In this document: piece after piece, positions 1-64,000 of the stretch
Layout of the letters: every line of letters begins with the position of its first letter
Numbering within the stretch: position 1 is the first letter of the stretch
From: an uncultured Enterobacterales bacterium
GTDB lineage: Bacteria > Myxococcota_A > UBA796 > CAJQPC01
Assembly: GCA_964604675.1 (NCBI GenBank)
Contig: CAZSAT010000001.1
Location: 29,110-93,109 of the forward strand
Length of the DNA stretch: 64,000 nt
Direction of reading: 5' to 3'
Program-made: the position numbers and the translations under genes
The notes under the pieces: generated by a model
Told to the model about the DNA's origin: nothing
What the model saw: the letters and a program-made list of their open reading frames with translations, nothing else
Database searches by the model: none

Positions 1-374
1 CGCCGCCGGAGGTCAACTACGTCGTCCGGATCGGCGACCAGCACCTGTTCTTCGGCGGCGACGCGCGCTTCTCCGACGCCTTCGAGGCCATCGCCGCGCG
101 CTTTCCGCCCATCGACGTCGCGCTGGTGCCGATCGGAGGGACCCGGATCTTCGGCACCCGCACCACGATGAGTCCGAAGGACGCAGCGCGGGCCTGCCGC
201 ATCCTGCGCGCCCGCCACGCCGTGCCGATCCACGAGGGTGGGGACTGGTTCTCGGCGCCCCCGGCGAGCATCCACCCCGGCCGAAACCGGCACTTCGTCA
301 AGGCGCTCGCCGAGGAGGCACCCGCCTGTGAAGCGGTCGTGCTGGCGCCCGGGGCGAGCGCCGACTTCGGCTGA
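1..374 (+). CDS. MBL-fold metallo-hydrolase, C-terminal fragment (5' end lies outside the window)
   Basis: The frame is open from the window edge to TGA at 372-374. The translation PPEVNYVVRIGDQHLFFGGDARFSDAFEAIAARFPPIDVALVPIGGTRIFGTRTTMSPKDAARACRILRARHAVPIHEG resembles the C-terminal half of UlaG-like Zn-dependent MBL-fold hydrolases. GC3 is high. Confidence 0.7.
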   Translation, partial: PPEVNYVVRIGDQHLFFGGDARFSDAFEAIAARFPPIDVALVPIGGTRIFGTRTTMSPKDAARACRILRARHAVPIHEGGDWFSAPPASIHPGRNRHFVKALAEEAPACEAVVLAPGASADFG

Positions 375-386
375 GAGCGATCTCTC

Positions 387-1139
387 CTACACGAGCCCGC
401 GCGCCATCGCCGCCCAGCGGCCGAGCAGGTAGCCGTCTCGGGGTTCTCCTCCGTCGGCTTCCGGGTGCCAGGCCCCTGCGACCACGCGCCCGCGCTCCAG
501 CGGTTCGGCGAGGCCCCGCGCGCCGGAGACGACTGGCCGCACGACGCGTTCTTCCGGGAGCCGGCCCGGACCCGCGAGCAGCTCCCCCGAGAAGCCGGCG
601 ACCAGCGCCACAGGCAGTCGACGGAGCCCCTCGCCGGTCCCCGAACCATCCACGCCGTCCCACGCCCCATCGGCCGAGCCGACCTCGAAACCGGTGGGGT
701 GGGGGAGCACCGCGCGGAGACCGGTGGCCTCGAACACCGCCACCGATCCGGACACCGCGCAGTGGACCACGCTCCACCCGTCGACCTGGGCGACCCGCGC
801 GCGCTGCAGCACAGCGACGGGCACCCCGCGCCCGTCGGGCAACACCACCACCCGGCCGGTGCAGGTCTCTGCCGAGGTGGTGAGCTTCAGCGCCGCCCGC
901 GGCACCAGCCACTGCCGCCAGCGCGCGTAGGCGGCGGCCATCGACCCGACGGCGACCCACACCCAGGCGGTCTCGACGTCGATCACCAGCCCGATGGCGA
1001 GGCCCGCGAAGCCGACCCAGAAGGCGAGCCGACGGGGCCCGGTCATCAGCGGACGAAGCGCGACGACCCCGCCCGGCGTGTAGGCGGCGTACAGCACCAC
1101 CCACAGCCACATCCAGGCGCTGGCTACGCCCGCGATCAC
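387..1139 (-). CDS. membrane protein of unknown function (N-terminal TM helices plus a soluble C-terminal domain)
   Basis: 250-aa ORF with a hydrophobic N-terminus (MIAGVASAWMWLWVVLYAAY..., AFWVGFAGLAIGLVIDV..., AWVWVAVGSMAAAY). The GTG start at 1139 overlaps the stop of the upstream gene (GTGA at 1136-1139). The plus-strand ORFs over this region are R/P/H-rich shadow ORFs. Confidence 0.65.
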   Translation of the reverse strand: MIAGVASAWMWLWVVLYAAYTPGGVVALRPLMTGPRRLAFWVGFAGLAIGLVIDVETAWVWVAVGSMAAAYARWRQWLVPRAALKLTTSAETCTGRVVVLPDGRGVPVAVLQRARVAQVDGWSVVHCAVSGSVAVFEATGLRAVLPHPTGFEVGSADGAWDGVDGSGTGEGLRRLPVALVAGFSGELLAGPGRLPEERVVRPVVSGARGLAEPLERGRVVAGAWHPEADGGEPRDGYLLGRWAAMARGLV

Positions 1140-2128
1140 AAGCGAGCCACCACGGCCCGCGCGTCGGCGGGAATGCCCCGCAGGAAGCCGCTCCTCCGTG
1201 TCCGCATGCAGTCGATCCCGACGAAGCCCACGCCTGGAAGCTCCGTCGAGAGGCCCTCGGTCTGCGCCGGCTCACCCGTGCCGAGCCCCGCCCAGCGCAG
1301 GTCCCGGCGGTAGCCGGTGGCCCAGACCACCCGGTCGGCGGGCACCTCGCCAGCCTCGGTGACCACTCCGGCGACGGTGAGGCCCACCGCACGCCCCACC
1401 TGGGACACCGTGCCCGCGGCGACGGCGCGATGCACGTCGTCGTCGACCACCGGGACGCCCCCCGAGCAACCGAGCACCCCAGGGGCCCAGCGCACCGGAA
1501 GGCCGGACACCCACCAGGCGAGCCGACCCCGAAGGCCGCGCCCGATCGAGGCGGGCCTTCCAGCCTGCCCCGACACCGTGACCTCCGCGCCCCGAGCGAG
1601 CAGCCGCGGCACCCACTCGGCGGCCGAGTTCCCGAAACCGACGACGACCACGCGCTCGCCGCGCTCGACGTCGGCGATCGACAAGGCCGAGCTGTGGCAG
1701 GCGGGTCCGTCGAAGCGCCCGGGCAGCTCGGGCACCCACGGGCGCTCGTAGGAGCCGGTGGCCAGCACCACACGCGGCGCCTCGTACACGTCGCCGGCCG
1801 TCAGCCGCCATCCCTCCCCCCGCCGCAACGCGGTGACCCGCTGCCCGAAGCGCACGTCGAGCCGCGCTCGGTCCGCGAACGCCCGCCAGGCCGCCAGGAC
1901 CTCCGAGGCCACCGCGCGCTCCGCGGCCCCCTCCACCCCCTCACCATCCGGCAGCCGGTCGTAGCGACGAAGCGACAGGCAGCGCATGTCCGGTCGCACC
2001 CGCGCCCAGAGCCCCCCGACCTCGCCCGTCGCCTCCAACACCACCGTGCGCCACCCACGCGCACGCCCGGCCGCGGCAGCGCTCAGCCCGCCCGGGCCGG
2101 CGCCCACCACGACGAGGTCGGCTCTCAC
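1136..2128 (-). CDS. FAD/NAD(P)-binding oxidoreductase, flavin-monooxygenase-like
   Basis: N-terminal dinucleotide-binding motif DLVVVGAGPGG. A second Rossmann motif, VVVVGFGNSAAE. An ATG-type motif, VVWATGYRRD. The GTG start overlaps the TPR gene stop (GTGA at 2125-2128). Confidence 0.85.
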   Translation of the reverse strand: MRADLVVVGAGPGGLSAAAAGRARGWRTVVLEATGEVGGLWARVRPDMRCLSLRRYDRLPDGEGVEGAAERAVASEVLAAWRAFADRARLDVRFGQRVTALRRGEGWRLTAGDVYEAPRVVLATGSYERPWVPELPGRFDGPACHSSALSIADVERGERVVVVGFGNSAAEWVPRLLARGAEVTVSGQAGRPASIGRGLRGRLAWWVSGLPVRWAPGVLGCSGGVPVVDDDVHRAVAAGTVSQVGRAVGLTVAGVVTEAGEVPADRVVWATGYRRDLRWAGLGTGEPAQTEGLSTELPGVGFVGIDCMRTRRSGFLRGIPADARAVVARL

Positions 2129-4017
2129 CGCGCGGCCTCCACCTGGAGGAGCAGCTGGCGCGCCTCGTCATCGTAAGGGTGGTTCTCGATGGACTTCTCG
2201 AGCAGCGCCTGCGCCTCGTCCAGGCGGCCCGCGTCCAGGCGCATCCGCGCGAGCTCGTTGAACTTCTTGTACTCGATGTCCGGGTTGATGGCGATGGCCC
2301 GCTCGAAGGCCTGCTGGGCGTCGTCGAGCTTGCCCTGCCGCAGGTAGACCAACCCGAGCCCCTCGTAGGGACAGGTGTAGGTCTCCGACTCCACCGCGAG
2401 CGCCGCCTGGAAACGCTCTTCCGCGGCCGCATCGTCGCCCTGGTTCAGCTTCACGAGCGCCAGCTCGGCCAGCGCGTATTGGTTGTCGGGGTCGACGGTG
2501 AGGACCCGCTCCAGCAAGGCCTCGGCGCCCTCGAAGTCGCCCAGGGCGTTCAGCGAGTTGCCCTTGCCGAGCAGCGCGAACAGGTCGGAGGGCTTGCGCG
2601 AGAGCACCGCGTCGAAGTGGGTGATGGCCCGTTCGTGCTGGGCCTGGTTGGCCGCGGACCACCCGAGCCCGGTCTGGGACATCCGGTCGAGCAGCCAGCC
2701 GAAGCCGAAGGGATCGTGGTTGGCGATGGTGGGCTCGGCGGGGTCCAGCGGCGAGAGCCCGCGGTAGGCCGAGAGCAGCTCCTCGGCCTCCGCGTAGCGC
2801 TTCTGGCCAAGGAGAACGTGCCCTCGCGCGACGCCGGCCCAGACCCCCGCCCCTTCCTCCTCGGCCTTGGCGATGGCCGCGGACGCATCGTCCCACCGGG
2901 TCTCCAGGACAGCCAGGAAGGCACTCAGCACCAGCAGCCCTGCGTGCTCGGGTGCGTTCTCGAGGCCCGCTGAGGTCAGCTGTGCAGCAGCGTCGAAGTC
3001 GTAGCGCTCGAAGGCGCGCACGGCGCTGTCGTGCAGGCTGGTGGCGGTCACCTCGCCCTCGTTCTGTTCCAGGCCACGGAGCAGCGCCTGGATCGCCTCG
3101 TCGCTCGAGAGCGCGGCCGCCCGGCGTGCGTAGATCAGCGCCTGCTCGTGCTCCCCGGCGGACTGGCTGGACAGGGCAGCATCCACCTGGGTGATCACCT
3201 TCGCGGGCTCGAGATCGGCCGCTCGGCGGGTCATGGCCGCCACGTCGGCGTCGCGACCGGCCTTCCGGTAGAGCACGCCGAGCGCCACGAAGGGGCACGC
3301 CACGATCTCCGTGGGGCCTTCGATGCGCTCTTCGGCGTCCACCAGCGCCACCGCCTCCATGAGCTCGGCCTCCGCCTCGGCGTCGCGTCCCTGACGCATC
3401 AACACCAGGCCCAGCTGTTCCTTCATGGCGAGCAGCCGTGACAGCTCCACATCCCGCTCGAAGTGGTGCTCGGCCGACAGGGTCTCCCAGTCCGCGACGG
3501 CGATCCGGAGCTCGGCCTCAGCCTCCTCGAGGCGGCCGAGCGCGGCCAACGAGCGACCGGCGTGGGCACGCGCGTGCGGTGAGCTCGGGTCCACCTCCAA
3601 CAGCGCCCGGTCGTACGCCAGCGCGGCCTCGTGGTCCTCGTTGAACTCGGCCCAGGAGCTGAGCATCTGCAGCGTGTAGGGGTCGGTCGGGTCGAGCTTC
3701 TGGGCCATGCGCAACCACGGCGCGGCGTTGGGCGCAAAGCTGTCCATCCCCAGCTCCCCGTGGTCGATGGCGGCGTGGCCCCGCTCCATGAGGACCTGCC
3801 CCATGAGCCGGAACACCACCGCACCCTCCTGCACCTCGAGCTGGGCGCGCACCAGCTCTTCCGCCTGGTCGAAGGCCGCCGGATCGCCGGTTCGCCCTCG
3901 TTCGAGGAGGTCCATCACGGTGACGCTCAGCTCATGGGGTTCGATCACGGCCACTGGTTCCGCCGGCGTCTGCTCGACCTGGCCGACGCACGCCCACCAC
4001 CACAAGAACCAGCTCAT
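2125..4017 (-). CDS. TPR-repeat protein, probable lipoprotein
   Basis: 630-aa ORF with repeated A/L/Y-rich 34-aa-type helical repeats (for example ALAELALVKLNQGDDAAAEERFQAALAV, GLGLVYLRQGKLDDAQQAFERAIAINP). The N-terminus is MSWFLWWWAC. The ATG overlaps the upstream stop (ATGA at 4014-4017). Confidence 0.85.
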   Translation of the reverse strand: MSWFLWWWACVGQVEQTPAEPVAVIEPHELSVTVMDLLERGRTGDPAAFDQAEELVRAQLEVQEGAVVFRLMGQVLMERGHAAIDHGELGMDSFAPNAAPWLRMAQKLDPTDPYTLQMLSSWAEFNEDHEAALAYDRALLEVDPSSPHARAHAGRSLAALGRLEEAEAELRIAVADWETLSAEHHFERDVELSRLLAMKEQLGLVLMRQGRDAEAEAELMEAVALVDAEERIEGPTEIVACPFVALGVLYRKAGRDADVAAMTRRAADLEPAKVITQVDAALSSQSAGEHEQALIYARRAAALSSDEAIQALLRGLEQNEGEVTATSLHDSAVRAFERYDFDAAAQLTSAGLENAPEHAGLLVLSAFLAVLETRWDDASAAIAKAEEEGAGVWAGVARGHVLLGQKRYAEAEELLSAYRGLSPLDPAEPTIANHDPFGFGWLLDRMSQTGLGWSAANQAQHERAITHFDAVLSRKPSDLFALLGKGNSLNALGDFEGAEALLERVLTVDPDNQYALAELALVKLNQGDDAAAEERFQAALAVESETYTCPYEGLGLVYLRQGKLDDAQQAFERAIAINPDIEYKKFNELARMRLDAGRLDEAQALLEKSIENHPYDDEARQLLLQVEAAR

Positions 4018-5090
4018 CGACGCACCAGGGCCAGGCCACGCTTCAGGGTCCAGCCCACCGCGAGGCCCGGCGACCCCGCCAGGGCCGGGTAGGCCTCACA
4101 CGGGGTGAAGCAGCCCCCGCAGGCGAGGGACGTTGCGCCCTCCCGCGCGGCGAGGGCCTCGGCCGAAGCCCAGGCAGCCGCCACGTCGAAGCCGTGGGCG
4201 CGCAGGTCGGCCACCGGCCGGTCCCACACGTGGCAGGGATAGAGCCACCCCTCGGCAGACACGAAGCACGCGCCGTGCATCGCCGCGCAGCTCATGCCCA
4301 GCTCTTCGCCGTCGAGGGTCGCCTGGAGGTTCACCAGGAAGGCCAGCTCCATCAGGTCGACCGGCGTGCGCGGGGGAAAGCGGCGTCGGGCCTGGTCGCG
4401 GACCAGCCGAGCCTGCGCGCCCCGATCGGCCTCCCAGGGCTCGTTGCCGAAGAACTGCGCCGAGCTCTGGTACAGGTTCCAGTGCCACGAGCGCTCGTCG
4501 AAGCCGCCCAGGTCGCTGTCCAGCGCCTGCCGGATCCGGTCGAGGGCGTGCTCGTTCTCGGGCCCCAGGGTGGTTCCCACGAAGGCGGAGACACCACGCG
4601 CCCGCAGCTCGCGGAAGGTGGCGAGCGCACGGCGGTAGGCCCCCTCGCGCCCTCGCATGCGGTCGTGAAGGGCTTCGTCGCCATCCACGCTCACGGTGAC
4701 GATGAGCTCGAGGTCGGGACGGGCGGCGGCGATGCGCTCGCAGGTGTCGACCACGCGGGACGTGAACCAGCCGTTGGTGGGGAAGTGCAGCACGCGCAGG
4801 GCGGGCGTGTTCGCGAGCACCTGCTCGAACACCTCGGCGTGGTCGCCACGGGCGAAGGGCTCGCCACCGGTCAGGTCGAGCCACACGAGCCGCGGCATGC
4901 CCGCCATCAGCCGACCGATCTCGACCGGGGTCAGCTCGCCGGCGGTGGGCATCTCCCAGCTCTTGCAGGTCCCACAGCGCTCGTTGCAGCGGCGGGTGAC
5001 CTGCACCACGGCACGCAAGGGGCTGTCGGGCCGGGCCAGCCAGCTCCGACCATAGGCGCGCACCAGGCCCAGGGCGGTCCGGGTCTTCAC
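4014..5090 (-). CDS. radical SAM enzyme with a SPASM/twitch-like C-terminal Cys cluster
   Basis: CxxxCxxC motif in VQVTRRCNERCGTCKSW. GGEPF motif in LDLTGGEPF. C-terminal CFVSAEGWLYPC and ACGGCFTPC (Cx2Cx3C). I trimmed the 506-aa track ORF to the GTG at 5090, which overlaps the GT2 stop (GTGA at 5087-5090). The upstream extension is R/P/G-rich and lies inside the GT2 gene. Confidence 0.85.
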   Translation of the reverse strand: MKTRTALGLVRAYGRSWLARPDSPLRAVVQVTRRCNERCGTCKSWEMPTAGELTPVEIGRLMAGMPRLVWLDLTGGEPFARGDHAEVFEQVLANTPALRVLHFPTNGWFTSRVVDTCERIAAARPDLELIVTVSVDGDEALHDRMRGREGAYRRALATFRELRARGVSAFVGTTLGPENEHALDRIRQALDSDLGGFDERSWHWNLYQSSAQFFGNEPWEADRGAQARLVRDQARRRFPPRTPVDLMELAFLVNLQATLDGEELGMSCAAMHGACFVSAEGWLYPCHVWDRPVADLRAHGFDVAAAWASAEALAAREGATSLACGGCFTPCEAYPALAGSPGLAVGWTLKRGLALVRR

Positions 5091-5800
5091 CCTTCGATCT
5101 TCCCGCGCACCATGCGCCGCAGGATGCGCAGCCCATCGCGCGCGGTGGCGAAGCCGCTCGCGCCGCGGCCGCGGGCCGAGCGCGTGACCGGCACCTCGAG
5201 CACCCGCCCGCCTCGGTTCAACACGTGCAGCGTGAGCTCGGTCTCGATCTCGTAGCGCACGGCCCGCAGCTCCTCGACCGCGAGGGCCTCCCGCCTCACC
5301 ACGCGGAAGCCCGCCTGGGTGTCGGTGATGCGGGAGCTGTAGAGCACGTTGAAGCAGCCGGTGAGCAGCCGGTTGCCCAGGTGGTTCTTGAAGGTGATGG
5401 CCCCGTCTTCGAGGGTGCCGATGAAGCGGCTGCCGATCACCATCGCCACGTCGTCCGTGAGCGCATCGAGCAGGTCGGGCAGCTCGCCGGGATCGTCCTG
5501 GCCGTCGGCGTCGATGAACGCGAGGATGGGGCACGTGGCGGCAGCCACACCCGCACGGAGGGCCTCGCCCTTGCCGCGGTTTTCACGGAGCACGAGCACG
5601 TCGTCGGCCACGCCACGTGCCGCTTCCGCGGTGCCGTCGCTCGAGCCGTCGTCGACCACGAGCACTTGACCCAGTGACGGCACGGCCGCCCGCGCCGCCG
5701 CGATGACCTGCGCGATGGTGGCCACCTCGTCGTGGGCCGGGATCACGAGGGAGACCTGGGGGCCCAGCGCGGCGACCCGGGCCGACACGGCGGTGCTCAT
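5087..5800 (-). CDS. family 2 glycosyltransferase (polyprenyl-phosphate sugar synthase-like, DPM1/ArnC type)
   Basis: VSLVIPAHDEVATIAQVI, VLVVDDGSSDGT, NRGKGEALRAG and FIDADGQDDP (DxD region) are typical of short GT2 enzymes. Confidence 0.9.
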   Translation of the reverse strand: MSTAVSARVAALGPQVSLVIPAHDEVATIAQVIAAARAAVPSLGQVLVVDDGSSDGTAEAARGVADDVLVLRENRGKGEALRAGVAAATCPILAFIDADGQDDPGELPDLLDALTDDVAMVIGSRFIGTLEDGAITFKNHLGNRLLTGCFNVLYSSRITDTQAGFRVVRREALAVEELRAVRYEIETELTLHVLNRGGRVLEVPVTRSARGRGASGFATARDGLRILRRMVRGKIEG

Positions 5801-5891
5801 GGGCCGAAGCTACCACGGACGGCCTGGTGGCTTGAGCGCCGACTCGTGCTCCTCGTCGAGGCCCTCGCCGTCCCGTGGTAGCAACGAGCCG

Positions 5892-7385
5892 ATGCGACGA
5901 CGCCTCGTCCTGATCGTCTGCGCGCTGCTCCTCGGCGCCTTCGGACTGCTGCGCTTCGACGGCCCCAGCCGCGGGTACTGGGACACCTACATCACGGTGC
6001 CCGCGATGTTCATGGCCGGGCAGCCGGTGGACCTGGTCCGGATCGATGGCACGCCGAGGTTCGACTACGAGCTCTCCGGACGGCTGCCCGACGACACCTT
6101 CGACCCGGACAGCTTCGGCATCTCGTCGAAGGACCAGCGCATCGGCACGGGCATCCTCTTCGCCGCACCCTTCGCCGTGTTCTCGATGGCGGCCTTCCGC
6201 TGGATCTACGCCGCGAGCTGGGTGCTGCTCTTCTTCTTCGCCTCGAAGGCGTTCACCGGCCTCGGCCTGCGGTGGAGCGCCGCGCTCGCCGCGTCGGCGT
6301 GGCTGGTGCTCAACCCCTTCTCGCTCTACCTCGACCGCCTGAACGGCAACCTCTTCGGCCTGGTGCTGCTCGCCTTCCTCTGGCTGCTGCTGAGCGAGAA
6401 GAAGCCGAGCTGGTGGCTGGCCGGAGCGGTCTACGGCATCGTGGGCGGGGTGCGGAACGAGGCGATCGTGGTCGCGCCGCTCTTCCTCGGCTTCGCGTGG
6501 CACCACGAACGCCAGGTGCTCGGCACGCTCAAGGCCCTGGGCACGGCCGTGGCGGCGGCCTTCGTGACCATCCTGCCGGTGTTGATCTGGAACGACTTCG
6601 CCTACGGACAGGCGATCATCCACCCCAGCCAGGTCGCGCACCTGGAGGGCTTCCGACCCACCTTCCCGCACACCTGGTTCGGCCTGGGTGAGCCCTTCGA
6701 GTTCAACGGCCTGCTGAACTGGCCCTTCCACACCGAGCTCGTCCGCACGCCGCACTTCGCGTTCCCGACCTTCGTCCACTGGTCCCTGGTGACCGTGAAG
6801 AGCCTGGGCCTGCTGCTGGTCCCGGTGGCGGCGGTCGGGGGGGGCGTGCTCCTCGTCAAGCGGCCCTTGCACGGCGTCCTGTTGGGCTTCTGGTACCTGA
6901 TCTTCTGCGCGCTCTTCGCGTTCCAGGAGAACTGGGAGGAGCTCAAGCAGACCTTCATGGCGCTCCACCTCTTCCCCCTGGCCGCGGCCCTCGCGGCCGG
7001 GCTGGACTGGGTGACCGCGTCCGTGAAGCGCTGGGTGCCCATCGTCGCTGCGGGTGCCGTGCTGTGGGGCGTGGTCCTGGGGCTCAGGACCGTGGACGTG
7101 CCGGCCGACGAGCGCTGGTACGTGCGCTTCCCGCACGCCGAGGCCAACGACGCGGGCCTCGACGAGCTGCCCGTGGAGCGGCGGAAGGACTGGCAGTTCT
7201 TCTACACCCGGGAGACCCCCGCGGAGATCGCTCGAGAGAAGCGCGACATGACGACCGTCCGGCCCTGGCCCACCCTCTACCGGCCGTTCCACTGGGGAGG
7301 CGCCGAGGCCCTGGCCGCGATGGTCGAGGAGCCCAGCACCCGCGAGCTCACCACCCTGGCGGTGTGGAGCTACATCTACGAATAG
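5892..7385 (+). CDS. polytopic integral membrane protein, possible GT-C-type glycosyltransferase
   Basis: I trimmed the 560-aa track ORF to the ATG at 5892 (MRRRLVLIVCALLLGAFGLL). There are at least 10 hydrophobic segments and a soluble C-terminal tail. The gene is divergent from the GT2 gene. The GT-C assignment is inferred from topology and context only. Confidence 0.65.
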   Translation: MRRRLVLIVCALLLGAFGLLRFDGPSRGYWDTYITVPAMFMAGQPVDLVRIDGTPRFDYELSGRLPDDTFDPDSFGISSKDQRIGTGILFAAPFAVFSMAAFRWIYAASWVLLFFFASKAFTGLGLRWSAALAASAWLVLNPFSLYLDRLNGNLFGLVLLAFLWLLLSEKKPSWWLAGAVYGIVGGVRNEAIVVAPLFLGFAWHHERQVLGTLKALGTAVAAAFVTILPVLIWNDFAYGQAIIHPSQVAHLEGFRPTFPHTWFGLGEPFEFNGLLNWPFHTELVRTPHFAFPTFVHWSLVTVKSLGLLLVPVAAVGGGVLLVKRPLHGVLLGFWYLIFCALFAFQENWEELKQTFMALHLFPLAAALAAGLDWVTASVKRWVPIVAAGAVLWGVVLGLRTVDVPADERWYVRFPHAEANDAGLDELPVERRKDWQFFYTRETPAEIAREKRDMTTVRPWPTLYRPFHWGGAEALAAMVEEPSTRELTTLAVWSYIYE

Positions 7386-9052
7386 GGGCGCTCGACCAGG
7401 AAGGGGCCCAGCGCCATCACGTCGATGGCGCCGCGCTCGAACACCCGCAGCGCGTCCTCGGCGCTCGCGACGATCGGCTCCCCGTGCACGTTGAAGCTCG
7501 TGTTGAGCACCGCCGGTTCGCCGGTGGCCTCCTCGAAGAGCCGCAAGATGCGGTGGTAGCCGGGATCCGGTTCCGGATGCACGACCTGGGGCCGCGCCGT
7601 GCCGTCGACGTGGACGACGGCCGGGCAGACCGCCTGCAGCGCGTCGGTGGTGTCGAGCGACACCGTCATGTAGCGGGCGGTGCGCGCGATCCCGGGCCCG
7701 TAGCCGCGGTAGCAACGCTCGGCGTGCTCCACCGCGGTCGCCGGCGCGAAGGGCATGAACTCCGAGCGCTCCAGCCGCGCGTTCAAGCGGCCGGGCAGGG
7801 TCTCGTCGGAGGCACGCCCCAGGATGCTTCGGTGGCCGAGCGCCCTCAGCCCATACTCCATCCGACCGCTCACACGCGCCACGATGCGCCCGGCCACGAG
7901 GTGCTCGACCACCGCCGCGTCCAGGTCGTTGGGGCGGGTGGCTCGGATGCCAGCGATCTCCAAGGCCCTTCCCGCGGAGGCCTCGGTCACCTCGGTGCCC
8001 AGGTACACGTGGTCGAGCGGGGCCCCGCGGCCACCCTCCACGGCGCCCTGCCAGTGGAGCGCGGCACCGGCCGAGATGCCCTGATCGTTCATCGCGGGGT
8101 GCACGAACAGCCCGTCGACCTCGGGCAGGGCCCACAAGCGCTGGTTCACGAGCACGTTGGCGAACACGCCGCCGGCCAGGACCAGGTGACGCCGCCTGGT
8201 CTCCTGCAGCGCATGCTGGACAAAGGCGACCACCACGTCCTCGAGCCGCTGCTGGGCCGCCGCGCAGATGTCGTCGCGGCTGTGGCCGGCGAGCTCCGCG
8301 AACACCCCGCGCTTCCTGGAGCGGGTGAGCGCCCCGGGCAGCTCGAAGGCGCGTTGATCGGGGCGCAGCCGGATGAGGCGCTCCATCAGCGGGTACGCGC
8401 GGGCCGCGTCGCCCCGAGCACTCAGGCCGGTGACCTTGCCGGCGTCGAGCACCCGGAAGCCCAACAACTGCGTGATCTCCCCGTAGAACTGGCCCGGCGA
8501 GTGCACGGCGTCCGAGCCCCAGAGCGGCTCGCACCGGCCCGCTCGGCAGTCGAAGACCCGGGCCGAGAAGCCGTCGCCGAAGTTGTCGATGGTCACGCCG
8601 AGCGCGTCGTCGAAGTCGGAGGTCAGGTACGCGCTGGCGCAGTGCGCGCTGTGGTGGTCGACGATGGGGACGCCGCGCCCGAAGCGCCGCGCCAGCAGCC
8701 GACGGTTCAGGGCCTCTACCCCTCGCGCCAGCGGTCCGCCCTGGTGGAAGCGCGCCTGGAGCGCCACCCACGCCTTGTGCTCGGGGCCGAACAGGTCGTG
8801 CTCTCCCGCGATGACCCCGGCGCCGAGGAGGCGCGGCAAGACGTGGTACCGGTTGCCGGCCACGACCCCGTCCAGGTCGCCGAAGGTGACCCCGGCCAAG
8901 GCGAGGCAGGCGTCGACCGCGCGCTCCGGGAAGCCGCCCTGGAACTTCTGGCGCGACAGCCGCTCCTCGGCGACGGCCGCGACGATCTCCCCATCGCGCA
9001 CGACCGAGGCGTTGGCGTTGGTGTCCTCGTGCACCGCCAGGACCAGGCTCAA
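7376..9052 (-). CDS. carbamoyltransferase, NodU/CmcH family
   Basis: LSLVLAVHEDTNANASVVRDGEIVAAVAEERLSRQKFQGGFPERAV matches the family N-terminus. The C-terminal TSFNVHGEPIV motif is present. The proposed TTG start at 9052 is preceded by GGAGG 5 nt upstream and overlaps the upstream stop (TTGA at 9049-9052). The start codon is uncertain. Confidence 0.82.
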   Translation of the reverse strand: MSLVLAVHEDTNANASVVRDGEIVAAVAEERLSRQKFQGGFPERAVDACLALAGVTFGDLDGVVAGNRYHVLPRLLGAGVIAGEHDLFGPEHKAWVALQARFHQGGPLARGVEALNRRLLARRFGRGVPIVDHHSAHCASAYLTSDFDDALGVTIDNFGDGFSARVFDCRAGRCEPLWGSDAVHSPGQFYGEITQLLGFRVLDAGKVTGLSARGDAARAYPLMERLIRLRPDQRAFELPGALTRSRKRGVFAELAGHSRDDICAAAQQRLEDVVVAFVQHALQETRRRHLVLAGGVFANVLVNQRLWALPEVDGLFVHPAMNDQGISAGAALHWQGAVEGGRGAPLDHVYLGTEVTEASAGRALEIAGIRATRPNDLDAAVVEHLVAGRIVARVSGRMEYGLRALGHRSILGRASDETLPGRLNARLERSEFMPFAPATAVEHAERCYRGYGPGIARTARYMTVSLDTTDALQAVCPAVVHVDGTARPQVVHPEPDPGYHRILRLFEEATGEPAVLNTSFNVHGEPIVASAEDALRVFERGAIDVMALGPFLVERPYS

Positions 9053-9312
9053 GCGGTCCTCCGACGCCAGAGCACCAGGCCACAGACCGCGTTCAAGCCG
9101 GTGGCCACGCCGATCACCAACCCGACGTGCACGTGGGTCGCGAAGGCCCAGGCCGTGCAGAAGCTCGCCAGCGGCACGACCAGCAGCGACAGCGTGAAAC
9201 CGCCAGCCAGGCGCATCGCCGGCGACCACGCGCGCTCCGCCACCGCCGCGATAAGCACACCGGGCAGGACGAAGGCGTAAGCGAGCGCTGCGAGCTGCAG
9301 GAGAAGGGTCAT
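9049..9312 (-). CDS. small membrane protein (about 3 TM helices)
   Basis: MTLLLQLAALAYAFVLPGVLIAAV...LSLLVVPLASFCTAWAF...VGLVIGVATGLNAVCGLVLWRRR. GC3 is high. It is translationally coupled to the downstream carbamoyltransferase. An alternative GTG start lies at 9333. Confidence 0.6.
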   Translation of the reverse strand: MTLLLQLAALAYAFVLPGVLIAAVAERAWSPAMRLAGGFTLSLLVVPLASFCTAWAFATHVHVGLVIGVATGLNAVCGLVLWRRRTA

Positions 9313-10225
9313 GGTGGAGGACGTGGCTATCACGCGCGCTTCCCACCCCGTGGACCGCGGCGCCCTCGACCACTGGCTCCGGAGCGCGGTGGAGCATCGG
9401 GGGTGCGTGCGATCGTGGGTCCACCCGGTCGAGCCGGGGTACGACTACCCGGAGGCCGCCGTGCTCTGGCTGTCCTGGGCGGCCTGGCGCGGCGAAGCGC
9501 ACACCGAACAAGCCCGGCGCGTGGCCGCCCGGCTGCTCGAGGACCTCACGTCGCAGGGCTCCCTGGGCCGCGGCGGGCAGCGCTACCTGTTCGACAGCTG
9601 CCTGGGCCTGCACGCCCTGGTGAGGGCTGACGTGGACCTCCCCTTCGACCGGATCGTCGAGGGCCTGGCGCGCTTCGAGGCCCCCGTGCAGCCCAGGGCG
9701 GGCGCCCGTTGGTCCGAGCGGTGGACCGGCCACATGGACCGCGCTGCAGCGCTGCTCCTCCAGGCGGCGCACCAACGGCGCTCCGAGCCCGGTGTTCGCC
9801 TCGCCCGACGCCTCCGGGAACGGGCGAGCGAGACCAGCGACTACGTGCATGCTCTCGCCTACGCGGCCGAGGGCGAGCTGCTCTTTCGCGCCCTGGGGGA
9901 GCCGGCCCGCCGCGCGCCCGAGCGCTTCGCCGCCCAGCTCGCCGAGCTCCAGCGCGCCGACGGTGCCCTGCCGGCCTGGATCGACGGCCGCGAGGGGCCG
10001 CGGCTCGACGCCACCGCCCAGGCCGTGCGCCTCTGGGCCCTGATCGACCGTGACCACTACGACGCTCCGATCCAGGCGGCGCTGGGCGTCCTCGCCACCT
10101 GGCAGCACCGGACCGGCGGCATCTGCTACGACCCCCGTGGTCATGTGAACACCTGGACCTCGATCTTCGCCGACCAGGCGCTGGTCTGGGCGGAGGGCGG
10201 AGCGAACGGGCTTGCCTGGATCTGA
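9311..10225 (+). CDS. hypothetical protein, possibly an alpha/alpha-toroid (prenyltransferase/terpene-cyclase-like repeat) fold
   Basis: 304-aa ORF with high GC3. It contains repeated Q-x-x-D/T-G-like motifs (LQRADGALPAW, WQHRTGGICYD, SQGSLGRGG). The fold assignment is inferred from these motifs only. Confidence 0.6.
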   Translation: MVEDVAITRASHPVDRGALDHWLRSAVEHRGCVRSWVHPVEPGYDYPEAAVLWLSWAAWRGEAHTEQARRVAARLLEDLTSQGSLGRGGQRYLFDSCLGLHALVRADVDLPFDRIVEGLARFEAPVQPRAGARWSERWTGHMDRAAALLLQAAHQRRSEPGVRLARRLRERASETSDYVHALAYAAEGELLFRALGEPARRAPERFAAQLAELQRADGALPAWIDGREGPRLDATAQAVRLWALIDRDHYDAPIQAALGVLATWQHRTGGICYDPRGHVNTWTSIFADQALVWAEGGANGLAWI

Positions 10226-11825
10226 GGCCGTGCTCGGCCTCTGGGACGGCCACGGCGCGAGCGTCGCGGTGGTCGCGGAGGGGCGGCTCGTCTTCGCCCT
10301 GGCGGAGGCTCGCCCGAGCCGACGCAAGCGCTTCAGCGGCTTCCCCGAACAGGCCCTCGCCGCCGCGATGCGCTGGACCGACCAGGCCGGGTTGAGCGTG
10401 CACCGCGTGGCGCTCGCCGGGGCGAGGGGTCGGAGCCTCCACCGCCTGGCCGAGCCGCTCTACACGGGGAGCGATCCACACCGCGAGCCGTTGGGGCGCA
10501 CCAGCCTGGCGGCCATGGGCTGGGAGAACGGCGTGGCGCGGTCGCCGGCCGGGCACATCGACGCTCGAATCGGGCGCGCCGTGGTCCAGCGGCGGCTCGC
10601 GGCCGCGGGACTGCGCGCCCCCCTGATCACCGTCGACCACCACGACGCGCACGCCTGGTCCGCGCGCTTCGGGCGAGCGGAGCGCGCGCTGGTGGTGACC
10701 GCCGACGCCTACGGGGAGGGGCGCTCCGCGACCGTGCGGCGGGCAGACACCATGGACGAGGTGCTCGCGAGCACCGACGCGCGCTTCGGCCTCGCGCTGC
10801 TCTTCGGGGCGGTCACCGTGGGGCTCGGCTTCCAGGAGGGCGACGAGGGCAAGGTCATGGGCCTGGCCGCGCACGGCGACCCCGAGGCCGCAGCACCCTT
10901 CGACGCGCTCTTCGAGGGGGGGGTCGAGCCGCACCTCCGGCGTCCGCTCTCGCGTCGACGCGTCCAGCAGCTCCTCGGCGCGCTCTCCCGCGAGGACGCG
11001 GCGGCCGGTGCGCAGGCCTGTGTGGAGCGTCGTGCAGCCGCCTGGATCGCGTCCGAGGTGGAGCGGAGCGGCTGCGGACGGCTGTTGCTCGCCGGGGGCC
11101 TCTTCGCGAACGTCCGGCTCAACCAGAGGCTGGCGAGCCTTCCGGGCATCGACGGCATCGAGGTGTTCGTCGCGATGGGCGACGAAGGGCTGTCCGCCGG
11201 TGCGGCCCACCGGGTCTGGGCGGCTCGCCACGGCCCCGCTGTGTGCCGTGATCCGCGCCTCGGCGTGGCCCACGTGCTCCCGGACCTCGGCGTGCCCACC
11301 ACCACCGCGCGCGTCGCCGAGCACCTCGCGTCGGAACGCGTGGTGTGCCGCTACAGCGGACGCGAAGCCTTCGGTCCCCGCGCGCTGGGCAACCGCTCGA
11401 TCCTCTTCGCAGCGAGGCCGGCGGTCGCGGCCCGCGTGAACGCGGCGCTGGGGCGGGACCCGATCATGGCCTTCGCTCCGGTGATGACGGCGGAGGCCGC
11501 TCCTGCGTTGGTCGAGGGGCACGCCGGTCACCTGACCGACATGACCATCACCGCACGGGCGACCGACCTCCTGCGCCAGGTGTGCCCGGCCGCGGTGCAC
11601 CTCGACGGAAGCGTGCGCCCGCAGGTCGTCCACAGGGCCCAGCAGCCCGCACTCCACGAGCTGCTCACCGCCGCCGCCGAGCGCGGGCTGCCGGCGCTCG
11701 TCAACACCAGCTTCAACCTCCACGGCGAGCCGATCGTGCACACCCCCACCGATGCGCTGCGCACCTGGGAGGCGAGCGGCCTGGACGTGCTGTTGCTGGG
11801 GGAGCGCGAGCTCGGGGTGGCCTGA
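10212..11825 (+). CDS. carbamoyltransferase, NodU/CmcH family (second copy)
   Basis: VLGLWDGHGASVAVVAEGRLVFALAEARPSRRKRFSGFPEQAL and the C-terminal TSFNLHGEPIV motif. The track start is TTG at 10212. An in-frame GTG at 10230 is an equally plausible start. Confidence 0.82.
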   Translation: MPGSEAVLGLWDGHGASVAVVAEGRLVFALAEARPSRRKRFSGFPEQALAAAMRWTDQAGLSVHRVALAGARGRSLHRLAEPLYTGSDPHREPLGRTSLAAMGWENGVARSPAGHIDARIGRAVVQRRLAAAGLRAPLITVDHHDAHAWSARFGRAERALVVTADAYGEGRSATVRRADTMDEVLASTDARFGLALLFGAVTVGLGFQEGDEGKVMGLAAHGDPEAAAPFDALFEGGVEPHLRRPLSRRRVQQLLGALSREDAAAGAQACVERRAAAWIASEVERSGCGRLLLAGGLFANVRLNQRLASLPGIDGIEVFVAMGDEGLSAGAAHRVWAARHGPAVCRDPRLGVAHVLPDLGVPTTTARVAEHLASERVVCRYSGREAFGPRALGNRSILFAARPAVAARVNAALGRDPIMAFAPVMTAEAAPALVEGHAGHLTDMTITARATDLLRQVCPAAVHLDGSVRPQVVHRAQQPALHELLTAAAERGLPALVNTSFNLHGEPIVHTPTDALRTWEASGLDVLLLGERELGVA

Positions 11826-11833
11826 TTCGACCC

Positions 11834-12883
11834 TCAGCCGTGCACGACGCGGACTCCGGGGGCCGACAGGAGACCGTGCACCGCCTCCTGCGCGGCGTCG
11901 AGCTCCAGCTCCTTCATGCAGCGGAAGTGCAGGCGCGGGCAGAAGGGCCGCCCGTAGAAGTGGCACGGGGCGCAGGGGACGTCTCCGAAGAGCACCGCGT
12001 GCCCCGAGAAGTCGAACTGCTCGGGGTCGGTGGAGCCGAAGAAGGCGAGGGTCGGGATCCCCAGGCCCCGGGCGATGTGCATCGGTCCGCTGTCGTTCGC
12101 GACGAAGGCATCGAAGAGCGAGATCATGCCCGCCCAGATCGGCAGCTTCGCCTCGACGAACACCGCGCCGGGTGCCTCGCGCACGATCTGCTGGCAGAGC
12201 GGATACTCGTCGGGGCTCCCGCTCACCACGACCTGACGGCCGCTCGCGACCAGCTCGCGGGCCAGGCCGCCGAAGCGCTCGACGGGCCAACGCTTGGTCG
12301 GCCACCCCGCACCCGGTGAGAGGCCCACCATAGGCTCCGAGGTGCACACACGCGCGGCTTCGAGGCGCTCCCTCGCACGGTCCTGGTCGTCGGGCCCCAA
12401 CCAGTAGCTCAGCCGGCCGCGCTCGAGCTTCCGTCCCACCAGCTCCTCGACCGCGAGGTGGAAGCGGTCCGCGAGCCACATGCCCCCCCGCCACCGCTTC
12501 AGGCCCAGCCGCACGGGCAGCCCGTCCTGCCAGCGACGCTTCGTCCAGATCGCGCGGCGGGTGCGCGGCAACAGCGGCCGGAGCGCCCGGCACCGCAGGC
12601 TGCCGTGAAGATCGAGCAGCGCGTCGAAGCCCAGCGCGCGCAGCCGGCGCGCGAAGGAGACCACCCCCTCGTCGCGCCCGATCACGATCACGTCGTGCAC
12701 GTGCGGGCTGTGCCGGACCAGCCCGTCGAAGCCCTCCCGCACCGCGTACACGATCTCGGTCTGCGGCCACGCGGTGTGGAGCGCGGCGATCGCGGGGGAC
12801 GTGAGCACGATGTCGCCCACGGAGCTGAAGCGCAGCACCACCACCCGCTCCGGGGCGCCGGCCTGGACCAGCGCCGTGCTCAC
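11834..12883 (-). CDS. family 9 glycosyltransferase (LPS heptosyltransferase-like)
   Basis: RVVVLRFSSVGDIVLTSPAIAAL, GAGWPTKRWPVERF and FVANDSGPMHIARGLGIPTLAFFG are GT9 hallmarks. I trimmed the ORF to the GTG at 12883, which overlaps the upstream stop (GTGA at 12880-12883). Confidence 0.87.
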   Translation of the reverse strand: MSTALVQAGAPERVVVLRFSSVGDIVLTSPAIAALHTAWPQTEIVYAVREGFDGLVRHSPHVHDVIVIGRDEGVVSFARRLRALGFDALLDLHGSLRCRALRPLLPRTRRAIWTKRRWQDGLPVRLGLKRWRGGMWLADRFHLAVEELVGRKLERGRLSYWLGPDDQDRARERLEAARVCTSEPMVGLSPGAGWPTKRWPVERFGGLARELVASGRQVVVSGSPDEYPLCQQIVREAPGAVFVEAKLPIWAGMISLFDAFVANDSGPMHIARGLGIPTLAFFGSTDPEQFDFSGHAVLFGDVPCAPCHFYGRPFCPRLHFRCMKELELDAAQEAVHGLLSAPGVRVVHG

Positions 12884-13755
12884 AGGGCCTCCAGCAGAGA
12901 CCAGGGGGAGAGCTCCGGCAGCACGCAGGCTGCCCGGTCCACGTAGAAGGTCGCCACCAGGGCGTGCTGCCCCGAGACCACTCCGTGGCTTACGAGATCG
13001 GTGAAGACCATCCAGCTCTCGCCGGGGGCGAAGCTGAGCTGGACCTGCCGACCGACCGCTGCCTGGAACCCCTCGTCCTCCTTCAGGTGGTTGTGCAGCC
13101 GGCGCATCGCCCGATCGTAGGGAGAGCTCCCGATCAGCTGCGCCGGCCCGACACCCAGCTCCGTCAGGCCGTTCAGGGTCCCGGAACCCACCCGGTCCAG
13201 CAGACCAGGTTCGAGCGCAACGCCCCCCTCGAAGAGCGCGCCTCCGTGCTCCGCCAGCAGATCGGGCAAGAGCCCCGCCGACTTCCACACCCTCGGCTCG
13301 CTCGGGTGCACGTTGGTGAAGAACCGCAGCACCCGGTCACCGCCGGTGGGACCGGAGGCGAAGGCGTCGACGTGGATGCGCTCGTTGCTGCCGCGCACCG
13401 ACAGCTCGCGGCCCCGCTCCTGCTCCGGGCGGTAGTTGGTCTTGCCGGCCCTCCAGCGCCCGGCGTAGGGGGGGGCCAGCGCCGCGAGTCGCTGGCTCAC
13501 CGCGGCCTGGTAGGCGGCCAGCACGTCGCGGGCTCGACGCTTCAGGGCGCCACCTCCGCCCAGGCCGCTCAGGAAGTCGCCCCGCGGGTGGTAGCTGATG
13601 TTGCGACCAGACCGCAGCTCGGGGAGCACCTCGCGCAGGTAGGCGAGGTCTCCGTCGGGCAAGGGGGCGAAGTCGTCCAGGCGCACGATGCCGCCCCGCT
13701 CCAGCTCCTCGGCCACCTCCAAGCCCTCGCGCCACGGCACGATGCGCGGGCTCAC
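12880..13755 (-). CDS. kdoO: Kdo hydroxylase (KdoO)-like Fe(II)/2-oxoglutarate dioxygenase
   Basis: LERGGIVRLDDF, GRNISYHP, TNYRPEQERGRELSVRGSNERIHVDAFASGPTGGDRVLRFFTNVHPSEPRVW matches my recollection of the Kdo_hydroxy family pattern. It sits between GT2 and GT9 LPS-core genes. The GTG start is at 13755 (GTGA overlap at 13752-13755). Confidence 0.72.
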   Translation of the reverse strand: MSPRIVPWREGLEVAEELERGGIVRLDDFAPLPDGDLAYLREVLPELRSGRNISYHPRGDFLSGLGGGGALKRRARDVLAAYQAAVSQRLAALAPPYAGRWRAGKTNYRPEQERGRELSVRGSNERIHVDAFASGPTGGDRVLRFFTNVHPSEPRVWKSAGLLPDLLAEHGGALFEGGVALEPGLLDRVGSGTLNGLTELGVGPAQLIGSSPYDRAMRRLHNHLKEDEGFQAAVGRQVQLSFAPGESWMVFTDLVSHGVVSGQHALVATFYVDRAACVLPELSPWSLLEAL

Positions 13756-14495
13756 GGCTGCCGCCACCAGAGGCGTCCCCACTTGAGCGCCACGTAGGTC
13801 GCGCCGAGCCATGCGAGCACCACGCCGGTCACGCCATCGCGCAGCCCGGCCTGCAGGACCAGGCTGCGCAGCAGGTGGATCGGGGGGCGCAGGAGCACAT
13901 CGAGCAAGGAGCTGCGACGACCGCGCTCCAGGGACACCTCCACGAAGCGGGCGGTGTAGCGATCGATCGTGCCCAGGTGCTCGCCGACGTCTCGGTACGG
14001 CACGTGCTCGAGGACCCCGTCCAGGCGCCCCACCGAGCCGGCTACGACGAGCTTGTCGTGGGGATCCTCGCCCGCCCAGGTGGCGAGCTCCCTGCGCGCG
14101 AGCCGAAGGTGCCATTGCGGCCCGAAGCTCCCGCCGCGCACGACCTGCCCCAGCCACGTGTTCCGACGAAGCACCGCGTAGCCGTCGCGGGGCCCGCCGG
14201 CTCGAACGACCGCGCGCACCGCCCGGGCCAGCTCCTCGGTCACGGCTTCGTCGGCGTCGAGGAAGAGCACCCAGGGCTGGGTGCAGAGCTCGGCCGCCCG
14301 GTTCTTCTGGGTCACGTGCCCGGGCCAGTCGGTCTCGACCACCCGGGCGCCGAGCCCACGGGCCACCTCCGGCGTGCCGTCGGTCGACCCGGAGTCGACC
14401 ACCAGGACCTCGGCCGCGTCCGGGAGGGACCGGATGGCTCCCTCGATCCGGTCGGCCTCGTCCCGCGCGATGATGGCGACGCTCAACGGCAGCAT
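13752..14495 (-). CDS. family 2 glycosyltransferase, LPS core type (WaaE/KdtX-like)
   Basis: LSVAIIARDEADRIEGAIRSL, VLVVDSGSTDGT, QKNRAAE and FLDADE. The ATG start is at 14495. Confidence 0.87.
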   Translation of the reverse strand: MLPLSVAIIARDEADRIEGAIRSLPDAAEVLVVDSGSTDGTPEVARGLGARVVETDWPGHVTQKNRAAELCTQPWVLFLDADEAVTEELARAVRAVVRAGGPRDGYAVLRRNTWLGQVVRGGSFGPQWHLRLARRELATWAGEDPHDKLVVAGSVGRLDGVLEHVPYRDVGEHLGTIDRYTARFVEVSLERGRRSSLLDVLLRPPIHLLRSLVLQAGLRDGVTGVVLAWLGATYVALKWGRLWWRQP

Positions 14496-14517
14496 GGCAG
14501 CATGCTATTCGGTCCCC

Positions 14518-14943
14518 ATGCTCACGACCCTGCTCTTGTCCGCCTGCGCGCTCGCCAACGAGCCTGCCGCCACCGAAGAAGCCCCGGCCCCTACCGCGAC
14601 GGCCCCCACCGAGGAGGCCGCGGGAAGCCACCGCGACGTCACCGTGGCCGACCTCGCCGCGCGGCTGGACGCGGGCACCGCCACCTTCGTGCTGGACGTG
14701 CGCACGGCGGGGGAGTTCGCCGGCGGTCATGTCCCGGGCGCGGTGAACATTCCCGTGGGCGACCTGCCTTCCCGGATGAACGAGCTGGAGGCGCACAAGG
14801 GCTCCGAGATCTGGACGATCTGCGCCGTCGGCGGCCGTTCCGCCGCCGCCGCCGGCCAGCTCGCGGCGGCCGGCTACACCGCCGTCAACGTGGACGGCGG
14901 CACCAACGGGTGGGTGGAAGCCGGGCACGCGGTCGAGAAGTAG
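14518..14943 (+). CDS. rhodanese-domain lipoprotein (sulfurtransferase-like)
   Basis: MLTTLLLSAC lipobox. Rhodanese core FVLDVRTAGEFAGGHVPGAVNIP. Active-site loop ICAVGGRSAAAA (CxxGxRS). The ORF is open further upstream, but that region overlaps the GT2 gene. Confidence 0.85.
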   Translation: MLTTLLLSACALANEPAATEEAPAPTATAPTEEAAGSHRDVTVADLAARLDAGTATFVLDVRTAGEFAGGHVPGAVNIPVGDLPSRMNELEAHKGSEIWTICAVGGRSAAAAGQLAAAGYTAVNVDGGTNGWVEAGHAVEK

Positions 14944-14954
14944 TCCGAGAGGGA

Positions 14955-15133
14955 AGCCTCCCGTGGGCGCAGCCTCCTGTCGGCGCACCATCCACCACGG
15001 TGGGGGGTCAGCGCCCGAAGGGCGCGTAGGGGGGCCATAGAGGGCCCCCCTTCAGAGAGCATCCGGTCCCCTGAGTGCCCGAAGGGCCAGCGAAGGGGAA
15101 GCCTCCTGTCGGCGCAAGCGCCGGCAGGAGGCT
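14955..15133. repeat. intergenic 16-nt repeat family (AGCCTCC[CT]GT[GC]GGCGC) together with GC-rich hairpins
   Basis: Direct copies lie at 14955-14970, 14971-14986 (tandem) and 15100-15115, and an inverted copy at 15118-15133. Additional hairpins are GCGCCC-GAA-GGGCGC (15011-15025) and GGGGGGCC-ATAGAG-GGCCCCCC (15029-15050). The region lies between the convergent rhodanese and HEAT genes. Confidence 0.7.
15100..15133. terminator. long perfect-stem hairpin between convergent genes (possible bidirectional terminator)
   Basis: AGCCUCCUGUCGGCGC-AA-GCGCCGGCAGGAGGCU forms 15-16 bp with one G-U pair. It overlaps the stop codon (15132-15134) of the minus-strand HEAT gene. No clear U-tract follows, so intrinsic-terminator function is uncertain. 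Confidence 0.4.
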
Positions 15134-16466
15134 ATCGGGTGTAGAGGTAGCGCACCGCCGACTGGGCCTCGCTCACCTTCCCGCAGTGCGCGCCCATCGG
15201 GCACGACAGCGTGCTCCGGTAGCGCACGCCCACCCCGGTGACGAGGGCGGGGTCCACGCCCTCATGGTCCGCCGCCGCCTCGAAGTCCTCGCGGAAGCTC
15301 ACCACCAGGTCCTCGGCGTCGTCCGAGACGGGAGAGCAGGAGCAGGCGCGACCTTCCCAGGTCTTCTCGCCCAGGCGGTAGGCCGCGTCCTGCCAGATCA
15401 CCAGCAGCGACGTCGGCAACCCGGGCGGAGGGTGCCCCGGGTCCAGCCACGCCGTCTCGGCCAGCAGGGCGTCGGTCCGCGCCGCCTCGGGTTCCGCCTC
15501 GAGCTCCCCCTCCCCCTCCAGCGCAGGCTCGACATCGACCACGGCCCACACGGGCAGCTGCCCACCTCGAGGAGGCAACGCCTCCAGCTCGGCCACCGCC
15601 TCGACCATGGCGCTCCGGACCGACCCGAGGCGCGTCCCGATCCGCGGATCCATCAGGTTCGTGACCAGCACGACGTCGTCGTCCGACGCGTCGCGCGCCA
15701 GCTCCCTCAGCCCGGGCGCAGCGCGCGGATCACCGACCACCGCCAGGCCCTGTGCCGCCAGCAGGCGCACGTAGGGGTGCTCGGAGGTGTCAGACGCCAA
15801 CCACAGGAGCGCTGCCACCGCGTCGTCGTCACCGACCGTGGCCAGCGCGCGCGCCGCCGAGGCGCGGTGGTGCCACACGTCGCTGTCGACGAAGGGACGC
15901 AGCTCGTCCACGCTCCCACCCCCGAAGTAGTGCAGCCCCTCCAGGGCCAGGTGCTGCGCGAAGAAGCGCTGCGACGCCTCGCTCCGGGCATCGGCTTCCG
16001 GCCCTGTCGGAGGCTCCTTCAGCGAGGCCCGCACCCGATCGAGCCAGGCCAGATCCGGCTGCTTGCCGTGCTCCAGCCGCCAGAGCGCCCGCACCGCGGC
16101 CACGAAGTCCTGCTCGTCGAAGACCCCGGCGTGGAAGCTGATGCGCACGTCGCCGATCACGTGGTCGCCGTCCCGGAGGAAGGCGCCGCTCGTGGGGGTC
16201 TGCAGGGTCCAGCTCGCGCCGACGCGGTCGAGCAGCAACAACACACGCTGCCCGCTGCGCGCCGACGCGACGGGGCCGTCCCCCGCCTCCTTCACCACGA
16301 AGGTCACTGGCGGCGAGGCGCCCTCGTAGACCTCCAACAGGTTGACCTTCGGCCCCTCGCCGACCACCTCGACGAGCACGAAGGTCTCGGCGTCTGCGGC
16401 CACCTGGCGGGTGTACGGCTCATGCCAGGTCGTCGCCCAGGCCAGGGCCCACAGCAGCACGCTCAT
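15132..16466 (-). CDS. HEAT-repeat protein with an N-terminal signal-like segment
   Basis: I trimmed the 726-aa track ORF to the ATG at 16466 (MSVLLWALAWATTW). PBS-lyase/HEAT-like repeats are present (HRASAARALATVGDDDAVAALLWLASDTSEHPYVRLLAAQGLAVVGDPRAAPGLRELA). The upstream extension is antisense to the YHYH gene. Confidence 0.72.
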   Translation of the reverse strand: MSVLLWALAWATTWHEPYTRQVAADAETFVLVEVVGEGPKVNLLEVYEGASPPVTFVVKEAGDGPVASARSGQRVLLLLDRVGASWTLQTPTSGAFLRDGDHVIGDVRISFHAGVFDEQDFVAAVRALWRLEHGKQPDLAWLDRVRASLKEPPTGPEADARSEASQRFFAQHLALEGLHYFGGGSVDELRPFVDSDVWHHRASAARALATVGDDDAVAALLWLASDTSEHPYVRLLAAQGLAVVGDPRAAPGLRELARDASDDDVVLVTNLMDPRIGTRLGSVRSAMVEAVAELEALPPRGGQLPVWAVVDVEPALEGEGELEAEPEAARTDALLAETAWLDPGHPPPGLPTSLLVIWQDAAYRLGEKTWEGRACSCSPVSDDAEDLVVSFREDFEAAADHEGVDPALVTGVGVRYRSTLSCPMGAHCGKVSEAQSAVRYLYTR

Positions 16467-16507
16467 CGGTACCTCGGCCGACACCATGCCAGATCCGACC
16501 GCAGAGC

Positions 16508-16536
16508 CTGCAGCACGCCGGTTGCACGTGCTGCAG
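16508..16536 (+). promoter_or_regulatory. 10-bp perfect inverted repeat, candidate enhancer (UAS) for the NtrC-type activator
   Basis: CTGCAGCACG-N9-CGTGCTGCAG at 16508-16517 and 16527-16536. A further CTGCAG lies at 16540-16545. The repeat centre is about 50 nt upstream of the sigma-54-like promoter. Confidence 0.4.
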
Positions 16537-16573
16537 AATCTGCAGGTCGGTGCGCACGGACGTGCCACGGGAT

Positions 16574-16589
16574 CTGGCACGGACCGTGC
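16574..16589 (+). promoter_or_regulatory. sigma-54 (-24/-12) promoter
   Basis: TGGCACGGACCGTGCT versus the consensus TGGCACG-N4-TTGCW. The GG and GC dinucleotides have exact spacing and there is a single mismatch (T to G at the first T of TTGC). It lies 28 nt upstream of the ATG at 16617, with GGAG at 16607-16610. The operon it precedes encodes a sigma-54 activator. Confidence 0.6.
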
Positions 16590-16616
16590 TTTCGTCCCGA
16601 CCAACCCGGAGTCCTC

Positions 16617-17399
16617 ATGCTGCTGATCGCGATCGCCTGCACCGTCGAGAGCCAGGACACTGCCATCGACTGCGACCTGACCGACGACTTCCCCGAGGTC
16701 ACGCCCGATCCAGCCAACGCCGACTACCCCGACCCCGAGGTCGATGTCTACTGCACCGACGACGAGCTGGTCGTGCTGTCCAACGGCATCCCCGGCTTCG
16801 CGTACGTGCAGGCCACGCCGAACGACCTGGAGGCCATCGACTGGGAGTGGCGGGTCACCAGGAGCCCCCAGCTGACAGGCACCACCTCGGACATCCCCGA
16901 GCTCGGCCTCGCCGGCTTCACGGTCAGCGGCCTGCCGATCTACGGCCCGAACGAGGGGCCGCCGACCTACGGCGACCCCGTCTACGACGCGATCCTCGAC
17001 GACTGCCTGGGCCACACCGCGCCGGAGGGCGACTACCACTTCCACGCCCTGGTGACGGCCTGCATCCTCGGGACCACCGACCAGGTCCAGCCAGTGCTCG
17101 GCTATGCGATGGACGGCTTCCCCATCTACGGCCCCACGGGTTGCCTGGACGAGGCCTGCACGGAGAGCGCGACCATGGAGAGCGCCTGGGAGCAGGTGGG
17201 CGACCCCTCCGAGGGCGCCTGGGACGCCTACCAGGTCGGCGAGGCGACGGGCGACACGGTGCTCGACAGCTGCAACGGGCGCGAACAGCCCGACGGCAGC
17301 TACGGCTACCACGTCACCGCAACCTTCCCCTACATCCTCGGCTGCTACCGCGGCACGGCGGAAGGCGCGGGCGATGACCAGGGCGGGGGCGCGCCGTGA
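16617..17399 (+). CDS. YHYH-domain lipoprotein
   Basis: MLLIAIAC lipobox. LPIYGPNEGP, GDYHFHA, GFPIYGP and GSYGYHVTATFPYILGCYRG are typical of the YHYH family. Confidence 0.85.
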   Translation: MLLIAIACTVESQDTAIDCDLTDDFPEVTPDPANADYPDPEVDVYCTDDELVVLSNGIPGFAYVQATPNDLEAIDWEWRVTRSPQLTGTTSDIPELGLAGFTVSGLPIYGPNEGPPTYGDPVYDAILDDCLGHTAPEGDYHFHALVTACILGTTDQVQPVLGYAMDGFPIYGPTGCLDEACTESATMESAWEQVGDPSEGAWDAYQVGEATGDTVLDSCNGREQPDGSYGYHVTATFPYILGCYRGTAEGAGDDQGGGAP

Positions 17400-18091
17400 T
17401 CCTGCTCCTCGCTTGCGCCACCCCTACCTCGGACACCGCCGAGCCCCAGGGCAACGGCCCGACCCTGAGCGAGGTCAGCTACGCGGTGACGTGGGACGCC
17501 GAGGGGATCGAGCGGACCGTCAACGGCCTCGAGGTCCGCAACGATCTGGGCTGGACCTTCGAGGTCGACGAGGCCTGGGTGGTGGACAGGGCCTGGCAGC
17601 TCACGGCCTGTGAAGAGGAGCTCGCGCTGGTCTTCCCCGTCTGGCTCGGCCTGGCCCGAGCAGGTCATGGAGACGACGACGTGTCGGTGCTCACCGCGCC
17701 CGTGGCGTCGGACCTGATCGCAGACGGCACGGTGCACCTCGACACCGTCACCTTCACCGACACGGCCTACTGCACCGTGCACGTGCTGAGTGCCTACGCC
17801 ACGAGCGACACCCTGGGCCTGCCGGGCGACCCCGACCTGGTGGGCTACACCCTCTGGATCCAGGGCACCGCACGGCGCGACGACACGACCGTCGAGCTCG
17901 ACCTCAGCTCCGCTTCGGCCGACGGCGCGCTCTACGATCTTCCCTCCGGAGGGTACGGCGGACTGGACGTGCACGTGACCCGGTCGATCGCGGGCCTCTT
18001 CGACGGCGTCGACCCCACCAACGACGACGCGGGCCGTGTGGCGCTCGCCAACCTCGTCGACCAGCAGCTGGTGGAGCTCACGCTGCGATGA
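17396..18091 (+). CDS. lipoprotein of unknown function
   Basis: The GTG start overlaps the upstream stop (GTGA at 17396-17399). The leader is (M)ILLLAC. It is a 231-aa acidic protein with high GC3 and no family I recognise. Confidence 0.72.
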   Translation: MILLLACATPTSDTAEPQGNGPTLSEVSYAVTWDAEGIERTVNGLEVRNDLGWTFEVDEAWVVDRAWQLTACEEELALVFPVWLGLARAGHGDDDVSVLTAPVASDLIADGTVHLDTVTFTDTAYCTVHVLSAYATSDTLGLPGDPDLVGYTLWIQGTARRDDTTVELDLSSASADGALYDLPSGGYGGLDVHVTRSIAGLFDGVDPTNDDAGRVALANLVDQQLVELTLR

Positions 18092-19241
18092 AGAACCTCC
18101 CGCGCATCGGACTGCTGGCCGTGGCCGCCCTGCTCGGCGTGCTGATGGTCGGCATGAGCACGTGGAGCCACGTCGGGGTGAAGCAGCGGGCGAACGAGCT
18201 CGCGCGGGGGCAAGGCGACGTGCTCGGACACCGGGTGCAGGACGCGCTGGAGGCCGGGCGCTCCATGGACGGAACCGTCACGGCCCTCGCCGATCAGGGA
18301 CTCGTCTGGGCGGCCATCGTCGGCCCCGGGGGCGTGGTGCTCGACGAGGCGGGCGCGCGCAGCGAAGGCGGTCAGCTCCCGGGTCCCGAGGAGCGCTTCG
18401 TCGACCTGGGCGACACGGTGCGCGTGTTCCTCCCGCCGGAGCACCCTCCCCACGAGAGCCCGGGCCCGCCCAGCGCGGTGGTGCTGGAGTACGAGCCCAC
18501 CTACGCTGCGGAGCTCGAGCAACGCAGCGCGGGCGTGATGGTCGTGAGCGGCACCTCCGCCGCGATCCTGCTCTGGGCGGCGAGCCTGTTCTGGATCGCG
18601 TGGCGCCGCGCGGAGGCTGCGGAGCTCGAGATGGCGCGCACCCGCCACCTCACCAGCCTGGGGCAGGTCTCCGCCGTGCTCGCCCACGAGATCAAGAACC
18701 CGCTGGCCGCTCTGAAGGGGCACGCCCAGCTCCTGGAGGAGGGGCTGGAAGGGCCCAGGCTCGAACGCGCCCAGCGGGTGGTGCGGGAGGCCGAGCGGCT
18801 GGAGGCCTTGACTCGGAGCCTGCTGGCCTTCGCACGCACCGCCCAGCTCGACCCGGAGCCGACCGACGTGGGCGCCCTGTGCCGGGCCTTCTCCAGCGAC
18901 GACGTGACGGTCACCGGCCAGGCCACCTGGACCCTGGACCCCGAACGGATGCGACGGGTGCTGGCCAACCTCATCGACAACGGCCGGCAGGCCGGCGGGC
19001 CGGTGACGGTGGACATCGACGCGGGGGCCACCCTGGCCCTCCGCGTGCGGGACCATGGTCCCGGCGTGCCCGCGGACGAGCGGGAGCGCATCTTCGAGCC
19101 CTTCCACACCACGCGGAGCCAGGGCACCGGGCTGGGCCTCGCGGTGGTGCGACGCATCGTGCACCTGCACGGCGGTACCGTCACCGTGCTCGCTCACCCC
19201 GACGGCGGCGCCGTCTTCCTGCTCGAACTTCCGGAGGGCCC

Positions 19242-19257
<16 letters not shown>
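18088..19257 (+). CDS. sensor histidine kinase
   Basis: Two TM segments flank a periplasmic region of about 120 aa. H-box [16 protein letters not shown]-box [12 protein letters not shown]-boxes RDHGPGVP and [13 protein letters not shown] overlap at 18088-18091. Confidence 0.9.
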
Positions 19258-20561
<1,304 letters not shown>

Positions 20562-20603
20562 CCGAGGCCGCCGCCCGGCGTCGGCATCGGGCACACTGAG
20601 CCG

Positions 20604-21068
20604 ATGCTCCTCCTGCTCGCCTGCGCCACCCTCCCCCTGACGGGCGGCAGCGACACCGCGCCCGACGCAGCGGACTTCGACTGGACAGCAGACGAGCAGA
20701 CGATCCACGACCTCGTCAACGCCCACCGGGTGGGTCTGGGCCTGGGCGAGCTGAGCCTGGACGGCGCGATCGGACCGCCCACGCGGGGTCACAGCGACGA
20801 CATGTTGAGCGGCGACGTCGCCTTCAGCCACGACGGGTTCGAGGATCGTGTGGCCGAGATCGAAGGCGGCATCGACCTGGTCGGTGCCGGCGAGAACGTC
20901 GGCTACGTACAGGGCTACGACGAGCCCGCGGAAGCCCTGGTCGCGGGGTGGCTCCAGAGCCCGGGCCACCGCGAGAACATCGAGGGCGACTGGGACCTGA
21001 CGGGGGTCGGGATCGCTGCGGACGGAAGCACGGTCTACGCCACGCAGATCTTCGTGAAGAGCCGCTAG
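20604..21068 (+). CDS. CAP/SCP (YkwD-like) domain lipoprotein
   Basis: MLLLLAC leader. LVNAHRVGLGLGELSLD...HSDDM...FSHDGF, GENVGY and WLQSPGHRENI. Confidence 0.85.
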   Translation: MLLLLACATLPLTGGSDTAPDAADFDWTADEQTIHDLVNAHRVGLGLGELSLDGAIGPPTRGHSDDMLSGDVAFSHDGFEDRVAEIEGGIDLVGAGENVGYVQGYDEPAEALVAGWLQSPGHRENIEGDWDLTGVGIAADGSTVYATQIFVKSR

Positions 21069-21075
21069 CGGTCGC

Positions 21076-21480
21076 TCAGCCAGCCTGCTCGGCGAGCAGG
21101 TGCTTCACGAGGCGCTCGAAGGTCGCCACCCTGAACAGCAGCGGCACCTCGGCCACCTTCAGCCCCTGCACGAACTCCTCGGTGGGCACCTCCGGCATCG
21201 CCTCGGTGAGCGCCGCGAGGCCTCGCGCCGTGAGCACGCCTTCGACCTCGTAGGGCTCGTCGCCCACCGCGTCCTGTGCCGCCTTCTCGACCCCGCCACG
21301 CGGGATCTTGATGTCGAAGGTGCGCTCCAGCCGGAACGCGATGTCGAGGAAGTCGAGGGACTCCGCGCCCAGGTCGTCGATGACCTTCGCGTCGCGGGTG
21401 ACCTCGTCGTCGTCGAGGCCGAGGGCCTCCGCGAAGGCCGATGAGACACCGAGCCAGATCTGTTCGTCGTTGGACGTCAT
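21076..21480 (-). CDS. acyl-carrier-protein-like protein with a C-terminal extension
   Basis: ACP core VIDDLGAESLDFLDIAFRLERTF, with the phosphopantetheine Ser in ESLD. The ATG at 21480 overlaps the upstream stop (ATGA at 21477-21480). An alternative ATG lies at 21489. Confidence 0.72.
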   Translation of the reverse strand: MTSNDEQIWLGVSSAFAEALGLDDDEVTRDAKVIDDLGAESLDFLDIAFRLERTFDIKIPRGGVEKAAQDAVGDEPYEVEGVLTARGLAALTEAMPEVPTEEFVQGLKVAEVPLLFRVATFERLVKHLLAEQAG

Positions 21481-22730
21481 CGCGACCATCTTCCTTCTCC
21501 GAGTTGCGAGTGGTGTGCCCGGGGCTTGCCTGGGCCCGTGTCGCCGTTTGTCACCCGCCGACGCCACAAGAGCGCCAGCGCCGGCCACCAGGCCATCGAG
21601 AGTCCCGCTGCGCTGCAGCCGGTCTGCTGCTCCGAGTACACCGCCGGCCGGCCCGGCGCGCTCGGTCCAGAGGTGTCGCCCTCCACCACGCTCGGCTCGT
21701 AGCCGTCGTAGCTTCCGAGCAGGTCGTTCGAACCACCGTCCCCGCCATCGCCGCCGTCCCCGCCGTCCCCGCCGTCCCCGCCGTCGCCGCCGTCCCCGCC
21801 ATCGCCGCCGTCACCGCCGTCGCCACCCGTGCCGGTGCCCGGGTAGAGGCTGCACAGCCCTTCGATGTCGTCGTCGTGCAGGGTGCGCTGGCCGGTGCCG
21901 TTGTCGTAGGTGGGGGTCATGGTGGCGCCGTTCACGCCTGAGTGTCCGAGGCCGAGCGCGTGGCCGAACTCGTGGGTGGCGATCGACTGGAGGTCGGCGC
22001 TGCGGCTGCCGGAGGGGTTGCCGTCGATGAAGTCGTAGTTGTCTTCGTTGAAGCTCACATCGGCTTCGATGAGCTCGCCGCCGCTCGAGATCGTGACCGT
22101 CAGCCCGAGGGTGCCGTTGCCGCTGCCGTAGCTCGACGGCCAGCTCGAGAGGAAGCCCACGACGTTGTAGCCATCGCCGTTGTTCGACGACTTCCGGCTC
22201 GACTCCCCGAGGTAGCTGTGCCGGAACCCGGAGCAGTCGGGCGCCTGCCACACGTCCCAGCTGTCGTCGAAGATCTCGAGCACCTCGCCGTCGCCCAGGC
22301 CGGTCGACGAGTACGCGCTGTTGGCCGCCCACTGCAAGCTCGAGGGCCAGGTGGACCAGTCGCTCCACGACGCCGTCCAGGGCGGGTCGGGGTCGAGGGA
22401 TTGCACCGCCAGGCCCGGCAGCACCGGCACCCCGTCGGGGCCGAGGAACAGGCGCACACGCTGGCCGGGCTCCAGGACCGGGGCGCCGACCACGCTCACG
22501 GTCAGCTCGCCGTCGGTGCCCCCCACCTGCCGCACGGTCACGAAGCGATCCTGCGCGCCCTTCTCCCAACCCGAGACCTCCACGGTGCTCTCGGTGACGA
22601 GGGTGTCGGTCCACACCGCGCGAGTCCGCACGACCTCACCGACGACGACCCGCTCGGCCTCGGCATGAAGCCGCCGGTCGTCCCAAGGCTCGACGACGGT
22701 GGCAAGAGCGGTGGCGAAGGTGATCAGCAC
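21477..22730 (-). CDS. matrixin-type zinc metalloprotease with a (GGD)10 linker and a MYXO-CTERM-like tail
   Basis: HEFGHALGLGH with a downstream Met-turn region. A (GGD)10 linker. The C-terminal QQTGCSAAGLSMAWWPALALLWRRR has a Cys, a TM helix and an Arg cluster. The start is GTG. Confidence 0.85.
   Translation of the reverse strand: MLITFATALATVVEPWDDRRLHAEAERVVVGEVVRTRAVWTDTLVTESTVEVSGWEKGAQDRFVTVRQVGGTDGELTVSVVGAPVLEPGQRVRLFLGPDGVPVLPGLAVQSLDPDPPWTASWSDWSTWPSSLQWAANSAYSSTGLGDGEVLEIFDDSWDVWQAPDCSGFRHSYLGESSRKSSNNGDGYNVVGFLSSWPSSYGSGNGTLGLTVTISSGGELIEADVSFNEDNYDFIDGNPSGSRSADLQSIATHEFGHALGLGHSGVNGATMTPTYDNGTGQRTLHDDDIEGLCSLYPGTGTGGDGGDGGDGGDGGDGGDGGDGGDGGDGGDGGSNDLLGSYDGYEPSVVEGDTSGPSAPGRPAVYSEQQTGCSAAGLSMAWWPALALLWRRRVTNGDTGPGKPRAHHSQLGEGRWSR
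21732..21827 (-). repeat. 9-bp tandem repeat, about 10.7 copies, encoding (GGD)n
   Basis: The plus strand reads [A/C/G]CC-[A/G]CC-[G/A]TC repeated from 21732 to 21821, plus GCCACC. In-frame translation on the minus strand gives GGDGGDGGD... Confidence 0.92.
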
Positions 22731-22783
22731 GGGCGCCCACTATGGCCAATGCGAGCCGCCCATCTTTCAAAGGGAGTGTCAGA

Positions 22784-25504
22784 TCACGGAATCTCGGCCC
22801 AGCTTCCACCGACGTAGGCGAGCTCTCGGGTGGGGAAGTGCGTCAAGTCCATGCGCAGGGTGAAGCTCTCCTCCTCCAGATCGCTCAGGCGGATGCAGCG
22901 CAAGGTGACCACCTCGCGGTCTTCGAGTCCGTCGACGATGGCGCGCAGCTCGGCCACGGTGGAGACCGGCTGCTCGGCCACCTCGGTCACCATGCGGCCC
23001 GCGTTCATGCGCGCCACCTGGTTCGGGCCGCCGTGCCAGTAGCGACTGACGTAGAGCCCATCGAGCTCGCGACCCGCCCACAGGTCGACCTCGGGGTGGG
23101 GTTCGTGGAGCACCATCCCGGCCCACTCCAGCATGCGATCGGGCACCACGCCCTGGTGCTCGAAGCCGTCGACGGTGATCTCGATCTCCTCACCGTCGCG
23201 CAGGAGCCCGAGGGTGACCGGACCGGCCTGGATGGCCGCGTCGAGGTCGAGCGCCCACACCAGGGGCTCACCGTCCAGGGTGAGCAGGATGTCGCGTTCG
23301 GCCAGCACGTCCCACGCCGGCGATCCGGGCTGGAGCCGACGGATCATCGGCACGCTCGCGGGGCGGCGGGCCTTCGCGACCACCTCGAGGTGGGCCGGAT
23401 CCACCCCACGCTTGCTCGCATCCTCCAGTGTGAGGGCGCGCAACACCACGCCCAGGGTGCGATGCCGCGGGGTCTCGCCGGCCTGCAGGGCCTCCAGCGC
23501 GGGCACGATGAGCTCGCTCGGCAGGCCCATGAAGTGCACCCTGTTCTTCTTCCCGGTGTCGTACGAGAAGCCGGTCCACAGCGCCGTGATCCGGCCCCTC
23601 CGATCGGTCAGCACCCCGGCACCGTTGCGCCCATCCTCGAGGCTGACCATCTCCACGCCCTGTTGCTGGAAGCGCGGCGGGCTGGGCTCGGGCGTGCCCG
23701 GCAGGCCCATCCCGCTCACGCGGGTCTTCTTGGCAAAGACGACGTCGCCGCCAGCGAGCACCTGCCACACGGTGTCGCGCATCTCGTAGCGCTCGGAGCG
23801 GAACCTGGCCGACGCCACCTCCGTGTCGCCGATCGACGCCGGGTCGTAGCGCAGCCAGGTGAGGTCGTGGTCGGGGTGGGTCCAGACCGGCTGGGCGGCC
23901 ACCCGAAGTCGGCTCGCGAACACCAGCTCCACCGTGGCGTGCGGGCCGGGAACGGTGCTGCGGTCGACCACGACCAGGCCTTGCTCGACGTCGGCGATCA
24001 CGCCGACCCCGGTGCGCTTCTTCATGTCGCCCACCGTCGGCCCGAGCACCCAGCTCTCCACCTCGACCAACGACGGAGCCAGGGCGCGCGCACGCCGCTG
24101 CGGCTGCTTCGGGCGTGTCACCCGGCCGGTGGGCGCCTCCGCTTCGGGCGCGGCGGCGAGCGGGCGGCACGTCCATCCACCGCCGGCGAGCTCCTCACAG
24201 GCACGCCGCAGCTTCCACGTGGTGTCCCAGCTCACCGTGGTCGACGAGGTGGCGCCCACATCGTCCCACTCCTCGTAGACCACGGTCACGAACCGACCCG
24301 GAGGCACCTCGGCGAGCACCGCCTCCAGCTCGTCCAGCGTGGTGACCTCCCGCCCGTCGATGCTGTGCAGCACGGCGAAGCCCGGCAGGCCGCTGGCCTT
24401 GGCGCGCACGCCCTTGTGCGCCCAGACCAGCCCGCCGACCGGACGCGGCGCCTTGCGCGCCCAGGTCCAGCCGAAGGGGTGCACGATGTTGCCGTCGAAC
24501 TCGATCCATGCGTGCGGCACCAGGCCGTTCAGGTCGTCGACCGTGAGCTCGAGCTCCAGGGTCTTGCTTCGGCGCTGCACCCGCAGGTGGACCTCGTCCC
24601 CGACCCGGGCGTCCAACACCTCGGCGAGCTCCACGTAGCTGGACACCGGCGCGCCCTCGAGCGCCAACAGCACGTCGCCCGGCCTCAGCTGACCGTCGCC
24701 GGGACCACCCGGCACCACCGTGCCCGCGACCAGCACGCCGCGACGATCCGGAAACCGCTCGCGGAGCACGATCTCGTCGGCCTCGGTCAGGCCCAGGTCC
24801 GCTGCGTCGGCGTAGCTCTCGTAGGTCCACTCCACCTGGAGCGTGCCGCGATCCACGGCTTCTCCCGCACGGACCCGCGCCAAGGCGCGCTCGATGCGTT
24901 CGAGCGGCAGGTGGAAGCTGGACTGTTCCCCCTTCGCGCCGCCGCTGTGCAGAGCCACCACCTGGCCCTCGGCGTTGAGCACCGGGGACCCGGAGCCGCC
25001 GCCGGCCACGTCGGTCGCCGCCTGCCAGTAGAAGGTGTTCAGGTCGTAGCTGGGGGGCCCACGGTCCTTGCGCGCCAGCGTGCTCTCGTGGATGACCACC
25101 TTCTCACCGGAGTCGTTGCCGACCGACCAGATCAGGTCGCCGACCTCGGCACCGTCCACAGCGAGCTCGAGCGAGGGGGGAGACGCGAAGCGGAGCTCGG
25201 TCGGGTCATAGCGGAGGATGGCGAAGTCGTGCACCGGGTCCCGGTAGACCACCGTCAGGTCCGCTTCCTCCTCGTCGTAGAAGGTGGCGCGGTGCACCGC
25301 GGGGCCGGGCGTGGCGACGTGGCGGTTCGTCATCACCAACCCGCGCTCCGCATCGACCACCCAGCCCGTCGCCTGGCTCACGCCCGCGCCGCTCCCGTCG
25401 AAGGTGCGGGTCTTGGCGATGGAGATGCTGACCACCGCCTCGAGCGTGTGATCGATGTGATCGGTCCAGTCGGCCGCAAGGGCCAGGCCGAAGCAGAGCA
25501 GCAC
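22784..25504 (-). CDS. large HtrA/Nma111-like serine protease with PDZ domains
   Basis: Trypsin-fold triad context: MTNRHVA (His), DFAILRY (Asp), GGGSGSPVLN (Ser). A second, degenerate protease-like half and PDZ-like segments follow (GDVLLALEGAPV, VLHSIDGREVTTLDEL). I trimmed the ORF to the GTG at 25504 (VLLCFGLALAA signal). The start is uncertain. Confidence 0.78.
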   Translation of the reverse strand: MLLCFGLALAADWTDHIDHTLEAVVSISIAKTRTFDGSGAGVSQATGWVVDAERGLVMTNRHVATPGPAVHRATFYDEEEADLTVVYRDPVHDFAILRYDPTELRFASPPSLELAVDGAEVGDLIWSVGNDSGEKVVIHESTLARKDRGPPSYDLNTFYWQAATDVAGGGSGSPVLNAEGQVVALHSGGAKGEQSSFHLPLERIERALARVRAGEAVDRGTLQVEWTYESYADAADLGLTEADEIVLRERFPDRRGVLVAGTVVPGGPGDGQLRPGDVLLALEGAPVSSYVELAEVLDARVGDEVHLRVQRRSKTLELELTVDDLNGLVPHAWIEFDGNIVHPFGWTWARKAPRPVGGLVWAHKGVRAKASGLPGFAVLHSIDGREVTTLDELEAVLAEVPPGRFVTVVYEEWDDVGATSSTTVSWDTTWKLRRACEELAGGGWTCRPLAAAPEAEAPTGRVTRPKQPQRRARALAPSLVEVESWVLGPTVGDMKKRTGVGVIADVEQGLVVVDRSTVPGPHATVELVFASRLRVAAQPVWTHPDHDLTWLRYDPASIGDTEVASARFRSERYEMRDTVWQVLAGGDVVFAKKTRVSGMGLPGTPEPSPPRFQQQGVEMVSLEDGRNGAGVLTDRRGRITALWTGFSYDTGKKNRVHFMGLPSELIVPALEALQAGETPRHRTLGVVLRALTLEDASKRGVDPAHLEVVAKARRPASVPMIRRLQPGSPAWDVLAERDILLTLDGEPLVWALDLDAAIQAGPVTLGLLRDGEEIEITVDGFEHQGVVPDRMLEWAGMVLHEPHPEVDLWAGRELDGLYVSRYWHGGPNQVARMNAGRMVTEVAEQPVSTVAELRAIVDGLEDREVVTLRCIRLSDLEEESFTLRMDLTHFPTRELAYVGGSWAEIP

Positions 25505-25536
25505 GTGCGCCTCCGTCCCCGAGGGGGGTGCACTAC

Positions 25537-26526
25537 CTACGCTGGCAGCGTCAGCGCGACAATGCGCTCCTCCACGCTCAGCTGCGCATCGTCGAGGAGC
25601 AGCCGCGCCACGGCACACCCCACGTCGGCATCGTGCAGCTGCGCCTCGCCGGCGAGCTCGATGCGTGTGGCCTCCGCGGTGGTCAGCGCCGAGACCACCG
25701 CCAGCATGGCGCCGGGCGCCGGCTCGCGACGGCGCAGCAGGTTGGAGACCAGGTGAGCCAGAGCCTGCCCGACACGCTCGGGGTCGGCGACCATGGCGGC
25801 GGAAGGGGTGACGCAGCGCAGCTCGACGCGGTCTCGGTCGCCGCGCAACTCACGGTGTGCGACGTCCACCACCTCCGCCAAGGTGCACGGCACCCGGGCC
25901 GGCGCGCGGCGCGCACGCGGCAGGGCGCCCAGAGTGCGCGCGATGCCTTCCACCCGGAAGCTCCCCTCCAAGGCGTCGCGGAGCGCCTCGGCCACCTCGG
26001 GGGCGAGGCCCGGGCTGTTGAGCGCCCACAAGACGTTGTTCCGGAGGAAGGTGAGCGGGTCGTTGAGCTCGTGCGCGATGCTGCCGGCCAACAGCGAGAC
26101 CGCCGCGGCCTTGCGCGTGTCGGCGGCATCCTGCTCGAGCTCGACCTGGCGGGTGACGTCCACGATCACGCCCTGGACCCGCCCGCTGGAGGCCCGGCGC
26201 GACGCGGCGTCCACCCACACGACCCGGCCCGACTTCAACACCTGCCGCCCCCGCCAGTGCCACGTGCCGCCCACGACGGGGGCTTCGGCGTGAGAGGCCC
26301 GATCGTCGGGGTGGATCATGCGCGTGAGGGCGTGGGTGTCGCGCAGCACCTCGTCGGGCTCCAGCTCCAACAGCTCGCGCACGGAGTCGCTGATCCAGGC
26401 GAAGACGGGCTCGCCGTCCTGCTCGATCAACTCGTACAGCACCGCCGGGAGATGGGAGCTGGGCTGGAACGACGACACGTCTGCGGACCCTCGAAGCCCG
26501 TCGTGGCCTCCGAAGCGTTGTAGCAC
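25537..26526 (-). CDS. PAS-domain histidine-kinase-like protein with a degenerate ATPase domain
   Basis: PAS-like VLYELIEQDGEPVFAWISDSVRELLELEPDEVL...RGRQVLKSGRVVWVDAAS...GVIVDVT. H-box SIAHELNDPLTFL. The C-terminal region keeps an N-box-like HLVSNLL, but I could not find G1 or G2 boxes. The start is uncertain (GTG at 26526 or 26481). Confidence 0.72.
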   Translation of the reverse strand: MLQRFGGHDGLRGSADVSSFQPSSHLPAVLYELIEQDGEPVFAWISDSVRELLELEPDEVLRDTHALTRMIHPDDRASHAEAPVVGGTWHWRGRQVLKSGRVVWVDAASRRASSGRVQGVIVDVTRQVELEQDAADTRKAAAVSLLAGSIAHELNDPLTFLRNNVLWALNSPGLAPEVAEALRDALEGSFRVEGIARTLGALPRARRAPARVPCTLAEVVDVAHRELRGDRDRVELRCVTPSAAMVADPERVGQALAHLVSNLLRRREPAPGAMLAVVSALTTAEATRIELAGEAQLHDADVGCAVARLLLDDAQLSVEERIVALTLPA

Positions 26527-26588
26527 GCGCCCTCAAGCCCCCGCGACCCGCGGCCGTTTCCCTGTACAAGCCCATCGAAGGAGACAGG

Positions 26589-26708
26589 ATGCTCGTCGAT
26601 CTCGCGCTCATCGGAGCCCTCGCCGCTGTGCTCGCCCTCCACGCCGCCGAGGCGCTCACGGACGAGCGAGCACGCGCGAAGGCGCGTCACTCCACCAGGA
26701 GCTCGTAG
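26589..26708 (+). CDS. candidate 39-aa single-TM small protein
   Basis: ATG at 26589 is preceded by AAGGAGA 4 nt upstream. Translation MLVDLALIGALAAVLALHAAEALTDERARAKARHSTRSS. GC3 is high. It overlaps the 3' end of the convergent subtilase gene by 22 nt. It is shorter than any ORF listed in the supplied track. Confidence 0.35.
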   Translation: MLVDLALIGALAAVLALHAAEALTDERARAKARHSTRSS

Positions 26709-28159
26709 GGGCCCTCGTAGGCGCGGTTGCCCGCCGCGTCCGCCGAGCTCACCCAGAAGCTGTACGTGGCGCCGACACTGCCGGTGAAGCTGCGCTCGTG
26801 GGAAGGCGTGAGCTCCGCCGTGTCGCCCAGGTACCAGCCGTAGGGGTCGAACCACACGTCGGTGGTGCCGGGCTCGTCGGTCTCCCAGGTGATCCAGAAG
26901 TCGCCACCGGCGGACCCGAAGTCGACGTCGAAGAGCACCGGCTCGGTCGCGTCGGGCCCCTCTTCGATCGTGCCGTCGTCGTGATCGTCTCCGCTGTCGG
27001 GAGCCGTGCCACCGGCCTCGGCCGCCGCGAGGCCGACCGCCGCCGCGACGTCGAGCAGTCCATGGCCCCAGGAGGTGTCGTAGCCACCGCTGCCGAGGTC
27101 CTCGGCGCTCTCGCGCAGGAGCCGGCGCACCTCGGCGGGCTCCTCGATCCCCTGGGCCATCACCAGCGCCGCCGCCGCGGAGACGTGCGGCGTGGCCATG
27201 CTGGTCCCGTCCCAGGCCGAGTAGGTCCAGCTGCGCCAGCCCTGCACCTCCTGGAGGATCGAGCTGCCGGGCGCCACCAGGTCGAGTCCATCGCCCCAGT
27301 TCGTGAAGCTCGACAGGCGGTCGCTCGACGTGCTCGCTCCCACCGAGAGCACGGTCTCGATCGACGCTGGGAAGTTGATCGAGGCGGTGTCTTCGTTGCC
27401 CGCCGCCGCCACGACCACGGCGCCACGTTCCTCGGCGTGGGCGACGGCGTCGGCGATCGTGCTCGACCAACCCCACATGCCCAGGCTCATGTTGATCACG
27501 TCGGCGCCCTCGTCCGCTGCCCACTCGATGCCCGAGGCGATCGCGTAGCTCGAGCCGTAGCCGGTGTCCCCGAGGACCTTCACCGGGAGCACGCTCACCC
27601 CGGGGGCCACTCCCGCCACGCCCACGCCGTTGTCGGTGTTCTGGGCGATCGTGCCAGCCACGTGGGTGCCGTGACCGTAGCTGTCGTCCGTGTCGTCTCG
27701 GCCGTAGACCATGTCGGCGCCGTCGAGCAGGCCGTGGATGCCGTCGCTGCCGCCAGGGCTGACGCCCGTGTCGAGCACGGCGACCACCCGGCCTTCGCCG
27801 CGGCCGAGATCCCAGGCCTCGGTCACGCCTACGCGCTGCAGGTTCCACTGCGAGCCGAAGTAGGGATCGTTCGGCGCGCCTTCCGCGGCCAGCACCCAGT
27901 TGGGCTCGACGAAGCGGAAGCGGGGGTCGGCCTCGAGGCGCCTGACCGTGGCGGCCGCATGCTCCCGACCGAGGTCCACGTAGACCACACCCGTCGCCGG
28001 CAGGAAGCCGAGCTCCGAGAATCCGTAGCCCTCGATCAGCGCACGGCGCTCGCTGCGCGACAACACGCCGTCGATGCCCACGAGCAGCTCGTGCTCGACG
28101 AATCCGCCCACGAGCTCAGAGCCTGGCGCACACGCCAGAAGAACGATCCACACCACCAC
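26687..28159 (-). CDS. subtilisin-family (S8) serine peptidase lipoprotein
   Basis: Catalytic motifs VAVLDTGV (Asp), HGTHVAGTIA (His) and GTSMATPHVSAAAAL (Ser). Leader (M)VVWIVLLAC. The GTG start is preceded by GGAGG. Confidence 0.92.
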   Translation of the reverse strand: MVVWIVLLACAPGSELVGGFVEHELLVGIDGVLSRSERRALIEGYGFSELGFLPATGVVYVDLGREHAAATVRRLEADPRFRFVEPNWVLAAEGAPNDPYFGSQWNLQRVGVTEAWDLGRGEGRVVAVLDTGVSPGGSDGIHGLLDGADMVYGRDDTDDSYGHGTHVAGTIAQNTDNGVGVAGVAPGVSVLPVKVLGDTGYGSSYAIASGIEWAADEGADVINMSLGMWGWSSTIADAVAHAEERGAVVVAAAGNEDTASINFPASIETVLSVGASTSSDRLSSFTNWGDGLDLVAPGSSILQEVQGWRSWTYSAWDGTSMATPHVSAAAALVMAQGIEEPAEVRRLLRESAEDLGSGGYDTSWGHGLLDVAAAVGLAAAEAGGTAPDSGDDHDDGTIEEGPDATEPVLFDVDFGSAGGDFWITWETDEPGTTDVWFDPYGWYLGDTAELTPSHERSFTGSVGATYSFWVSSADAAGNRAYEGPYELLVE

Positions 28160-28181
28160 TGCACACCTCCGGAACCTCGGA

Positions 28182-28211
28182 AGTATACATGGTGTTCACT
28201 CAGCTAAACAA
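28182..28211 (-). promoter_or_regulatory. sigma-70-like promoter candidate for the subtilase gene
   Basis: The minus strand reads TTGTTT-N18-TATACT (-35 at 28211-28206, -10 at 28187-28182). It lies in one of the few AT-rich stretches of the window, about 25 nt upstream of the GTG start. Confidence 0.35.
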
Positions 28212-28280
28212 GATGTTTATGCGCGCTCCGGGCCGGGGCGCAGAAGCCCCAGCCGTCCGGGATGCGCGGAAACGCGTGCG

Positions 28281-28604
28281 CTACTTGCGGCCGGGCGACT
28301 TGCCCGAGCCTCCGGAGCCACCCGATCCGCCGGAGCTGGCGTTGTCGCCGCCCTTGCGACCGGAGCTGCCGGAGCCACCCGAGCTGTCCGACTTGCGATC
28401 GGGCGTGGTGATCTCGGTGCCGCCCGAGGTGGTGCCCTCGTTGCGGTTCTCGGTGGGATCGGGGGTGTTCGCGTCGTTGGGGCTCTCCTTCTGGACGGGC
28501 TCCTCGACGACTTCCTCGACCTCGTCTTCCTCTTCGCCACCACAGGCCATGCCCATGGCAAAGAAACCGCCGAGCACCAGGCCGAGCAGAGAGATGCGCT
28601 TCAT
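28281..28604 (-). CDS. small low-complexity secreted lipoprotein
   Basis: Canonical lipoprotein signal MKRISLLGLVLGGFFAMGMAC followed by an acidic, G/S-rich disordered sequence. The codon third positions are GC-rich. Confidence 0.65.
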   Translation of the reverse strand: MKRISLLGLVLGGFFAMGMACGGEEEDEVEEVVEEPVQKESPNDANTPDPTENRNEGTTSGGTEITTPDRKSDSSGGSGSSGRKGGDNASSGGSGGSGGSGKSPGRK

Positions 28605-28721
28605 GTGTCCGCCTCCAGAATCCGGGACGGCCGCATTCTACACACGCCGGCGCTTGCGTGGTGGTCGCGGTAGAGCTATCAGGCGCCCCCTTCGGACCCC
28701 CCACCGGAAGAGGGAGGTGTC

Positions 28722-30806
<2,085 letters not shown>

Positions 30807-30816
30807 GGAGAGGACG

Positions 30817-32073
30817 ATGCAGGCGAATGCCATCCTCGAGAGGAGCCCGATGAGGCTCTTCACCGAGTGCCTCCACGGGGGCCTGAAGGTCGGCGAGCTC
30901 GGAGCGGTCGTGGGCCGCGCCGGCGTGGGCAAGAGCGCCATGCTCGTGCACATCGCGCTCGACCGGATCCTCAACGACAAGAAGGTCGTGCACGTGTCGT
31001 TGTCGGCTGGCGCCGACCACGTTCGCACCTTCTACGACGAGATCTTCAGCGGCGTCGTGCGCGCGGCGCGCCAGCAGGGCCGCGAGGCTCTGGCGCTGCA
31101 CGTGGAGCGCAACCGGCTGATCCACAGCTACCTGGGTCGCAGCTTCACCGCCGCCGATCTCGCCAAGGTGCTGGACCTCGACCGCGACGTGATGCACTTC
31201 ACGCCCGACGTGGTGCTGCTCGACGGCGTGCCGGACGATGACGCCCAGACCACCCTGGACGGGCTGGCGGATCTGGCGCGGCAGCACGGCTTCGCGCTGT
31301 GGGTCGCGGGCCGCACGCACCGTGGCGAGGGCGGATCGTTCGCCCTGCAAGAGCACTTCTCGACCGTGGTGTCGCTGAACGCCCAGGACGACGCCATCGA
31401 GGTCAAGGCCTCGAAGGTGCACGGTGCGGTCGGCGACGATCTGGGCCTCCACCTCGATCCGGCCACGATGCTCGTGGTCGGCGAGGACGAGTGGGACCCG
31501 GCGAGCGCGCCCTGGAGCCCTCGTGCCGTGGATTGTGTGCTCTACAGCGGCGGCGCCACCGGGGCCGAGTCGGCCTTCGGCGAAGCCGCCGAGCGTTGGG
31601 GGCTGCGCGAGGTGAACTTCACCTTCGACGGCCACAAGCAGAACCGCTCCACGGGCAGCCACGCACTCAGCGACCAGGAGCTCACCGCCGGCGACGTGTC
31701 GCTGGTGTACGTCTCGCGGCGCCTGAACCGGACCTTCAACCAGGGCAAGATGATCAAGCGGGTGCTGCAGAGCATCTGGCACCAGGTCAGCCGCGCCCAG
31801 CAGGTCTTCGTGGTCGGCACCATCCAGGACGACGACACCGTGACCGGCGGCACCGGCTGGGCCGTCGAGCTCGCGCGCATGTGGCACAAGGACCTCTGGG
31901 TCTTCGACCAGGAGCGCAACGGCTGGTTCCACTGGGAGGGCGATGCTTGGCGATCGGGCACGCCGGTGGTCGAGGCTCCGGACTTCTGCGGAACCGGAAC
32001 CCGCTACCTCCGTGACAGCGCCACGACCGCCATCGAAGCGCTGTTCCAGCGGAGCTTCGGCCGCGACGCCTGA
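30817..32073 (+). CDS. RecA/KaiC-like ATPase fused to a SLOG-like (MoCo-carrier/YpsA/LOG-like) Rossmann domain
   Basis: N-terminal LHGGLKVGELGAVVGRAGVGKSAMLVHIAL (Walker A) and PDVVLLDGV (Walker B). C-terminal YSGGATGAESAFGEAAERWGL and VTGGTGWAVELARMW resemble the GGxxGxD/E and GGTG motifs of SLOG-superfamily domains. It starts 10 nt after the fusA stop, with a GAGGAGAGG RBS. Confidence 0.7.
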   Translation: MQANAILERSPMRLFTECLHGGLKVGELGAVVGRAGVGKSAMLVHIALDRILNDKKVVHVSLSAGADHVRTFYDEIFSGVVRAARQQGREALALHVERNRLIHSYLGRSFTAADLAKVLDLDRDVMHFTPDVVLLDGVPDDDAQTTLDGLADLARQHGFALWVAGRTHRGEGGSFALQEHFSTVVSLNAQDDAIEVKASKVHGAVGDDLGLHLDPATMLVVGEDEWDPASAPWSPRAVDCVLYSGGATGAESAFGEAAERWGLREVNFTFDGHKQNRSTGSHALSDQELTAGDVSLVYVSRRLNRTFNQGKMIKRVLQSIWHQVSRAQQVFVVGTIQDDDTVTGGTGWAVELARMWHKDLWVFDQERNGWFHWEGDAWRSGTPVVEAPDFCGTGTRYLRDSATTAIEALFQRSFGRDA

Positions 32074-32092
32074 GCGACGTTAGCCGGGACGG

Positions 32093-33172
32093 GTGGAAGC
32101 CCTCCCCCGCCCCCTCCTGCAAGCCGACGAGGCGCTGCACGACCTCTTCGTGCGGATCGCCTTCTCGCGGTACCTGAACCCGCTCAACGCCACCGAGGCG
32201 CGGGCCGCGTTCCGCTCGGGCTCGTCGCCGGAGCCGCCGTTCAGGTACCTCCCGGCCACCTGGGCCGACCCCGAGCTGCGCATGCTCGACGCGCTGGCAC
32301 CACCGGATGACCACCCCCTGGGCCGGCTCCTGTGCATGTCGATCGAGCGCGCTCGGTTGGTGATCCACGCGCTGCGCGACCGAAGCCCAGCCGCCTTCGA
32401 CGCCCTCGCGGTCGCGGCGAGCTGGTACCCCACCGAAGCCGAGCTCGAGCTTGCCCGGTCCGAGTCCTACGAGACCGACACGACCGAGTTCCAGCTCGAC
32501 GCCGCGGCGCTCAAGCTCGCGCTGGAGCTGGCCCTGGAAGACCGCGACCTGCACGGGTGGGTGGTGGAGCTCGACGGCGTGATGTCAGCCCGCGTGCTGG
32601 TGGATGGGCCGAAGAAGCTGCTCCGCGTGAACGGACGGGCGCGCTTTCGGGAGCGCGACGTGCGCAAGCTGGTCGCCCACGAGATCGAGGTGCACGCGCT
32701 CCGGTCGGCGGCGGGAAGCCGCCAGCCGTTGCGGCTCTTCGCCACCGGCACCCCGGACTCCCTGACCACCGAGGAAGGCCTCGCGCTGGTGGCCGAGGAG
32801 CGGGCGGGCGTCATCTCGCCGGGCACGGGATGGCGGCAGGGCGTGGTCGTGCGAGCCGTGTCGTGGGCGCGGGAGATGGGCTTCCGTGATCTCTACGAGC
32901 GCATCGCGCGAGAGGCGGGCTACGGGTTGGCGTGGGGCATCGCCCAGCGGCTGAAGCGCGGCCTCGCCGACCCCGGCCTGCCGGGCGTGTACGCCAAGGA
33001 TGTCGTCTACTACCTGGGGCAGCGCAAGGTCCGCGAGTGGCTCGCTGCGGGCCACCCGGTGGCGCACCTCTACGTGGGCAAGGTCGGCGTGGACGACCCG
33101 ATCCAGCAGTGGATGGCCGAGGGCTGGCTCACACCCCAGCCGGTGCCTGCGCTGTTCACGGCGGACGCGTAG
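32093..33172 (+). CDS. DUF1704 / QEGLA-motif (MATCAP-like) putative metallocarboxypeptidase
   Basis: HExxH motif in VAHEIEVHALR, followed by TTEEGLALV (the QEGLA motif position). The length and motif spacing fit the family. The GTG start lies 19 nt after the upstream stop. Confidence 0.82.
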   Translation: MEALPRPLLQADEALHDLFVRIAFSRYLNPLNATEARAAFRSGSSPEPPFRYLPATWADPELRMLDALAPPDDHPLGRLLCMSIERARLVIHALRDRSPAAFDALAVAASWYPTEAELELARSESYETDTTEFQLDAAALKLALELALEDRDLHGWVVELDGVMSARVLVDGPKKLLRVNGRARFRERDVRKLVAHEIEVHALRSAAGSRQPLRLFATGTPDSLTTEEGLALVAEERAGVISPGTGWRQGVVVRAVSWAREMGFRDLYERIAREAGYGLAWGIAQRLKRGLADPGLPGVYAKDVVYYLGQRKVREWLAAGHPVAHLYVGKVGVDDPIQQWMAEGWLTPQPVPALFTADA

Positions 33173-33186
33173 CCACCCGCGAAGCG

Positions 33187-33726
33187 CTACCCGTCGATCT
33201 GGATGAGGTCCTTCATCTGCGGGAACTCTTCGCGCAGCAGCGCTTCCACGCCCATCTTCATCGTCATGATCGAGCTGGGACAGGTCGAGCATGCGCCTTG
33301 CAGCTTCACGTGGATGTCGAAGCCCTCGATCTTCAGGAGCGAGATGTCGCCACCGTCCATCTGGAGGGCCGGCCGCACCATCTCGTCCAGGATCTCCTGG
33401 ACCTCTTCGAAGAGGATCGGCGGTCCCACCGTGTCGTCGGCAGACGCCGCCTCTGGGCCGCCGGACTCGGCCACGGCGGCCTCGGCCTCGGCGGCGGCCT
33501 CGACGGAAGCTTCCGCAGCGGGAGCCTCCTCCACGGCGACCTCCTCGGCAGCGGCCTCCACCGGGGCGGCCTCCACAGGTGCGACGTCCTCGGCGCTCAC
33601 CGGATCCTCGTGGGGCGCAGCGGCCGCCGCATAGACCGGGGCGCTCGGGCTGGCCGGACGAGCGGGAGGCGGCTTCTCGCGACCGAGCACCTTCTTCAGG
33701 CCGCGCTTCAGGGTGGAGCGGATCAT
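33187..33726 (-). CDS. NifU-like (Nfu) Fe-S cluster domain protein with an A/E/V-rich N-terminal region
   Basis: C-terminal VQEILDEMVRPALQMDGGDISLLKIEGFDIHVKLQGACSTCPSSIMTMKMGVE (CxxC). I trimmed the ORF to the ATG at 33726. Confidence 0.85.
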   Translation of the reverse strand: MIRSTLKRGLKKVLGREKPPPARPASPSAPVYAAAAAPHEDPVSAEDVAPVEAAPVEAAAEEVAVEEAPAAEASVEAAAEAEAAVAESGGPEAASADDTVGPPILFEEVQEILDEMVRPALQMDGGDISLLKIEGFDIHVKLQGACSTCPSSIMTMKMGVEALLREEFPQMKDLIQIDG

Positions 33727-33808
33727 GGCGTGACTCCGTAAGACGAGGGAGATCGGCAACATAGCCGCATCCGGGCTCGAGGCGACCCCCTGCCCGCTCC
33801 CGCTGTAG

Positions 33809-34363
33809 TCAGCGCTGCAGCGCGGCCGCCAGCTGGGCCATCGCGTCGCTGCCCGTTCGCATGTGGGCGCGCGGCAGCACCCAGTCCGGCACGTCGCCCT
33901 CGAGCTCCGCCTGCCACGTGAAGTGGACCTCGGTGCCCTCCCCCGCAGGGACGAGCTCCCAGGCCCCCGCATACCGTGGCAGCCACACCGCCCCGGTGTC
34001 GTTCTGGTGCTCCACAGGCTGCCAGTCGACCGCGACGACACCGGCCATCGCCTCGACCTCGAAGCGCGCCGCGTGGGCTCTGGGGGCCAGCGGAAACGGC
34101 ATCTGAAGCGTCATCTGCACGACGTCGTCGTCGAGCACGGTCACCGCTTCGATGCGTTCGAACACCTCGGCGTAGCGCTCGAAATCGGTCAGCTGTTCGA
34201 CCACGGCGTCCACCGGGGCGTCGACGCGGCCGACCGCTCGGCACCAGGGCTCTCCGGCCGCCCAGGTGCACCCAATCCACACCTCATCGTCGCGAAGGAC
34301 CTGCCAGCCAGAGAGAGCAGGCACGGCCTGGACCGTGCTGACCATGAGCCAAGTTGCAATCAT
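33809..34363 (-). CDS. SRPBCC/START-like domain protein with a signal-like N-terminus
   Basis: About 184 aa. The sequence has a beta-rich pattern with a C-terminal helix (DWVLPRAHMRTGSDAMAQLAAALQR). I trimmed the ORF to the ATG at 34363 (MIATWLMVSTVQA). The fold call is tentative. Confidence 0.6.
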   Translation of the reverse strand: MIATWLMVSTVQAVPALSGWQVLRDDEVWIGCTWAAGEPWCRAVGRVDAPVDAVVEQLTDFERYAEVFERIEAVTVLDDDVVQMTLQMPFPLAPRAHAARFEVEAMAGVVAVDWQPVEHQNDTGAVWLPRYAGAWELVPAGEGTEVHFTWQAELEGDVPDWVLPRAHMRTGSDAMAQLAAALQR

Positions 34364-34453
34364 CGATGCCCGTCGTCCCGAAGCCGGAAGCCACCTTAGA
34401 CGTCGCACGAGGGGGTTGTCAGAGGCCGGGCCCGGCTGCTACAAAGCCGGCCC

Positions 34454-34858
34454 ATGCCCGAGTTGCCACACATCCGTGTCGTCACGGCCGAGATCGAGCG
34501 GGACGGTCACTACCTCATCACCCAGCGCCCCCCCAGGGCGGTGCTGCCGCTCCTCTGGGAGTTCCCGGGCGGCAAGGTGGAGGCCGGCGAGAACGATCGG
34601 GAAGCCCTCCAGCGCGAGCTGCAGGAACGCTTCGGGCTGAGCGGCACGATCGGCGCCCTGCGGCAGGAGATCCACCACACCTACGAGCGCTACACCCTCG
34701 ACATGCTGGTGTACCGGGTGGAGCTGCACGAAGGCGAGATCCCCCACCGCGGCAAGGTGCACGACCACCGCTGGGTCGCACCGGAGCAGTTCGGCGACTA
34801 CCGCTTCCCCGGCGCCGACCAGCAGACCGTCGACACCCTGCTCGGCCAGAGCGCGTGA
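34454..34858 (+). CDS. mutT: Nudix hydrolase, MutT-like (8-oxo-dGTP diphosphatase type)
   Basis: Nudix box GGKVEAGENDREALQRELQERFGL. It is 134 aa. Confidence 0.85.
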   Translation: MPELPHIRVVTAEIERDGHYLITQRPPRAVLPLLWEFPGGKVEAGENDREALQRELQERFGLSGTIGALRQEIHHTYERYTLDMLVYRVELHEGEIPHRGKVHDHRWVAPEQFGDYRFPGADQQTVDTLLGQSA

Positions 34859-35532
34859 TCTGGCTGGCCTGCGTCGGTGCTCCGGGCACCCCGCCGGCCG
34901 ACACCGAGGCGCCCGCCGTGGAGCGTGGCGCCGAACAGTTCGCGCTGCCTCTCGCAGAGCCCGAGCAGCTCGACACGCTCGTGGGGTTCGACCACGACCC
35001 GGCCGTGCACGAGGGCGCGGAGCAGCTGATCTGCCTGGACTACCTCGAGCGCCCGTGGCCCCATTGCTACGACGAGCACGACGGCAGCGACTACCTGCTC
35101 ACCGGCTCCTGGGACGCCATGGACGCTGGCAGCGTCGAGGTCCTCGCCGCCGCCGACGGTGTGGTCGTGAGCATCGAGGACGGTCACTACGACCGCTGCC
35201 ATGGCGACCCGGTGACCCTCGAGGTGAGCTGTGACGGGCACTCCGGCATCGCGAACCATGTGATCCTCGAGCACCAGAGCGGCACCCGAAGCCTCTACTG
35301 GCACCTGATGAAGGACTCGGTGGCGGTGGCCGTCGGCGACACGGTCTCGTGCGGACGGGTGTTGGGCAAGGTCGGGTCGAGCGGCAACTCCAGCCAGCCT
35401 CACCTGCACTTCGAGGTGCAGACCGCCGATCAGGAAGCCTTCGATCCCTACGCAGGCCCCCTGTCCCAGGAGGCCACGTGGTGGCGGGAACAGGGCCAGG
35501 AAGACGCGCTCCCCGACGGCGGCTGTCCCTGA
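34855..35532 (+). CDS. M23 (LytM-type) metallopeptidase lipoprotein
   Basis: The GTG start overlaps the mutT stop (GTGA at 34855-34858). Leader (M)IWLAC. HVILEHQSGTRSLYWHL and GKVGSSGNSSQPHLHFEV. Confidence 0.85.
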   Translation: MIWLACVGAPGTPPADTEAPAVERGAEQFALPLAEPEQLDTLVGFDHDPAVHEGAEQLICLDYLERPWPHCYDEHDGSDYLLTGSWDAMDAGSVEVLAAADGVVVSIEDGHYDRCHGDPVTLEVSCDGHSGIANHVILEHQSGTRSLYWHLMKDSVAVAVGDTVSCGRVLGKVGSSGNSSQPHLHFEVQTADQEAFDPYAGPLSQEATWWREQGQEDALPDGGCP

Positions 35533-35550
35533 TCCTCAACCCCTCCGGAG

Positions 35551-35907
35551 ATGATCCGTTGGGACAGGTGGCTGCGACTCGGGCGAGGAGACATCACCGT
35601 GCACTCCACGAAGGATCCCTACCTCGAGCTGCTGCGTGCGTTCGCCGATTGGGCCGACGAGCAGGTCGACGTGGTCCGAGACGATGCGGCCGTGCGCGAC
35701 CTGGACGGCGTGGCCGAAGGCGCGCGCGTGCTCGCCGTCACCGCCGAGCGCCTGGAGATGGGTCCGCTTGCCGAGCGGGCTCGCGCCTTGCAGCTGCGAG
35801 CGACCTCACAACGGGCCTTTGAGCTGGACGGAGCGTGTTCTATGCTCCAGGACGAGTTGACACACTTGCGCGTCCTGCTCGATCACCTGGGGTCCGCCGC
35901 CGCATGA
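35551..35907 (+). CDS. hypothetical helical protein
   Basis: 118-aa ORF with GC3 lower than its neighbours. A GTG at 35599 preceded by GAGGAG is an alternative start. The sequence looks like a four-helix (Hpt-like) protein, but no conserved His motif is recognisable. Confidence 0.45.
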   Translation: MIRWDRWLRLGRGDITVHSTKDPYLELLRAFADWADEQVDVVRDDAAVRDLDGVAEGARVLAVTAERLEMGPLAERARALQLRATSQRAFELDGACSMLQDELTHLRVLLDHLGSAAA

Positions 35908-35944
35908 AGCGGGGCGCCTGCCGGGAGCCCGTCTGAACCTTCCC

Positions 35945-36880
35945 GTGCTCATCGCCGACGACGACTACGATGCGCGCAGCATCCTGTGCGCGGTGCTGGA
36001 GTCGTGGGGCTACCAGCCGATCGCCGCGCGCGACGGCGACGAGGCCCTGGCACGCCTGCTCGAGCCCAACGGCCCCACGCTGGCCCTGGTGGACTGGATG
36101 ATGCCCGGGCTCGACGGCGTCGACGTGATCCAGAAGCTCAGGGCCCTGCGGCCCGAGCCCTACACCTACGTGATCCTCCTGACCGCTCGCGCCCTCCGGC
36201 GCGATGTGTTGCAGGGGCTCGAAGCCGGTGCCGACGACTACCTGGTCAAGCCCTACGACCAGCTCGAGCTGCGCACGCGGATGCAGGTCGGCGTGCGCGT
36301 CGTGAAGGCCCAGGCCGCGGTCATCGAAGCACGGGAACAGCTCCGTGAGCAGGCGAAGCGCGACCCCCTCACGGGCCTGCACAACCGCACGGCGGTCATG
36401 GAGCGCCTCGAGCTGGAGCTCAACCGCTCGAAGCGCACGGGCTGCCCCGTGTCGGTCCTCCTGATCGACCTCGACCACTTCAAGGCGGTCAACGACCAGC
36501 ACGGCCACCTCGTCGGCGACGAGGTCCTCCGGGGCGTCGCCCAGCGCATGGCCGCCGCCGTGCGCAGCTACGACATGGTCGGTCGCTACGGTGGTGAGGA
36601 GTTCCTCGTCGTGCTCCCCGACACCCCGCTCCTGGACGGTCGGCGCCTGTCCGAGCGCTTGCTCGAGGCCGTGTCGGACCCGACCGCCACAGACGAAGGA
36701 CCGATGAGGCTCTCGGCGAGCATCGGCCTCGCCTCGACCGAGGGCTGGGGCGAGGATCTCTCCCTCGAAGACCTGATCCGGGCGGCCGACGCGGCGATGT
36801 ACCACGCGAAGGACGCCGGGCGCGGGCGGATCGAGGTGAGCCCCACCCCGGACACCCCGAAGGTGGTTCAGCTCAGCTGA
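35945..36880 (+). CDS. response regulator with a GGDEF diguanylate cyclase output domain (PleD/WspR-like)
   Basis: Receiver domain LIADDDYD...LVDWMMPGLDG...KP. GGDEF domain with DPLTGLHNR, LLIDLDHFKAVND, the active site GGEEF and an I-site RSYD five residues upstream. Confidence 0.92.
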   Translation: MLIADDDYDARSILCAVLESWGYQPIAARDGDEALARLLEPNGPTLALVDWMMPGLDGVDVIQKLRALRPEPYTYVILLTARALRRDVLQGLEAGADDYLVKPYDQLELRTRMQVGVRVVKAQAAVIEAREQLREQAKRDPLTGLHNRTAVMERLELELNRSKRTGCPVSVLLIDLDHFKAVNDQHGHLVGDEVLRGVAQRMAAAVRSYDMVGRYGGEEFLVVLPDTPLLDGRRLSERLLEAVSDPTATDEGPMRLSASIGLASTEGWGEDLSLEDLIRAADAAMYHAKDAGRGRIEVSPTPDTPKVVQLS

Positions 36881-37545
36881 ACGGGCACGGTGCCCACCAC
36901 CTGCATGCCCTGGGTGTCGATGGCTGTCCTGAGACCGATCACGCCCACGCCCGCGCTCGCCGCTCGCCGGAGGGCCACCCCGTAGGCCGGGTCGACCGCG
37001 TCGGCCGGGCGGATGCAGTCGGCGTCATCGCGCCCCAGCAAGAAGATCAAGGTGGCGGGTGTCCCGCCCTCGCACAGCGCCCGGAGCTCAGCCAGGTGCT
37101 TTCGGCCGCGCTCGGTGGGTGCATCGGGGAAGGAGGCCACACGGGGCGCCGCGAGCAGGGTCACGCTCTTCACCTCGACAAACCCGTCGCCCACCCGGAA
37201 GTCGAGCCGGCTGTCGCCGACCTTCACCTCGGGCTTGACCTCACCCGCCAGTCCAGGCACCTGCCCCGACCGCAGCGCCTCCTCGACCACGCGGTTCGCA
37301 CGCGCCGTGTTGATCAGGATGGTGGCGTCCCCCACCTCGGCCAGCTCCCAGGACCACAGGAGCTTCCGCTTCGTGCCGGGATGGTGCGACAGCCAGATCC
37401 GACCGCCCTCCTCGAGGCAGCTCGTCATGCGGCCCGGGTTGGCGCAGTGGACCGTCACCTCGGTGCCGTCAACAAAGCGCACGTCGGCGAGGAAGCGCTT
37501 GTAGCGTCGCAGCAGCACCGCCTCGTGCAGGGGTGGAAAGGTCAT
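36868..37545 (-). CDS. sfsA: SfsA family protein (OB fold plus PD-(D/E)xK nuclease-like)
   Basis: LLRRYKRFLADV, VHCANPGRM, SRLDF, EVKSVTL, FPDAPTERGRKHLxEL and CIRPADAVDPAYG. The ATG at 37545 overlaps the upstream stop (ATGA at 37542-37545). Confidence 0.88.
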   Translation of the reverse strand: MTFPPLHEAVLLRRYKRFLADVRFVDGTEVTVHCANPGRMTSCLEEGGRIWLSHHPGTKRKLLWSWELAEVGDATILINTARANRVVEEALRSGQVPGLAGEVKPEVKVGDSRLDFRVGDGFVEVKSVTLLAAPRVASFPDAPTERGRKHLAELRALCEGGTPATLIFLLGRDDADCIRPADAVDPAYGVALRRAASAGVGVIGLRTAIDTQGMQVVGTVPVQLS

Positions 37546-38255
37546 CGGGCACGTCCCAGCATCGTTCGAGCGCCCGAGACCAGGTCCACGTGCCACACCG
37601 AGTCGTGTGTGGCCGTGCGCTGCAGGAAGCCCACCTGCGGTGCACCCCAGGGGCGTCCCAGTCCACCGGCGTTCAGGCAGAGGCACTGCCCGATCTGCTC
37701 CACGCCCCCCGACTCGTGGATGTGACCACACACCAGGAAGCCCGACAGGCGCTCGGCGAGCTCCCGCACCGCGACGCTTCCCACGTGCACGTCCTGGCCC
37801 TTCAACACGTCGAGGGTGCAGTCCGACGGGGGAGCATGGCTCAGCAACACGTCGTGCGGAGGGAGGACACGGCGACGCACCTCGTCCTCGCCCCACTCGT
37901 AGGGGAAGCCGAACCGCGCCGGACCGCCACCGCCCAGCCCCGCCACGGTGAGGCCCGCAAGCACGGCCGAGCGTCCGTCCACGTTTCGCTCCCCGACGAG
38001 GTCCGGGAGATCGTGGTTGCCGGGCACCCAGAGGTAGGGACGACCGCGCGCTTCGACGCGCTCCCAGAGCTCTTCGAGCGAGCGCAGGTAGGCGGCCCTG
38101 CGCGCGAAGTCACGAACCGGAGCGCGCCCCAAGGCCGGATCCCCCAGGTCACCGACGAGCAGCACGCCGTCGGGGTCCTCGGCGTCGATCGCGTCGAGCA
38201 CGGTGGCGAGGTGCGCCCAGTGCGCATGCACGTCGCCGATCACGGCCAGGGTCAC
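37542..38255 (-). CDS. calcineurin-like metallophosphoesterase
   Basis: Motifs VIGDVHAH, LVGDLGD, VPGNHD, LLSHAPP and CGHIHE. The GTG at 38255 overlaps the upstream stop (GTGA at 38252-38255). Confidence 0.85.
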   Translation of the reverse strand: MTLAVIGDVHAHWAHLATVLDAIDAEDPDGVLLVGDLGDPALGRAPVRDFARRAAYLRSLEELWERVEARGRPYLWVPGNHDLPDLVGERNVDGRSAVLAGLTVAGLGGGGPARFGFPYEWGEDEVRRRVLPPHDVLLSHAPPSDCTLDVLKGQDVHVGSVAVRELAERLSGFLVCGHIHESGGVEQIGQCLCLNAGGLGRPWGAPQVGFLQRTATHDSVWHVDLVSGARTMLGRAR

Positions 38256-39673
38256 GCCGGACACAGCTCGTCCATCACGGCCCGCGCGTCGTGGGTGGCC
38301 AGGTCCGGCAGCAACACCTGCGCGCCGGCCACGCGCACCAGCACACGCCCGAGGCCAGCCAACCGAAGCACCGGCCCCTGCACCAGGTGCACGGCCTGGA
38401 GCTTGTCGCGGGGCACGACCCAGGTGTGGCGACGCCAGAAGCCTCGCCGAGCGATCAGCGCGTCGTCGGTGAGCATCCAGCCCTGGTAGCGCCAGTCCAA
38501 CCAGGCCGCGAGCCAGAGCACCGGCAGGAGGCTCAGCACCACGCCTGCCACCACCACACCGCCGGTCAGCGCGACGGCGCTGAACAGCAGGTGGCGCGCG
38601 GTGAGCTGGATCAGGGTCCGCCAGAGCGCACGCCGGTGGGCGGGACGGAGCTCCTGGCTCCACGGGTCGAAGCCCGGATCGGGCACGGCGCGTCTGCTCA
38701 TGGCGAAGAGCCGCGGGCGCTGCACGACCGGTACGGTCAACTCCGGCGCCCTCACGCCGCCCTCCCCGACCTCCCCGATGCCCGCGGTCTCGACCTGCAC
38801 CGTGCCGAAGCCCATGAGCCGTCGCGGCAGGGTCTCCTCGACGTGCACCAGCTGCACCTTGCGGAGAGGGATCTCGACCTTCCGACGGGTGAGCAGACCC
38901 TCTTCGCTGGCGAGCTCCTCACCGCTCTGATGCAGCCGGTAGTCGTGGTGCCGGAGCAGCGTGAGCAGCGCCGAGATGGCGGCCGCCAGCGCCAAGGTCA
39001 TCAGCACCAGGCCGGCGATCTGGGTGCCCTCTGCGCGCAGCGCGGCGCGCTCGGCGGCCATCGGGTCCAGCACGCTCGCCACCTCGTAGGCGCCGGCGAG
39101 CAACAGCCCCGCCATGCCGGCGCGGTGGGACGTCAGCCCGTAGGCGAGCAGCTCCAACGTACCCAGCCGAGCCACGGGCTCCTTCTCGGTGGCGTCGTCG
39201 TCTACCGGCTCGCGCCCGCGGGCGGCGTCGACCCGTGCCATCAGGTCGGCCGCCTGCTGCTCGGACAACGCCGAGAGCAGCCCCTCGGTGCGCAGCGCGC
39301 CGGCGGTCTCGAGCCGCACCTCGACGAGCCCGGCCAGCTTGTGGAACGGGTTCCGGAGCATCTCGGCGTTCTGGATCCGGCTGGCGTCGATGGCGCGGGC
39401 CTCGCGGTTGAGCAGGCCCTGTCGGATCTCGAGCCGGTCCTCGACCACGCGGTAGCGCAGGGTCAGGTAGTGAACGATCGTGGACGCCGCGCCGCTCACC
39501 AGGAAGAAGAGCAGGAACACCGCGTCCTCGGGACGCACTCCCACGCCGCCCCCGCCGACCACGGCCAGCAGCACCAGCGGCCAGAGCGACCACAGCGTGC
39601 GCCAGGTCCGCGGCACCAGGTTCACCCAGAGCGAGGCCGGGTGGAGCCGCTTCCAGGCGACCTCCTCAGACAC
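38252..39673 (-). CDS. YdbT-like membrane protein with three bacterial PH (bPH_2) repeats
   Basis: Three repeats, each a TM hairpin followed by a module ending in I/VPxxKIQ-type motifs (IDASRIQNAEMLRNPFHKLAGLVEVRLETAG, IPLRKVQLVHVEETLPRRLMGFGTVQVETAG, VPRDKLQAVHLVQGPVLRLAGLGRVLVRVAG). Confidence 0.85.
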   Translation of the reverse strand: MSEEVAWKRLHPASLWVNLVPRTWRTLWSLWPLVLLAVVGGGGVGVRPEDAVFLLFFLVSGAASTIVHYLTLRYRVVEDRLEIRQGLLNREARAIDASRIQNAEMLRNPFHKLAGLVEVRLETAGALRTEGLLSALSEQQAADLMARVDAARGREPVDDDATEKEPVARLGTLELLAYGLTSHRAGMAGLLLAGAYEVASVLDPMAAERAALRAEGTQIAGLVLMTLALAAAISALLTLLRHHDYRLHQSGEELASEEGLLTRRKVEIPLRKVQLVHVEETLPRRLMGFGTVQVETAGIGEVGEGGVRAPELTVPVVQRPRLFAMSRRAVPDPGFDPWSQELRPAHRRALWRTLIQLTARHLLFSAVALTGGVVVAGVVLSLLPVLWLAAWLDWRYQGWMLTDDALIARRGFWRRHTWVVPRDKLQAVHLVQGPVLRLAGLGRVLVRVAGAQVLLPDLATHDARAVMDELCPA

Positions 39674-40133
39674 CGTCGTCTTCGCCCCGACGCGCGAGGG
39701 TGTCGCGCAGGGCCTCCGCGCGCGGTGTGTCCAGGCCAGGGATGGAGCCCTCTGCAGAGAAGCCCGACGCCGTGAACACGAGCACCCGGGACAAGCCGAG
39801 CATGCGCTCCAGCGGCCCCTGCCGGGTCTCGACGTGCTGGATGCGGCTGACGGGGATCGACGTTCGGCGCCGGTACAGCACGCCGCGCTGCACCAGCAGG
39901 TCGTGCTCCCGCAGCGCGAAGCCGAAGTGGCGCCACGAGAGGCTCGGCCAGGCGAGCCCCATCAAGAGCACCAGCGCGAGCGGGCCGCCGGCGACCAGCA
40001 CGCCCGCCGCCGTGCCTCCGAGACCCGCCACACCCACGCCGGCGAAGGCCGCGATCGGCGTCCAGAAGAGCAGGGTCCGGATCAGGGAGCCGAAGCGCCA
40101 CAGCCAGATCACGCGGGGGGAGAGCTGCTCCAT
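39666..40133 (-). CDS. YdbS-like membrane protein with a single bPH_2 domain
   Basis: A TM hairpin followed by IPVSRIQHVETRQGPLERMLGLSRVLVFTAS. It overlaps the start of the YdbT-like gene by 8 nt. Confidence 0.85.
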   Translation of the reverse strand: MEQLSPRVIWLWRFGSLIRTLLFWTPIAAFAGVGVAGLGGTAAGVLVAGGPLALVLLMGLAWPSLSWRHFGFALREHDLLVQRGVLYRRRTSIPVSRIQHVETRQGPLERMLGLSRVLVFTASGFSAEGSIPGLDTPRAEALRDTLARRGEDDGV

Positions 40134-40396
40134 CGCGGCAGCCTAATCACTGCGAGCCGGACCACCACCCACAGCACCGCATCTGGTATCAACCTCGTGC
40201 ACCACCACCGCGGCATCGAAGGCCGCAGGAGAAGCTCATGGGTCGTCGACCAGGAGGCGGCGGACGCCGTCCTTCCCGCCCTGCACGTCGGCGTCCGAAG
40301 GCAGGCGGCGGCCCCAGGAGGCGTCCCGGAGGCGGCGCTGGCCGCAAGCACGGTCCCGGCGGCGGTCGGGCACGGCGTGCGCGGCACCATCGTCCG

Positions 40397-40834
40397 ATGC
40401 GTGGCGCCCGGGCGCATCCCAGGTACCGCCGCTTCTACACCCCGTACTACTTCATCCCCGTGGTCGGCACGCCGGGACCGCGCGACAAGACCACCGCCAT
40501 CGTGCTCTGCCTGCTCGGCCTGGTCGGCTTCGCCGGCCTCCACCGGCTCTACGTCGGCAAGGGCGTCACCGGTGTGGTCTGGTTCCTCACCGGCGGCTTC
40601 TGCGGGCTGGGCACGCTGATCGACCTCTTCGTGATCGGCGGCATGGTCGACGACTACAACGAGGCCTGGACCTCCTACGAGGCGGAGCCCGACGAGGAGG
40701 CGGCCGGCGACGGCGAGAAGGTCGTGGTCAGGGAGACCGTGAAGGAGATCGTGAAGGTGAAGTGCACCCACTGCGGCACCCTGAACGACCACACCTCGGG
40801 CGACTGCAGCGGCTGCGGCGCACCGCTCGGCTGA
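40397..40834 (+). CDS. TM2-domain membrane protein with a C-terminal zinc-ribbon-like CxxC...CxxC
   Basis: GFAGLHRLYVGKGVTGVVWFLTGGFCGLGTLIDLFVI is typical of TM2 domains. The C-terminus is KCTHCGTLNDHTSGDCSGCGAPL. I chose the ATG at 40397 because the R/G-rich extension from 40238 has poor GC3. Confidence 0.75.
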   Translation: MRGARAHPRYRRFYTPYYFIPVVGTPGPRDKTTAIVLCLLGLVGFAGLHRLYVGKGVTGVVWFLTGGFCGLGTLIDLFVIGGMVDDYNEAWTSYEAEPDEEAAGDGEKVVVRETVKEIVKVKCTHCGTLNDHTSGDCSGCGAPLG

Positions 40835-40880
40835 CCGGACGCCGAGGGCGTCCCGGGCCTGTGGACTCGGGACGGCCCCC

Positions 40881-42104
40881 TCAGCCCGCGACGACCTCCG
40901 TGACGGCACGCACGCCGTTCGCGAGGCTGTCGCGCGCCCTCACGCGCTCGCCCACCTGCCGGGCCCGTTCGGTCAGCAGCGGGTCGGACAGCGACGCGAG
41001 CAGCCGGGCCAGGGCGGGCCCGGACACGGTTCGAGCGCTGAGGCGGCGGGGGGCCAGGCCAACCGCCTCGAGGCGCCAGCCGTTGTAGTGCTGGTCGGCC
41101 ACGTGCGCGACCACGCCCTGCGGCACCCCGGCCCGGAGCGCGGTCGCGAGGGTGCCCGCTCCACCGTGGTGCACCACGCCCGCACAGCGCGGGAACAACA
41201 GGTGGTGCGCGCACGGCCCGACCCGGAACACCGCGTCCGGCAGGTCCCCGTCGCCGAGCTGCGCCCAGCCCGCCGAGAGCACGAGCCTCACCCCAGAACG
41301 CTCCACGGCGTCGACCACCTTGCGCGTCGAGTCCGCCGGGTCCGGGTGAGGCATCGACCCGAAGCCCAGGTAGACCGGCGGCGGGCCTGCGCCCAGGAAG
41401 GCCTCGAGGTCCTCGTCGAGCGCCCCCTCCGGCGCGAGACGGAACGCACCCACCGGCTCGGCCTCCCAGCCCCCCGGGCCCGTGAAGACCTCGGGATCGC
41501 AGGCCATCACGCCCTCGCCTGGCACCACCAGGTAGTCCCAGGGATCGGGGAGCGGGCGCAGCCCAGCGGCGCGTCGGGCGTCGTCCATGAAGGGCTGGAT
41601 GAAGCGCCGCACCGCCGCCCGGTAGGCACCCCAGAGCCCACGGTTCAGCAACGCGCCGCCGTCGGCGATCGAGCCCAGAGGCGGCGCGTGCTCGGGCGAG
41701 ACGAGGAGCTGCGGGCAGAACAGCACGTAGCGGTAGGCGGTGCCGGCCGCGTGGGCGGCGGTGCGACCGCCGATCTGCACCCCACTGGCGATCAGCAGGT
41801 CACGCCCCTCGGCGAGCTCGCTCAACAGGGTCACGCTGACGGCGCAGAGCTCCCGGAAGAGCTCGATGAACACCTTGATCTCGCTCACCAGGCCGATGCC
41901 GCCGCCGCGGATGGCGTCGGCGAGGAAGCGCTGGATGTCCGGCCCGAAGGCCCGGTAGTCCAGCCCGAGCCCCTCCGCGTCGTCCAGGAAGTTGGGCGGC
42001 CCGGCCACGAGGACGTCGTGGCCCTCGCTCGCGAGCCGCACCCCGAGGTGCAGGAGCGGCTGACAGTCCCCGCGCGTGCCGAAGGGGGCGAGCAGCACCT
42101 TCAT
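40881..42104 (-). CDS. GT-B family 1 glycosyltransferase (MGT/UDP-glycosyltransferase type)
   Basis: MKVLLAPFGTRGDCQPLLHLGVRL. C-terminal VVHHGGAGTLATALRAGVPQGVVAHVADQHYNG. The ATG at 42104 overlaps the upstream stop (ATGA at 42101-42104). Confidence 0.88.
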   Translation of the reverse strand: MKVLLAPFGTRGDCQPLLHLGVRLASEGHDVLVAGPPNFLDDAEGLGLDYRAFGPDIQRFLADAIRGGGIGLVSEIKVFIELFRELCAVSVTLLSELAEGRDLLIASGVQIGGRTAAHAAGTAYRYVLFCPQLLVSPEHAPPLGSIADGGALLNRGLWGAYRAAVRRFIQPFMDDARRAAGLRPLPDPWDYLVVPGEGVMACDPEVFTGPGGWEAEPVGAFRLAPEGALDEDLEAFLGAGPPPVYLGFGSMPHPDPADSTRKVVDAVERSGVRLVLSAGWAQLGDGDLPDAVFRVGPCAHHLLFPRCAGVVHHGGAGTLATALRAGVPQGVVAHVADQHYNGWRLEAVGLAPRRLSARTVSGPALARLLASLSDPLLTERARQVGERVRARDSLANGVRAVTEVVAG

Positions 42105-43234
42105 CGCGTGACCAGATCGAGCAGGTAGTCGTGGTGGAAGGCCAGGCTGTCGACCGCGCCCTCCATGTCCAGCAGAGCGAGGGTGTCGTTCACGGTGTGG
42201 TAGCGGACGTCGGGCCAGCGGGTGTGCCACGAGGTGTCGACCCCCTCGGTCTGGAAGACGAAGTGATCGGAGCTGGCGTTGGGCGAGCCCGCGTCGACCG
42301 GGTCCAGGCCGTGCTGCTCCGCGAGCTCCAGCGCGAGCGCGCGGTCCGCCTCGTCGTCTGCGGCCACGAAGAAGGTCCCGTCCGACGACCACGGGATGTC
42401 CAGGTTCAACAGACGGTCCACGTCGGCCCCCCGGTCGGCGACCCAGGCCTGGGCCCCCTTGAGCCCCTGCTCCTCGCCCGTGGTGAAGAGCAGGTGCACC
42501 GTCGCCCGATCGTCCTCGGCGAGCAGCGCCCTGGCCAGCTGCAGCACGAAGGCCACACCGAGACCGTTGTCGAAGGCCGACTCCGACGGGTGCCAGGAGT
42601 CGTAGTGCGCCACCAGCATGACCTCGTCGCCCTGCCCCGGCAGCGTGGCCGCGAGGTTGTAGGAGGTGAGCGCTCCGAGACCCGCCTCCACGGTGAGGGT
42701 GCCCTCCAGGCCGGCGAGGGCGGCGCCGGTCTGCGCGTCGACCGCCACGCTCGGCAACGACACGCCATCGAGGATGTGCCCCACCTCGGCGAGGGGCGTG
42801 CCGTCGCCGTCGAGGTCCTCGGTCACGCGCACGAGCGCTTCGGCCCCGCCGGTCAGGGCAGTGAAGAAGCTCTCCGCACGCGCGCCATCGTCCGAGCTCA
42901 ACAGCGCGATGCCGCCAGCGAAGTCGTCGGCGTCGATGCGGCCGCTGACCACACCGCCCGGAGCGGGCGACAGCGCCCACGCTTCGTACCGCTCACCGCC
43001 CGCGTCGATCCAGGCCTCTCCGGGCGTCCAGGCCTCCCAGGTGAAGGCATGGCGATCGACCTGGAGCCCCATCGACTCCAGCTCCCGGGTGATCCAGGCG
43101 GCTGCCCGCGCCTCGCCCGGCGTGCCGACCAGCCGAGGGCCCACCCCGGTCACCGCGTACGTGGCCGCGTAGAGCGCTTCGTAGGAGAGCGGGTCGATGG
43201 GATCGATCGACGCGGTGCAGGCCAACAGCCACAT
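42101..43234 (-). CDS. M28-family peptidase lipoprotein with a PA-like insert
   Basis: Leader MWLLAC. LVAHYDSWHPSESAFDNGLGVAFVLQLARAL, TTGEEQGLKGA and SDHFVF. Confidence 0.83.
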   Translation of the reverse strand: MWLLACTASIDPIDPLSYEALYAATYAVTGVGPRLVGTPGEARAAAWITRELESMGLQVDRHAFTWEAWTPGEAWIDAGGERYEAWALSPAPGGVVSGRIDADDFAGGIALLSSDDGARAESFFTALTGGAEALVRVTEDLDGDGTPLAEVGHILDGVSLPSVAVDAQTGAALAGLEGTLTVEAGLGALTSYNLAATLPGQGDEVMLVAHYDSWHPSESAFDNGLGVAFVLQLARALLAEDDRATVHLLFTTGEEQGLKGAQAWVADRGADVDRLLNLDIPWSSDGTFFVAADDEADRALALELAEQHGLDPVDAGSPNASSDHFVFQTEGVDTSWHTRWPDVRYHTVNDTLALLDMEGAVDSLAFHHDYLLDLVTR

Positions 43235-43286
43235 GCTCCCATCTTCGCAGGCCGCACGCCGATCCCGCCGGCGTTAGCCCCTGACC

Positions 43287-44615
43287 GTGAACCTGGTCTT
43301 CCTCGGAATCGTCTGCATCGCGGTCGTCGTAGGCGGTGCCACGGGCTCGATGGGCGAGGTCTCCCAGGCGGCCTTCTCGAGCGCCAAGGCCAGCGTCGAT
43401 CTCGCCATCGGGCTCATCGGCTACATGGCGCTCTTCCTCGGCCTGCTCAAGGTCGGCGAGAAGGGCGGCCTGCTCCGGCTGCTGGCGCGCGCCATCCGGC
43501 CCATCATGGTCCGGCTCTTCCCCGACGTGCCACCGGACCATCCCGCGATGGGCGCGATGATCCTGAACATCGCCGCCAACATGTCCGGGCTCGGCAACGC
43601 CGCGACGCCCCTGGGCATCAAGGCCATGCACGAGCTCAACAAGCTCAACACCCGGCCGGGGGTGGCCACCAACGCGATGGTGCTGTTCCTGGCCATCAAC
43701 ACCTCCGGGGTGGCGTTGCTCCCGAGCGGTGTGGTGTCGGTGCGCGCAGCGCTCGACAGCCAGGACCCGTGGGGCATCGTGGCGCCCAGCCTGGTCGCCA
43801 CCCTGTTCTCCACCATCGTCGGCATCACCGTGGCCAAGCTCCTCTGCCGCCTGCGCTTCTTCGCCCCGCCGCCTGCGGTCGACGGCGTCGAGGTCGCCGA
43901 GGTGAAGGAGCCCGAGGTCGCCGACGCCGACGCGGCCGCCGCATCCGGAAGCGGCGAGCTCACCTGGGGCGTGTGGGTGCTCGGCGCCTTCCTGATCACC
44001 GCCGCGGCGTTGTTGGCCGGGCCCACCATCGGCGCGGCGATCCTCGGCAGCCAACACCCCGACGCGCAGGGCCTGCGCGACTTCCAGTCCACCGTGGCCG
44101 ACTGGATCATCCCTGTGATGATCGTCGGCCTGCTCGGCTTCGGCCAGGCCAAGGGCGTGAAGGTCTACGAAGCGTTCGTCGAGGGCGCGAAGGAAGGCTT
44201 CGAGATCGCGGTGCGGATCATCCCGTACCTGGTCGCCATCCTCGTGGCGGTCGGCATGTTCCGGGCCTCCGGCGCGATGGACTTCGTCACCGGCAACATC
44301 GGCGTGCTCAGCTCGCTCATCGGGCTGCCCGGCGAGGCCCTCCCCATGGCGCTGGTCCGACCGCTGTCGGGCTCCGGGGCGTTCGGCATCATGGCCGAGA
44401 TCATGGAGGCCAACGGTCCCGACAGCTACACCGGCTACGTCGTGAGCGTGCTCAACGGGTCGACCGAGACCACCTTCTACGTCCTGGCGGTCTACTTCGG
44501 CAGCGTCGGCGTGAGCCGTGTTCGGCACGCGGTGGCCACCGGGCTCTCCGCCGACATCGCCGGCGTCATCGCCACCGGGTTGGCCTGCAGCTTCTTCTTC
44601 GGGCACCTGCAGTAG
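43287..44615 (+). CDS. nucleoside-recognition (Gate) domain membrane protein, SpmA/SpmB-like fusion
   Basis: 442-aa polytopic protein. NIAANMSGLGNAATPLGIKAM and RPLSGSGAFGIMAE resemble the two halves of SpmA/SpmB. The start is GTG. Confidence 0.85.
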   Translation: MNLVFLGIVCIAVVVGGATGSMGEVSQAAFSSAKASVDLAIGLIGYMALFLGLLKVGEKGGLLRLLARAIRPIMVRLFPDVPPDHPAMGAMILNIAANMSGLGNAATPLGIKAMHELNKLNTRPGVATNAMVLFLAINTSGVALLPSGVVSVRAALDSQDPWGIVAPSLVATLFSTIVGITVAKLLCRLRFFAPPPAVDGVEVAEVKEPEVADADAAAASGSGELTWGVWVLGAFLITAAALLAGPTIGAAILGSQHPDAQGLRDFQSTVADWIIPVMIVGLLGFGQAKGVKVYEAFVEGAKEGFEIAVRIIPYLVAILVAVGMFRASGAMDFVTGNIGVLSSLIGLPGEALPMALVRPLSGSGAFGIMAEIMEANGPDSYTGYVVSVLNGSTETTFYVLAVYFGSVGVSRVRHAVATGLSADIAGVIATGLACSFFFGHLQ

Positions 44616-44627
44616 GCACGCGCCGGA

Positions 44628-45227
44628 TCACGACGGCGAGAGCGCCACGGCCTCCTGGTGCATCCAGCTGCGAACCGCGACCTGATCGGCCTCGGGCAAG
44701 ACCTCGATCCGTGCACGGATCCTGCTCACCATCCGGGTGATCGCGGCACGGCTCTGGCCGCGTTGCCGCGCGAGCTCCGCGCGGCTTCCAGCCCGGAACA
44801 GCTCGCGAAGCCAGATCACGTCGTCCGGTGACAGGGCGACCTCGGAGGGCGCGTGGAGGCGGATCTCCGGCTCGACCACCACCCGTTGGCGGCGCTCGCG
44901 ACCCAGGCGCTCGCGACCTTCGCGCTCCCGGATCTTCCTGTGTGCGGACTCGCGCACGGTCCGCACGGTGACGGTGCGCAGGAAGGCGTAGAAGGACTCC
45001 TCCGTGTCGCCGGCGAAGCGCATGAGCGCGCCCGACATGAGCCGCACCAGGGTCTCGGCCACGAGCTCCTCGACCTCGTCCTGGCTCAGGAGGTCGCGGT
45101 AGTGGTTCCGCCACGTGGTGTGGGCTCGGCGGTCCACGTACTTCAGGATGAGGAGGTAGAGGGCGCGGGCTTCGGGAGCGTGACGGCTCGCGAGCGCGCG
45201 CTGGAGCGTGCTCTGGATGTCCGTCAT
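44628..45227 (-). CDS. ECF-type sigma-70 family RNA polymerase sigma factor
   Basis: Region-2-like DEVEELVAETLVRLMSGALMRFAGDTEESFYAFLRTVTVRTVRESAHR. Region-4 HTH SRAELARQRGQSRAAITRMVSRIRARI. Confidence 0.8.
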   Translation of the reverse strand: MTDIQSTLQRALASRHAPEARALYLLILKYVDRRAHTTWRNHYRDLLSQDEVEELVAETLVRLMSGALMRFAGDTEESFYAFLRTVTVRTVRESAHRKIREREGRERLGRERRQRVVVEPEIRLHAPSEVALSPDDVIWLRELFRAGSRAELARQRGQSRAAITRMVSRIRARIEVLPEADQVAVRSWMHQEAVALSPS

Positions 45228-45228
45228 G

Positions 45229-45441
45229 TCAGATCCCGTTCTGGATGCCGTCGGTCGGTCCCTTCTTCGAGGGACCCTGAGGGGGCGGCTTCGTCGGCTC
45301 CCGCTCGTCCTTCGCCGCGTCCTCGCTGGCCAGGCGCTTCACCACGTGCACCACCTCGCAGGAGGGGCTGGGCTGCTCACACGAGGTGTCGACGCCAGCG
45401 TTCTGCAGGCCGAGGAGGAGGAGGGAGCTCACGAGGCTCAT
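45229..45441 (-). CDS. small secreted protein (70 aa) with a Cys pair
   Basis: Signal-like MSLVSSLLLLGLQNAG, then CEQPSPSC and a P/K-rich tail. GC3 is high. The ATG overlaps the upstream stop (ATGA at 45438-45441). Its stop lies 1 nt before the sigma-factor ATG. Confidence 0.6.
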   Translation of the reverse strand: MSLVSSLLLLGLQNAGVDTSCEQPSPSCEVVHVVKRLASEDAAKDEREPTKPPPQGPSKKGPTDGIQNGI

Positions 45442-46043
45442 GGGGACTCCTTGCGCAAGAGCGCCAGGTCGGGGTCGGAGGCGATGATCTGGGTGAGTTG
45501 GCGGACCAGGGGCTCGGGATACGCCCTGCCGATGCTGTCGACCAGCTCGCGGGCGTGGTCGTGCTCGCCGAGGGCGACCAGCGCGGCGAGGATGTTCGAC
45601 AGGTTGATGGCCGATCGCTCGCGGTCGAGGGCCCGCGAGAAGTAGTCCAGAGCGACCTCGTGCTGCTGCTTCAGGAAGGCCAGCACGCCGCGGTGCCGCT
45701 CGACCGAGGCCAGGTTGGTCTGCAACAGGGGTCCGCCTTCGGACAGCGCCGCCATCTCCTGCTCCGCGACGAGGCGGGCGGCTTCATCGTAGTCGCGGAC
45801 CTTCGGGTGCGCCTCGATGGCGTGCAGCAGGCTGAGCAGACGGATCCTGTCCACCTTGCCCTCGCGGAAGCGGCGGTTCGCCAGACGGCGCGCAGCCTCG
45901 GCGTCGAAGTCCGCCGAGTCGCAGAAGGCCATCACCTCGGCGGCCGCCTCGCGCTGGGAGGCGGGCACGCTCGCCGTGGGTGCGAAGTAGGCCTGCTCGT
46001 CCACCGCCTGGTAGATGCGATCGAGGATCGAGGCGTAGTCCAC
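45438..46043 (-). CDS. helical-repeat (TPR-like) hypothetical protein
   Basis: I chose the GTG at 46043 (AGGAG lies 7 nt upstream) rather than the track TTG at 46103. The sequence is helical and repeat-like (HRGVLAFLKQQHEVALDYFSRALDRERSAINLSNILAALVALGEHDHARELV). Confidence 0.62.
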   Translation of the reverse strand: MDYASILDRIYQAVDEQAYFAPTASVPASQREAAAEVMAFCDSADFDAEAARRLANRRFREGKVDRIRLLSLLHAIEAHPKVRDYDEAARLVAEQEMAALSEGGPLLQTNLASVERHRGVLAFLKQQHEVALDYFSRALDRERSAINLSNILAALVALGEHDHARELVDSIGRAYPEPLVRQLTQIIASDPDLALLRKESP

Positions 46044-46106
46044 GGGTCCGCTCCTGGGGATCGCGTCCAGTGTGGCCGACGATCCCCCGTTGTTGACCTG
46101 CAAGGC

Positions 46107-46132
46107 GAATTCTTTTCGAAAAGGTGCGCACC
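46107..46132. promoter_or_regulatory. three abutting palindromes in an AT-rich island upstream of the sigma-factor operon
   Basis: GAATTC (46107-46112), CTTTTCGAAAAG (46112-46123) and GGTGCGCACC (46123-46132). They lie between the stop of the coiled-coil gene (46140) and the start of the TPR-like gene (46043). Confidence 0.3.
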
Positions 46133-46139
46133 CGCTCGA

Positions 46140-47123
46140 CTACGCCGTGGTGGTGAAGGTCTCGAGCAGCCGCTCGACCTCGCGGCTCGCCTCGGCTTCC
46201 GCGTCGATCTCGAGCCCCGCCTGCTCCAGGTCGCCGATGTCCTCGACGAGCGCTGCCACGGCCACACTGGCGAGCCCGCGCTCGCCCACCGCCGCGAGCT
46301 GGTCGAGCTGGTCGACCGCCTGGGAGACCTGGTCCAGCAGGTCACCGGCCTCGGGGGTCACCTGCAGGCGACCGCGCTGGCCCTCGACGAGGTGTTGGGT
46401 GCGCAGGCGGTCGCCCACGTAGCCGAGCGAGTCGGCCAGCTCGTCCATGCGCGCCCGCAGCGCCACCAGCCGATCCGAGACCGCCGCGCGCTCGCGCTCG
46501 ACCTCGCCTCGATCCTCGTCGTCGACCCGGGCGTGGCCGGAGGGCCTCGGGGCCACGTCGGGGAGCGTGCGCAACCGCTCGTCGAGCACCGCCACGAAGG
46601 CGCGGACCTGGATGGCGCCCGAGCTGTAGAGCGCGGCGGTCTGGCCGAGGTGGGCGGCCTGCACGCTGTCGGGATCGGGCAGGTGGTCGAGCTCCGGGCG
46701 CTGCTTGGCGGCCTGGGCCAGGTGCACCCGCATCAGGAGCACCGCGCGCGTTCGCCACACCGTGCCCAGCACACGCTCCGTGCTCTCGGCGCGCCCGTGG
46801 AGCAGGCGCTCGTCCTCCTCGTAGCGGGCGACCAGCTCGTCGCGCCCCGGCTTCGAGGCGAGATCCGCCCGCTTCTCCGCCAGGTGTTCCGCCTGCTCGA
46901 GCGCCGCCGCACGGGCGGACTCCAGCTCGGCTTCGAGCATCCGAAGGCGGTGGGGGTAGCGCATCAGATCGGGTCGCCGGCGCGGCTCCGACCGGGACCT
47001 GCCGCTCAGGAGCTTCTTCGAGGCCCGCCACGTGAGCCACATCACCCCCGCGCCCGCGCTGGCCACGAGCGCGAGCGCCGCGAGCAACAGGAGCAGCAGC
47101 TGTGGCATGAGGGGAACACCCAT
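46140..47123 (-). CDS. membrane-anchored coiled-coil protein
   Basis: N-terminal TM segment PQLLLLLLAALALVASAGAGVMWL, followed by long heptad-like E/R/A/L-rich segments. The ATG at 47123 is preceded by GAGG. Confidence 0.7.
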   Translation of the reverse strand: MGVPLMPQLLLLLLAALALVASAGAGVMWLTWRASKKLLSGRSRSEPRRRPDLMRYPHRLRMLEAELESARAAALEQAEHLAEKRADLASKPGRDELVARYEEDERLLHGRAESTERVLGTVWRTRAVLLMRVHLAQAAKQRPELDHLPDPDSVQAAHLGQTAALYSSGAIQVRAFVAVLDERLRTLPDVAPRPSGHARVDDEDRGEVERERAAVSDRLVALRARMDELADSLGYVGDRLRTQHLVEGQRGRLQVTPEAGDLLDQVSQAVDQLDQLAAVGERGLASVAVAALVEDIGDLEQAGLEIDAEAEASREVERLLETFTTTA

Positions 47124-47163
47124 CCTGAACCTCTAATGTACGCCGGGCTATGGAGCGTCCAGC

Positions 47164-47673
47164 ATGCGCATCACCCGTCGGCACGTCCTCGCACTCGGCG
47201 CCGCTGTCAGCGCAGCGGGCGGCATCGGCGTCGGCGTGCTCTACACGCGCTGGTGGGACCGGCCCGTCGGTGACGACTACCGCTTCCTCTCCAACGAGGA
47301 GGGCGCCTTCCTGGAAGCCTTCGCCGACACCGCGTACCCCGCTGGGGGGCTGCCGTCGGTCTCGGGCGGCGAGCTGGCGCTCTCCCACTTCCTGGACGAG
47401 CTCGCAGGCGCGATGGAGCCGATGTCTCGCACCCTGATCCGCGCGCTCTTCCACCTGATGGACGATTGGCCACTGCCCGCTCGCAGCGCGCGCTTCGCCG
47501 AGCTGGACCCGGAGGCCCGAAGGGCGGTCTTCGAGGTCTGGATGCGCCACGACCTGGCGGAGATCCGCAACGCCTTCCAGTCCATCGTGCTGCTGCTGGG
47601 CATGGGCTACACCACCCACCCCCGCACGGTCGACTGGTTCCGACAGCTCTACCCCTGCACCTACGGCACCTGA
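47164..47673 (+). CDS. Tat-signal small subunit of the gluconate 2-dehydrogenase subunit 3 family
   Basis: Twin-arginine signal MRITRRHVLALGAAVSAAGG. Its size and its position immediately upstream of a GMC oxidoreductase fit the family. Confidence 0.78.
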   Translation: MRITRRHVLALGAAVSAAGGIGVGVLYTRWWDRPVGDDYRFLSNEEGAFLEAFADTAYPAGGLPSVSGGELALSHFLDELAGAMEPMSRTLIRALFHLMDDWPLPARSARFAELDPEARRAVFEVWMRHDLAEIRNAFQSIVLLLGMGYTTHPRTVDWFRQLYPCTYGT

Positions 47674-47674
47674 C

Positions 47675-49180
47675 GTGATCCACCCCGAGCCCCAGGCCGA
47701 CGGCTTCCAGGCGGTGCCCCGTGGAGGCCGCCTGCTCAGGGCCGACGCGGTGGTGGTGGGCTCCGGTCCGGGCGGCACCGCCTGCGCCCGGGCGATGGCC
47801 CTCGCCGGCATGTCGGTGGTCGTGATCGAGGAGGGGCCGCAGAAGAGCCGCTTCGCGCCCAACCAGGCCACCACCGCCCGCTACCACATGCAGGAAGCCG
47901 GCGGCATCGTGGCGCAGGGGCGGGCGCTCGTGCCCATCGCTGCGGGACGCGGAGTCGGCGGCGGCTCGCTCATCAACTCCGCGATCTGCTTCCGCACCCC
48001 CGAGCCGGTGCTCGACGCATGGTGCGAGCAACTGGGCGACGACCGGTACCGCCCCGCCGCCCTCGCACCGGTCTTCGAGCTGCTGGAGGCAAAGCTCGGG
48101 ATCGGCCCGGTGCGCGAAGCCGTGGCGGGGAGGAACAACGAGCTCATCGTCCAGGGCGCGAAGGCCCTGGGCCTTCCAGGCGGCCTGCTCCGCCGCAACA
48201 CCCCCCACTGCGCGGGCTGCGGGCTCTGCAACTTCGGCTGTCCGGTGAGCGGGAAGGCCACGGTGAACCTCGCCCTGATGCCCGAGGCCGTGAACGCCGG
48301 GGCGGTGATCCAGGCCGACACCCGCATCACCGAGGTGCTGGTCGAGGGCGACCGGGCCGTGGGGGTCCGCGGCCTCGCTCGCCACCCGGACACCGGAGAG
48401 GTCGGGGGACGCGTGGAGGTGCGCGCCGAGACCGTGGTGCTCAGCTGCGGCGCGATCGGCACGCCGCGCCTGCTGCACACCACCGGCCTCGCCGACCGGC
48501 TGGGCCCCGTGGGCGAAGGGTTGCACCTGCATCCCGGCAACGCGGTGCTCGGCATCTGCGACGAGCGCATCGAGCTCTGGAAGGGCGCCACCCAAGGGGC
48601 CTACTTCGAAGACCCCGCGCTCCCGGGCGTGCTCCCCCACGCGTTCACGGCGCCGCCGGAGGCGACCGCCATCACGGTGCTGCCGCTCGTGGGCGACATG
48701 AAGGAGGCCTTCGCCCTGTTGCCCCGGCTCTGCGGGGCGGTGGTGATGATCAGCGACAAGGGCGAGGGCCGCGTGGGGGCCTTCGGCGACGGGCGCGCCA
48801 AGGTCACCTACAGCTTCGACGACCACGACGTGGAGCGCATCAAGCAGGGCATGGTGACCACCGCGCGCGTGCTGCTGGAGGGTGGCGCGAAGCAGGTGTT
48901 CGGGGTGGTGCACGGCACCCCCTTCTGCGACTCCGCCGAGGCCATGGCTCAGGCCTTGGACGACCGCGTGATCCGCGACTTCACGCTCTACAGCAGCCAC
49001 CCGATGTCCACCTGTCGGATGGGCCAGGTGGTGCACCCCGACGGCCAGACGCTCGAGCTCGAGGGGCTCTACATCGCCGACGCGGGGATCTTTCCGACCT
49101 CCCTCGGAGTGAACCCCCAGCTCACCACCATGGCGCTCGGCACCGTGATCGGACAGGGCATCGCGGACGCGCGGGCCTGA
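47675..49180 (+). CDS. GMC-family FAD-dependent oxidoreductase
   Basis: ADAVVVGSGPGGTACARAMALAGMSVVVIEEG. C-terminal HPMSTCRMG and LYIADAGIFPTSLGVNPQLT. The GTG start lies 1 nt after the upstream stop. Confidence 0.92.
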   Translation: MIHPEPQADGFQAVPRGGRLLRADAVVVGSGPGGTACARAMALAGMSVVVIEEGPQKSRFAPNQATTARYHMQEAGGIVAQGRALVPIAAGRGVGGGSLINSAICFRTPEPVLDAWCEQLGDDRYRPAALAPVFELLEAKLGIGPVREAVAGRNNELIVQGAKALGLPGGLLRRNTPHCAGCGLCNFGCPVSGKATVNLALMPEAVNAGAVIQADTRITEVLVEGDRAVGVRGLARHPDTGEVGGRVEVRAETVVLSCGAIGTPRLLHTTGLADRLGPVGEGLHLHPGNAVLGICDERIELWKGATQGAYFEDPALPGVLPHAFTAPPEATAITVLPLVGDMKEAFALLPRLCGAVVMISDKGEGRVGAFGDGRAKVTYSFDDHDVERIKQGMVTTARVLLEGGAKQVFGVVHGTPFCDSAEAMAQALDDRVIRDFTLYSSHPMSTCRMGQVVHPDGQTLELEGLYIADAGIFPTSLGVNPQLTTMALGTVIGQGIADARA

Positions 49181-49196
49181 CGGGGTAGGCTCGCCC

Positions 49197-50600
49197 ATGC
49201 TCTGGCTGTTGGCCTGCGCGCCCTCCGAGCCCCCCCCGGAGCGCGCCAGGGTGGCCGAGGCGGCCGGTCTCGGCCTGCTCGCGCGCGCCCCCCTCTCGCC
49301 CATCGAAGGCGACGCGCTGCCGTACGAGGGCTACCAGGTGCGGCCCGTCAGCCTTCAGATCTACGCGGACTTCCGGGTGTCGGGGGCCCTCTGGCTGCCC
49401 GACGCCCCCAACGGCCGAGCGGTGCTCGTCGCGCACGGCCACTTCGGGGAGGGCAAGTCGAGCGGCGAGAGCCAGGGGCCGGCGCACGCCTTCGCTGCCG
49501 CCGGCTACACCGTGCTCGCGCTCGACACGCCGGGTGTGGAGGAGGGGGACCTCCCGGGGCGCCGCATCCACTTCGAGGCCGGCGCCCACGGCCGGGCCTT
49601 GCTGGCCTCGGCCGGTACCTCGGCGATGGCGGTGCAGCTGGAGACCCTGCAGGCGGGCCTCGATCTGCTCGAGGCCCGCGGGCACGAGCAGATCGTGGTC
49701 ACCGGCGCGTCGGGGGGTTCGGTGCAGGCGCTCTACCTGCTCTTCGTCGACCCGCGGCCCGCCGGCGCGGTGCTGGCCAGCTTCGTCCCGATGCCGCGGG
49801 AGGCCCGCGCCGCCGGCTGCCCGTGCGATGTGCTGCCCGGCTGGCCAGGGCCGGACCCCACGCTCCTTGCGGCGATCGACAAGCCCACGCTCTGGCTCTC
49901 CGAGCTGCCACAGGAGCGCCCGGAGGGGCTCCCCCGCTCCGCCGACTTCCAGGTGATCGAAGGTCCTCACGGCTACGAGCGCCCGATGATCGACGCCGCC
50001 GTGGCCTGGGTCGACGACCGGATCGGCGGCGCCGGGAAGGTGCCGACCCAGCTGCCCCACACGCCCTCCACCGCGCTGGCCTCGGCCGACGTCGGGACCG
50101 CCACCTTCGCCGACCTGCTCACCCGCAGCACGGCCAGCCCGTGGCTTCCGAGGCCGCGGACCGGTGGTGGCTGGACCGCGGAGTGCAGCGGAGAGGGCCG
50201 AACGGTGCTCACGCTCGGAGCCGAAGCGCACGACCTGGCCGCGCTGAGCGACTTCCGGGTCTGCCCCCTCACGATCGTGCCCGACGCGATCGGCGTGACC
50301 GAGGGGATCGCGCGCGGCCGGCCCTACGCCGACGTCCTGGCCGGCACCATCGCCGACGCCGCCAAGGCGCGGAAGGCCGATGGCGTCTACGCCGTGCGGG
50401 GCTGGGGGATTCCAGCGCGCGGCTCCGGCCTGCCCTTCGTGGTCCGAGATCCGCTGACCTTGGCCACCATCGAGGAGAGCGACCCCACCTGGATCCATGT
50501 CCCCGGGGCCTGGTGGTCCGGCGATCCGTCGGCGGGTGCGCTGGCCACCGGCCCCGACCCGGCCGCACTGGCGGGCGCCCTCGTGGGTCCTGCCCCGTGA
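49197..50600 (+). CDS. alpha/beta-hydrolase-like lipoprotein
   Basis: Leader MLWLLAC. Nucleophile elbow VVTGASGGS (GxSxG). AVLVAHGHFGEGKS. The C-terminal half (about 200 aa) is of unknown function. Confidence 0.72.
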   Translation: MLWLLACAPSEPPPERARVAEAAGLGLLARAPLSPIEGDALPYEGYQVRPVSLQIYADFRVSGALWLPDAPNGRAVLVAHGHFGEGKSSGESQGPAHAFAAAGYTVLALDTPGVEEGDLPGRRIHFEAGAHGRALLASAGTSAMAVQLETLQAGLDLLEARGHEQIVVTGASGGSVQALYLLFVDPRPAGAVLASFVPMPREARAAGCPCDVLPGWPGPDPTLLAAIDKPTLWLSELPQERPEGLPRSADFQVIEGPHGYERPMIDAAVAWVDDRIGGAGKVPTQLPHTPSTALASADVGTATFADLLTRSTASPWLPRPRTGGGWTAECSGEGRTVLTLGAEAHDLAALSDFRVCPLTIVPDAIGVTEGIARGRPYADVLAGTIADAAKARKADGVYAVRGWGIPARGSGLPFVVRDPLTLATIEESDPTWIHVPGAWWSGDPSAGALATGPDPAALAGALVGPAP

Positions 50601-50603
50601 GGG

Positions 50604-50723
50604 CTACTGGCGCTCCTTCACGCTCGCCTTCACACGCTCGTACTCCCGCGGGATCACCCGCCACCAGGCCACCAACACGGCGAACAACACGGCGAGCGCC
50701 ACGGCCTGCGCTTCGACGCTCAC
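50604..50723 (-). CDS. candidate 39-aa single-TM small protein
   Basis: The GTG at 50723 overlaps the stop of the upstream PLP-enzyme gene (GTGA at 50720-50723). Translation (M)SVEAQAVALAVLFAVLVAWWRVIPREYERVKASVKERQ. GC3 is high. Confidence 0.45.
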   Translation of the reverse strand: MSVEAQAVALAVLFAVLVAWWRVIPREYERVKASVKERQ

Positions 50724-51706
50724 GAAGCTCCTGCGAGGGGCCCCATCCGTCCGCAGCTCGCCAGGAAGACCGCCTGCGAGACCCGCCCCTCCGCCAGCCA
50801 GCGCTGGGTGCAGGCCAGCGCCTTGGCGGTGTACGTCGGCTCCACGGGAAAGGCCCACGTGGTGTCCATCACCGCGAGGCCCTCATCGGTCGCCACCCCG
50901 TAGCCACCCCCGTACGCGCTGTGGTCCACGACCAGGCGCTCGGGGCGGACCGCGACGTCGGCACCAGCGCTTCCCAACAAGCGCGCGGCCGCCCGAGCCA
51001 GCCACAGCACGACCGCGCGGCTGGACCACGGCCACTGGGCCACGCGGACCCCGACCACTCGGGTTCGCAGCCCAGCCAGGCCCAAGCCCACGAGCAGCCC
51101 TGCGGCGGTGCCGCCACTCCCCATGGCCACGAACACCGCCTCCGGCTCGGGCAGGGCACCCGAAGCCACCTGCAGCGCGAGCTCCAGCCCGGTGTCCACG
51201 TGCCCGAGGGTGCCCAGTGGCGTCGACCCGCCCGCCCACATCACCAACGGCGCCACGCCGTCCTCCGCGCGCGCCGAGCGCCAGGCCCGGCCGGCCGCCC
51301 ACGCTGCGCCCACCTCGCCGTCTGCGTCCCACACCCTGTGGCACAGCCGGTCGATCCGCGCCTTCTGCAGCAGCACGTGCTGGGTCTCGGGCTGCGGGAT
51401 GCGCACCGCGTGGGTCTTGATCCCGTGCCGCGCACCGTGCACGCCGCACGCCACGAGGTGGTGGCTGCCGGCCGCTCCGATGGTCAGGATCGAGCGCCCA
51501 CGGGCGGCGGGGAGCAGCCACTCCAGCTTCCGCACCTTGTTGCCGCCATAGCGCCCGCTCGCGAGATCCTCGCGCTTCACCCAGAGCCCGTCCGAGAGCG
51601 GTTCCACAGGGGTGGGGAAGTCGCCCAGCGGCACGAAGCTCGGCCGCAACGAAGGCACCCGATCCGGCAACGCACGCGACACCGCTGGAGGGTAGCCTGC
51701 CCCCAT
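50720..51706 (-). CDS. PLP-dependent enzyme of the D-cysteine desulfhydrase / ACC deaminase family
   Basis: TPVEPL, VKREDL, the GGNKVRKLEWLL PLP-lysine motif and GSGGTAAGL. I trimmed the ORF to the ATG at 51706. The start is uncertain. Confidence 0.82.
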   Translation of the reverse strand: MGAGYPPAVSRALPDRVPSLRPSFVPLGDFPTPVEPLSDGLWVKREDLASGRYGGNKVRKLEWLLPAARGRSILTIGAAGSHHLVACGVHGARHGIKTHAVRIPQPETQHVLLQKARIDRLCHRVWDADGEVGAAWAAGRAWRSARAEDGVAPLVMWAGGSTPLGTLGHVDTGLELALQVASGALPEPEAVFVAMGSGGTAAGLLVGLGLAGLRTRVVGVRVAQWPWSSRAVVLWLARAAARLLGSAGADVAVRPERLVVDHSAYGGGYGVATDEGLAVMDTTWAFPVEPTYTAKALACTQRWLAEGRVSQAVFLASCGRMGPLAGAS

Positions 51707-53060
51707 GAACTGTGGCCTGCCCGCCGTCCTCGCCGCCCTGTCCGGCCAACCCATCGAGGTGCACGAGCACGTCCTGACCCCGCCCCCGGAGCTCCGCGCG
51801 CCCACCCCAGCGCCACCGGCGGAGGGCAAGACCGTGTACGGCTCCAACTTCGAACACCACGTCGACGGCCAGAACTTCACCGTGCAGTGGTCCGGATCCG
51901 AGGGCGACGAAGCGAGCGCGCTGGCCGCTCTGAGCGCCCTGGAGATCGCATGGACCGAGCTGGTCGAGCTCGAGGGCTGGCCGCAGCCGGTCTCGAGCGA
52001 CACGTACTTCCTCTGGGTGCTGCTCGACCGAGGGCTCGCCGGCACCACCGGCTACACCACCGTCTACACCACGCCCGACTACCCGGACGGGTACCCGGTC
52101 ACCTACCTGAACCCCGACTACGCCTGGGACGACGCCTTCTGGACCAGCCTGGCGGCCCACGAGTTCGGCCACGCCCTGCAGTACCGGCTGCGGGCGGCCA
52201 GCACCGGAGGTGACGAAGAGAGCTGGTACTGGGAGGCGAGCGCCGAGTGGATGGCCGAGACGGCCGTGCCCACCGCCGATGCCTACGCCTACCAGAGCCT
52301 CTACTACTGCGACAACCCGGCGTACCGGTACAGCTCGATGACCGACCTCCACCAGTACGGCATGCTGGTGCTCAACGCGTGGCTCGAGGAGCACGGCCCG
52401 GGCCCGGGAAGCCTGCAGGACGTCTGGCGCCTCGGCGAGTCGCGGGTGGGCGAGACCTGGGAGGGGATCCTCGCCGACAGCACGGGGCTCGACGTCTCGA
52501 CCATCTGGGGCGGCTTCACCGGCCACCTCGCCAACGGCTCCCTGCGGGAGTCGGCGCTGTACTTCGAGCCGGACCAACGCGGCGAGCTGGAACAGGGGGC
52601 GAGCGGCAGCCTCGCGTACCTGGGGTCGGACTTCTGGATCGCCACCTCGGAGGTGGCGGTCTCCAGCAGCGACCGGGTGGCGCTCGGGGGACCCGATGGC
52701 TGGGCGGAGACCGTGACCGTGGCCCCGGGCGAGGTGCTCACCGTCACCGGCCTGGGGGACCCCGTGACCGACTACACCCTCGAGCTCGGGCCGCCCTCGC
52801 AACCCGACGACACCGCGGCCCCCGGGGACACGGACGGCCCACCGGCCGACACCGAGGCGCCTCGCGACACCGCGAGCGACCCGGGTGACGACGGTCGGCC
52901 CGGCAGCGACGCGACCGAGACCTGGCAGCTCTGTGGCTGCAACGGCGCAGCAACGGGGGCCTGGTGGCTGTTGGGCCTGGTGCCCCTCGCCCGACGACGA
53001 CGCCTCAGAGAGCCAGCACGCCTTCGATCGACTCCATCAAGGCCACCCGCTTCCGGGTGA
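51705..53060 (+). CDS. secreted HExxH zinc-metalloprotease-like protein with a MYXO-CTERM-like tail
   Basis: AAHEFGHALQY with a downstream EASAEWMAE. A D/P/T-rich linker, then TWQLCGCNGAATGAWWLLGLVPLARRRR. The ORF continues 18 codons past the Arg cluster and overlaps the pfkA 3' end. Confidence 0.78.
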   Translation: MNCGLPAVLAALSGQPIEVHEHVLTPPPELRAPTPAPPAEGKTVYGSNFEHHVDGQNFTVQWSGSEGDEASALAALSALEIAWTELVELEGWPQPVSSDTYFLWVLLDRGLAGTTGYTTVYTTPDYPDGYPVTYLNPDYAWDDAFWTSLAAHEFGHALQYRLRAASTGGDEESWYWEASAEWMAETAVPTADAYAYQSLYYCDNPAYRYSSMTDLHQYGMLVLNAWLEEHGPGPGSLQDVWRLGESRVGETWEGILADSTGLDVSTIWGGFTGHLANGSLRESALYFEPDQRGELEQGASGSLAYLGSDFWIATSEVAVSSSDRVALGGPDGWAETVTVAPGEVLTVTGLGDPVTDYTLELGPPSQPDDTAAPGDTDGPPADTEAPRDTASDPGDDGRPGSDATETWQLCGCNGAATGAWWLLGLVPLARRRRLREPARLRSTPSRPPASG

Positions 53061-54084
53061 CCGCGCTGGAGCCGTCCAGCAACGCCGCCGTCTGCTCCAA
53101 CACCGTGGACAGCTCGAACAGGGTGACCGCCGGATCCGCCGTGGCGTGACCACCGGGCACCGGGGCCTGCCACGCGGCCATGACGTCGCTGCGACCGGTG
53201 AGCGCGGCCTCGAGCGCACCGAGCGCCAGGCGCGCCGCCACCATCCGGTCCTGGAAGCTGGGGTGGCCGCCACGGACCACGTGCCCTAGCACCGTGCTGC
53301 GAACGGCCGCGTCCGGCAGGTCGGCCAGCCGCCGTTCGAGCAGCGCCACGAGCCGATGGCACGGCAGCTCCACGCCCTCGCTCTTGATGACGATCACCCG
53401 CTTCTTGTCACGACCCGGTGCCCAGGCTCGACGAACCACGTCCTCGACGCTGTCGACGAGCTCCCGATCGCTCCGCCCGGACTCCCGGAAGAGCACCCCC
53501 TCGGCCGCCAGGGCCACGCCCGACGCCATGGCGAGGTAGCCGCAGTGCCGCCCCATGACCTCGACCACGAAGCACCGCCGGTGGGAGCGGGCGGTGTCGG
53601 CCAGCCGGTCACAGGCCTCGACGATCGTGTTGAGCGCAGTGTCCACCCCGACCGCGGTGGCCGTGCAGCCGATGTCGTTGTCGATCGACGCCGGCACCCC
53701 CACGATGGGCACCTCGGTCTCCTGCGTGAGCAGGTGCGCCCCGGTCAAGGAGCCGTTGCCACCGATCACGATGAGCGCGTCGATGCCGGCGAGCTGCCGC
53801 GCGGCCTGCCGTCGACCGTCCAGGCCGCGGAAGCGGGCGGAGCGGGCCGAGCCGAGCAGGGTGCCGCCGGTGCAGCCCTCGACCTCGACCGCGTGGATCG
53901 GTGCCAGCTCGCCGCCCACGTCCCGTGTGAGGTCTCGGAAACGCCCGTCGATCAGTCCTTCGTAGCCCTCGAGCACACCGAGGACCTCCACACCCCGCCC
54001 CGCGGCGACCTTTACGATGGCCCTCAGAGCGGCGTTCATGCCCGGCGCGTCACCGCCGGATGTGAGAACTGCGAGACGAGGCAT
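53005..54084 (-). CDS. pfkA: ATP-dependent 6-phosphofructokinase
   Basis: LAVLTSGGDAPGMNAALRAIV, IVIGGNGSLTGA, GVPASIDNDI and VEVMGRHCGYLA. I trimmed the ORF to the ATG at 54084. Confidence 0.93.
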   Translation of the reverse strand: MPRLAVLTSGGDAPGMNAALRAIVKVAAGRGVEVLGVLEGYEGLIDGRFRDLTRDVGGELAPIHAVEVEGCTGGTLLGSARSARFRGLDGRRQAARQLAGIDALIVIGGNGSLTGAHLLTQETEVPIVGVPASIDNDIGCTATAVGVDTALNTIVEACDRLADTARSHRRCFVVEVMGRHCGYLAMASGVALAAEGVLFRESGRSDRELVDSVEDVVRRAWAPGRDKKRVIVIKSEGVELPCHRLVALLERRLADLPDAAVRSTVLGHVVRGGHPSFQDRMVAARLALGALEAALTGRSDVMAAWQAPVPGGHATADPAVTLFELSTVLEQTAALLDGSSAVTRKRVALMESIEGVLAL

Positions 54085-54150
54085 GCTCCGGTTGTAGCAA
54101 ACCCGAGCCGTCACCGGGTATACGGCGGACCTCGGGAGAGGCAAAGGAAC

Positions 54151-54693
54151 ATGCTGCAGGTTGGTGAGGACGCTCCGCGGTTCTCCGTTCAGCCGGTCTT
54201 CGGGCTCCAGGTGGAGCTCCACGAACAGACCCGGCGCTATCCATTGGTGCTCTGCTTCCTGCCGCACACGGGCTCTCCTTGGTGTCGGGAAGCGATGTTC
54301 AAGCTCCAGGAGGCGTACGCCAGCTTCGACCTGCACGGCGCCCAGGTGCTGGTCATCACCCCCGCGAGCATGGACGTCGCCAACGACTACGTGCCCCGCT
54401 ACCACATCCTCTTCCCGGTGGTCTGCGACCCCCAGTTCGAGCTCTTCTCGCTCTACAGCGTGCCCAAGGGTGGCGCGGCCGGTGCCCTGAAGTCGCTGCG
54501 CCCGGATCGGCTCGTGAAGAACCTGCGCGCCCTGAAGCGCGGACTCGGCCCCGTCGAGGGCGTCGAGACCCAGCTCCCGGCCTTCTTCGTGATCGCCCCG
54601 GGTGGCAAGCTGGTCTACGCGCGCTACGGCGGCGCGATCAGCGACCAGCCCGACGTCGACGCCCTGCTCGAGGCGGCCCGCGGATGCTGCTGA
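54151..54693 (+). CDS. AhpC/TSA-family peroxiredoxin-like thioredoxin-fold protein
   Basis: GEDAPRFSVQPVFG, PLVLCFLPHTGSPWCREAMFKL (Cys in the peroxidatic position) and PAFFVIAPGGKLVY. Confidence 0.78.
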   Translation: MLQVGEDAPRFSVQPVFGLQVELHEQTRRYPLVLCFLPHTGSPWCREAMFKLQEAYASFDLHGAQVLVITPASMDVANDYVPRYHILFPVVCDPQFELFSLYSVPKGGAAGALKSLRPDRLVKNLRALKRGLGPVEGVETQLPAFFVIAPGGKLVYARYGGAISDQPDVDALLEAARGCC

Positions 54694-55802
54694 GCCTGCT
54701 GGCCGCGTGTTCCACCTCCTACAGCGCGTCGGCGCTGCCGACCTGGGTGAACGTGGCTGTGCGCTTCGACGACGGGAGCCACGGCTCGGTCACCGTCAGC
54801 TTCGACAACCCGCGCCGCCCCCCCGAGATCCGCTACCAGAATGGCCTGTGGACCTTCGACGGCGCGGACTTCCTGCGCATCGACACCCGCGTGCGTCAGC
54901 ACGAAGGCGAGGTCCTGCACGACCTGTCGGTCACCGACCTGATGACCGACGAGCGCTACGTCGTCGACACCGAATCCGCCGGTGACCACTGGGACATCGC
55001 GGCGGTTCGCGACGGGGCTGTGGCGCTGGACGGCGACCGTGGCGTGTTCTGGATCGACGCGCGCACCGGCGACGAAGTCGAACCGGGAGAGGTCGCTCAC
55101 GAGCTCGTGCACTTCGGACCCGGACGTGGCTTCACCATCGAGCTCGAAGACGGCACCGCCAACCTCAAGCTCCCCTTGCGAGAGGACGAAGGCCTGCCGC
55201 TCTTCCAGGACGTGGCACAGATCGTCTCCGTCAGCTGGCTCTACGACAACGAGGTCGACGACGCCGAGCGCGCCGCGCTCGGCAGCGTCTTCAAGGCCGT
55301 CAGCCCGATCTGGGCCCGCAACCAACCGGCCGCGGTGGATGGTCGGCTCACCGAGTGGCGCCACGACCGGGCCCTGGCCGTGGACAGCGACAGCCACGTC
55401 CAGGACGGGCTCGAGGACTGGGCCGGCGCCCGCGACGGCAGCTTCGGCGTGGCTGCAAGGGTCGACGACGGCCGGCTGAAGCTCGCCATCAGGGTGCGGG
55501 ACGACCAGCTCCTCTACGGGGAAGACCAGCTGGTGATCCAGGTCGGGGCGAATGCCTACCACGTCGACATCGCCTCGGCGGGCCCGATCCGCGGACTCAT
55601 CGGCGCCAAGGGCGTCTTCACCGACACCGTGGACTTCGGCACCGGGCTGGAGCTCTCCTTGCCACTGCCTCCGCCGCCCACCGAGAAGGCGGCCCTGCCG
55701 CTGGTGGTCAGCTACATCGACGCCGACCCGGACCAGGCGGTCGCCACGGTGCTGTCGAACGCGCCGAGCATGCGCGCGCTGGCGATCCGGCGGGAGATGT
55801 AG
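54684..55802 (+). CDS. lipoprotein with a C-terminal CBM9/DOMON-like domain
   Basis: Leader MLLSLLAAC. The C-terminal VDGRLTEWRHDRALAV...DGSFGVAARVDDGRLKLAIRVRDDQLLYGEDQLVIQVG resembles CBM9-like domains. It overlaps the upstream gene by 10 nt. Confidence 0.68.
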   Translation: MLLSLLAACSTSYSASALPTWVNVAVRFDDGSHGSVTVSFDNPRRPPEIRYQNGLWTFDGADFLRIDTRVRQHEGEVLHDLSVTDLMTDERYVVDTESAGDHWDIAAVRDGAVALDGDRGVFWIDARTGDEVEPGEVAHELVHFGPGRGFTIELEDGTANLKLPLREDEGLPLFQDVAQIVSVSWLYDNEVDDAERAALGSVFKAVSPIWARNQPAAVDGRLTEWRHDRALAVDSDSHVQDGLEDWAGARDGSFGVAARVDDGRLKLAIRVRDDQLLYGEDQLVIQVGANAYHVDIASAGPIRGLIGAKGVFTDTVDFGTGLELSLPLPPPPTEKAALPLVVSYIDADPDQAVATVLSNAPSMRALAIRREM

Positions 55803-55804
55803 CC

Positions 55805-56275
55805 TCAGCGCACCCAGGTGCCGCTGCGACCGCCTCGCTTCTCCAGCAGCTGCACGGGACCGATCACGGGCCCCTTGTCGATGGCCTTGACCATGTCGTA
55901 GACCGTCAACAGCGCGGCACTCACGGCCGTCAGGGCTTCCATCTCCACCCCGGTGCGCCAGGTGCAGCGCACGCGAGCCACCACCCGCACCCGGTTCGGG
56001 GCTTCGGCGGTGACGTCCACCTTCACACCGGTCAACGGCAAGGGGTGGCACAAGGGGACGAGGTCCGCCGTGCGCTTGGCGGCGGCGATCCCCGCCACCT
56101 GGGCGATCGCGAGCACGTCGCCCTTCTTGACCCGGCCCGACGTGATGGCCACGAAGGCAGGCTCGGACAGGCGGATCAGGCCTTCCGCGATCGCCTCGCG
56201 GTCCGTGACATCCTTGTCGCCGACCTCGACCATGCGGGCGTTGCCCTCGGCGTCGATGTGCGTGAGCTCCGACAT
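55805..56275 (-). CDS. moaC: cyclic pyranopterin monophosphate synthase MoaC
   Basis: [47 protein letters not shown] and [23 protein letters not shown]. Confidence 0.93.
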
Positions 56276-56313
56276 GCAGAGACACTATCCGACCCCGGGT
56301 TAGCTTGGCCCCG

Positions 56314-57573
56314 ATGTCCTTCCTGCTCGGCAAGATCCCCCGCTTCTCCCCGTCGTTCTCGTTCCGCGAAGCCACCACGGCGGCCCGGTACCTGGCCCGC
56401 AGCGGCCCGGAAGGCGAGGTCGTGCACACCTTCGAGCGCGAGTTCGCAGCCTTCATCGGCGCGCAGCACGCGGTCATGGTCCCGAGCGCCCGCTACGGCT
56501 TCTGGCTCCTGCTCGAGGGCTGGGGCATCGACAAGGACGACGAGGTCATCATCCCGGCGCTGACCTACTTCGCGATCCCGTCGATGGCGAAGCTCCGGCG
56601 CTGCAAGCCGGTCTTCGCCGACGTCGGGCGCACCACCCACGTGCTCGACCCCGCGGCCTTCGAAGCCGCCATCACCGAGCGCACCAAGGCGGTCGTGCCC
56701 ACGCACCTCTTCGGCACGCCGTGCGACATGGACGCCATCCGCAGCATCGCCCAGAAGCACGGCGTGAAGGTCATCGAGGACTGCGCCCAGTCCACCGGCG
56801 CCCGCTACAAGGGCGCGCGCGTGGGCAGCCTCGGCGACGCCGCCTACTACACCTTCGGCCTCACCAAGAACATCACCACGCTCTCCGGCGCGATGATCAC
56901 CACGGACGACGCCGAGCTCGCGCAGGCCATCCGGACCAAGGTCGAGGCCGGCCAGTTCGTCGACAAGTCCGGCCCCGCGAAGGAAGCGGTGGTGGGCCTG
57001 GCCATGTACCTGGCCACCCACCCCTCGATCTACCCCTTCACCACCCACCAGGCGATCGTGCTGGGCAACCTGCTCGGCAAGGACCCCATCCACGAGCGCT
57101 TCGGGGAACCGGAGCGGCAGTACGTCGAGCTGCCCAGCTACTACGAAGACAGCCGACCGCGCGCCGCCCAGGCCGCGGTGGGCCGCGTGCAGCTCGAGCG
57201 CATCGAGGAGCTCAACGGCAACCGCGCCCGCAACGGACGCTACCTCGACGAGAACCTGGCCAACGTGCCCGGCCTCACGGTGCCCAGCTACCCGGCCGGC
57301 GCCGAGCCGATCTACATGAGCTTCGTGGTGCACCACGCCGATCGCCAGGGGCTGATGCGCGAGCTGCGGGCCCGCGGGGTCGACACCACGGTGGGCTACA
57401 TGTCCAACAACGCCGATGCACACGGCATCTTCGGCCTGGACTACGCCAAGGTCCCGCACGCCGAGGAAGCCGCGCGCGACCTGCTCCACATCCCGGTCCA
57501 TCCGAACCTGACGCAGGCGGACCTCGATCACATCTGTGAAGCTGTGCGTCAAGCCTGTCTCGCCCTGGAGTGA
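56314..57573 (+). CDS. DegT/DnrJ/EryC1/StrS-family PLP-dependent aminotransferase
   Basis: FEREFAAFIGAQHAVMVPSARYG, VIIPALTYFA, VPTHLFGTPCDMD, EDCAQSTGA and FGLTKNITT (PLP Lys). I preferred the ATG at 56314 to the track TTG at 56305. Confidence 0.9.
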   Translation: MSFLLGKIPRFSPSFSFREATTAARYLARSGPEGEVVHTFEREFAAFIGAQHAVMVPSARYGFWLLLEGWGIDKDDEVIIPALTYFAIPSMAKLRRCKPVFADVGRTTHVLDPAAFEAAITERTKAVVPTHLFGTPCDMDAIRSIAQKHGVKVIEDCAQSTGARYKGARVGSLGDAAYYTFGLTKNITTLSGAMITTDDAELAQAIRTKVEAGQFVDKSGPAKEAVVGLAMYLATHPSIYPFTTHQAIVLGNLLGKDPIHERFGEPERQYVELPSYYEDSRPRAAQAAVGRVQLERIEELNGNRARNGRYLDENLANVPGLTVPSYPAGAEPIYMSFVVHHADRQGLMRELRARGVDTTVGYMSNNADAHGIFGLDYAKVPHAEEAARDLLHIPVHPNLTQADLDHICEAVRQACLALE

Positions 57574-57576
57574 ACC

Positions 57577-58074
57577 ATGTTGCTGTTGCTCGCCTGCACC
57601 CCCGGCCAGACCCTCGACGACTCGCTCCCCGGCTCCCTGAGCGAGGACGAGGTGGCGCCAGACTTCGCGCTGGAGGACGTCAACGCCACGTCGGTCACCG
57701 CCGGCACCAAGCTGGGGCCCCAGGACCTGCGCGGCACGATCAGCGCCTGGTACTTCGGCCACGGTACGTGAAGCTACTGCAGCAGCCAGTTCGGCTACCT
57801 CGACCAGATGCAGGCAGAGCTCGATCACGTGACCATCGCGGGTGTGAACGAGGCCGGCCACGAGTCCGGCAACGAGGCCTTCACCGACGGCCGCGACCTG
57901 CCCTGGCTGCAGGACGTCGAGGGTGTGGACGTCTGGTCCAGCTGGGGCATCGACTACCGCGACGTGATCGTGCTCGACGGCGAGGGCTACCCGCTCTTCC
58001 GGTACAACCTGACCGAGCACGACCTGGGTACGGACTACGACGAGCTCAAGCAGCTCTTGGACGACGCCGCCTGA
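57577..58074 (+). CDS. thioredoxin-fold (TlpA/redoxin-like) lipoprotein with an in-frame TGA at 57769-57771; candidate selenoprotein (UxxC), otherwise a pseudogene
   Basis: Track ORFs 57577-57771 and 57808-58074 are in the same frame. Read-through gives ISAWYFGHGT-U-SYCSSQFGYLDQMQAEL, with the TGA at the first position of the CxxC-type redox motif. Leader MLLLLAC. GGAG lies 6 nt upstream of the ATG. Confidence 0.6.
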
Positions 58075-58105
58075 GGCGCTACGATTCGAGCGTTCGGGAG
58101 TGCCC

Positions 58106-59272
58106 ATGAACCTGTCGCCGTCCGGCGCAGCCCGCGTAGCCAAGGCCTTCGTCACACGCAGGGTGCCGGTCTATGCCCACTTCGGCACCACCCACCGCTG
58201 CGACCTCACCTGCAAGATGTGTGGGATCTGGCGCTACGGGAACGAGAAGGAAGAGATCAAGCTGCCCGACGTGCAGCAGATGGCCGCGCTCTTCCGGCGG
58301 CTCGGCGTGGTGCAGGTCAGCCTCGGGGGCGGCGAGCCCTTCGCCCGCGACGACATCGAGGAGTGCGCCAAGGCCTTCGTGGACGAAGGGCTGAACACGC
58401 GCCTGCTCACCAACGCCGTCAACGTGCCCAAGGAGCGGCTCGAGAAGGCCGTGTCCTACGGCGTCAAGAACTTCAGCATCAGCCTCGACAGCCTCTACCC
58501 GAAGCGCTTCGACTACATCTGCGAGCAGGAAGGCTCGTGGGACGGCGCCGTCGAGAACATGACCTGGCTCGCCAACCGCCTCAAGGGAAGCGGCGGCCTG
58601 TTGGTGATGAACACGGTCGTGTCGAACCTGAACCTCGAAGAGATCCCCGAGCTGGTGCGCTTCGCCAGGGAGATCGGCTTCGCCGTGTCGTTGCTGCCGA
58701 TCGAGCTGTTGGCCGACGCCAAGGCGGGCGTGCGCAACTGGGAAGCGCGCTTCATCCGGCACCGCCCGGAGATGGGCCTGGTCGAAGGCCCGCAGGGCAA
58801 CGTCTCCGAACGCATCGACAAGGTCTACAGCCAGCTCATCGACATGAAGAAGCGCGGCGCACCCATCCTGAACAGCTCGCCCTACCTGCGGAGCTCGGCC
58901 ACCTACCTGAAGACCGGGCGCTTCCCGGCCGACGGGTGCGACGCGGGGCGGCTCTACTTCTCGGTGTCGCCCAACGGCCAGTTCACGATCTGCCACCGCA
59001 CCAGCCACGACTACGTGCACATCCTCGACCCGAACTTCGAGGAGTACTTCCACTCGGAAGCCTACGAGCGCAAGCGCATGCTCGAGGCCGGGGCCTGCGA
59101 TGGCTGCATGCGCGCTTGCTGGATCGACACCAGCTCGATGTTCCGCACCATGGAGGGCTTCTTCGAGACCGCGAAGCTCAACCTCTCCCAGGTGCAGAAG
59201 AACCCCATCGACTGGGACGAGGCCAGGACCTGGGCCCGCTACGACGACGCGCCCCAGGCGGTCGCCAAGTAG
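58106..59272 (+). CDS. radical SAM enzyme with a SPASM/twitch-like C-terminal Cys cluster (paralog of 4014-5090)
   Basis: CxxxCxxC in TTHRCDLTCKMCGIW. VSLGGGEPF. C-terminal GCDAGRLYFSVSPNGQFTICH and ACDGCMRAC (Cx2Cx3C). I preferred the ATG at 58106 (GGGAG 5 nt upstream) to the GTG at 58100. Confidence 0.88.
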   Translation: MNLSPSGAARVAKAFVTRRVPVYAHFGTTHRCDLTCKMCGIWRYGNEKEEIKLPDVQQMAALFRRLGVVQVSLGGGEPFARDDIEECAKAFVDEGLNTRLLTNAVNVPKERLEKAVSYGVKNFSISLDSLYPKRFDYICEQEGSWDGAVENMTWLANRLKGSGGLLVMNTVVSNLNLEEIPELVRFAREIGFAVSLLPIELLADAKAGVRNWEARFIRHRPEMGLVEGPQGNVSERIDKVYSQLIDMKKRGAPILNSSPYLRSSATYLKTGRFPADGCDAGRLYFSVSPNGQFTICHRTSHDYVHILDPNFEEYFHSEAYERKRMLEAGACDGCMRACWIDTSSMFRTMEGFFETAKLNLSQVQKNPIDWDEARTWARYDDAPQAVAK

Positions 59273-59458
59273 CTACGCGGCGGCGGGCTCGAGCACCCGA
59301 ACCGCCACCTGCATCGCGCGCTTCACCAGCCAGCACCACACCGGCAGCAACATCGCGAGCACCGGGTGCTCGGCGATCGGGAGTGCGCTCATCGGCAGCA
59401 CCACCAACACCAGGAACGCCAGCATCCAGGTCGCGGCGAGCAGGTTGCGCTGGGCCAT
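59273..59458 (-). CDS. small two-TM membrane protein
   Basis: MAQRNLLAATWMLAFLVLVVLPMSALPIAEHPVLAMLLPVWCWLVKRAM... GGAGG lies 5 nt upstream of the ATG at 59458. GC3 is high. Its stop abuts the stop of the convergent radical SAM gene. Confidence 0.5.
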   Translation of the reverse strand: MAQRNLLAATWMLAFLVLVVLPMSALPIAEHPVLAMLLPVWCWLVKRAMQVAVRVLEPAAA

Positions 59459-59549
59459 CGGTGCCTCCATCTGGAGCTTCACCCGACCGCGCGTTCCGCG
59501 GGATGTCAGGCCGGTTGCAGCGCCTGGAGGTCACAGCTACGTTCGCTGG

Positions 59550-60956
59550 ATGATCGGCTGGGCCCCGCTCTTCGGCATCCTCGCGGGCTGCGGCCCATCC
59601 GGGCTGGACACCAGCCATCGGGACAGCGCCGACAAGCCACCGGCCGAGCCACCCTACTCGGTGTTCCTGATCACGGTCGACACCGTGCGGGCCGAGCTCC
59701 TCAGCCCCTTCTACGAGCTGGACACCACACCGAACCTGGCGGGCTTCTACGACCAGGCGACCACCTTCACCCAGGCGACGGCGCCTCGGGGCCTGACGCC
59801 CGTCGCCATGGCCACCTTCCTCACCGGCTTCTACCCCCGCAGCCACGGCGTGCGCGAGCCGCTGGACCTCCGGGGGGGCTGGAAGGGAGCCGTGCCTCTG
59901 TTGGCCCAACGCTTCAACGACGCCGGCTACGACACCCACGCCTTCGTGTCCACGTGGACCTCGATGGCGGTCGGCTTCGACCACACCACCGTGACCCCGG
60001 CCGGCAGCCGGGAGATCCCCACGGTCGAGACCGACCTCAGCCTGGTCAAGACGGCCTACAACGTGATCGAGCGGACCGATCGGGACACCCCCGTCTTCGT
60101 CTGGGTGCACCTGCTCACCCCCCACGACCCCTACGAGGCGGCCGAGCCGTGGTTCTCCGAGCGCGTCGACCCGGACTACCGCGGGCTGCTCTACGACGAC
60201 CGCGGTCGCATCGACACGCAGCTCCTGTCGGGGGTGGCGCTCGGCAACCAGGTGGCCGACGAGGCCGACGAGGCCTACCTCGAGGCGGTCTACACGAGCG
60301 AGCTCAACCAGATCGACGAGCAGCTCGGTCTGCTGTTCGGCCACCTGAAGAAGACCGGCGATTGGCATGACTCGGTGATCGCGGTGGGCTTCGACCACGG
60401 CGAGACCCTGCTCGAGCGCGACGACTACGCCTTCCACGGCTGCTCGCTGTACGAGGAGGTGATCAACGTGCCCTTCAGCTTCCGCGCGCCCGGCGCGGAC
60501 GAGCCGCGCACGATCGAAGCCCCGGTGTCCACGGCGGATGTGGCGCCCACGCTCATCGAGCTGGCCGGCCTGACCTGGGCCGGGGATCGCGACGGCCACT
60601 CGCTCGCGTCAGCCATCTACGACGGCGTGGTGCCCGAGCGGGACGTGTTCTTCTCGCGGGTCGACAGCTCGATCGGCATCCGCCGCGGGGACTGGAAGTA
60701 CGTCCTGGCGCCAGGGGGCACCTTCAACGGCTGCGCGCCCTTCGAGACCCGCCGCGAGTACCGCTACGAGATGCCGGAGCAGAGCCTGCACGACCTGGCC
60801 ACCGATCCCCACGAACGCGACAACCTGGTCGAGACCGAGGTCGAGAAGGCCGCCGAGCTTAGGGCCGCGGCGTGCGCGTACGTCACGTCCGCGCCCTGGT
60901 CCCACGACACGCAGGACGACCAGAACGAGCTGGTGACGGCCTGCACCGAAGGCTGA
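59550..60956 (+). CDS. sulfatase-family (alkaline-phosphatase superfamily) lipoprotein with Thr at the nucleophile position
   Basis: Lipobox MIGWAPLFGILAGC. FLITVDTVRAE, TPNLAGF, LTPVAMATFLTGFYPRSHGV, VWVHLLTPHDPY, GFDHGE and HGCSLYEEVINVPF. The canonical C/S-x-P-x-R motif is absent. Confidence 0.83.
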   Translation: MIGWAPLFGILAGCGPSGLDTSHRDSADKPPAEPPYSVFLITVDTVRAELLSPFYELDTTPNLAGFYDQATTFTQATAPRGLTPVAMATFLTGFYPRSHGVREPLDLRGGWKGAVPLLAQRFNDAGYDTHAFVSTWTSMAVGFDHTTVTPAGSREIPTVETDLSLVKTAYNVIERTDRDTPVFVWVHLLTPHDPYEAAEPWFSERVDPDYRGLLYDDRGRIDTQLLSGVALGNQVADEADEAYLEAVYTSELNQIDEQLGLLFGHLKKTGDWHDSVIAVGFDHGETLLERDDYAFHGCSLYEEVINVPFSFRAPGADEPRTIEAPVSTADVAPTLIELAGLTWAGDRDGHSLASAIYDGVVPERDVFFSRVDSSIGIRRGDWKYVLAPGGTFNGCAPFETRREYRYEMPEQSLHDLATDPHERDNLVETEVEKAAELRAAACAYVTSAPWSHDTQDDQNELVTACTEG

Positions 60957-60995
60957 GCTCCCAGCCACCGCCGAAAGCGATTAGGACCGAGCCCC

Positions 60996-61712
60996 GTGCG
61001 CATCGCCCTCGCCATCTTCCGCCGTGAGCTCGCGAGCTTCTTCAACACGCCTCTGGCGTACATCGTCGTGCCGGTCTTCCTGGTCCTGGTCGGGCTCTTC
61101 TCGCTCTTCTTCAACGACCTGTTCGACGCCGGACTCGCCACCATGCGCACGGTCTTCTTCTGGTCGGCGATGTTCCTGGTGCTGCTCGTACCGGCGGTGA
61201 CCATGCGGCTCTTCGCCGAGGAGAAGCGCACCGGCAGCCTGGAGCTCGTGGCCACCCTGCCGCTGCAGGAAGTCCACATGGTCGCCGGCAAGTACCTGGC
61301 GGCCCTGGCCCTGGTCACCATCGCGCTCGCGCTCACCGCGTCCTACCCGCTCACCCTCGCCGCCCTGGGCGACCTGGACTGGGGCCCCGTCGTCGGCGGC
61401 TACCTCGGCCTCTGGCTCCTGGGTGCCGCCTACACGTCGATCGGCATCGCCACCTCGAGCTTCACGTCGAACCAGATCGTGGCCTTCCTGCTGGCCATGT
61501 TCGGTTGCCTGGTGCCCTACGTGATGGGGCTGTTCCTGCACCAGGTGCCCGCCAGCGTGCTGCCGCTCGTGCAGTACTGCTCCTTCGACTACCACTTCTC
61601 GAGCATGGCCCGGGGCATCGTCGACACCCGGAACCTGGCCTTCTACCTGGGGGTGGTCGGCACCTTCCTGCACGTGGCGGTCTTCGCCCTCGAGCAGCGG
61701 CGTCTGGCGTGA
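60996..61712 (+). CDS. ABC-2 type transporter permease (GldF-like)
   Basis: A six-TM profile. The N-terminal IFRRELASFFNTPLAYIV and LFAEEKRTGSLELVATLPL are typical of the family. The start is GTG. Confidence 0.87.
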   Translation: MRIALAIFRRELASFFNTPLAYIVVPVFLVLVGLFSLFFNDLFDAGLATMRTVFFWSAMFLVLLVPAVTMRLFAEEKRTGSLELVATLPLQEVHMVAGKYLAALALVTIALALTASYPLTLAALGDLDWGPVVGGYLGLWLLGAAYTSIGIATSSFTSNQIVAFLLAMFGCLVPYVMGLFLHQVPASVLPLVQYCSFDYHFSSMARGIVDTRNLAFYLGVVGTFLHVAVFALEQRRLA

Positions 61713-63304
61713 CACCCCGCTTGAAGCTGCGGCTCGACTCCCTGGTCCAGATGGTCCTGGTGGTGTTCATCTGGGTGGGGTTCAACACCTTCTCGGCGGA
61801 TCACTTCACCCGGCTCGACCTCACCGAGGATCGGATCCACACCCTCTCGCAGGCCGGGCGCCAGCTGATGTCGCGGGTCGAACGCCCCCTCGTGGTGAAG
61901 GTCTTCTTCACCGGCGGCCTCGAGACCCCGTACAACAACCACGAGCAGGTGCTGGTCGACAAGCTGCGGGAGTTCCAGGCGTGGTCCGGCGGCCAGCTCG
62001 AGCTCACGGTGCAGGATCCCACCGGCGACGAGGAGCTGCAGGCGGAAGCGCAGCGCCTGGGCATCCAGCCCATCCAGTACCGCTTCAAGTCCTCCCAGCG
62101 AGCCGAGCTTCGGCAGGTCTACATGGGTGCGGCGTTGTTCTACGGCGACCAGCAGCAGATCCTGCCGGCCATCACCAACGTCGACACGGTCGAGTACGAC
62201 CTCGCGCGGGCCATCAAGGTCCTGCTCGACGGCGGCGAGCGCCGGACCATCGGCTACACCACGGGACACGGTGAGCCCGACCTCGCAACGGCCGGCGGGC
62301 CCGTCCAGACCCTGCGCGCCAAGCTCCAGGAGAGCTACGACCTGGTCCCGATGACCCTCGGCGGGCCAGGCCTCATCCCCGAAGAGGTCGACGCGGTCTG
62401 GATCGTCGGGCCGCAGTCCGAGCTGAACCTGCGCGAGCAGTACCAGCTCGACCAGTTCCTCATGTCGGGCCGACCGGTGGCCACCTTCCTGCGGAACACC
62501 CTGCCCAACATCCGCCAGAACCGCGCCACGCCGGTCTACCACGGGCTCGAGGCCTGGCTCGGTCACCACGGGGTTCGGGTGAACCGCGACGTGGTCGTCG
62601 ACCGCGTGCACAACGGCGTGATGCGCTTCCCCGTACGCCAGGGCCAGTACCAGGTGATGGCGCCGGTGAACTATGCGCTCATCCCAAAGATCACGGAGCT
62701 CTCGACCGAGAGCCCGGTCGTCAACGGGCTCGACCAGATGCTCTTCCCCTTCGCGAGCTCGATCGAGCTGGCCGAGTCCACCGAGGAGCTCACCTACGAC
62801 GTGCTCGCGCGGGCCAGCGAAGAGGCCGGACGGATCCGCAACATCCAGGTCGTGCATCCCCAGCACTACACCGTGCGCGACCCCAGCGAAGAGGTCGGAC
62901 CGTGGGCCGTCGCGGTGACCGCCCGGGGCACCTTCCGCAGCTTCTTCTCGGGTCGCGAGATCCCGGAGGCCGTGGTGCAGTCGGTCGACGAAGAGCCGGA
63001 TGCGCCGCTCATCGTCGAGTCCGCACCCACGCGGCTCGTGGTGGTCGGCAGCGCCGACATGATCGCGAACAACACCGGCTTCATGCTCAACCTGGCCGAC
63101 TGGATGGTGCAGGACGAAGCGCTGATCTCGATCCGCACCAAGAGCGTGCAGGTGCCGCCGCTCGAGAGCCTCGACGGCCAGAGGCTGCTCGCCGTGAAGC
63201 TCGCCAACCTGGGCGGCCCGGCGCTCCTGCTCATCCTCTTCGGCGCCTTCCGCTTCGGGATCCGTCGACGCGTGGAGCAAGCCCCGCGCAGGAGCCCGGC
63301 GTGA
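61709..63304 (+). CDS. GldG-like ABC-transport auxiliary protein
   Basis: The GTG overlaps the permease stop (GTGA at 61709-61712). An N-terminal TM segment, then RLDLTEDRIHTLS, VKVFFTG, TTGHGEPDL and a C-terminal TM segment plus basic tail. Confidence 0.85.
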   Translation: MTPRLKLRLDSLVQMVLVVFIWVGFNTFSADHFTRLDLTEDRIHTLSQAGRQLMSRVERPLVVKVFFTGGLETPYNNHEQVLVDKLREFQAWSGGQLELTVQDPTGDEELQAEAQRLGIQPIQYRFKSSQRAELRQVYMGAALFYGDQQQILPAITNVDTVEYDLARAIKVLLDGGERRTIGYTTGHGEPDLATAGGPVQTLRAKLQESYDLVPMTLGGPGLIPEEVDAVWIVGPQSELNLREQYQLDQFLMSGRPVATFLRNTLPNIRQNRATPVYHGLEAWLGHHGVRVNRDVVVDRVHNGVMRFPVRQGQYQVMAPVNYALIPKITELSTESPVVNGLDQMLFPFASSIELAESTEELTYDVLARASEEAGRIRNIQVVHPQHYTVRDPSEEVGPWAVAVTARGTFRSFFSGREIPEAVVQSVDEEPDAPLIVESAPTRLVVVGSADMIANNTGFMLNLADWMVQDEALISIRTKSVQVPPLESLDGQRLLAVKLANLGGPALLLILFGAFRFGIRRRVEQAPRRSPA

Positions 63305-64000
63305 TCCCCACCTTCAAGACCAAGCTGCTGATGGTCGTGGCGGTGCTCGTGGGGCTCGCCAACCTGATCCCAGGCGGCAGCCGCGCCACGGCGGACCTGC
63401 CGATGCTGGCGGCCCTCGCCGTCGACGACGTCACGCGCATCGAGATCACGCAGGGCGCCAAGGCCAAGGTCAGCCTCGTCCTCGAGGACGGTGAGTGGCA
63501 GCTGGTCAGCCCGGTGAAGGCGAGCGCCGACACACCCGGCATCCGCCGGCTGCTCCGCTTGCTGGACGACGGCATCCCGATGGACGCCCGGATCGACGAA
63601 GCCAACCCCGACCCCTACGGCCTGGACTTCCAGGACGCGGCGGCGGTCGACCTCTACACGGGCGGCGACGTCGCCACCGTGAGCTTCGTCATCGGCTGGG
63701 ACACGAGCGGCGGGTCGAGCTTCGTGCGCCTGCACGAGGACGACACGGTCTACCGCGCCAAGATCGGCGGACGCGCCCGCTGGGACCGCGAAGTCGACCT
63801 CTGGCGCGACCCCTTCGTGGTGCGCACGGACCGCGCCGAGCTCACCGACATCGAGGTCACGGTGGGCGACGAACACTTCACGCTGACCAGCGATGGCGGG
63901 GCTGCCGGCGGCGCCGCGCGGCGGTGGAGCGTGGTCGAGTCGCCCGGCTTCGCGCTGGACCAGCGCACGGTCGAAGCGTGGGCCGCCAGCCTGGTGTCGC
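63301..64000 (+). CDS. DUF4340-like protein, N-terminal part (3' end lies outside the window)
   Basis: The GTG overlaps the upstream stop (GTGA at 63301-63304). The frame is open to the window end. Translation (M)IPTFKTKLLMVVAVLVGLANLI...ITQGAKAKVSLVLEDGEWQLVSPVKASADTPGIRRLL. It has the usual position downstream of GldG-like genes. It is absent from the ORF track because no stop codon is reached. Confidence 0.68.
   Translation, partial: MIPTFKTKLLMVVAVLVGLANLIPGGSRATADLPMLAALAVDDVTRIEITQGAKAKVSLVLEDGEWQLVSPVKASADTPGIRRLLRLLDDGIPMDARIDEANPDPYGLDFQDAAAVDLYTGGDVATVSFVIGWDTSGGSSFVRLHEDDTVYRAKIGGRARWDREVDLWRDPFVVRTDRAELTDIEVTVGDEHFTLTSDGGAAGGAARRWSVVESPGFALDQRTVEAWAASLVS

Follow-up and report, generated by a model that had tools for sequence, protein, structure and literature searches.

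The window, the 64,000-nucleotide stretch of DNA that was analysed, carries five minus-strand genes between positions 5800 and 387, encoding successively a GT2 glycosyltransferase, a radical SAM enzyme (rSAM), a TPR-repeat protein, a flavoprotein and a 250-aa membrane-anchored protein (Table 1). Consecutive genes are joined by 4-nt start/stop overlaps (GTGA at 5087-5090, ATGA at 4014-4017, GTGA at 2125-2128 and GTGA at 1136-1139). An earlier note on this DNA had described these genes and overlaps; all the coordinates hold, and an identical public contig (ENA k141_1333251) has independent gene calls that agree on the five genes and on the divergent 497-aa gene, with its start at 5892. The reading frames are backed by (i) the GC content at third codon positions, 0.90-0.92 for four of the five genes, and (ii) a 150-nt frame plot, which backs all five frames, including that of the rSAM from its start at 5090, with weaker support across 387-750, the C-terminal part of the 250-aa protein. 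The start of the rSAM corresponds to the alignment column at which its homologues begin, that of the flavoprotein is followed by a GxGxxG motif at residues 9-14, and the N-terminus of the 250-aa protein is common to its homologues. A sister lineage keeps the same overlaps at three junctions. The overlaps indicate an operon, yet they are not exceptional, being common in this genome: they occur at 6 of the 12 co-directional junctions of a 21-kb locus (L005). Promoter-like, terminator-like, Rfam and tRNA features were looked for and none was found; likewise, the intergenic region 5801-5891 showed no sigma-70-like consensus.

Table 1. Features of the operon and of its partner genes, in window coordinates.
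Feature	Coordinates	Strand	Basis or remark
MBL-fold metallohydrolase, C-terminal 123 aa	3..374	+	Lactamase_B_2, B_3; convergent with operon
Membrane-anchored protein, 250 aa	387..1139	-	no Pfam/NCBIfam family
Flavoprotein, 330 aa, FMO/ArsO/CzcO-like	1136..2128	-	Pyr_redox_3, FMO-like
TPR-repeat protein, 630 aa	2125..4017	-	many TPR Pfam families
Radical SAM enzyme (rSAM), 358 aa	4014..5090	-	PF04055
GT2 glycosyltransferase, 237 aa	5087..5800	-	first gene of five-gene operon
GT2/GT-C divergent intergenic region, 91 bp	5801..5891	.	presumed shared promoter region
GT-C-fold polytopic membrane glycosyltransferase, 497 aa	5892..7385	+	AlphaFold2 + Foldseek; divergent from operon
CmT1, NodU/CmcH/TobZ-family O-carbamoyltransferase, 558 aa	7376..9052	-	Carbam_trans_N + Carbam_trans_C above cut-offs
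Small membrane protein, 87 aa, about three hydrophobic helices	9049..9312	-	called on public contig
Cytoplasmic (alpha/alpha)6-toroid protein, 304 aa	9311..10225	+	AlphaFold2, Foldseek
CmT2, second O-carbamoyltransferase, 537 aa	10212..11825	+	Pfam, NCBIfam, synteny

Conserved partners outside the interval covered by the earlier note had been missed: two carbamoyltransferases, a toroid protein, a small membrane protein and an MBL hydrolase. CmT1 scores 96 bits against NodU, under the cut-off; characterised members of this family (NodU, TobZ) carbamoylate sugar hydroxyls. The stop of the 87-aa gene overlaps the CmT1 start by 4 nt, and a homologue precedes CmT1 in 14 loci; the 87-aa protein matches no Pfam family and may serve as a membrane anchor or as a flippase subunit. 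The CmT2 gene overlaps the toroid gene by 14 nt. The MBL-fold gene runs off the window; in full it encodes 247 residues with an intact HxHxDH motif (HLHADH) and no signal peptide. The cluster is bordered by Kdo hydroxylase, GT9 and GT2 genes.

The operon GT2 matches PF00535 (91 bits), and its best PDB match is 5mlz, the Dol-P-Man synthase (DPMS) of P. furiosus, over residues 15-229, followed by ArnC. In NCBIfam it reaches 131 bits against AglJ, under that family's cut-off, and 62 bits against PpgS (cut-off 370). It is presumed from these similarities to be a polyprenyl-phosphate sugar synthase of the DPM1/AglJ/PpgS-like type, which agrees with its earlier assignment as a short DPM1/ArnC-type enzyme. 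The GT-C-like nature proposed for the polytopic product of the divergent gene is borne out by a confident AlphaFold2 model (pLDDT 89): all 24 top Foldseek matches in the PDB are GT-C enzymes or GT-C-like subunits, including AglB, STT3, ArnT, ALG3, Emb, AftD, PMT and a GPI-transamidase subunit (chain 8imx_U). No curated family includes the protein; PF13231 or PF09594 is present in some homologues, and an invariant YWDTY motif (D31) follows TM1 (alignment A2).

With moderate confidence, we read the region as a periplasmic, lipid-carrier-dependent GT2/GT-C glycosylation system with unusual donor-tailoring enzymes. The position of the invariant Asp of the GT-C, in the first periplasmic loop, argues for this reading. 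Against it, the GT2 scores under every equivalog cut-off and shows in its sequence no transmembrane helices such as GtrB, ArnC and archaeal DPMS have, the Foldseek matches of the GT-C are modest (E-values 1e-3 to 0.3, TM-scores of about 0.4-0.47), and no flippase of the GtrA, SMR or MATE type is recognisable in the cluster.

The rSAM has the motif C35x3C39x2C42 and five invariant C-terminal cysteines (C268, C286, C324, C327 and C331; alignment A1) in a predicted twitch/SPASM-like auxiliary-cluster region; many homologues carry PF13186 (SPASM). PF04055 is its only Pfam match, all NCBIfam matches lie far under their cut-offs (BlsE, 26 bits for a cut-off of 400), and searches of both collections found no B12-binding domain and no Hpn family above cut-off. 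Among solved structures, SkfB, CteB, BlsE (E=2.5e-7) and MoaA come closest; they match mainly the core domain, CteB matching over most of the length. The earlier remark that the rSAM and the flavoprotein are part of no readily named lipid-linked glycan pathway stands, as neither falls in any curated equivalog family. The presence of the peptide maturases SkfB, CteB, ScmE and MftC among the best NCBIfam and PDB likenesses, together with the frequency of SPASM domains in RiPP enzymes, would fit a peptide or protein maturation system, with the rSAM as a RiPP-type maturase, the GT2 as the enzyme that glycosylates the peptide and the TPR protein as the substrate-binding component. We consider this very improbable: none of the maturase matches reaches its cut-off and most are confined to the core of the rSAM; the genes examined include no precursor peptide, RRE domain, leader protease or ABC exporter, the conserved small ORF encodes a polytopic membrane protein, and the partners that are conserved, GT2, GT-C and O-carbamoyltransferase, are all sugar enzymes.

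Gene neighbourhoods were compared across 80 other rSAM genome loci, 49 of them with full flanks, genes within 10 kb being counted as nearby. Among the fully flanked loci, a GT2 orthologue is near the rSAM in 43, the toroid in 36, a carbamoyltransferase in 17 (and in 12 of 18 distant loci), and the window-type GT-C and the MBL hydrolase in 13 each, always both. The 20 loci that have the MBL hydrolase are precisely those that have the window-type GT-C (20/20), and both genes recur in an independent metagenome lineage (L100). The GT2 is directly adjacent to the rSAM in 24 of the 80 loci. A second, distantly related GT-C-like family (hhalign, E=7e-6) replaces the window-type GT-C in other Myxococcota; one of two mutually exclusive GT-C-like families lies beside the rSAM in 45/80 loci. 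In an acidobacterial locus (Vicinamibacterales, L073), rSAM, GT2, carbamoyltransferase and PMT_2 GT-C genes form a co-directional overlapping operon; a Desulfobulbaceae locus (L077) has in succession GT2, a protein of 572 aa that matches PMT_2 weakly, rSAM and carbamoyltransferase. L076 and L080 have GT9-like genes directly beside the rSAM. Two results count against the glycosylation reading: carbamoyltransferase, MBL hydrolase and window-type GT-C are missing within 10 kb in most Nannocystaceae and Polyangia loci, and KdoO is found in none of the 80 loci, the LPS-gene neighbourhood not being conserved.

The genes encoding the TPR protein, the flavoprotein and the 250-aa protein are absent beside the rSAM in all 80 other loci; they follow it only in this lineage and in one sister lineage, which keeps the five-gene order at 58-78% protein identity. 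The proposal of a conserved gene order thus stands for that sister lineage and fails elsewhere, and the idea of five or six genes as one conserved unit has to be abandoned: only the GT2 and the rSAM, among the operon genes, belong to the widely conserved set. This set (GT2, rSAM, GT-C, carbamoyltransferases and others) is described by no curated family or paper within the literature searched, and seems so far undescribed.

The best-scoring Pfam TPR stretches of the TPR protein lie mostly in residues 450-630. Its sister-lineage counterpart has 318 residues, of which only the last 130 are common (77% identity). The N-termini (MSWFLWWWAC in the window, MIWIWLLAC in the sister lineage) share a Cys after a very short hydrophobic stretch, and the protein is plausibly a lipoprotein; its gene is a probable lineage-specific accessory. 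The flavoprotein matches Pyr_redox_3 (81 bits) and FMO-like (33 bits) in Pfam and reaches 89 bits against ArsO (cut-off 425), pointing to a short class-B-like, FMO/ArsO/CzcO-like enzyme. The 250-aa protein, which has no Pfam or NCBIfam match, has 53 representative homologues at E<=1e-3, with the conserved motifs RQWL, VHCxLARS, LPHxTGF, WDGVDG and RWAA (alignment A5). The flavoprotein gene lies directly upstream of the 250-aa homologue in every metagenome locus with upstream sequence, and the pair forms a separate two-gene cassette in 12/12 other loci.

The operon might be a composite without a single pathway, in which the GT2 and rSAM (with the GT-C) form one unit, the cassette and the TPR protein are functionally unrelated passengers, and the carbamoyltransferases work with the neighbouring LPS-core genes and not on the GT2-rSAM product; carbamoylation of core heptose is known in Pseudomonas. 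The varied neighbours of the cassette elsewhere (TatC, HEAT, SDR, B12-rSAM), the poor conservation of the TPR gene even in the sister lineage, the commonness of 4-nt overlaps genome-wide and the position of the carbamoyltransferases beside GT9 and KdoO in the window are all in keeping with such an arrangement. We nevertheless judge it quite unlikely, as carbamoyltransferases abut rSAM-GT2 in distant phyla (L073, L077-L079, L085, L086), in loci showing no KdoO/GT9 match to the window proteins, as the cassette in L100 again lies beside carbamoyltransferase, GT-C (41% identity) and MBL genes, and as the sister lineage retains the five-gene order.

The toroid (AlphaFold2 model, pLDDT 95) belongs to the terpenoid-cyclase/prenyltransferase superfamily: its Foldseek matches comprise monodomain class II terpene cyclases, drimenyl-PP synthase, GH105/GH88 enzymes and RabGGT-beta, and its profile matches the prenyltransferase/squalene-oxidase repeat. 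This superfamily suits a terpenoid substrate equally well, which counts against the glycosylation reading. The product could then be a membrane glycolipid rather than a glycan donor: the GT2 would glycosylate a lipid alcohol (polyprenol, cyclised terpenoid or hopanoid-like lipid), the rSAM would remodel the lipid-bound sugar or the isoprenoid, the toroid would be a class II cyclase-like enzyme and the carbamoyltransferases would decorate the polar head. There are precedents for a glycosyltransferase followed by an rSAM acting on a lipid-bound hexose in HpnI/HpnK/HpnJ (hopanoid cyclitol ether) and archaeal Cds; HpnJ and archaeal calditol synthase contract a lipid-linked hexose, and HpnH adds 5'-deoxyadenosyl to an alkene. 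Class II terpene cyclases are the top Foldseek matches of the toroid by E-value, although some glycosidases score higher by TM; its profile also matches SQHop_cyclase_C proteins, and Nannocystaceae and Polyangia most often show the rSAM-toroid-GT2 triad. However, the toroid has no DxDD motif and a single invariant Asp (in FDTC), its profile similarity covers the generic repeat and not the catalytic region, the weak likenesses to HpnH (34 bits) and HpnB (35 bits) are far under the cut-offs of 225 and 379, and no squalene or terpene synthase was found among the window ORFs tested. Moreover, a purely cytoplasmic pathway leaves the GT-C-type transferase in 45/80 loci unexplained, and the distant-phylum operons keep the GT-C and lack the toroid. 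We therefore regard a terpenoid or membrane-lipid head-group pathway as possible but unlikely. The window system also differs from Hpn and Cds by its GT-C and carbamoyltransferases, by the absence of a hopene cyclase in the neighbourhood and by its rSAM without B12-binding domain.

Under the GT2/GT-C glycosylation reading, the conserved set probably builds an unusual modified sugar and attaches it to the cell envelope. We infer the sugar, the carrier, the acceptor, the radical reaction and every chemical step from the observed gene structure, folds, families and co-occurrence. [quoted passage not shown] The rSAM would then remodel the lipid-linked sugar by abstracting a hydrogen atom, the candidates being an oxidation, an epimerisation, a decarboxylation or a ring contraction. 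One or two NodU-type carbamoyltransferases would O-carbamoylate the sugar, with the 87-aa protein perhaps anchoring CmT1 to the membrane. The cytoplasmic MBL hydrolase and the toroid, which may bind the polyprenyl tail, would perform or assist further steps. The completed donor would be flipped and the GT-C would move the sugar onto an envelope acceptor. As genes for Kdo hydroxylase and heptosyltransferase lie next to the cluster, lipid A or the inner core of the LPS is a plausible acceptor in this organism. The flavoprotein/250-aa cassette and the TPR protein would be accessories co-transcribed with GT2-rSAM only in this and the sister lineage, perhaps contributing an oxygenation step and a scaffold in the periplasm.

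The same scheme underlies ArnC/ArnD/ArnE-F/ArnT, which places L-Ara4N on lipid A, and the related FlmF2/NaxD/FlmK and LgmA/LgmC/LgmB systems: a GT2 loads undecaprenyl phosphate, a cytoplasmic enzyme tailors the sugar and a periplasmic transfer step by a GT-C follows. The window GT2 has ArnC, and the window GT-C has ArnT, among its solved-structure matches, and LPS-core genes are adjacent in the window. In contrast, tailoring would involve an rSAM, NodU-type carbamoyltransferases, an MBL hydrolase and a toroid instead of a deformylase or deacetylase, and the window differs from these systems in its GT2 without transmembrane helices, its GT-C outside curated families and the lack of an SMR-type flippase in the cluster. 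The mycobacterial PpgS (Rv3631)/Rv3779 pair, which serves to place GalN on arabinogalactan, likewise combines a short soluble GT2 of about 240 aa with a GT-C and has a small membrane protein encoded nearby, as in the window; it has no radical SAM enzyme or carbamoyltransferase, and the window GT2 is far under the PpgS cut-off. BtrN and BlsE, which act on sugars, are also small rSAM enzymes with an auxiliary-cluster (twitch) domain, and the C-x17-C...C-x2-C spacing of the window rSAM resembles that of the BtrN twitch ligands; however, the similarity is confined to the rSAM core and their substrates are soluble. ArnD or NaxD offers a precedent for cytoplasmic tailoring of lipid-linked donors before GT-C transfer. 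Auxiliary epimerases offer another, within three-component extracytoplasmic systems such as GtrA/GtrB/Gtr* and PPPRS/MATE/GT136 (Kelly et al. PNAS 2024, PMC11127046). Compared with PPPRS/MATE/GT136, the window has a DPM1-like GT2 as donor synthase instead of a PRPP-dependent synthase, its auxiliaries are of the radical SAM and carbamoyltransferase types, and no MATE/GtrA flippase was identified. It shares with the three-component systems the concept of a lipid-linked monosaccharide donor, a flippase, a GT-C and donor-diversifying auxiliaries (PMC11127046).

At the level of gene organization, the five minus-strand genes encoding a GT2 glycosyltransferase, a radical SAM protein (rSAM), a TPR protein, a flavoprotein and a 250-aa protein are joined by 4-nt overlaps, the coding-strand sequence at the four junctions being GTGA, ATGA, GTGA and GTGA. 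The GC content at the third codon position, 0.90–0.92 in four of these genes in a window of ~72% G+C, supports the frames, and a 150-nt frame plot backs all five of them, including that of the rSAM from its start at 5090; support was less clear only in the final 360 nt of the fifth gene. Three of the starts are further backed by (i) rSAM homologues that begin at the same alignment column, (ii) the position of the first GxGxxG motif of the flavoprotein (residues 9–14) and (iii) the N-terminus common to the homologues of the 250-aa protein. Independent gene calls on a public metagenome contig of 182 kb with identical sequence gave exactly the same five genes and the divergent gene encoding a 497-aa membrane protein. 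The junction sequences, the coding statistics and the independent calls thus bear out the overlapping five-gene operon described in the earlier note. The 4-nt overlaps indicate an operon, though they are not unusual in themselves, as they are common in this genome, at 6/12 co-directional junctions in the 21-kb locus L005. Scans for promoter-like, terminator-like, Rfam and tRNA signals found none.

Coordinates of the features discussed (window positions)
Feature	Position	Strand	Remarks
MBL-fold hydrolase	3-374	+	partial gene
Fifth protein of the operon	387-1139	-	250 aa
Flavoprotein	1136-2128	-	330 aa
TPR protein	2125-4017	-	630 aa
Radical SAM protein (rSAM)	4014-5090	-	358 aa, GTG start
GT2	5087-5800	-	237 aa
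Window-type GT-C	5892-7385	+	497 aa
First carbamoyltransferase	7376-9052	-	
87-aa protein	9049-9312	-	
Toroid protein	9311-10225	+	304 aa
Second carbamoyltransferase	10212-11825	+	
GT9 heptosyltransferase	11834-12850	-	beside cluster
Kdo hydroxylase	12880-13800	-	PF11004
GT2 of LPS-type operon	13752-14495	-	
MATCAP homologue	32093-33172	+	
Second radical SAM protein	58133-59272	+	

A genome scan with two rSAM motifs, taking one genome per species, yielded 80 loci, mostly from Myxococcota (Nannocystaceae, Polyangia, Plesiocystis pacifica and Paraliomyxa), with distant loci (31–40% identity) in Acidobacteriota, Desulfobulbaceae, Bdellovibrionota and Omnitrophota; all window proteins were searched against these loci by tblastn. 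Neighbours within 10 kb of the rSAM gene were counted where it is flanked by ≥5 kb on each side, a condition that 49 loci satisfy. A GT2 orthologue was present in 43 of these 49 loci, the 304-aa toroid protein in 36, a carbamoyltransferase in 17, and the window-type GT-C and the MBL-fold hydrolase in 13 each, whereas the TPR, flavoprotein and 250-aa genes were found in none (0/49). The recurrent core therefore consists of the GT2 and the rSAM. Slightly more than half of the loci examined add a GT-C to this core, and a carbamoyltransferase is found with it chiefly in the distant phyla and in the window clade. The 304-aa protein is added in Myxococcota, and the MBL hydrolase, the second carbamoyltransferase and the 87-aa membrane protein are added in the window clade, the MBL hydrolase and the window-type GT-C being present in exactly the same 20 loci. 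In a Vicinamibacterales locus (L073), the genes for the rSAM, the GT2, a carbamoyltransferase and a PMT_2-type GT-C follow one another in this order, overlapping and co-directional, and a Desulfobulbaceae locus (L077) is arranged as GT2, 572-aa protein weakly matching PMT_2, rSAM and carbamoyltransferase. The five-gene order facing the GT-C does recur in a relative, one sister lineage (rSAM 70% and GT-C 83% identical) with 4-nt overlaps at three junctions; relatives at ~60% rSAM identity are without the TPR, flavoprotein and 250-aa genes. The six-gene neighbourhood hence does not stand as one conserved unit, and the earlier interpretation is supported in part. The finding is better described as a conserved GT2–rSAM–GT-C–carbamoyltransferase module, all of whose conserved genes fall within positions 1–11825, with lineage-specific additions, the TPR gene and a flavoprotein cassette.

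Eleven loci (L008–L011, L013, L015, L027, L069, L074, L084 and L085) lie on high-GC contigs titled 'uncultured Enterobacterales', 'Rickettsiales' or 'Bifidobacteriaceae'; on MAGs carrying a Myxococcota-type cluster, such titles are probably wrong taxonomic labels. In a Minicystis sp. locus (L002, 1629–7707 and 12946–19280), the rSAM–toroid–GT2 triad lies inside a radical-SAM-rich cluster, to which 13–18 other Nannocystaceae/Polyangia loci have similar matches. Its contents include a B12-binding rSAM, a 612-aa double rSAM and a 1004-aa fusion of an rSAM with a Gfo/Idh/MocA oxidoreductase, and hint at an extensive redox chemistry of sugars or cyclitols.

The GT2 protein, in whose sequence no transmembrane helix is seen, matches PF00535 above cut-off. 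Its closest solved relative is the Dol-P-Man synthase of P. furiosus (DPMS, 5mlz; residues 15–229), followed by ArnC; its best curated match, AglJ, scores 131 versus a cut-off of 325, and the Dol-P-hexose transferase and PpgS matches are weaker, all being below cut-off. The sole Pfam match of the rSAM is the radical SAM core (PF04055, 46.6 bits versus a cut-off of 29.5). The three cysteines of its CX3CX2C motif (C35, C39 and C42) are invariant in the homologue alignment, as are five C-terminal cysteines (C268, C286, C324, C327 and C331), versus seven in the 7-Cys SPASM motif and four in twitch domains. The window rSAM is without a match to PF13186 (SPASM) at E≤0.01, but many of its homologues do match. 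Among solved relatives, SkfB, BlsE and MoaA align chiefly with the core and CteB over most of the length. The family comprises >300 unannotated homologues. Searches of Pfam and NCBIfam returned no equivalog for the rSAM, the GT2, the flavoprotein, the GT-C, the toroid protein or the 250-aa protein, and no NCBIfam model came near its cut-off with the rSAM, which, like the flavoprotein, falls outside the curated equivalog families. The operon was likewise said to differ from the hopanoid HpnH/I/J genes, and a hopanoid reading is indeed rejected on scores far below the equivalog cut-offs (HpnH, 34 bits versus 225; HpnB, 35 bits versus 379); HpnJ was absent from the best 25 of 40 NCBIfam families, and the rSAM has no B12-binding domain. 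A mycofactocin-like reading was also rejected, the MftC and MftF matches being weak and below cut-off, with no homologues of MftA, B, D or E.

The window-type GT-C has no Pfam match. Its AlphaFold2 model (pLDDT 89) was compared with solved structures using Foldseek, and the top 24 matches were all GT-C enzymes or GT-C-like subunits, among them AglB, STT3, ArnT, ALG3, EmbA/B, AftD, Pmt and the GPI-transamidase subunit chain 8imx_U, at modest E-values (1e-3 to 0.3); the GT-C-like nature previously suggested for this protein is thereby upheld. GT-C enzymes hold a catalytic acid at a position after the first transmembrane helix, and in the homologue alignment an invariant YWDTY motif (D31) directly follows TM1. 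The model and the alignment thus agree with a transferase of the GT-C fold whose first extracytoplasmic loop bears an acidic residue, and PMT_2 or GT87 domains occur in some of its homologues. Twenty-nine other loci from Myxococcota encode, beside the rSAM, an alternative polytopic protein of ~570 aa with an HDEG motif after TM1. Direct BLASTP of the window-type GT-C against a 584-aa Nannocystaceae membrane protein gave no match, but profile-profile comparison ties the two families together (probability 84%, E=7e-6). One of these two GT-C-like families is present in 45/80 loci, and both together in none. In ~15 Nannocystaceae/Polyangia loci, a single-pass protein of ~160–180 aa with no family assignment is translationally coupled to the alternative protein (L001, 7535–8080; L002, 7731–8207).

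Both carbamoyltransferases match Carbam_trans_N and Carbam_trans_C above cut-off and fall far below the NodU equivalog (96 and 81 bits versus 1000). The stop codon of the 87-aa gene overlaps the start of the first carbamoyltransferase gene. The 87-aa and toroid genes lie back to back with overlapping start codons (9310–9313; starts at 9312 and 9311, respectively), leaving no intergenic promoter space, and one of the two starts may therefore be miscalled. The AlphaFold2 model of the toroid protein (pLDDT 95) has an (alpha/alpha)6 toroid fold, matching monodomain class II terpene cyclases, drimenyl-diphosphate synthase and RabGGT-beta, and also GH105/GH88 hydrolases. Its profile matches SQHop_cyclase_C proteins (E=3e-5) via a repeated LxxxQxxDGG motif and not the catalytic site. 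The DxDD(T) motif of class II cyclases is absent from the family, whose only invariant Asp in the region is D95, in FDTC; we considered D95 as the equivalent of the cyclase acid and dropped it, because the profile hit falls on a motif that matches several repeats. The protein has no signal peptide and is treated as a cytoplasmic member of the terpenoid-cyclase/prenyltransferase superfamily that may bind a polyprenyl chain or act on a sugar. This superfamily keeps alive the main rival explanation, namely that the cluster serves a terpenoid or glycolipid head-group pathway instead of supplying a glycan donor. The simplest reading, one that uses all conserved parts, is that of a putative GT2/GT-C periplasmic glycosylation system in which the toroid protein, the MBL hydrolase, the carbamoyltransferases and the rSAM would act in the cytoplasm to tailor a lipid-linked sugar donor.

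We infer every chemical step of this glycosylation pathway. In its fullest form, which we put forward tentatively and with more doubt than conviction, the rSAM would be an obligate partner of DPM1-like GT2s and GT-Cs in Myxococcota, Acidobacteriota, Desulfobacterota and Bdellovibrionota, and would radically remodel a polyprenyl-phosphate-linked sugar (for example by ring contraction, decarboxylation or C-H oxidation) that is then O-carbamoylated and placed on the envelope, amounting to an undescribed class of donor tailoring and an undescribed sugar. None of the Pfam families of dedicated flippases (GtrA, ArnE/F SMR, MATE) was found among the cluster genes, and the three-helix 87-aa protein, which has no family assignment, would, from its sequence, be the only flippase candidate. 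HpnI/HpnJ and archaeal calditol synthase are chemical precedents for radical SAM chemistry on a lipid-bound hexose. The closest known kinds of system are the three-component Arn, Gtr and pentofuranose systems (for the latter two, PMC11127046); from all of these, HpnI/HpnJ and calditol synthase included, the gene set differs in its enzymes, and it has no recognisable flippase. No description of the rSAM/GT2/GT-C/carbamoyltransferase set was found in the literature searched, a weak negative given that subscription journals were mostly outside its coverage. GT2/GT-C periplasmic glycosylation shapes lipid A charge, O-antigen serotypes, teichoic acids and mycobacterial walls, and the tailoring of lipid-linked donors known to us comprises deacylation, epimerisation and flavin/SDR redox. 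If the proposal is true, an rSAM and carbamoyltransferases in such a system would extend this chemistry, lead one to expect a new envelope sugar in several phyla that have been little studied, and give a function to a large unannotated rSAM family and two GT-C-like families. The idea is open to direct testing in three carriers that can be cultivated, Plesiocystis pacifica SIR-1 (L018), Paraliomyxa miuraensis SMH-27-4 (L044) and Pseudenhygromyxa sp. WMMC2535 (L001).

As for the lineage-specific genes, the TPR protein of the sister lineage is only 318 aa long and has only its final 130 residues in common with that of the window. Both proteins bear a very short hydrophobic N-terminal stretch ending in Cys, which is compatible with a lipoprotein, albeit one with an atypically short signal. 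The flavoprotein is predicted to be a short enzyme with two dinucleotide domains (Pyr_redox_3, 81 bits; a partial FMO-like match, 33 bits) and carries, besides the N-terminal GxGxxG, the motifs GFGNSA (around residue 164) and ATGY. It lies outside the ArsO equivalog because it scores 89 bits versus a cut-off of 425; an arsenosugar reading based on weak ArsO and TIGR04283 matches was rejected, since all of these fall well short of their cut-offs and ars genes are absent. Members of the 250-aa family (53 representatives) have hydrophobic helices at the N-terminus and share the conserved motifs RQWL, VHCxLARS, LPHxTGF, WDGVDG and RWAA. When metagenomes were scanned with a narrower alignment of this family, a flavoprotein homologue directly preceded the 250-aa homologue in 12/12 loci with upstream sequence, in otherwise varied contexts. 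The flavoprotein and the 250-aa protein thus form an independent cassette. At one of these loci (L100), genes for a carbamoyltransferase, a GT-C (41% identity) and an MBL protein once more lie next to the cassette, which weakly suggests a functional link to the module. In the giant protein P0351 (2194 aa) there are 19 repeated stretches that residues 84–137 of the 250-aa protein match, and this segment may therefore be an independent small domain.

A GT2–Kdo hydroxylase–GT9 operon (11834–14495, minus strand) directly adjoins the cluster; its predicted products indicate that the window organism makes a Ko-containing LPS inner core. GT9-like genes abut the rSAM gene in two distant loci. Across the 80 loci, the searches beside the rSAM gene detected the Kdo hydroxylase nowhere and GT9-like proteins only as three weak matches, and the adjacency to LPS genes is therefore not general. 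Beyond 15 kb, the ORFs examined in the window are of housekeeping type (a HEAT-repeat protein, a histidine kinase, proteases and EF-G), apart from a second rSAM (PF04055, 73 bits) that is unrelated to that of the operon, with only ~22–30% identity. The window also encodes a bacterial homologue of MATCAP, the microtubule-associated tyrosine carboxypeptidase (PF08014, 89 bits).

Follow-up and report, generated by a model that had tools for sequence, protein, structure and literature searches.

An ultra-short, uncharged leader of the lipoprotein type is present on about one gene in six of the window, which is the whole 64-kb stretch of DNA analysed here. All 11 ORFs concerned begin with Met or Val, followed by 3–8 hydrophobic residues, Ala or Ser, and Cys. 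The leaders have 5–9 residues before the Cys, and K, R, D and E are absent ahead of it. The presence of these leaders on 11 real coding genes is a confirmed observation, and the N-termini in the preliminary description of this DNA agree with it in sequence, coordinate and strand. Such a leader was found at 11 of 66 gene starts but at only 3 of the 1384 in-frame start codons inside those genes, a frequency well above chance; the raw motif count was 12 of 66, the twelfth being a canonical signal (28604) caught via an internal GTG. On the most likely reading, the leaders are the real N-termini of exported proteins and act as minimal Sec/SPase II signals in which the basic n-region is gone and the h-region is largely lost, a trait common to a clade of uncultured, high-GC Myxococcota.

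The 11 ORFs carry S8, M23, M28, CAP, YHYH, TPR, rhodanese and thioredoxin-like domains, which are cell-envelope types. Eight start with ATG and three (17396, 28159, and 34855) with GTG. In the leaders given below, the hyphen stands before the lipobox Cys. A TPR-repeat protein of 630 aa (2125–4017, minus strand) has the leader MSWFLWWWA-C at 3988–4017, and its start overlaps the stop of the upstream radical-SAM gene. A rhodanese-domain protein of 141 aa (14518–14943, plus strand) begins with MLTTLLLSA-C at 14518–14547. A -10-like box, TATTCG, lies 6 nt upstream of this gene, and its position suggests a leaderless start. A YHYH-domain protein of 260 aa (16617–17399, plus) has MLLIAIA-C at 16617–16640 with a GGAG Shine-Dalgarno site upstream. 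Its stop is overlapped (GTGA) by the start of a 231-aa protein of unknown family (17396–18091, plus) with the leader VILLLA-C at 17396–17416. A CAP/SCP-like protein of 154 aa (20604–21068, plus) has MLLLLA-C at 20604–20624, and the in-frame stop ahead of it is the one that ends the sigma-54 activator gene upstream. A subtilase of family S8 with an N-terminal prodomain (490 aa; 26687–28159, minus) begins with VVVWIVLLA-C at 28130–28159; its start codon has GGAGG 6 nt ahead of it and a TATACT box farther upstream. An M23 peptidoglycan peptidase of 225 aa (34855–35532, plus) has VIWLA-C at 34855–34872 and a start overlapping the stop of a NUDIX gene. An M28 aminopeptidase of 377 aa (42101–43234, minus) has MWLLA-C at 43217–43234, and an alpha/beta (dienelactone-type) hydrolase of 467 aa (49197–50600, plus) has MLWLLA-C at 49197–49217 with a TAGGCT box 5 nt upstream. 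A second protein of unknown family, 372 aa (54684–55802, plus), has MLLSLLAA-C at 54684–54710, and it shares 10 nt at its start with the end of the AhpC/TSA gene upstream. The last is a probable TUGYCR-motif thioredoxin-fold selenoprotein (57577–58074, plus), of 165 aa with TGA 57769–57771 read as Sec, which begins with MLLLLA-C at 57577–57597. The aminotransferase gene upstream ends 3 nt ahead of this start, and its stop (TGA, 57571–57573) is also the in-frame stop that precedes the selenoprotein gene.

Nearby in-frame stops, a switch in codon statistics, upstream initiation signals and ortholog starts together indicate that the short-leader starts are not calling artefacts. No earlier ATG, GTG or TTG follows the preceding in-frame stop at 4017, 17396, 20604, 28159, 43234, 49197, and 57577, as the preliminary description had stated; the open stretch from that stop is 78, 18, 42, 36, 39, 48, and 3 nt, respectively. 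Many leaders have an in-frame stop 0–48 nt upstream, including distances of 0, 0, 3, 9, 9, 9, 12, and 12 nt. A gene finder trained on the codon usage of the window itself picked the short-leader start for 9 of the 11 ORFs, and chose 14470 instead of 14518 and 28111 instead of 28159; both exceptions are still inside coding ORFs. Mean codon log-odds were positive from codon 1 on in 11 of 11 ORFs and ranged from -0.16 to -1.31 upstream of the start at nine sites; the value was about 0 at 14518, and only one codon is available at 57577. Stop/start coupling, a Shine-Dalgarno site or a -10-like box was found at 32 of 43 regex-flagged starts, a set that includes a few false positives. Of 206 genes, 20 have a TAnnnT/TAGnnn hexamer whose distance upstream of the start is exactly 6 nt, while the other 30 spacings counted gave mostly 0–3 genes and at most 6, which suggests that a TAnnnT-type box at this distance marks leaderless mRNA. 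Longer N-termini in orthologs had been named as evidence that would overturn the claim, and the orthologs checked did not show them. At about 80% identity, the M23 and M28 orthologs keep the start position while the leader sequence differs and the start codon may change. The M23 ortholog in L018 has ATG-MLLLAC where the window has GTG-VIWLAC, and the M28 ortholog has MFWLAC where the window has MWLLAC.

Several other origins of the short N-termini were considered and rejected. Upstream non-canonical starts were rejected, as the in-frame upstream peptides are short, rich in Gly, Pro and Arg, and score as non-coding. Recoding of stop codons was rejected because TGA (50) and TAG (16) act as ordinary stops in the 66 called genes, and also because two of the preceding stops, those of 20604 and 57577, are the genuine stop codons of upstream genes. 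Frameshift or assembly error was rejected on the basis of identical proteins in independent ENA, JGI and Logan assemblies. The single in-frame stop, in the 57577 gene, is located in a selenoprotein motif. A role of the leader in the protein fold was rejected for the M28 protein, in which AlphaFold gave residues 1–10 a mean pLDDT of 50 (low confidence) and no secondary structure.

The composition of the leaders was determined from a curated set of 39 leaders with 257 leader residues from the window and related loci. K, R, D, E and H are absent from all 257 residues. The leaders have 5–11 residues before the Cys (median 6–7), with the Cys at position 6–10 in the window and 7–12 in related loci. 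The lipobox is well formed, with Leu at -3 in 25 of 39, Leu at -2 in 28 of 39, Ala, Gly or Ser at -1 in 39 of 39 (Ala in 32) and Cys at +1 in 39 of 39, and the consensus continues with Thr, Ala or Ser at +2. Trp makes up 8.6% of leader residues versus 2.0% of the window proteome. The first 10–15 residues are thus an uncharged sequence of a Leu/Trp-rich leader, an L-L-A-C lipobox and a few small residues. The early mature region that follows is acidic, with a Pro/Thr/Ser/Asp linker whose net charge averages about -2 between positions +2 and +16. As currently described, lipoprotein signals have a basic n-region together with an h-region of 7 residues or more (PMC9360617), and the leaders depart from this definition because both are missing. 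None of the 11 has K or R in the first 7 residues, and none combines an h-region of some 7 residues or longer with a Cys in the range of about 15–35. All 11 also fail the pattern and rules of PROSITE PS51257 in a re-implementation. Other signal classes fit less well. The -1 residue is small as in SPase I sites, but Leu, Trp or Phe occupies -3 in 32 of 39 leaders, so the AxA pattern is absent. Arg occurs in 0 of 39 leaders, which argues against Tat signals; a true Tat signal, MRITRRHVLALGAA, is found elsewhere in the window at 47164. Type IV prepilin features (a G-F/M site, a hydrophobic mature N-terminus and Glu5) were not found, and polar or acidic linkers follow the Cys.

Comparison with relatives points to a lineage-specific minimal lipoprotein signal, as had been proposed for this DNA. 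Homologs at 43–80% identity and loci from MAGs of uncultured Myxococcota (for example DASCPX01, JAQXDW01, and JAAESX01) have the same short leaders with an invariant Cys, and such leaders occur on about a quarter of the genes in the MAG loci. In the M28 family, the Cys (Cys6) is invariant in an alignment of 21 homologs, and of 17 leaders that could be recognised, 13 do not exceed 10 aa. The alpha/beta-hydrolase family has 86 leaders, of which 51 have at most 10 aa; K or R occurs in 1 of those 51 and in 17 of 19 leaders of 15 aa or longer. Within a single protein family, leader length varies continuously between 4 and more than 20 residues. S8 and hydrolase relatives at a greater distance have canonical lipoprotein signals with K or R, for example MRFLSALLFLAAC, MKRCTPILALAAWSC, and MTRAIAGRLATLGLLTAC, and their lipobox Cys is at the corresponding N-terminal position as judged by eye, without alignment. 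Both Cys conservation in orthologs and recognised signals in relatives are consistent with lipoproteins.

Canonical signals also occur in the same genome, namely SPase I signals and one lipoprotein signal; the canonical class of leaders includes MKRISLLGLVLGGFFAMGMAC, MRKRTVAFGLLGSLVSATALA, and MTRPIALTIALTFAGPAFA, as opposed to the 11 ultra-short ones. Two canonical lipoprotein signals had been claimed for the window. The one at 28604 (28281–28604, minus; MKRISLLGLVLGGFFAMGMA-C) stands. The other, MIGWAPLFGILAGC at 59550, is only semi-canonical, with no K or R and the Cys at position 14; it belongs to a sulfatase (59550–60956, plus) with an intermediate leader of 13 aa, MIGWAPLFGILAG-C. The window has 13 genes with a lipobox among about 66. 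The canonical signals indicate that short leaders are not a requirement of the machinery, and there could be two routes side by side. The different targeting route that the preliminary description had offered as an alternative found no positive support. An HtrA/NMA111-like protease (22784–25504, minus) has a 10-residue, charge-less SPase I-type signal, VLLCFGLALA-ADW, with a GTG start, and its orthologs have SPase I-type signals of the same length and also without charge. The minimal-signal trait is therefore probably not specific to lipoproteins, which suggests a general relaxation of Sec-signal requirements and not a lipoprotein-only route.

From these features we infer export, lipidation and cleavage of the short-leader proteins in the following manner. 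Translation begins at the annotated ATG or GTG, on what is likely a leaderless mRNA, from a Shine-Dalgarno site or through coupling to the upstream stop. The first 10–15 residues are uncharged and precede the acidic Pro/Thr/Ser-rich linker, and the very high hydrophobic density of the leader may stand in for length. An N-in, C-out orientation in SecYEG could be imposed by the difference in charge that separates the N-terminus from the acidic linker. The leader is too short to cross the membrane and may sit wholly within the membrane or the lateral gate, which it would be free to do because no charged n-region pins the N-terminus to the cytoplasmic face; in that position the Cys would be within reach of both Lgt and LspA, close to the outer leaflet. 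Lgt would add diacylglycerol, and LspA would cut between A(-1) and C(+1). The Sec machinery of the clade is probably tolerant of minimal signals in general, given the conserved 10-residue charge-less SPase I-type signal. It counts against this reading that a leader of 5–9 residues cannot span the bilayer. Genes for lgt, lspA and lnt were not seen in about 76 kb of the 182-kb contig or in 392 kb of DNA, a sample too small to be informative; the tblastn search of the 392 kb for lspA and lgt used approximate E. coli LspA and Lgt queries.

A bolder form of the proposal is that most lipoproteins of the clade, possibly hundreds per genome, are exported by a leader that never spans the membrane, through a Sec/Lgt/LspA system that is either modified or relaxed (prl-like), or with the help of a dedicated factor; at this breadth the idea is rather doubtful. 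A dedicated route for the short leaders, by way of a special paralog of LspA or Lgt, an insertase, or an uncharged N-terminus that inserts head-first, is unlikely in itself. Two leader classes do exist in one genome, length and K/R content are strongly linked in the hydrolase family, and Myxococcus xanthus has several lspA paralogs, all of which would fit such a route. Against this, none of the loci examined has a candidate machinery gene linked to its short-leader genes, leader lengths are continuous within one family, and the lipobox itself is ordinary. It is also quite unlikely that the proteins are exported through SecYEG with the leader cut by SPase I or left uncut, so that the Cys serves as a disulfide or metal ligand in soluble periplasmic or leader-anchored proteins. 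SPase I could accept the Ala at -1, charge-less SPase I-type signals of 10 residues do occur in the clade, and the DNA searched yielded no lgt or lspA. However, the Leu residues at -3 and -2 are a signature of SPase II, while SPase I needs a small residue at -3. The Cys never varies and has Ala, Gly or Ser immediately before it in every case, the canonical signals of distant relatives have their lipobox Cys in the corresponding position, and the Pro/Thr/Ser/Asp linker resembles lipoprotein tethers.

It is very improbable that the short N-termini are start-site or assembly artefacts hiding longer N-termini produced by non-canonical starts, read-through, frameshifts or sequencing errors. Four window ORFs do have long open frames upstream (336, 1542, 507, and 516 nt), but other genes, in a different frame or on the opposite strand, overlap them. 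Gene callers at times give longer or shorter N-termini for homologs, yet orthologs share the start, independent assemblies have the identical sequence, and in at least eight cases a stop lies 0–12 nt upstream. In addition, upstream codon statistics are non-coding and 8 of the 11 starts are an ATG immediately ahead of the hydrophobic run. The in-frame stop inside the 57577 ORF might also be read as an error, but this TGA is in a known selenoprotein motif, and TGA and TAG are ordinary stops in the called genes. Cytoplasmic proteins, with a hydrophobic N-terminus and Cys that tether them to the inner membrane face (e.g., by S-acylation) or have no function, are extremely improbable. Rhodanese and TPR domains are also found in cytoplasmic proteins, whereas M23, S8 with prodomain, M28, CAP, YHYH, and the TlpA-like UxxC redoxin are envelope or extracellular families. 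Relatives have canonical export signals, and the acidic character of the early mature region is what would be expected for segments that are translocated.

The leaders share with canonical Sec/SPase II signals (E. coli Lpp type; PROSITE PS51257) the [AGS]-Cys lipobox, Leu at -3 and the conserved Cys, as well as small or polar residues after the Cys, a flexible linker and envelope enzymes as cargo. They differ in being short and lacking a basic n-region (K or R in 0 of 39), in having the Cys well before position 15–35, and in having mostly Leu at -2 and a fourfold enrichment of Trp. The closest laboratory counterparts are the engineered poly-Leu cores with n-region charge deletions that Kendall, and Hikita and Mizushima, reportedly made in about 1990–92, in which dense Leu runs are said to offset missing positive charge and a shorter core. 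The leaders resemble these in their very high hydrophobic density and runs of Leu. Those signals were, however, laboratory constructs on single reporters with cores of about 8–10 residues, whereas the leaders here are natural, have only 3–7 hydrophobic residues and are dominant across the clade and in many protein families. Type IV prepilin (SPase III) leaders are similarly very short, with about 5–10 residues ahead of the cleavage site, but they are basic, have Gly as their last residue and undergo cleavage at the cytoplasmic face, and the mature N-terminus that follows them is long and hydrophobic, with position 5 occupied by Glu; none of this was found here. The prl alleles of SecY, SecE and SecA relax translocon proofreading and allow export despite defective or minimal signals. 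They offer a conceptual precedent for short leaders, which for this clade is purely hypothetical.

Such leaders were not described in the full-text literature searched, which excluded subscription-only papers, and searches with the literal leader strings gave no hits. If the leaders work as proposed, the natural minimum for a Sec-type signal would fall to a new value of about 4–7 hydrophobic residues, without charge and of sub-bilayer length. The roles of the n-region and of h-region length in targeting, orientation, and recognition by Lgt and LspA would then become directly testable. If targeting has been re-engineered clade-wide, h-region length and the basic n-region would be lineage-specific features and not universal requirements. 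Rule-based predictors such as PROSITE PS51257, which was used in assembling the SPII training data of SignalP 6, and tools trained on rule-derived sets are likely to overlook short-leader proteins. In that case the lipoproteomes and secretomes of abundant uncultured Myxococcota would be badly underestimated. Very short functional lipidation tags could also be of use in protein engineering.

The 57577 gene has a further feature of its own. The preliminary description took this ORF to end after 64 aa, which needs correction, as the in-frame TGA at 57769–57771 is a probable selenocysteine codon and the gene would extend to 58074. A bSECIS hairpin downstream of the TGA did not fold significantly more stably than shuffled sequences (z = -1.67), and the selenoprotein call rests for this reason on the family match. 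With Cys in place of the TGA codon in the query, 57577–58074 matched NF053656 (TUGYCR-motif thioredoxin-fold (seleno)protein) with 183.8 bits versus a cut-off of 100. The TGA is located in the redox motif GHGT-[TGA]-SYC at 57757–57780.

All eleven short leaders reported in the preliminary description were found where it had placed them, at the starts of the ORFs 4017(−), 14518, 16617, 17396, 20604, 28159(−), 34855, 43234(−), 49197, 54684 and 57577, eight with ATG and three with GTG. Each leader has 5–9 uncharged residues before a lipobox Cys. Short lipobox leaders occur at 12 of 66 gene starts, a count that includes the canonical signal at 28604 (gene 28281–28604(−)), picked up via an internal GTG. 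Among 1384 in-frame start codons inside genes, only 3 begin such a leader. On sequence grounds, we take the lipobox itself to be ordinary and the architecture of the leader, which dominates in a clade, to be extraordinary. Nine of the eleven proteins have domains of a kind usually found in the periplasm or on the cell surface, the recognised families being TPR repeats, rhodanese, YHYH, CAP/SCP, subtilase S8 with prodomain, M23 peptidoglycan peptidase (34855–35532(+)), M28 aminopeptidase (42101–43234(−)), alpha/beta (dienelactone-type) hydrolase (49197–50600(+)) and a thioredoxin-fold protein; no family was recognised for the other two. AlphaFold models the M28 protein with a mean pLDDT of 88.6, but residues 1–10 reach only ~50 and have no secondary structure; the leader therefore lies outside the fold. 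Translation of the TPR protein (2125–4017) is coupled to that of the radical-SAM gene in an LPS-core-type cluster (5087–14495), which also encodes a GT9 heptosyltransferase, a Kdo hydroxylase, GT2 enzymes and two carbamoyltransferases. A lipobox Cys is present in 13 of ~66 window genes (~20%) and in ~19–25% of genes in the related MAG loci L005–L012. The usual bacterial share of lipoproteins is a few percent of genes, far below both values.

The window has a G+C content of 71–72% and is the reverse complement of positions 89,415–153,414 of ENA ERZ27249630 k141_1333251, a metagenome contig 182.5 kb long; JGI and Logan assemblies encode proteins identical to those of the window. Gene finding by codon usage, with the window itself as training set, gave ~67 genes covering 97% of it. 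The stop codons of the 66 complete genes are TGA (50) and TAG (16), with no TAA. At the seven sites described as having no earlier start (4017, 17396, 20604, 28159, 43234, 49197 and 57577), the stretch from the last in-frame stop to the start holds no ATG, GTG or TTG; at 20604 and 57577 this stop is the one that truly terminates the upstream gene. Because of the high G+C, long open frames extend upstream of 14518, 16617, 34855 and 54684, and the regions concerned belong to other genes, read in a different frame or from the opposite strand. In-frame codon log-odds upstream ranged from −0.16 to −1.31 at nine sites and were about zero at 14518, while at 57577 the measure is limited by the single codon between stop and start; from leader codon 1 onward they were positive in all eleven ORFs. 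In-frame stops precede the start by 3 and 18 nt in the window and by 0, 0, 9, 9, 9, 12 and 12 nt in related loci. Of 43 regex-flagged starts, a few of which are false positives, 32 have a recognisable initiation context: they overlap or adjoin the upstream stop, or have a GGAG-type Shine-Dalgarno or a −10-like hexamer just upstream. The locus L018 (~80% protein identity) is syntenic across the region and keeps the start positions of both peptidases with different leaders, MWLLAC in the window and MFWLAC in L018 for M28, and GTG-VIWLAC and ATG-MLLLAC for M23, whose start overlaps the stop of a NUDIX gene in both.

In 20 of 206 genes, a TAnnnT/TAGnnn hexamer (e.g., TAGCTT, TAGGCT, TAGCCT) precedes the start codon by exactly 6 nt; counts for the 30 other spacings examined were mostly 0–3 and never above 6. 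Window examples are 5800(−), 5892(+), 14495(−), 14518(+), 22730(−), 32093(+), 40133(−), 43287(+), 51705(+) and 56275(−), and others are found in L005–L012. This spacing matches leaderless-mRNA geometry and suggests that many mRNAs of the lineage are leaderless. If so, there would be no upstream mRNA for a longer leader at 14518, 49197 and several M28 orthologs. The start codons of the divergent GT2 glycosyltransferase (14495(−)) and rhodanese lipoprotein (14518(+)) genes are 22 bp apart, and the near-palindrome ATGCTATTCG between them gives each a −10-like box 6 nt upstream. Upstream stops, initiation contexts, hexamer spacing and the L018 starts are four independent lines which uphold the earlier view that the short leader is not a start-calling artefact. 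The starts are real, and a start-site or assembly artefact is essentially excluded.

Curated leaders number 39 in all, the eleven of the window plus 28 of related loci. They have 5–11 residues before the Cys, with medians of 6 in the window and 7 in the loci. None of their 257 residues is K, R, D, E or H; Leu makes up 43% and Trp 8.6%, vs. 2.0% Trp in the window proteome. The consensus is L(−3) L(−2) A(−1) C(+1), with mainly T, A or S at +2. The median position of the first charged residue is 13, and the net charge over residues +2 to +16 averages about −2. When PROSITE PS51257 and its rules were re-implemented, all eleven short leaders failed and the canonical MKRISLLGLVLGGFFAMGMAC passed. 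The PS51257 rule in this form excludes such leaders.

All relatives found among GTDB species genomes are MAGs of uncultured bacteria, mostly labelled Myxococcota and in a few cases labelled in an evidently loose way, and the NCBI names of the homologs are concordant. The Cys is invariant in the M28 family (21 sequences, 43–80% identity), with leaders such as MFWLAC, MWFLLAC, MIALWLAC, MWWALLAC and MRWGTLLLAAC. Among 117 hydrolase-family homologs, 86 have a recognisable lipobox, and 51 of these have leaders of ≤10 residues, the shortest being MILAC and MLLAC. K or R occurs in 1 of these 51; where the leader has ≥15 residues, 17 of 19 contain one. In the eight loci L005–L012, 29 of 104 genes were flagged, ~26 once false positives were removed by eye, and the share is still ~19% without the M28 genes that served to find these loci. 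Canonical lipoprotein signals predominate in the more distant loci L013 and L015 and in distant S8 relatives; it follows that the trait is derived within a clade and that the Cys truly belongs to a lipobox. The proposal of a lineage-specific minimal lipoprotein signal is supported by this distribution.

Minimal signals are not confined to lipoproteins, as seen from two further N-termini. The HtrA/NMA111-like protease (22784–25504(−)) begins, after a GGAGG site, with (GTG) VLLCFGLALA|ADW, and its orthologs (70–74% identity) with MLWISTVALA|ADW and MLWLCTLAFA|ADW, so that leader length is conserved; by sequence features these are 10-residue charge-less SPase I-type signals. The HEAT-repeat protein (15132–16466(−)) begins with MSVLLWALAWA|TTW. 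Canonical signals on the same contig include those of an outer-membrane beta-barrel protein, MTRPIALTIALTFAGPAFA, and a further protein, MRKRTVAFGLLGSLVSATALA, with canonical SPase I signals placed at L021:15229 and L021:20493, and a Tat signal at 47164; minimal and canonical signals therefore coexist. The Tat signal, a clear twin-arginine N-terminus (MRITRRHVLALGAAVSAAGG), belongs to a 169-aa protein whose gene is directly upstream of that of a GMC-family FAD oxidoreductase. This pair (47164–49180(+)) looks like a Tat-exported two-subunit dehydrogenase. The Tat route with a normal signal is thus intact in the organism.

The lipobox, invariant Cys, acidic tether and envelope cargo all argue for export by Sec and then processing by Lgt and LspA. 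In established descriptions a lipoprotein signal must have a basic n-region as well as a hydrophobic core (PMC9360617); in the short leaders both are absent or truncated. The extreme Leu/Trp hydrophobic density and the charge difference between N-terminus and acidic linker may stand in for the n-region in targeting and orientation. As no cytoplasmic anchor would hold its N-terminus, a leader that falls short of the width of the membrane could sit wholly inside it and still offer the Cys to Lgt and LspA. Leu at −3 and −2 and the invariance of the Cys speak against SPase I cleavage and against an uncleaved leader, and the domain content speaks against a cytoplasmic location. A dedicated route for the short leaders is possible, since two leader classes coexist; the existence of a minimal SPase I-type signal suggests instead a Sec system that is generally tolerant in this clade. 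Searches of full-text literature and of literal leader strings found no description of such leaders. The SPII training data of SignalP 6 were drawn from UniProt and PROSITE (PS51257) annotations.

ORF 57577–58074(+) encodes 64 aa, then a TGA (57769–57771) within GHGT-[TGA]-SYC, after which the same frame resumes to 165 aa in total. Public gene calls divide it into 64 and 88 aa. With Cys put at the TGA, the 165-aa product matches NCBIfam NF053656 ('TUGYCR motif thioredoxin fold (seleno)protein') at 183.8 bits (cut-off 100), and on this reading the ORF continues through the TGA. The stability of a hairpin downstream of the TGA was not significant vs. shuffles (z = −1.67). On the same contig, ~4.8–5.1 kb past the left edge of the window, a 112-aa protein (L022:19188–19526(+)) has the N-terminus MGCCNKKHSGKP, which is similar to eukaryotic dual-acylation (Gly2/Cys3) motifs.

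Follow-up and report, generated by a model that had tools for sequence, protein, structure and literature searches.

Reading frame and surroundings of the in-frame TGA

The window, which here means the whole stretch of 64,000 nucleotides analysed, carries two ORFs at 57577-57771 and 57808-58074 that share one frame, with the TGA at 57769-57771 between them. The frame was followed from the ATG at 57577 to this TGA, over 12 sense codons to the ATG at 57808, and from there to the TGA at 58072-58074. The read-through product was 165 residues long, with ...SAWYFGHGT-U-SYC-SSQFGYLDQMQAELD... around the internal TGA, and the motif neighbourhood in the window protein was ...WYFGHGT-U-SYC-SSQFGYLD.... 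The features of the locus were as follows.

57567..57570, + strand: Shine-Dalgarno sequence GGAG, 6 nt 5' of the ATG and within the 3' end of the DegT-type aminotransferase gene (direct reading)
57577..58074, + strand: predicted complete selenoprotein CDS, 165 codons including the Sec codon, then the terminal TGA at 58072-58074
57577..57597, + strand: very short leader M-L-L-L-L-A-C, similar to that of a lipoprotein; codon 7 encodes the lipobox Cys (translation)
57769..57771, + strand: in-frame TGA as putative selenocysteine, residue 65, position 1 of U-S-Y-C (homologue codons, 2lrn alignment, P0001 model)
57778..57780, + strand: TGC codon of residue 68, predicted as the resolving Cys in UxxC (T and G invariant in 53 of 53 Sec forms)
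57782..57798, + strand: predicted SECIS core hairpin, stem 57782-57787/57793-57798, loop AGUUC 57788-57792 (covariation in 53 sequences)
57958..57960, + strand: CGC codon for Arg128 of the motif YRDVIVLD (no substitution in alignments A1 and A2; facing the Pro of 'GFPHIILVD' in the 2lrn alignment, E = 0.48)

An earlier note on this DNA had described the shared frame and its division by a TGA and 12 sense codons, and direct reading and translation gave the same picture. It had also stated that the second half has no ribosome-binding site of its own; by direct reading, no Shine-Dalgarno sequence preceded the second ORF (from 57808). Furthermore, the high GC3 that it reported through the junction was found again, with G or C at the third position of all 12 junction codons and a GC3 of 0.93-0.95 in both halves. 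The frame was intact, and all the family-invariant residues were kept. In a six-frame scan of the 64-kb window, the TGA at 57769-57771 was the only one with at least 40 open codons and a GC3 above 0.85 on both sides. It was also the only internal stop among the 33 confident genes of the window. These genes ended in TGA (26) or TAG (7), the selenoprotein gene itself ending in TGA, and UGA was therefore regarded as a normal stop in this organism.

The base call was checked in other assemblies. The TGA was reproduced, the 501-bp gene including it being 100% identical in ENA ERZ27249630, ENA ERZ27251152, JGI 3300024344, and Logan SRR5211068; these four assemblies were made with different assemblers, and some of them may share overlapping read sets. 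In all four of these public assemblies, the gene calls divide the gene into two ORFs, one of 64 aa and one of 88 aa. On the selenoprotein reading, it is mis-annotated in all public assemblies that hold it, either as two hypothetical ORFs (64 and 88 aa) or with the TGA as Trp, and would therefore be another example of selenoproteins lost from metagenome annotation.

The neighbours in the window were MoaC, a DegT-type aminotransferase, a radical SAM protein, a sulfatase-superfamily protein, and a GldF/GldG-like ABC system. The aminotransferase (DegT/DnrJ/EryC1 type, region 56305-57579) had its TGA at 57571-57573, in the frame of the redoxin and one codon (ACC) before the redoxin ATG. The two genes are probably translationally coupled, and the shared frame of the aminotransferase stop and the redoxin is probably due to chance. 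The radical SAM protein (58106-59272) had a CxxxCxxC motif near its N-terminus and generic SPASM/MoaA-like matches, with no equivalog. In the sulfatase/alkaline-phosphatase-superfamily protein (59550-60956), the nucleophile position looked by eye to be Thr, not Cys or Ser. It was followed by the GldF/GldG-like ABC pair (60996-63304), an arrangement that was not kept beside the selenoprotein homologues. In addition, a second thioredoxin-fold gene (AhpC-TSA/Redoxin, 180 aa), which the gene calls of the public assemblies include, was located at about 54151-54693, roughly 3 kb upstream of the selenoprotein gene, and after it, at 54684-55802, came a 372-aa protein with no family match.

The DegT, radical SAM, and MoaC genes were not kept around the homologues. 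A sulfatase-like gene was present within 5 kb in about seven of 59 loci, a proximity that is probably not meaningful. No cytochrome-maturation or CcdA/DsbD gene adjoined the selenoprotein gene, and the gene context pointed to no functional partner. As for the Sec machinery, no selA, selB, or selD was found with NCBIfam and Pfam among about 30 ORFs of the 64-kb window or in about 5 kb beyond it, and ARAGORN detected no tRNA-Sec, either in the window and these 5 kb or in the 60 homologous and related loci that were retrieved.

Family, Sec/Cys alternation and the hairpin 3' of the TGA

The read-through protein matched the NCBIfam model NF053656.1 redoxin_TUGYCR ('TUGYCR motif thioredoxin fold (seleno)protein') with 183.8 bits (cutoff 100, E = 1.5e-54). 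One uninterrupted alignment, running through the TGA, joined residues 28-163 to positions 2-145 of the 146 in the profile. The match means that the family is already curated as containing selenoproteins, and since NCBI does so, the find is regarded as correct but fairly ordinary. Among predicted bacterial selenoproteins, those with a thioredoxin fold and UxxC form the commonest class. The score with Pfam PF00578 (AhpC-TSA) was 17.5 bits, below the cutoff of 26. Compared with the signature T-[U/C]-G-Y-C-R, the window motif T-U-S-Y-C-S kept T, U, Y, and C, with S for G and S for R. The TUSYCS variant was present in many TGA-bearing family loci, and SYCS was common in Myxococcota-like loci. A full-text literature search for 'TUGYCR' returned no paper using the family name, and the database cluster names were 'hypothetical protein' or 'thiol-disulfide isomerase/thioredoxin'. 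A profile search of 1.84 billion representatives yielded 846 clusters at E <= 1e-10.

A homologue scan with one genome per species gave 58 loci with 59 gene copies, one of which (L057) ran off its contig ahead of the codon of interest. The loci came from Myxococcota, Planctomycetota (Pirellulaceae), and Verrucomicrobiales MAGs and from the isolate Nannocystaceae ST9, and the family is found mainly in Myxococcota, Planctomycetota, and Verrucomicrobiales. The closest locus in this species-representative scan showed 60% identity. Among the 58 readable copies, the codon at the Sec position was TGA in 52, TGT or TGC in five (L030, L033, L041, L044, and L049), and TGN in one (L037), and tblastn matches spanned the TGA in 58 loci. 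The T and G of the resolving-Cys codon (alignment columns 10-11) were invariant in the 53 Sec forms, and its third base was C or T only, so residue 68 is always encoded as Cys. Several paralogues were observed, all with TGA: a tandem pair in L009 (9282 and 10121), L011, L026, and L045 in one MAG, and L014 and L027 in one MAG.

The Cys forms from Pirellulaceae/Rhodopirellula (L030, L033, L037, and L049) were C-terminal domains with about 1,500 codons upstream in the ORF, and L041 was a similar C-terminal-domain Cys form, but cut by a contig end. The Sec/Cys state correlates with domain architecture, because the Sec forms were small stand-alone genes and the Pirellulaceae Cys forms were C-terminal domains. 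Separately, a protein of 612 aa from the representative search (P0014) contained five tandem matches to the family profile, with T-D-x-A-C in at least two of them and thus Asp at the Sec/Cys position. Judged from its motifs, this multi-domain variant may be redox-inactive.

The protein search gave two full-length Cys homologues (P0001, TCGYC; P0004, TCPYC), three proteins with 'W', and eight fragments of about 99 aa that started just past the Sec position. The alignment of Cys with the TGA that the earlier note would expect of a selenoprotein was present in P0001 and P0004 and in the five TGT/TGC copies. A 'W' at the Sec position was recorded in P0002, P0003, P0006, and P0019 (L066 and L067), where the gene caller had used code 4 on short contigs. 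It was taken as a gene-caller artefact because the DNA of two of the 'W' proteins reads TGA. In the best 150 of the 846 clusters together with the earlier matches, there were 48 CxxC motif matches, four with 'W', and at least 59 short post-Sec fragments. The median dN/dS was 0.41 upstream and 0.49 downstream of the TGA, values that are rough and upper-bound-like because synonymous sites were saturated. As a rough indication, both sides of the TGA appear to be under similar constraint.

The hairpin AGCC/AGUUC/GGCU, which the earlier note had placed at 57784-57796, was present as described and equalled the core of a family helix. In a gap-free alignment of the 45 nt from the TGA in the 53 Sec forms, columns 14-19 paired with columns 25-30 (consensus GUAGCC/GGCUAC) to form a 6-bp stem closed by the loop AGUUY. 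Standard pairs occupied 96.7% of the pair cells, compared with 23-54% when the partners were slid by 1-3 columns. Three of the six pairs changed on both sides (33 cells), and none of 500 shuffles reached the observed pairing or covariation score. The same helix was predicted independently by RNAalifold. The compensatory pairs arose through amino-acid swaps, with SSQFGY (AGU AGC...GGC UAC) set against SAQFGH, RSQFGF, and RAQFGR. Since the compensatory changes occur via coupled amino-acid substitutions, the RNA structure would constrain the protein sequence. Within columns 13-30 of alignment A3 (window 57781-57798), two protein positions that are four residues apart covaried, apparently for RNA reasons. 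In the non-TGA forms (the five TGT/TGC copies and the TGN copy L037), the helix was lost in six of six, and the loop G was lost in L033, L037, and L049. Judged by this alignment, the hairpin that the earlier note had pointed out is the conserved, covarying core of the predicted SECIS element of the family.

In the window copy, a C·A mismatch at 57783/57797 left a 4-bp stem (57784-57787/57793-57796) and a closing G-C pair. The mismatch arose from AGC, not AGU, as the first Ser codon, and the pair 57783/57797 was a standard one in 48 of the 53 Sec forms. The MFE of the mini-hairpin was -4.9 kcal/mol in the window, the weakest of the 53, compared with a family median of -8.3 kcal/mol and 0 to -3.5 kcal/mol in the non-TGA forms. 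Four other Sec forms had low stability too, with MFE values of -5.1 to -5.3 kcal/mol. The earlier note had called the hairpin weak and had found no convincing longer stem. This was right for the window copy and for the longer stem, of which no conserved one was found, but the core is conserved and covarying, and a typical member of the family is more stable. Longer folds that contain the window hairpin reached -15.7 kcal/mol for 60 nt starting at the UGA and -22 kcal/mol for 65 nt starting 3 nt before it. The 65-nt fold had z = -1.67 and was not significant against shuffled sequences, and RNAalifold kept the short helix only.

The UGA-to-loop spacing was 16 nt, and the loop had 5 nt with G-U at positions 2-3. 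The bacterial SECIS (bSECIS) model, as quoted in PMC13188914, has a loop of 3-9 nt with G at one of its first two positions, at least 4 bp in the stem, a spacing of 16-37 nt, and an MFE of -7.5 kcal/mol or lower. The family hairpin fits the geometry of this model (PMC13188914) and shows covariation as well. For the window hairpin, the loop, the G, and the spacing fit; the stem consists of 4 bp, the mismatch, and the G-C pair, and the -4.9 kcal/mol of the hairpin alone lies above the -7.5 kcal/mol limit. No SECIS or other relevant match was obtained with Rfam, either in the whole window at gathering thresholds or in 57700-57900 at permissive E-values.

Predicted fold, active site and leader

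The structure was modelled with AlphaFold2 for the Cys homologue P0001, which is 57% identical to the window protein (pLDDT 88.9, pTM 0.81). In this model, Cys63, equivalent to the Sec position, lay between strand 53-59 and helix 64-82, at the helix N-cap. The best Foldseek match of the model was ResA 1su9 (E = 5.8e-10, target-normalised TM 0.81), followed by TlpA/DsbE-like proteins and pneumococcal Etrx lipoproteins, and then by AhpE, Bcp4, and SCO1. According to the model, P0001 has a thioredoxin (ResA/TlpA-like) fold in which the residue at the Sec position caps the helix. Sequence matches to PDB chains were marginal and TlpA-like only (E = 0.5-1.2); in the alignment with the TlpA-like 2lrn, the Sec position was opposite the first Cys of C-S-W-C. 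The second half had been described in the earlier note as incomplete as a fold, in agreement with the finding that it takes both halves to match the family profile and the structural model.

The residue equivalent to Arg128 in P0001, Arg132, was invariant in alignment A4 (numbered on P0001). Arg128 appears to replace the cis-Pro of TlpA-like proteins, and this assignment is a weak one because the 2lrn profile alignment had only E = 0.48. The order of fold elements given in the earlier note was partly retained. The stop did fall at the first Cys of CxxC, but LPWLQD is not the cis-Pro region, because Arg128 aligns opposite the Pro of the cis-Pro loop; LPWLQD corresponds to the preceding strand motif of the 'FPLLxD' type.

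A similarly short leader was found in L001, L005, and L012, giving MLLL(L/A/F)LAC together with the window and leaving 6-7 residues before the lipobox Cys. In these short-leader genes, a stop codon occurred 1-3 codons upstream, and there was no charged n-region. Because it recurs in these three loci, the ultra-short leader was considered a real feature of a sub-clade and not an assembly artefact. The other homologues had ordinary signal or lipoprotein leaders, low-complexity linkers, or long N-terminal regions. The assignment as a lipoprotein in the earlier note thus agrees with the lipobox Cys and with the recurrence of the leader, but MLLLLAC is unusually short for a lipoprotein signal. A leader of six residues before the lipobox Cys is atypical for lipoprotein signal or export function, and the protein is presumed to be exported.

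Interpretation, alternatives and comparison with known systems

The stretch 57577-58074 is very probably one gene, which encodes a small and probably envelope-exposed thioredoxin-fold selenoprotein of the NF053656 family. The candidate UxxC thioredoxin-fold selenoprotein of the earlier note was upheld by the NF053656 match through the TGA, the Cys-aligned homologues, the TGA in 52 other copies, and the conserved hairpin. Judging from these comparisons, the in-frame TGA almost certainly encodes selenocysteine in a small, presumably exported thioredoxin-fold redox protein. We infer that Sec is inserted in the source organism. The locus is a genuine, publicly unannotated member of a curated Sec/Cys thioredoxin-fold family.

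In the proposed mechanism, the UGA at 57769-57771 would be decoded as selenocysteine, with SelB and Sec-tRNA(Sec) recruited by the short SECIS hairpin within the CDS, and the terminal UGA of the gene, which has no such hairpin, would terminate translation normally. Sec65 would cap helix alpha-1 at its N-terminus, where the nucleophilic Cys lies in a CxxC motif. There it could form a selenenylsulfide with Cys68 in thiol-disulfide or peroxide redox chemistry.

The most serious alternative is that the locus is a decaying or non-functional copy of a true selenoprotein gene, a pseudogene in the making with poor or no read-through, either through a weakened SECIS or through loss of the Sec trait. 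The window hairpin is indeed the weakest of the 53 Sec forms, with C·A where 48 of 53 keep a standard pair; no Sec machinery was seen within the 64 kb, and the leader peptide is unusually short. Decay is nevertheless difficult to reconcile with a frame that is intact in both halves, at a GC3 of 0.93-0.95, and with the retention of every family-invariant residue. Four G/C-rich pairs and the closing G-C are also kept in the hairpin, as is the AGUU that is invariant in the loop; the hairpin is more stable than that of any Cys form, and four other Sec forms are nearly as weak (-5.1 to -5.3 kcal/mol). Moreover, L001, L005, and L012 have conserved the short leader, and the sequence is identical in four assemblies. 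There is a small chance of a poorly decoded or decaying copy, given the weakened hairpin and the negative search for Sec machinery in the window and about 5 kb beyond it.

The other two explanations are less probable still. Two separate genes of 64 and 88 aa, or a UGA read as Trp or Gly under an alternative code, would agree with the two ORFs called in four of four public assemblies and with the W given for this codon in some databases. However, each half alone is an incomplete fold, since both are required by the profile and by the structural model, and the second ORF has no Shine-Dalgarno sequence, while 26 of the 33 genes, this one included, end at TGA, and the 'W' is a gene-caller artefact over DNA that reads TGA. 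This explanation is accordingly considered very unlikely. Least probable of all, with hardly any chance of being correct, is the view that an ordinary CxxC redoxin gene acquired the TGA by chance nonsense mutation or shows it through an error of sequencing or assembly. Such a change needs one base only (TGC or TGT to TGA), and Cys forms do exist in the family, but the identical codon is present in 52 other copies from three phyla, the hairpin is confined to the TGA forms, and four assemblies from different assemblers have the identical sequence. The reading as a mutation or error was effectively refuted by the TGA in the other 52 copies, the TGA-linked hairpin, and the four assemblies.

With the selenoprotein reading preferred, a large uncharacterised family gains a member whose SECIS is minimal and weakened, and the knowledge of Sec decoding is unchanged by the locus. 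The points of mild interest are the uncharacterised chemistry (Arg for cis-Pro), the minimal SECIS kept via coupled amino-acid changes, and the ultra-short leader. A more far-reaching and rather doubtful proposal is that the family represents an uncharacterised extracytoplasmic enzyme with a TlpA/ResA-like scaffold, a Prx-style catalytic Arg in place of the cis-Pro, and a Sec nucleophile. It would then be a selenium-dependent peroxidase or reductase of the envelope, distinct from both parents, in which the sub-clade of the window has a six-residue lipoprotein leader and the SECIS is kept via coupled substitutions.

Like the present element, the SECIS of the E. coli fdhF type and the bSECISearch consensus are hairpins that follow the UGA closely within the coding frame and have a small apical loop containing G-U. 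The minimal fdhF SECIS has a spacing of 11 nt. In the window and the family, the UGA and the loop are 16 nt apart, with a spacer of 10-11 nt before the mini-helix. Unlike the fdhF-type SECIS, the family element has 6 bp (4+1 in the window), no conserved lower stem, and no match to an Rfam model.

ResA, TlpA, and CcmG (DsbE) were the best structural matches, and in them the redox motif is likewise at the N-terminus of helix alpha-1. They are exported proteins with a membrane or lipid anchor, a likeness to the family protein insofar as the latter is presumably exported. The window protein differs from them in having Sec for the first Cys, apparently Arg for the cis-Pro, and marginal sequence similarity. 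When it was compared with the characteristics of this group, the UxxC was in the right place, an Arg appeared to stand at the cis-Pro position, and the Pfam threshold was not reached (PF00578, 17.5 vs 26). Thus, the window protein resembles TlpA/ResA/CcmG in fold and is not a member by sequence.

Peroxiredoxins (AhpC/TSA, BCP, and AhpE) have the motifs 'FPLLSD' and 'R-x-x-F-I-I-D', with a peroxiredoxin Arg at the latter site. LPWLQD and YRDVIVLD of the window protein resemble these Prx motifs, and the Arg is structurally equivalent. In addition, AhpE and Bcp4 were among the fold matches, and the PF00578 match was weak. The active site is different from that of peroxiredoxins: in GHGT-U-SYC of the window protein, Thr adjoins the Sec, there is no Pro, and a resolving Cys of the CxxC type follows three residues on. 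With R128 present, PxxxTxxC absent, and the Pfam score below threshold, the protein was not classed as a peroxiredoxin. A chemistry intermediate between TlpA and Prx may reasonably be supposed, and the family may have peroxidase activity.

Prx-like and Trx-like UxxC families are known from marine metagenomes (Zhang and Gladyshev, GOS selenoproteome, PMC2398784; reviews PMC9312934, PMC13188914), and the family of the window protein appears to be of the same general kind. In these sources, the GOS Prx-like and Trx-like proteins are described as having a thioredoxin fold, a UxxC motif, and distant AhpC/TSA similarity, as coming mostly from uncultured bacteria, and as having Cys homologues (PMC2398784, PMC9312934, PMC13188914). 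With the published subfamilies Prx-like 1/2/3 and Trx-like 1/2/3, the comparison was one of description, and the window protein scored only 17.5 bits with PF00578, against a cutoff of 26.

The closest known system is NF053656 itself. The window protein is like this family in its full-length profile match and in the Sec/Cys that comes right after the conserved Thr and is followed by x-Y-C, and Sec and Cys forms both exist in the family. The window copy is unlike the family in having T-U-S-Y-C-S for T-U-G-Y-C-R, a very short leader, and a SECIS stem that is the weakest of all.
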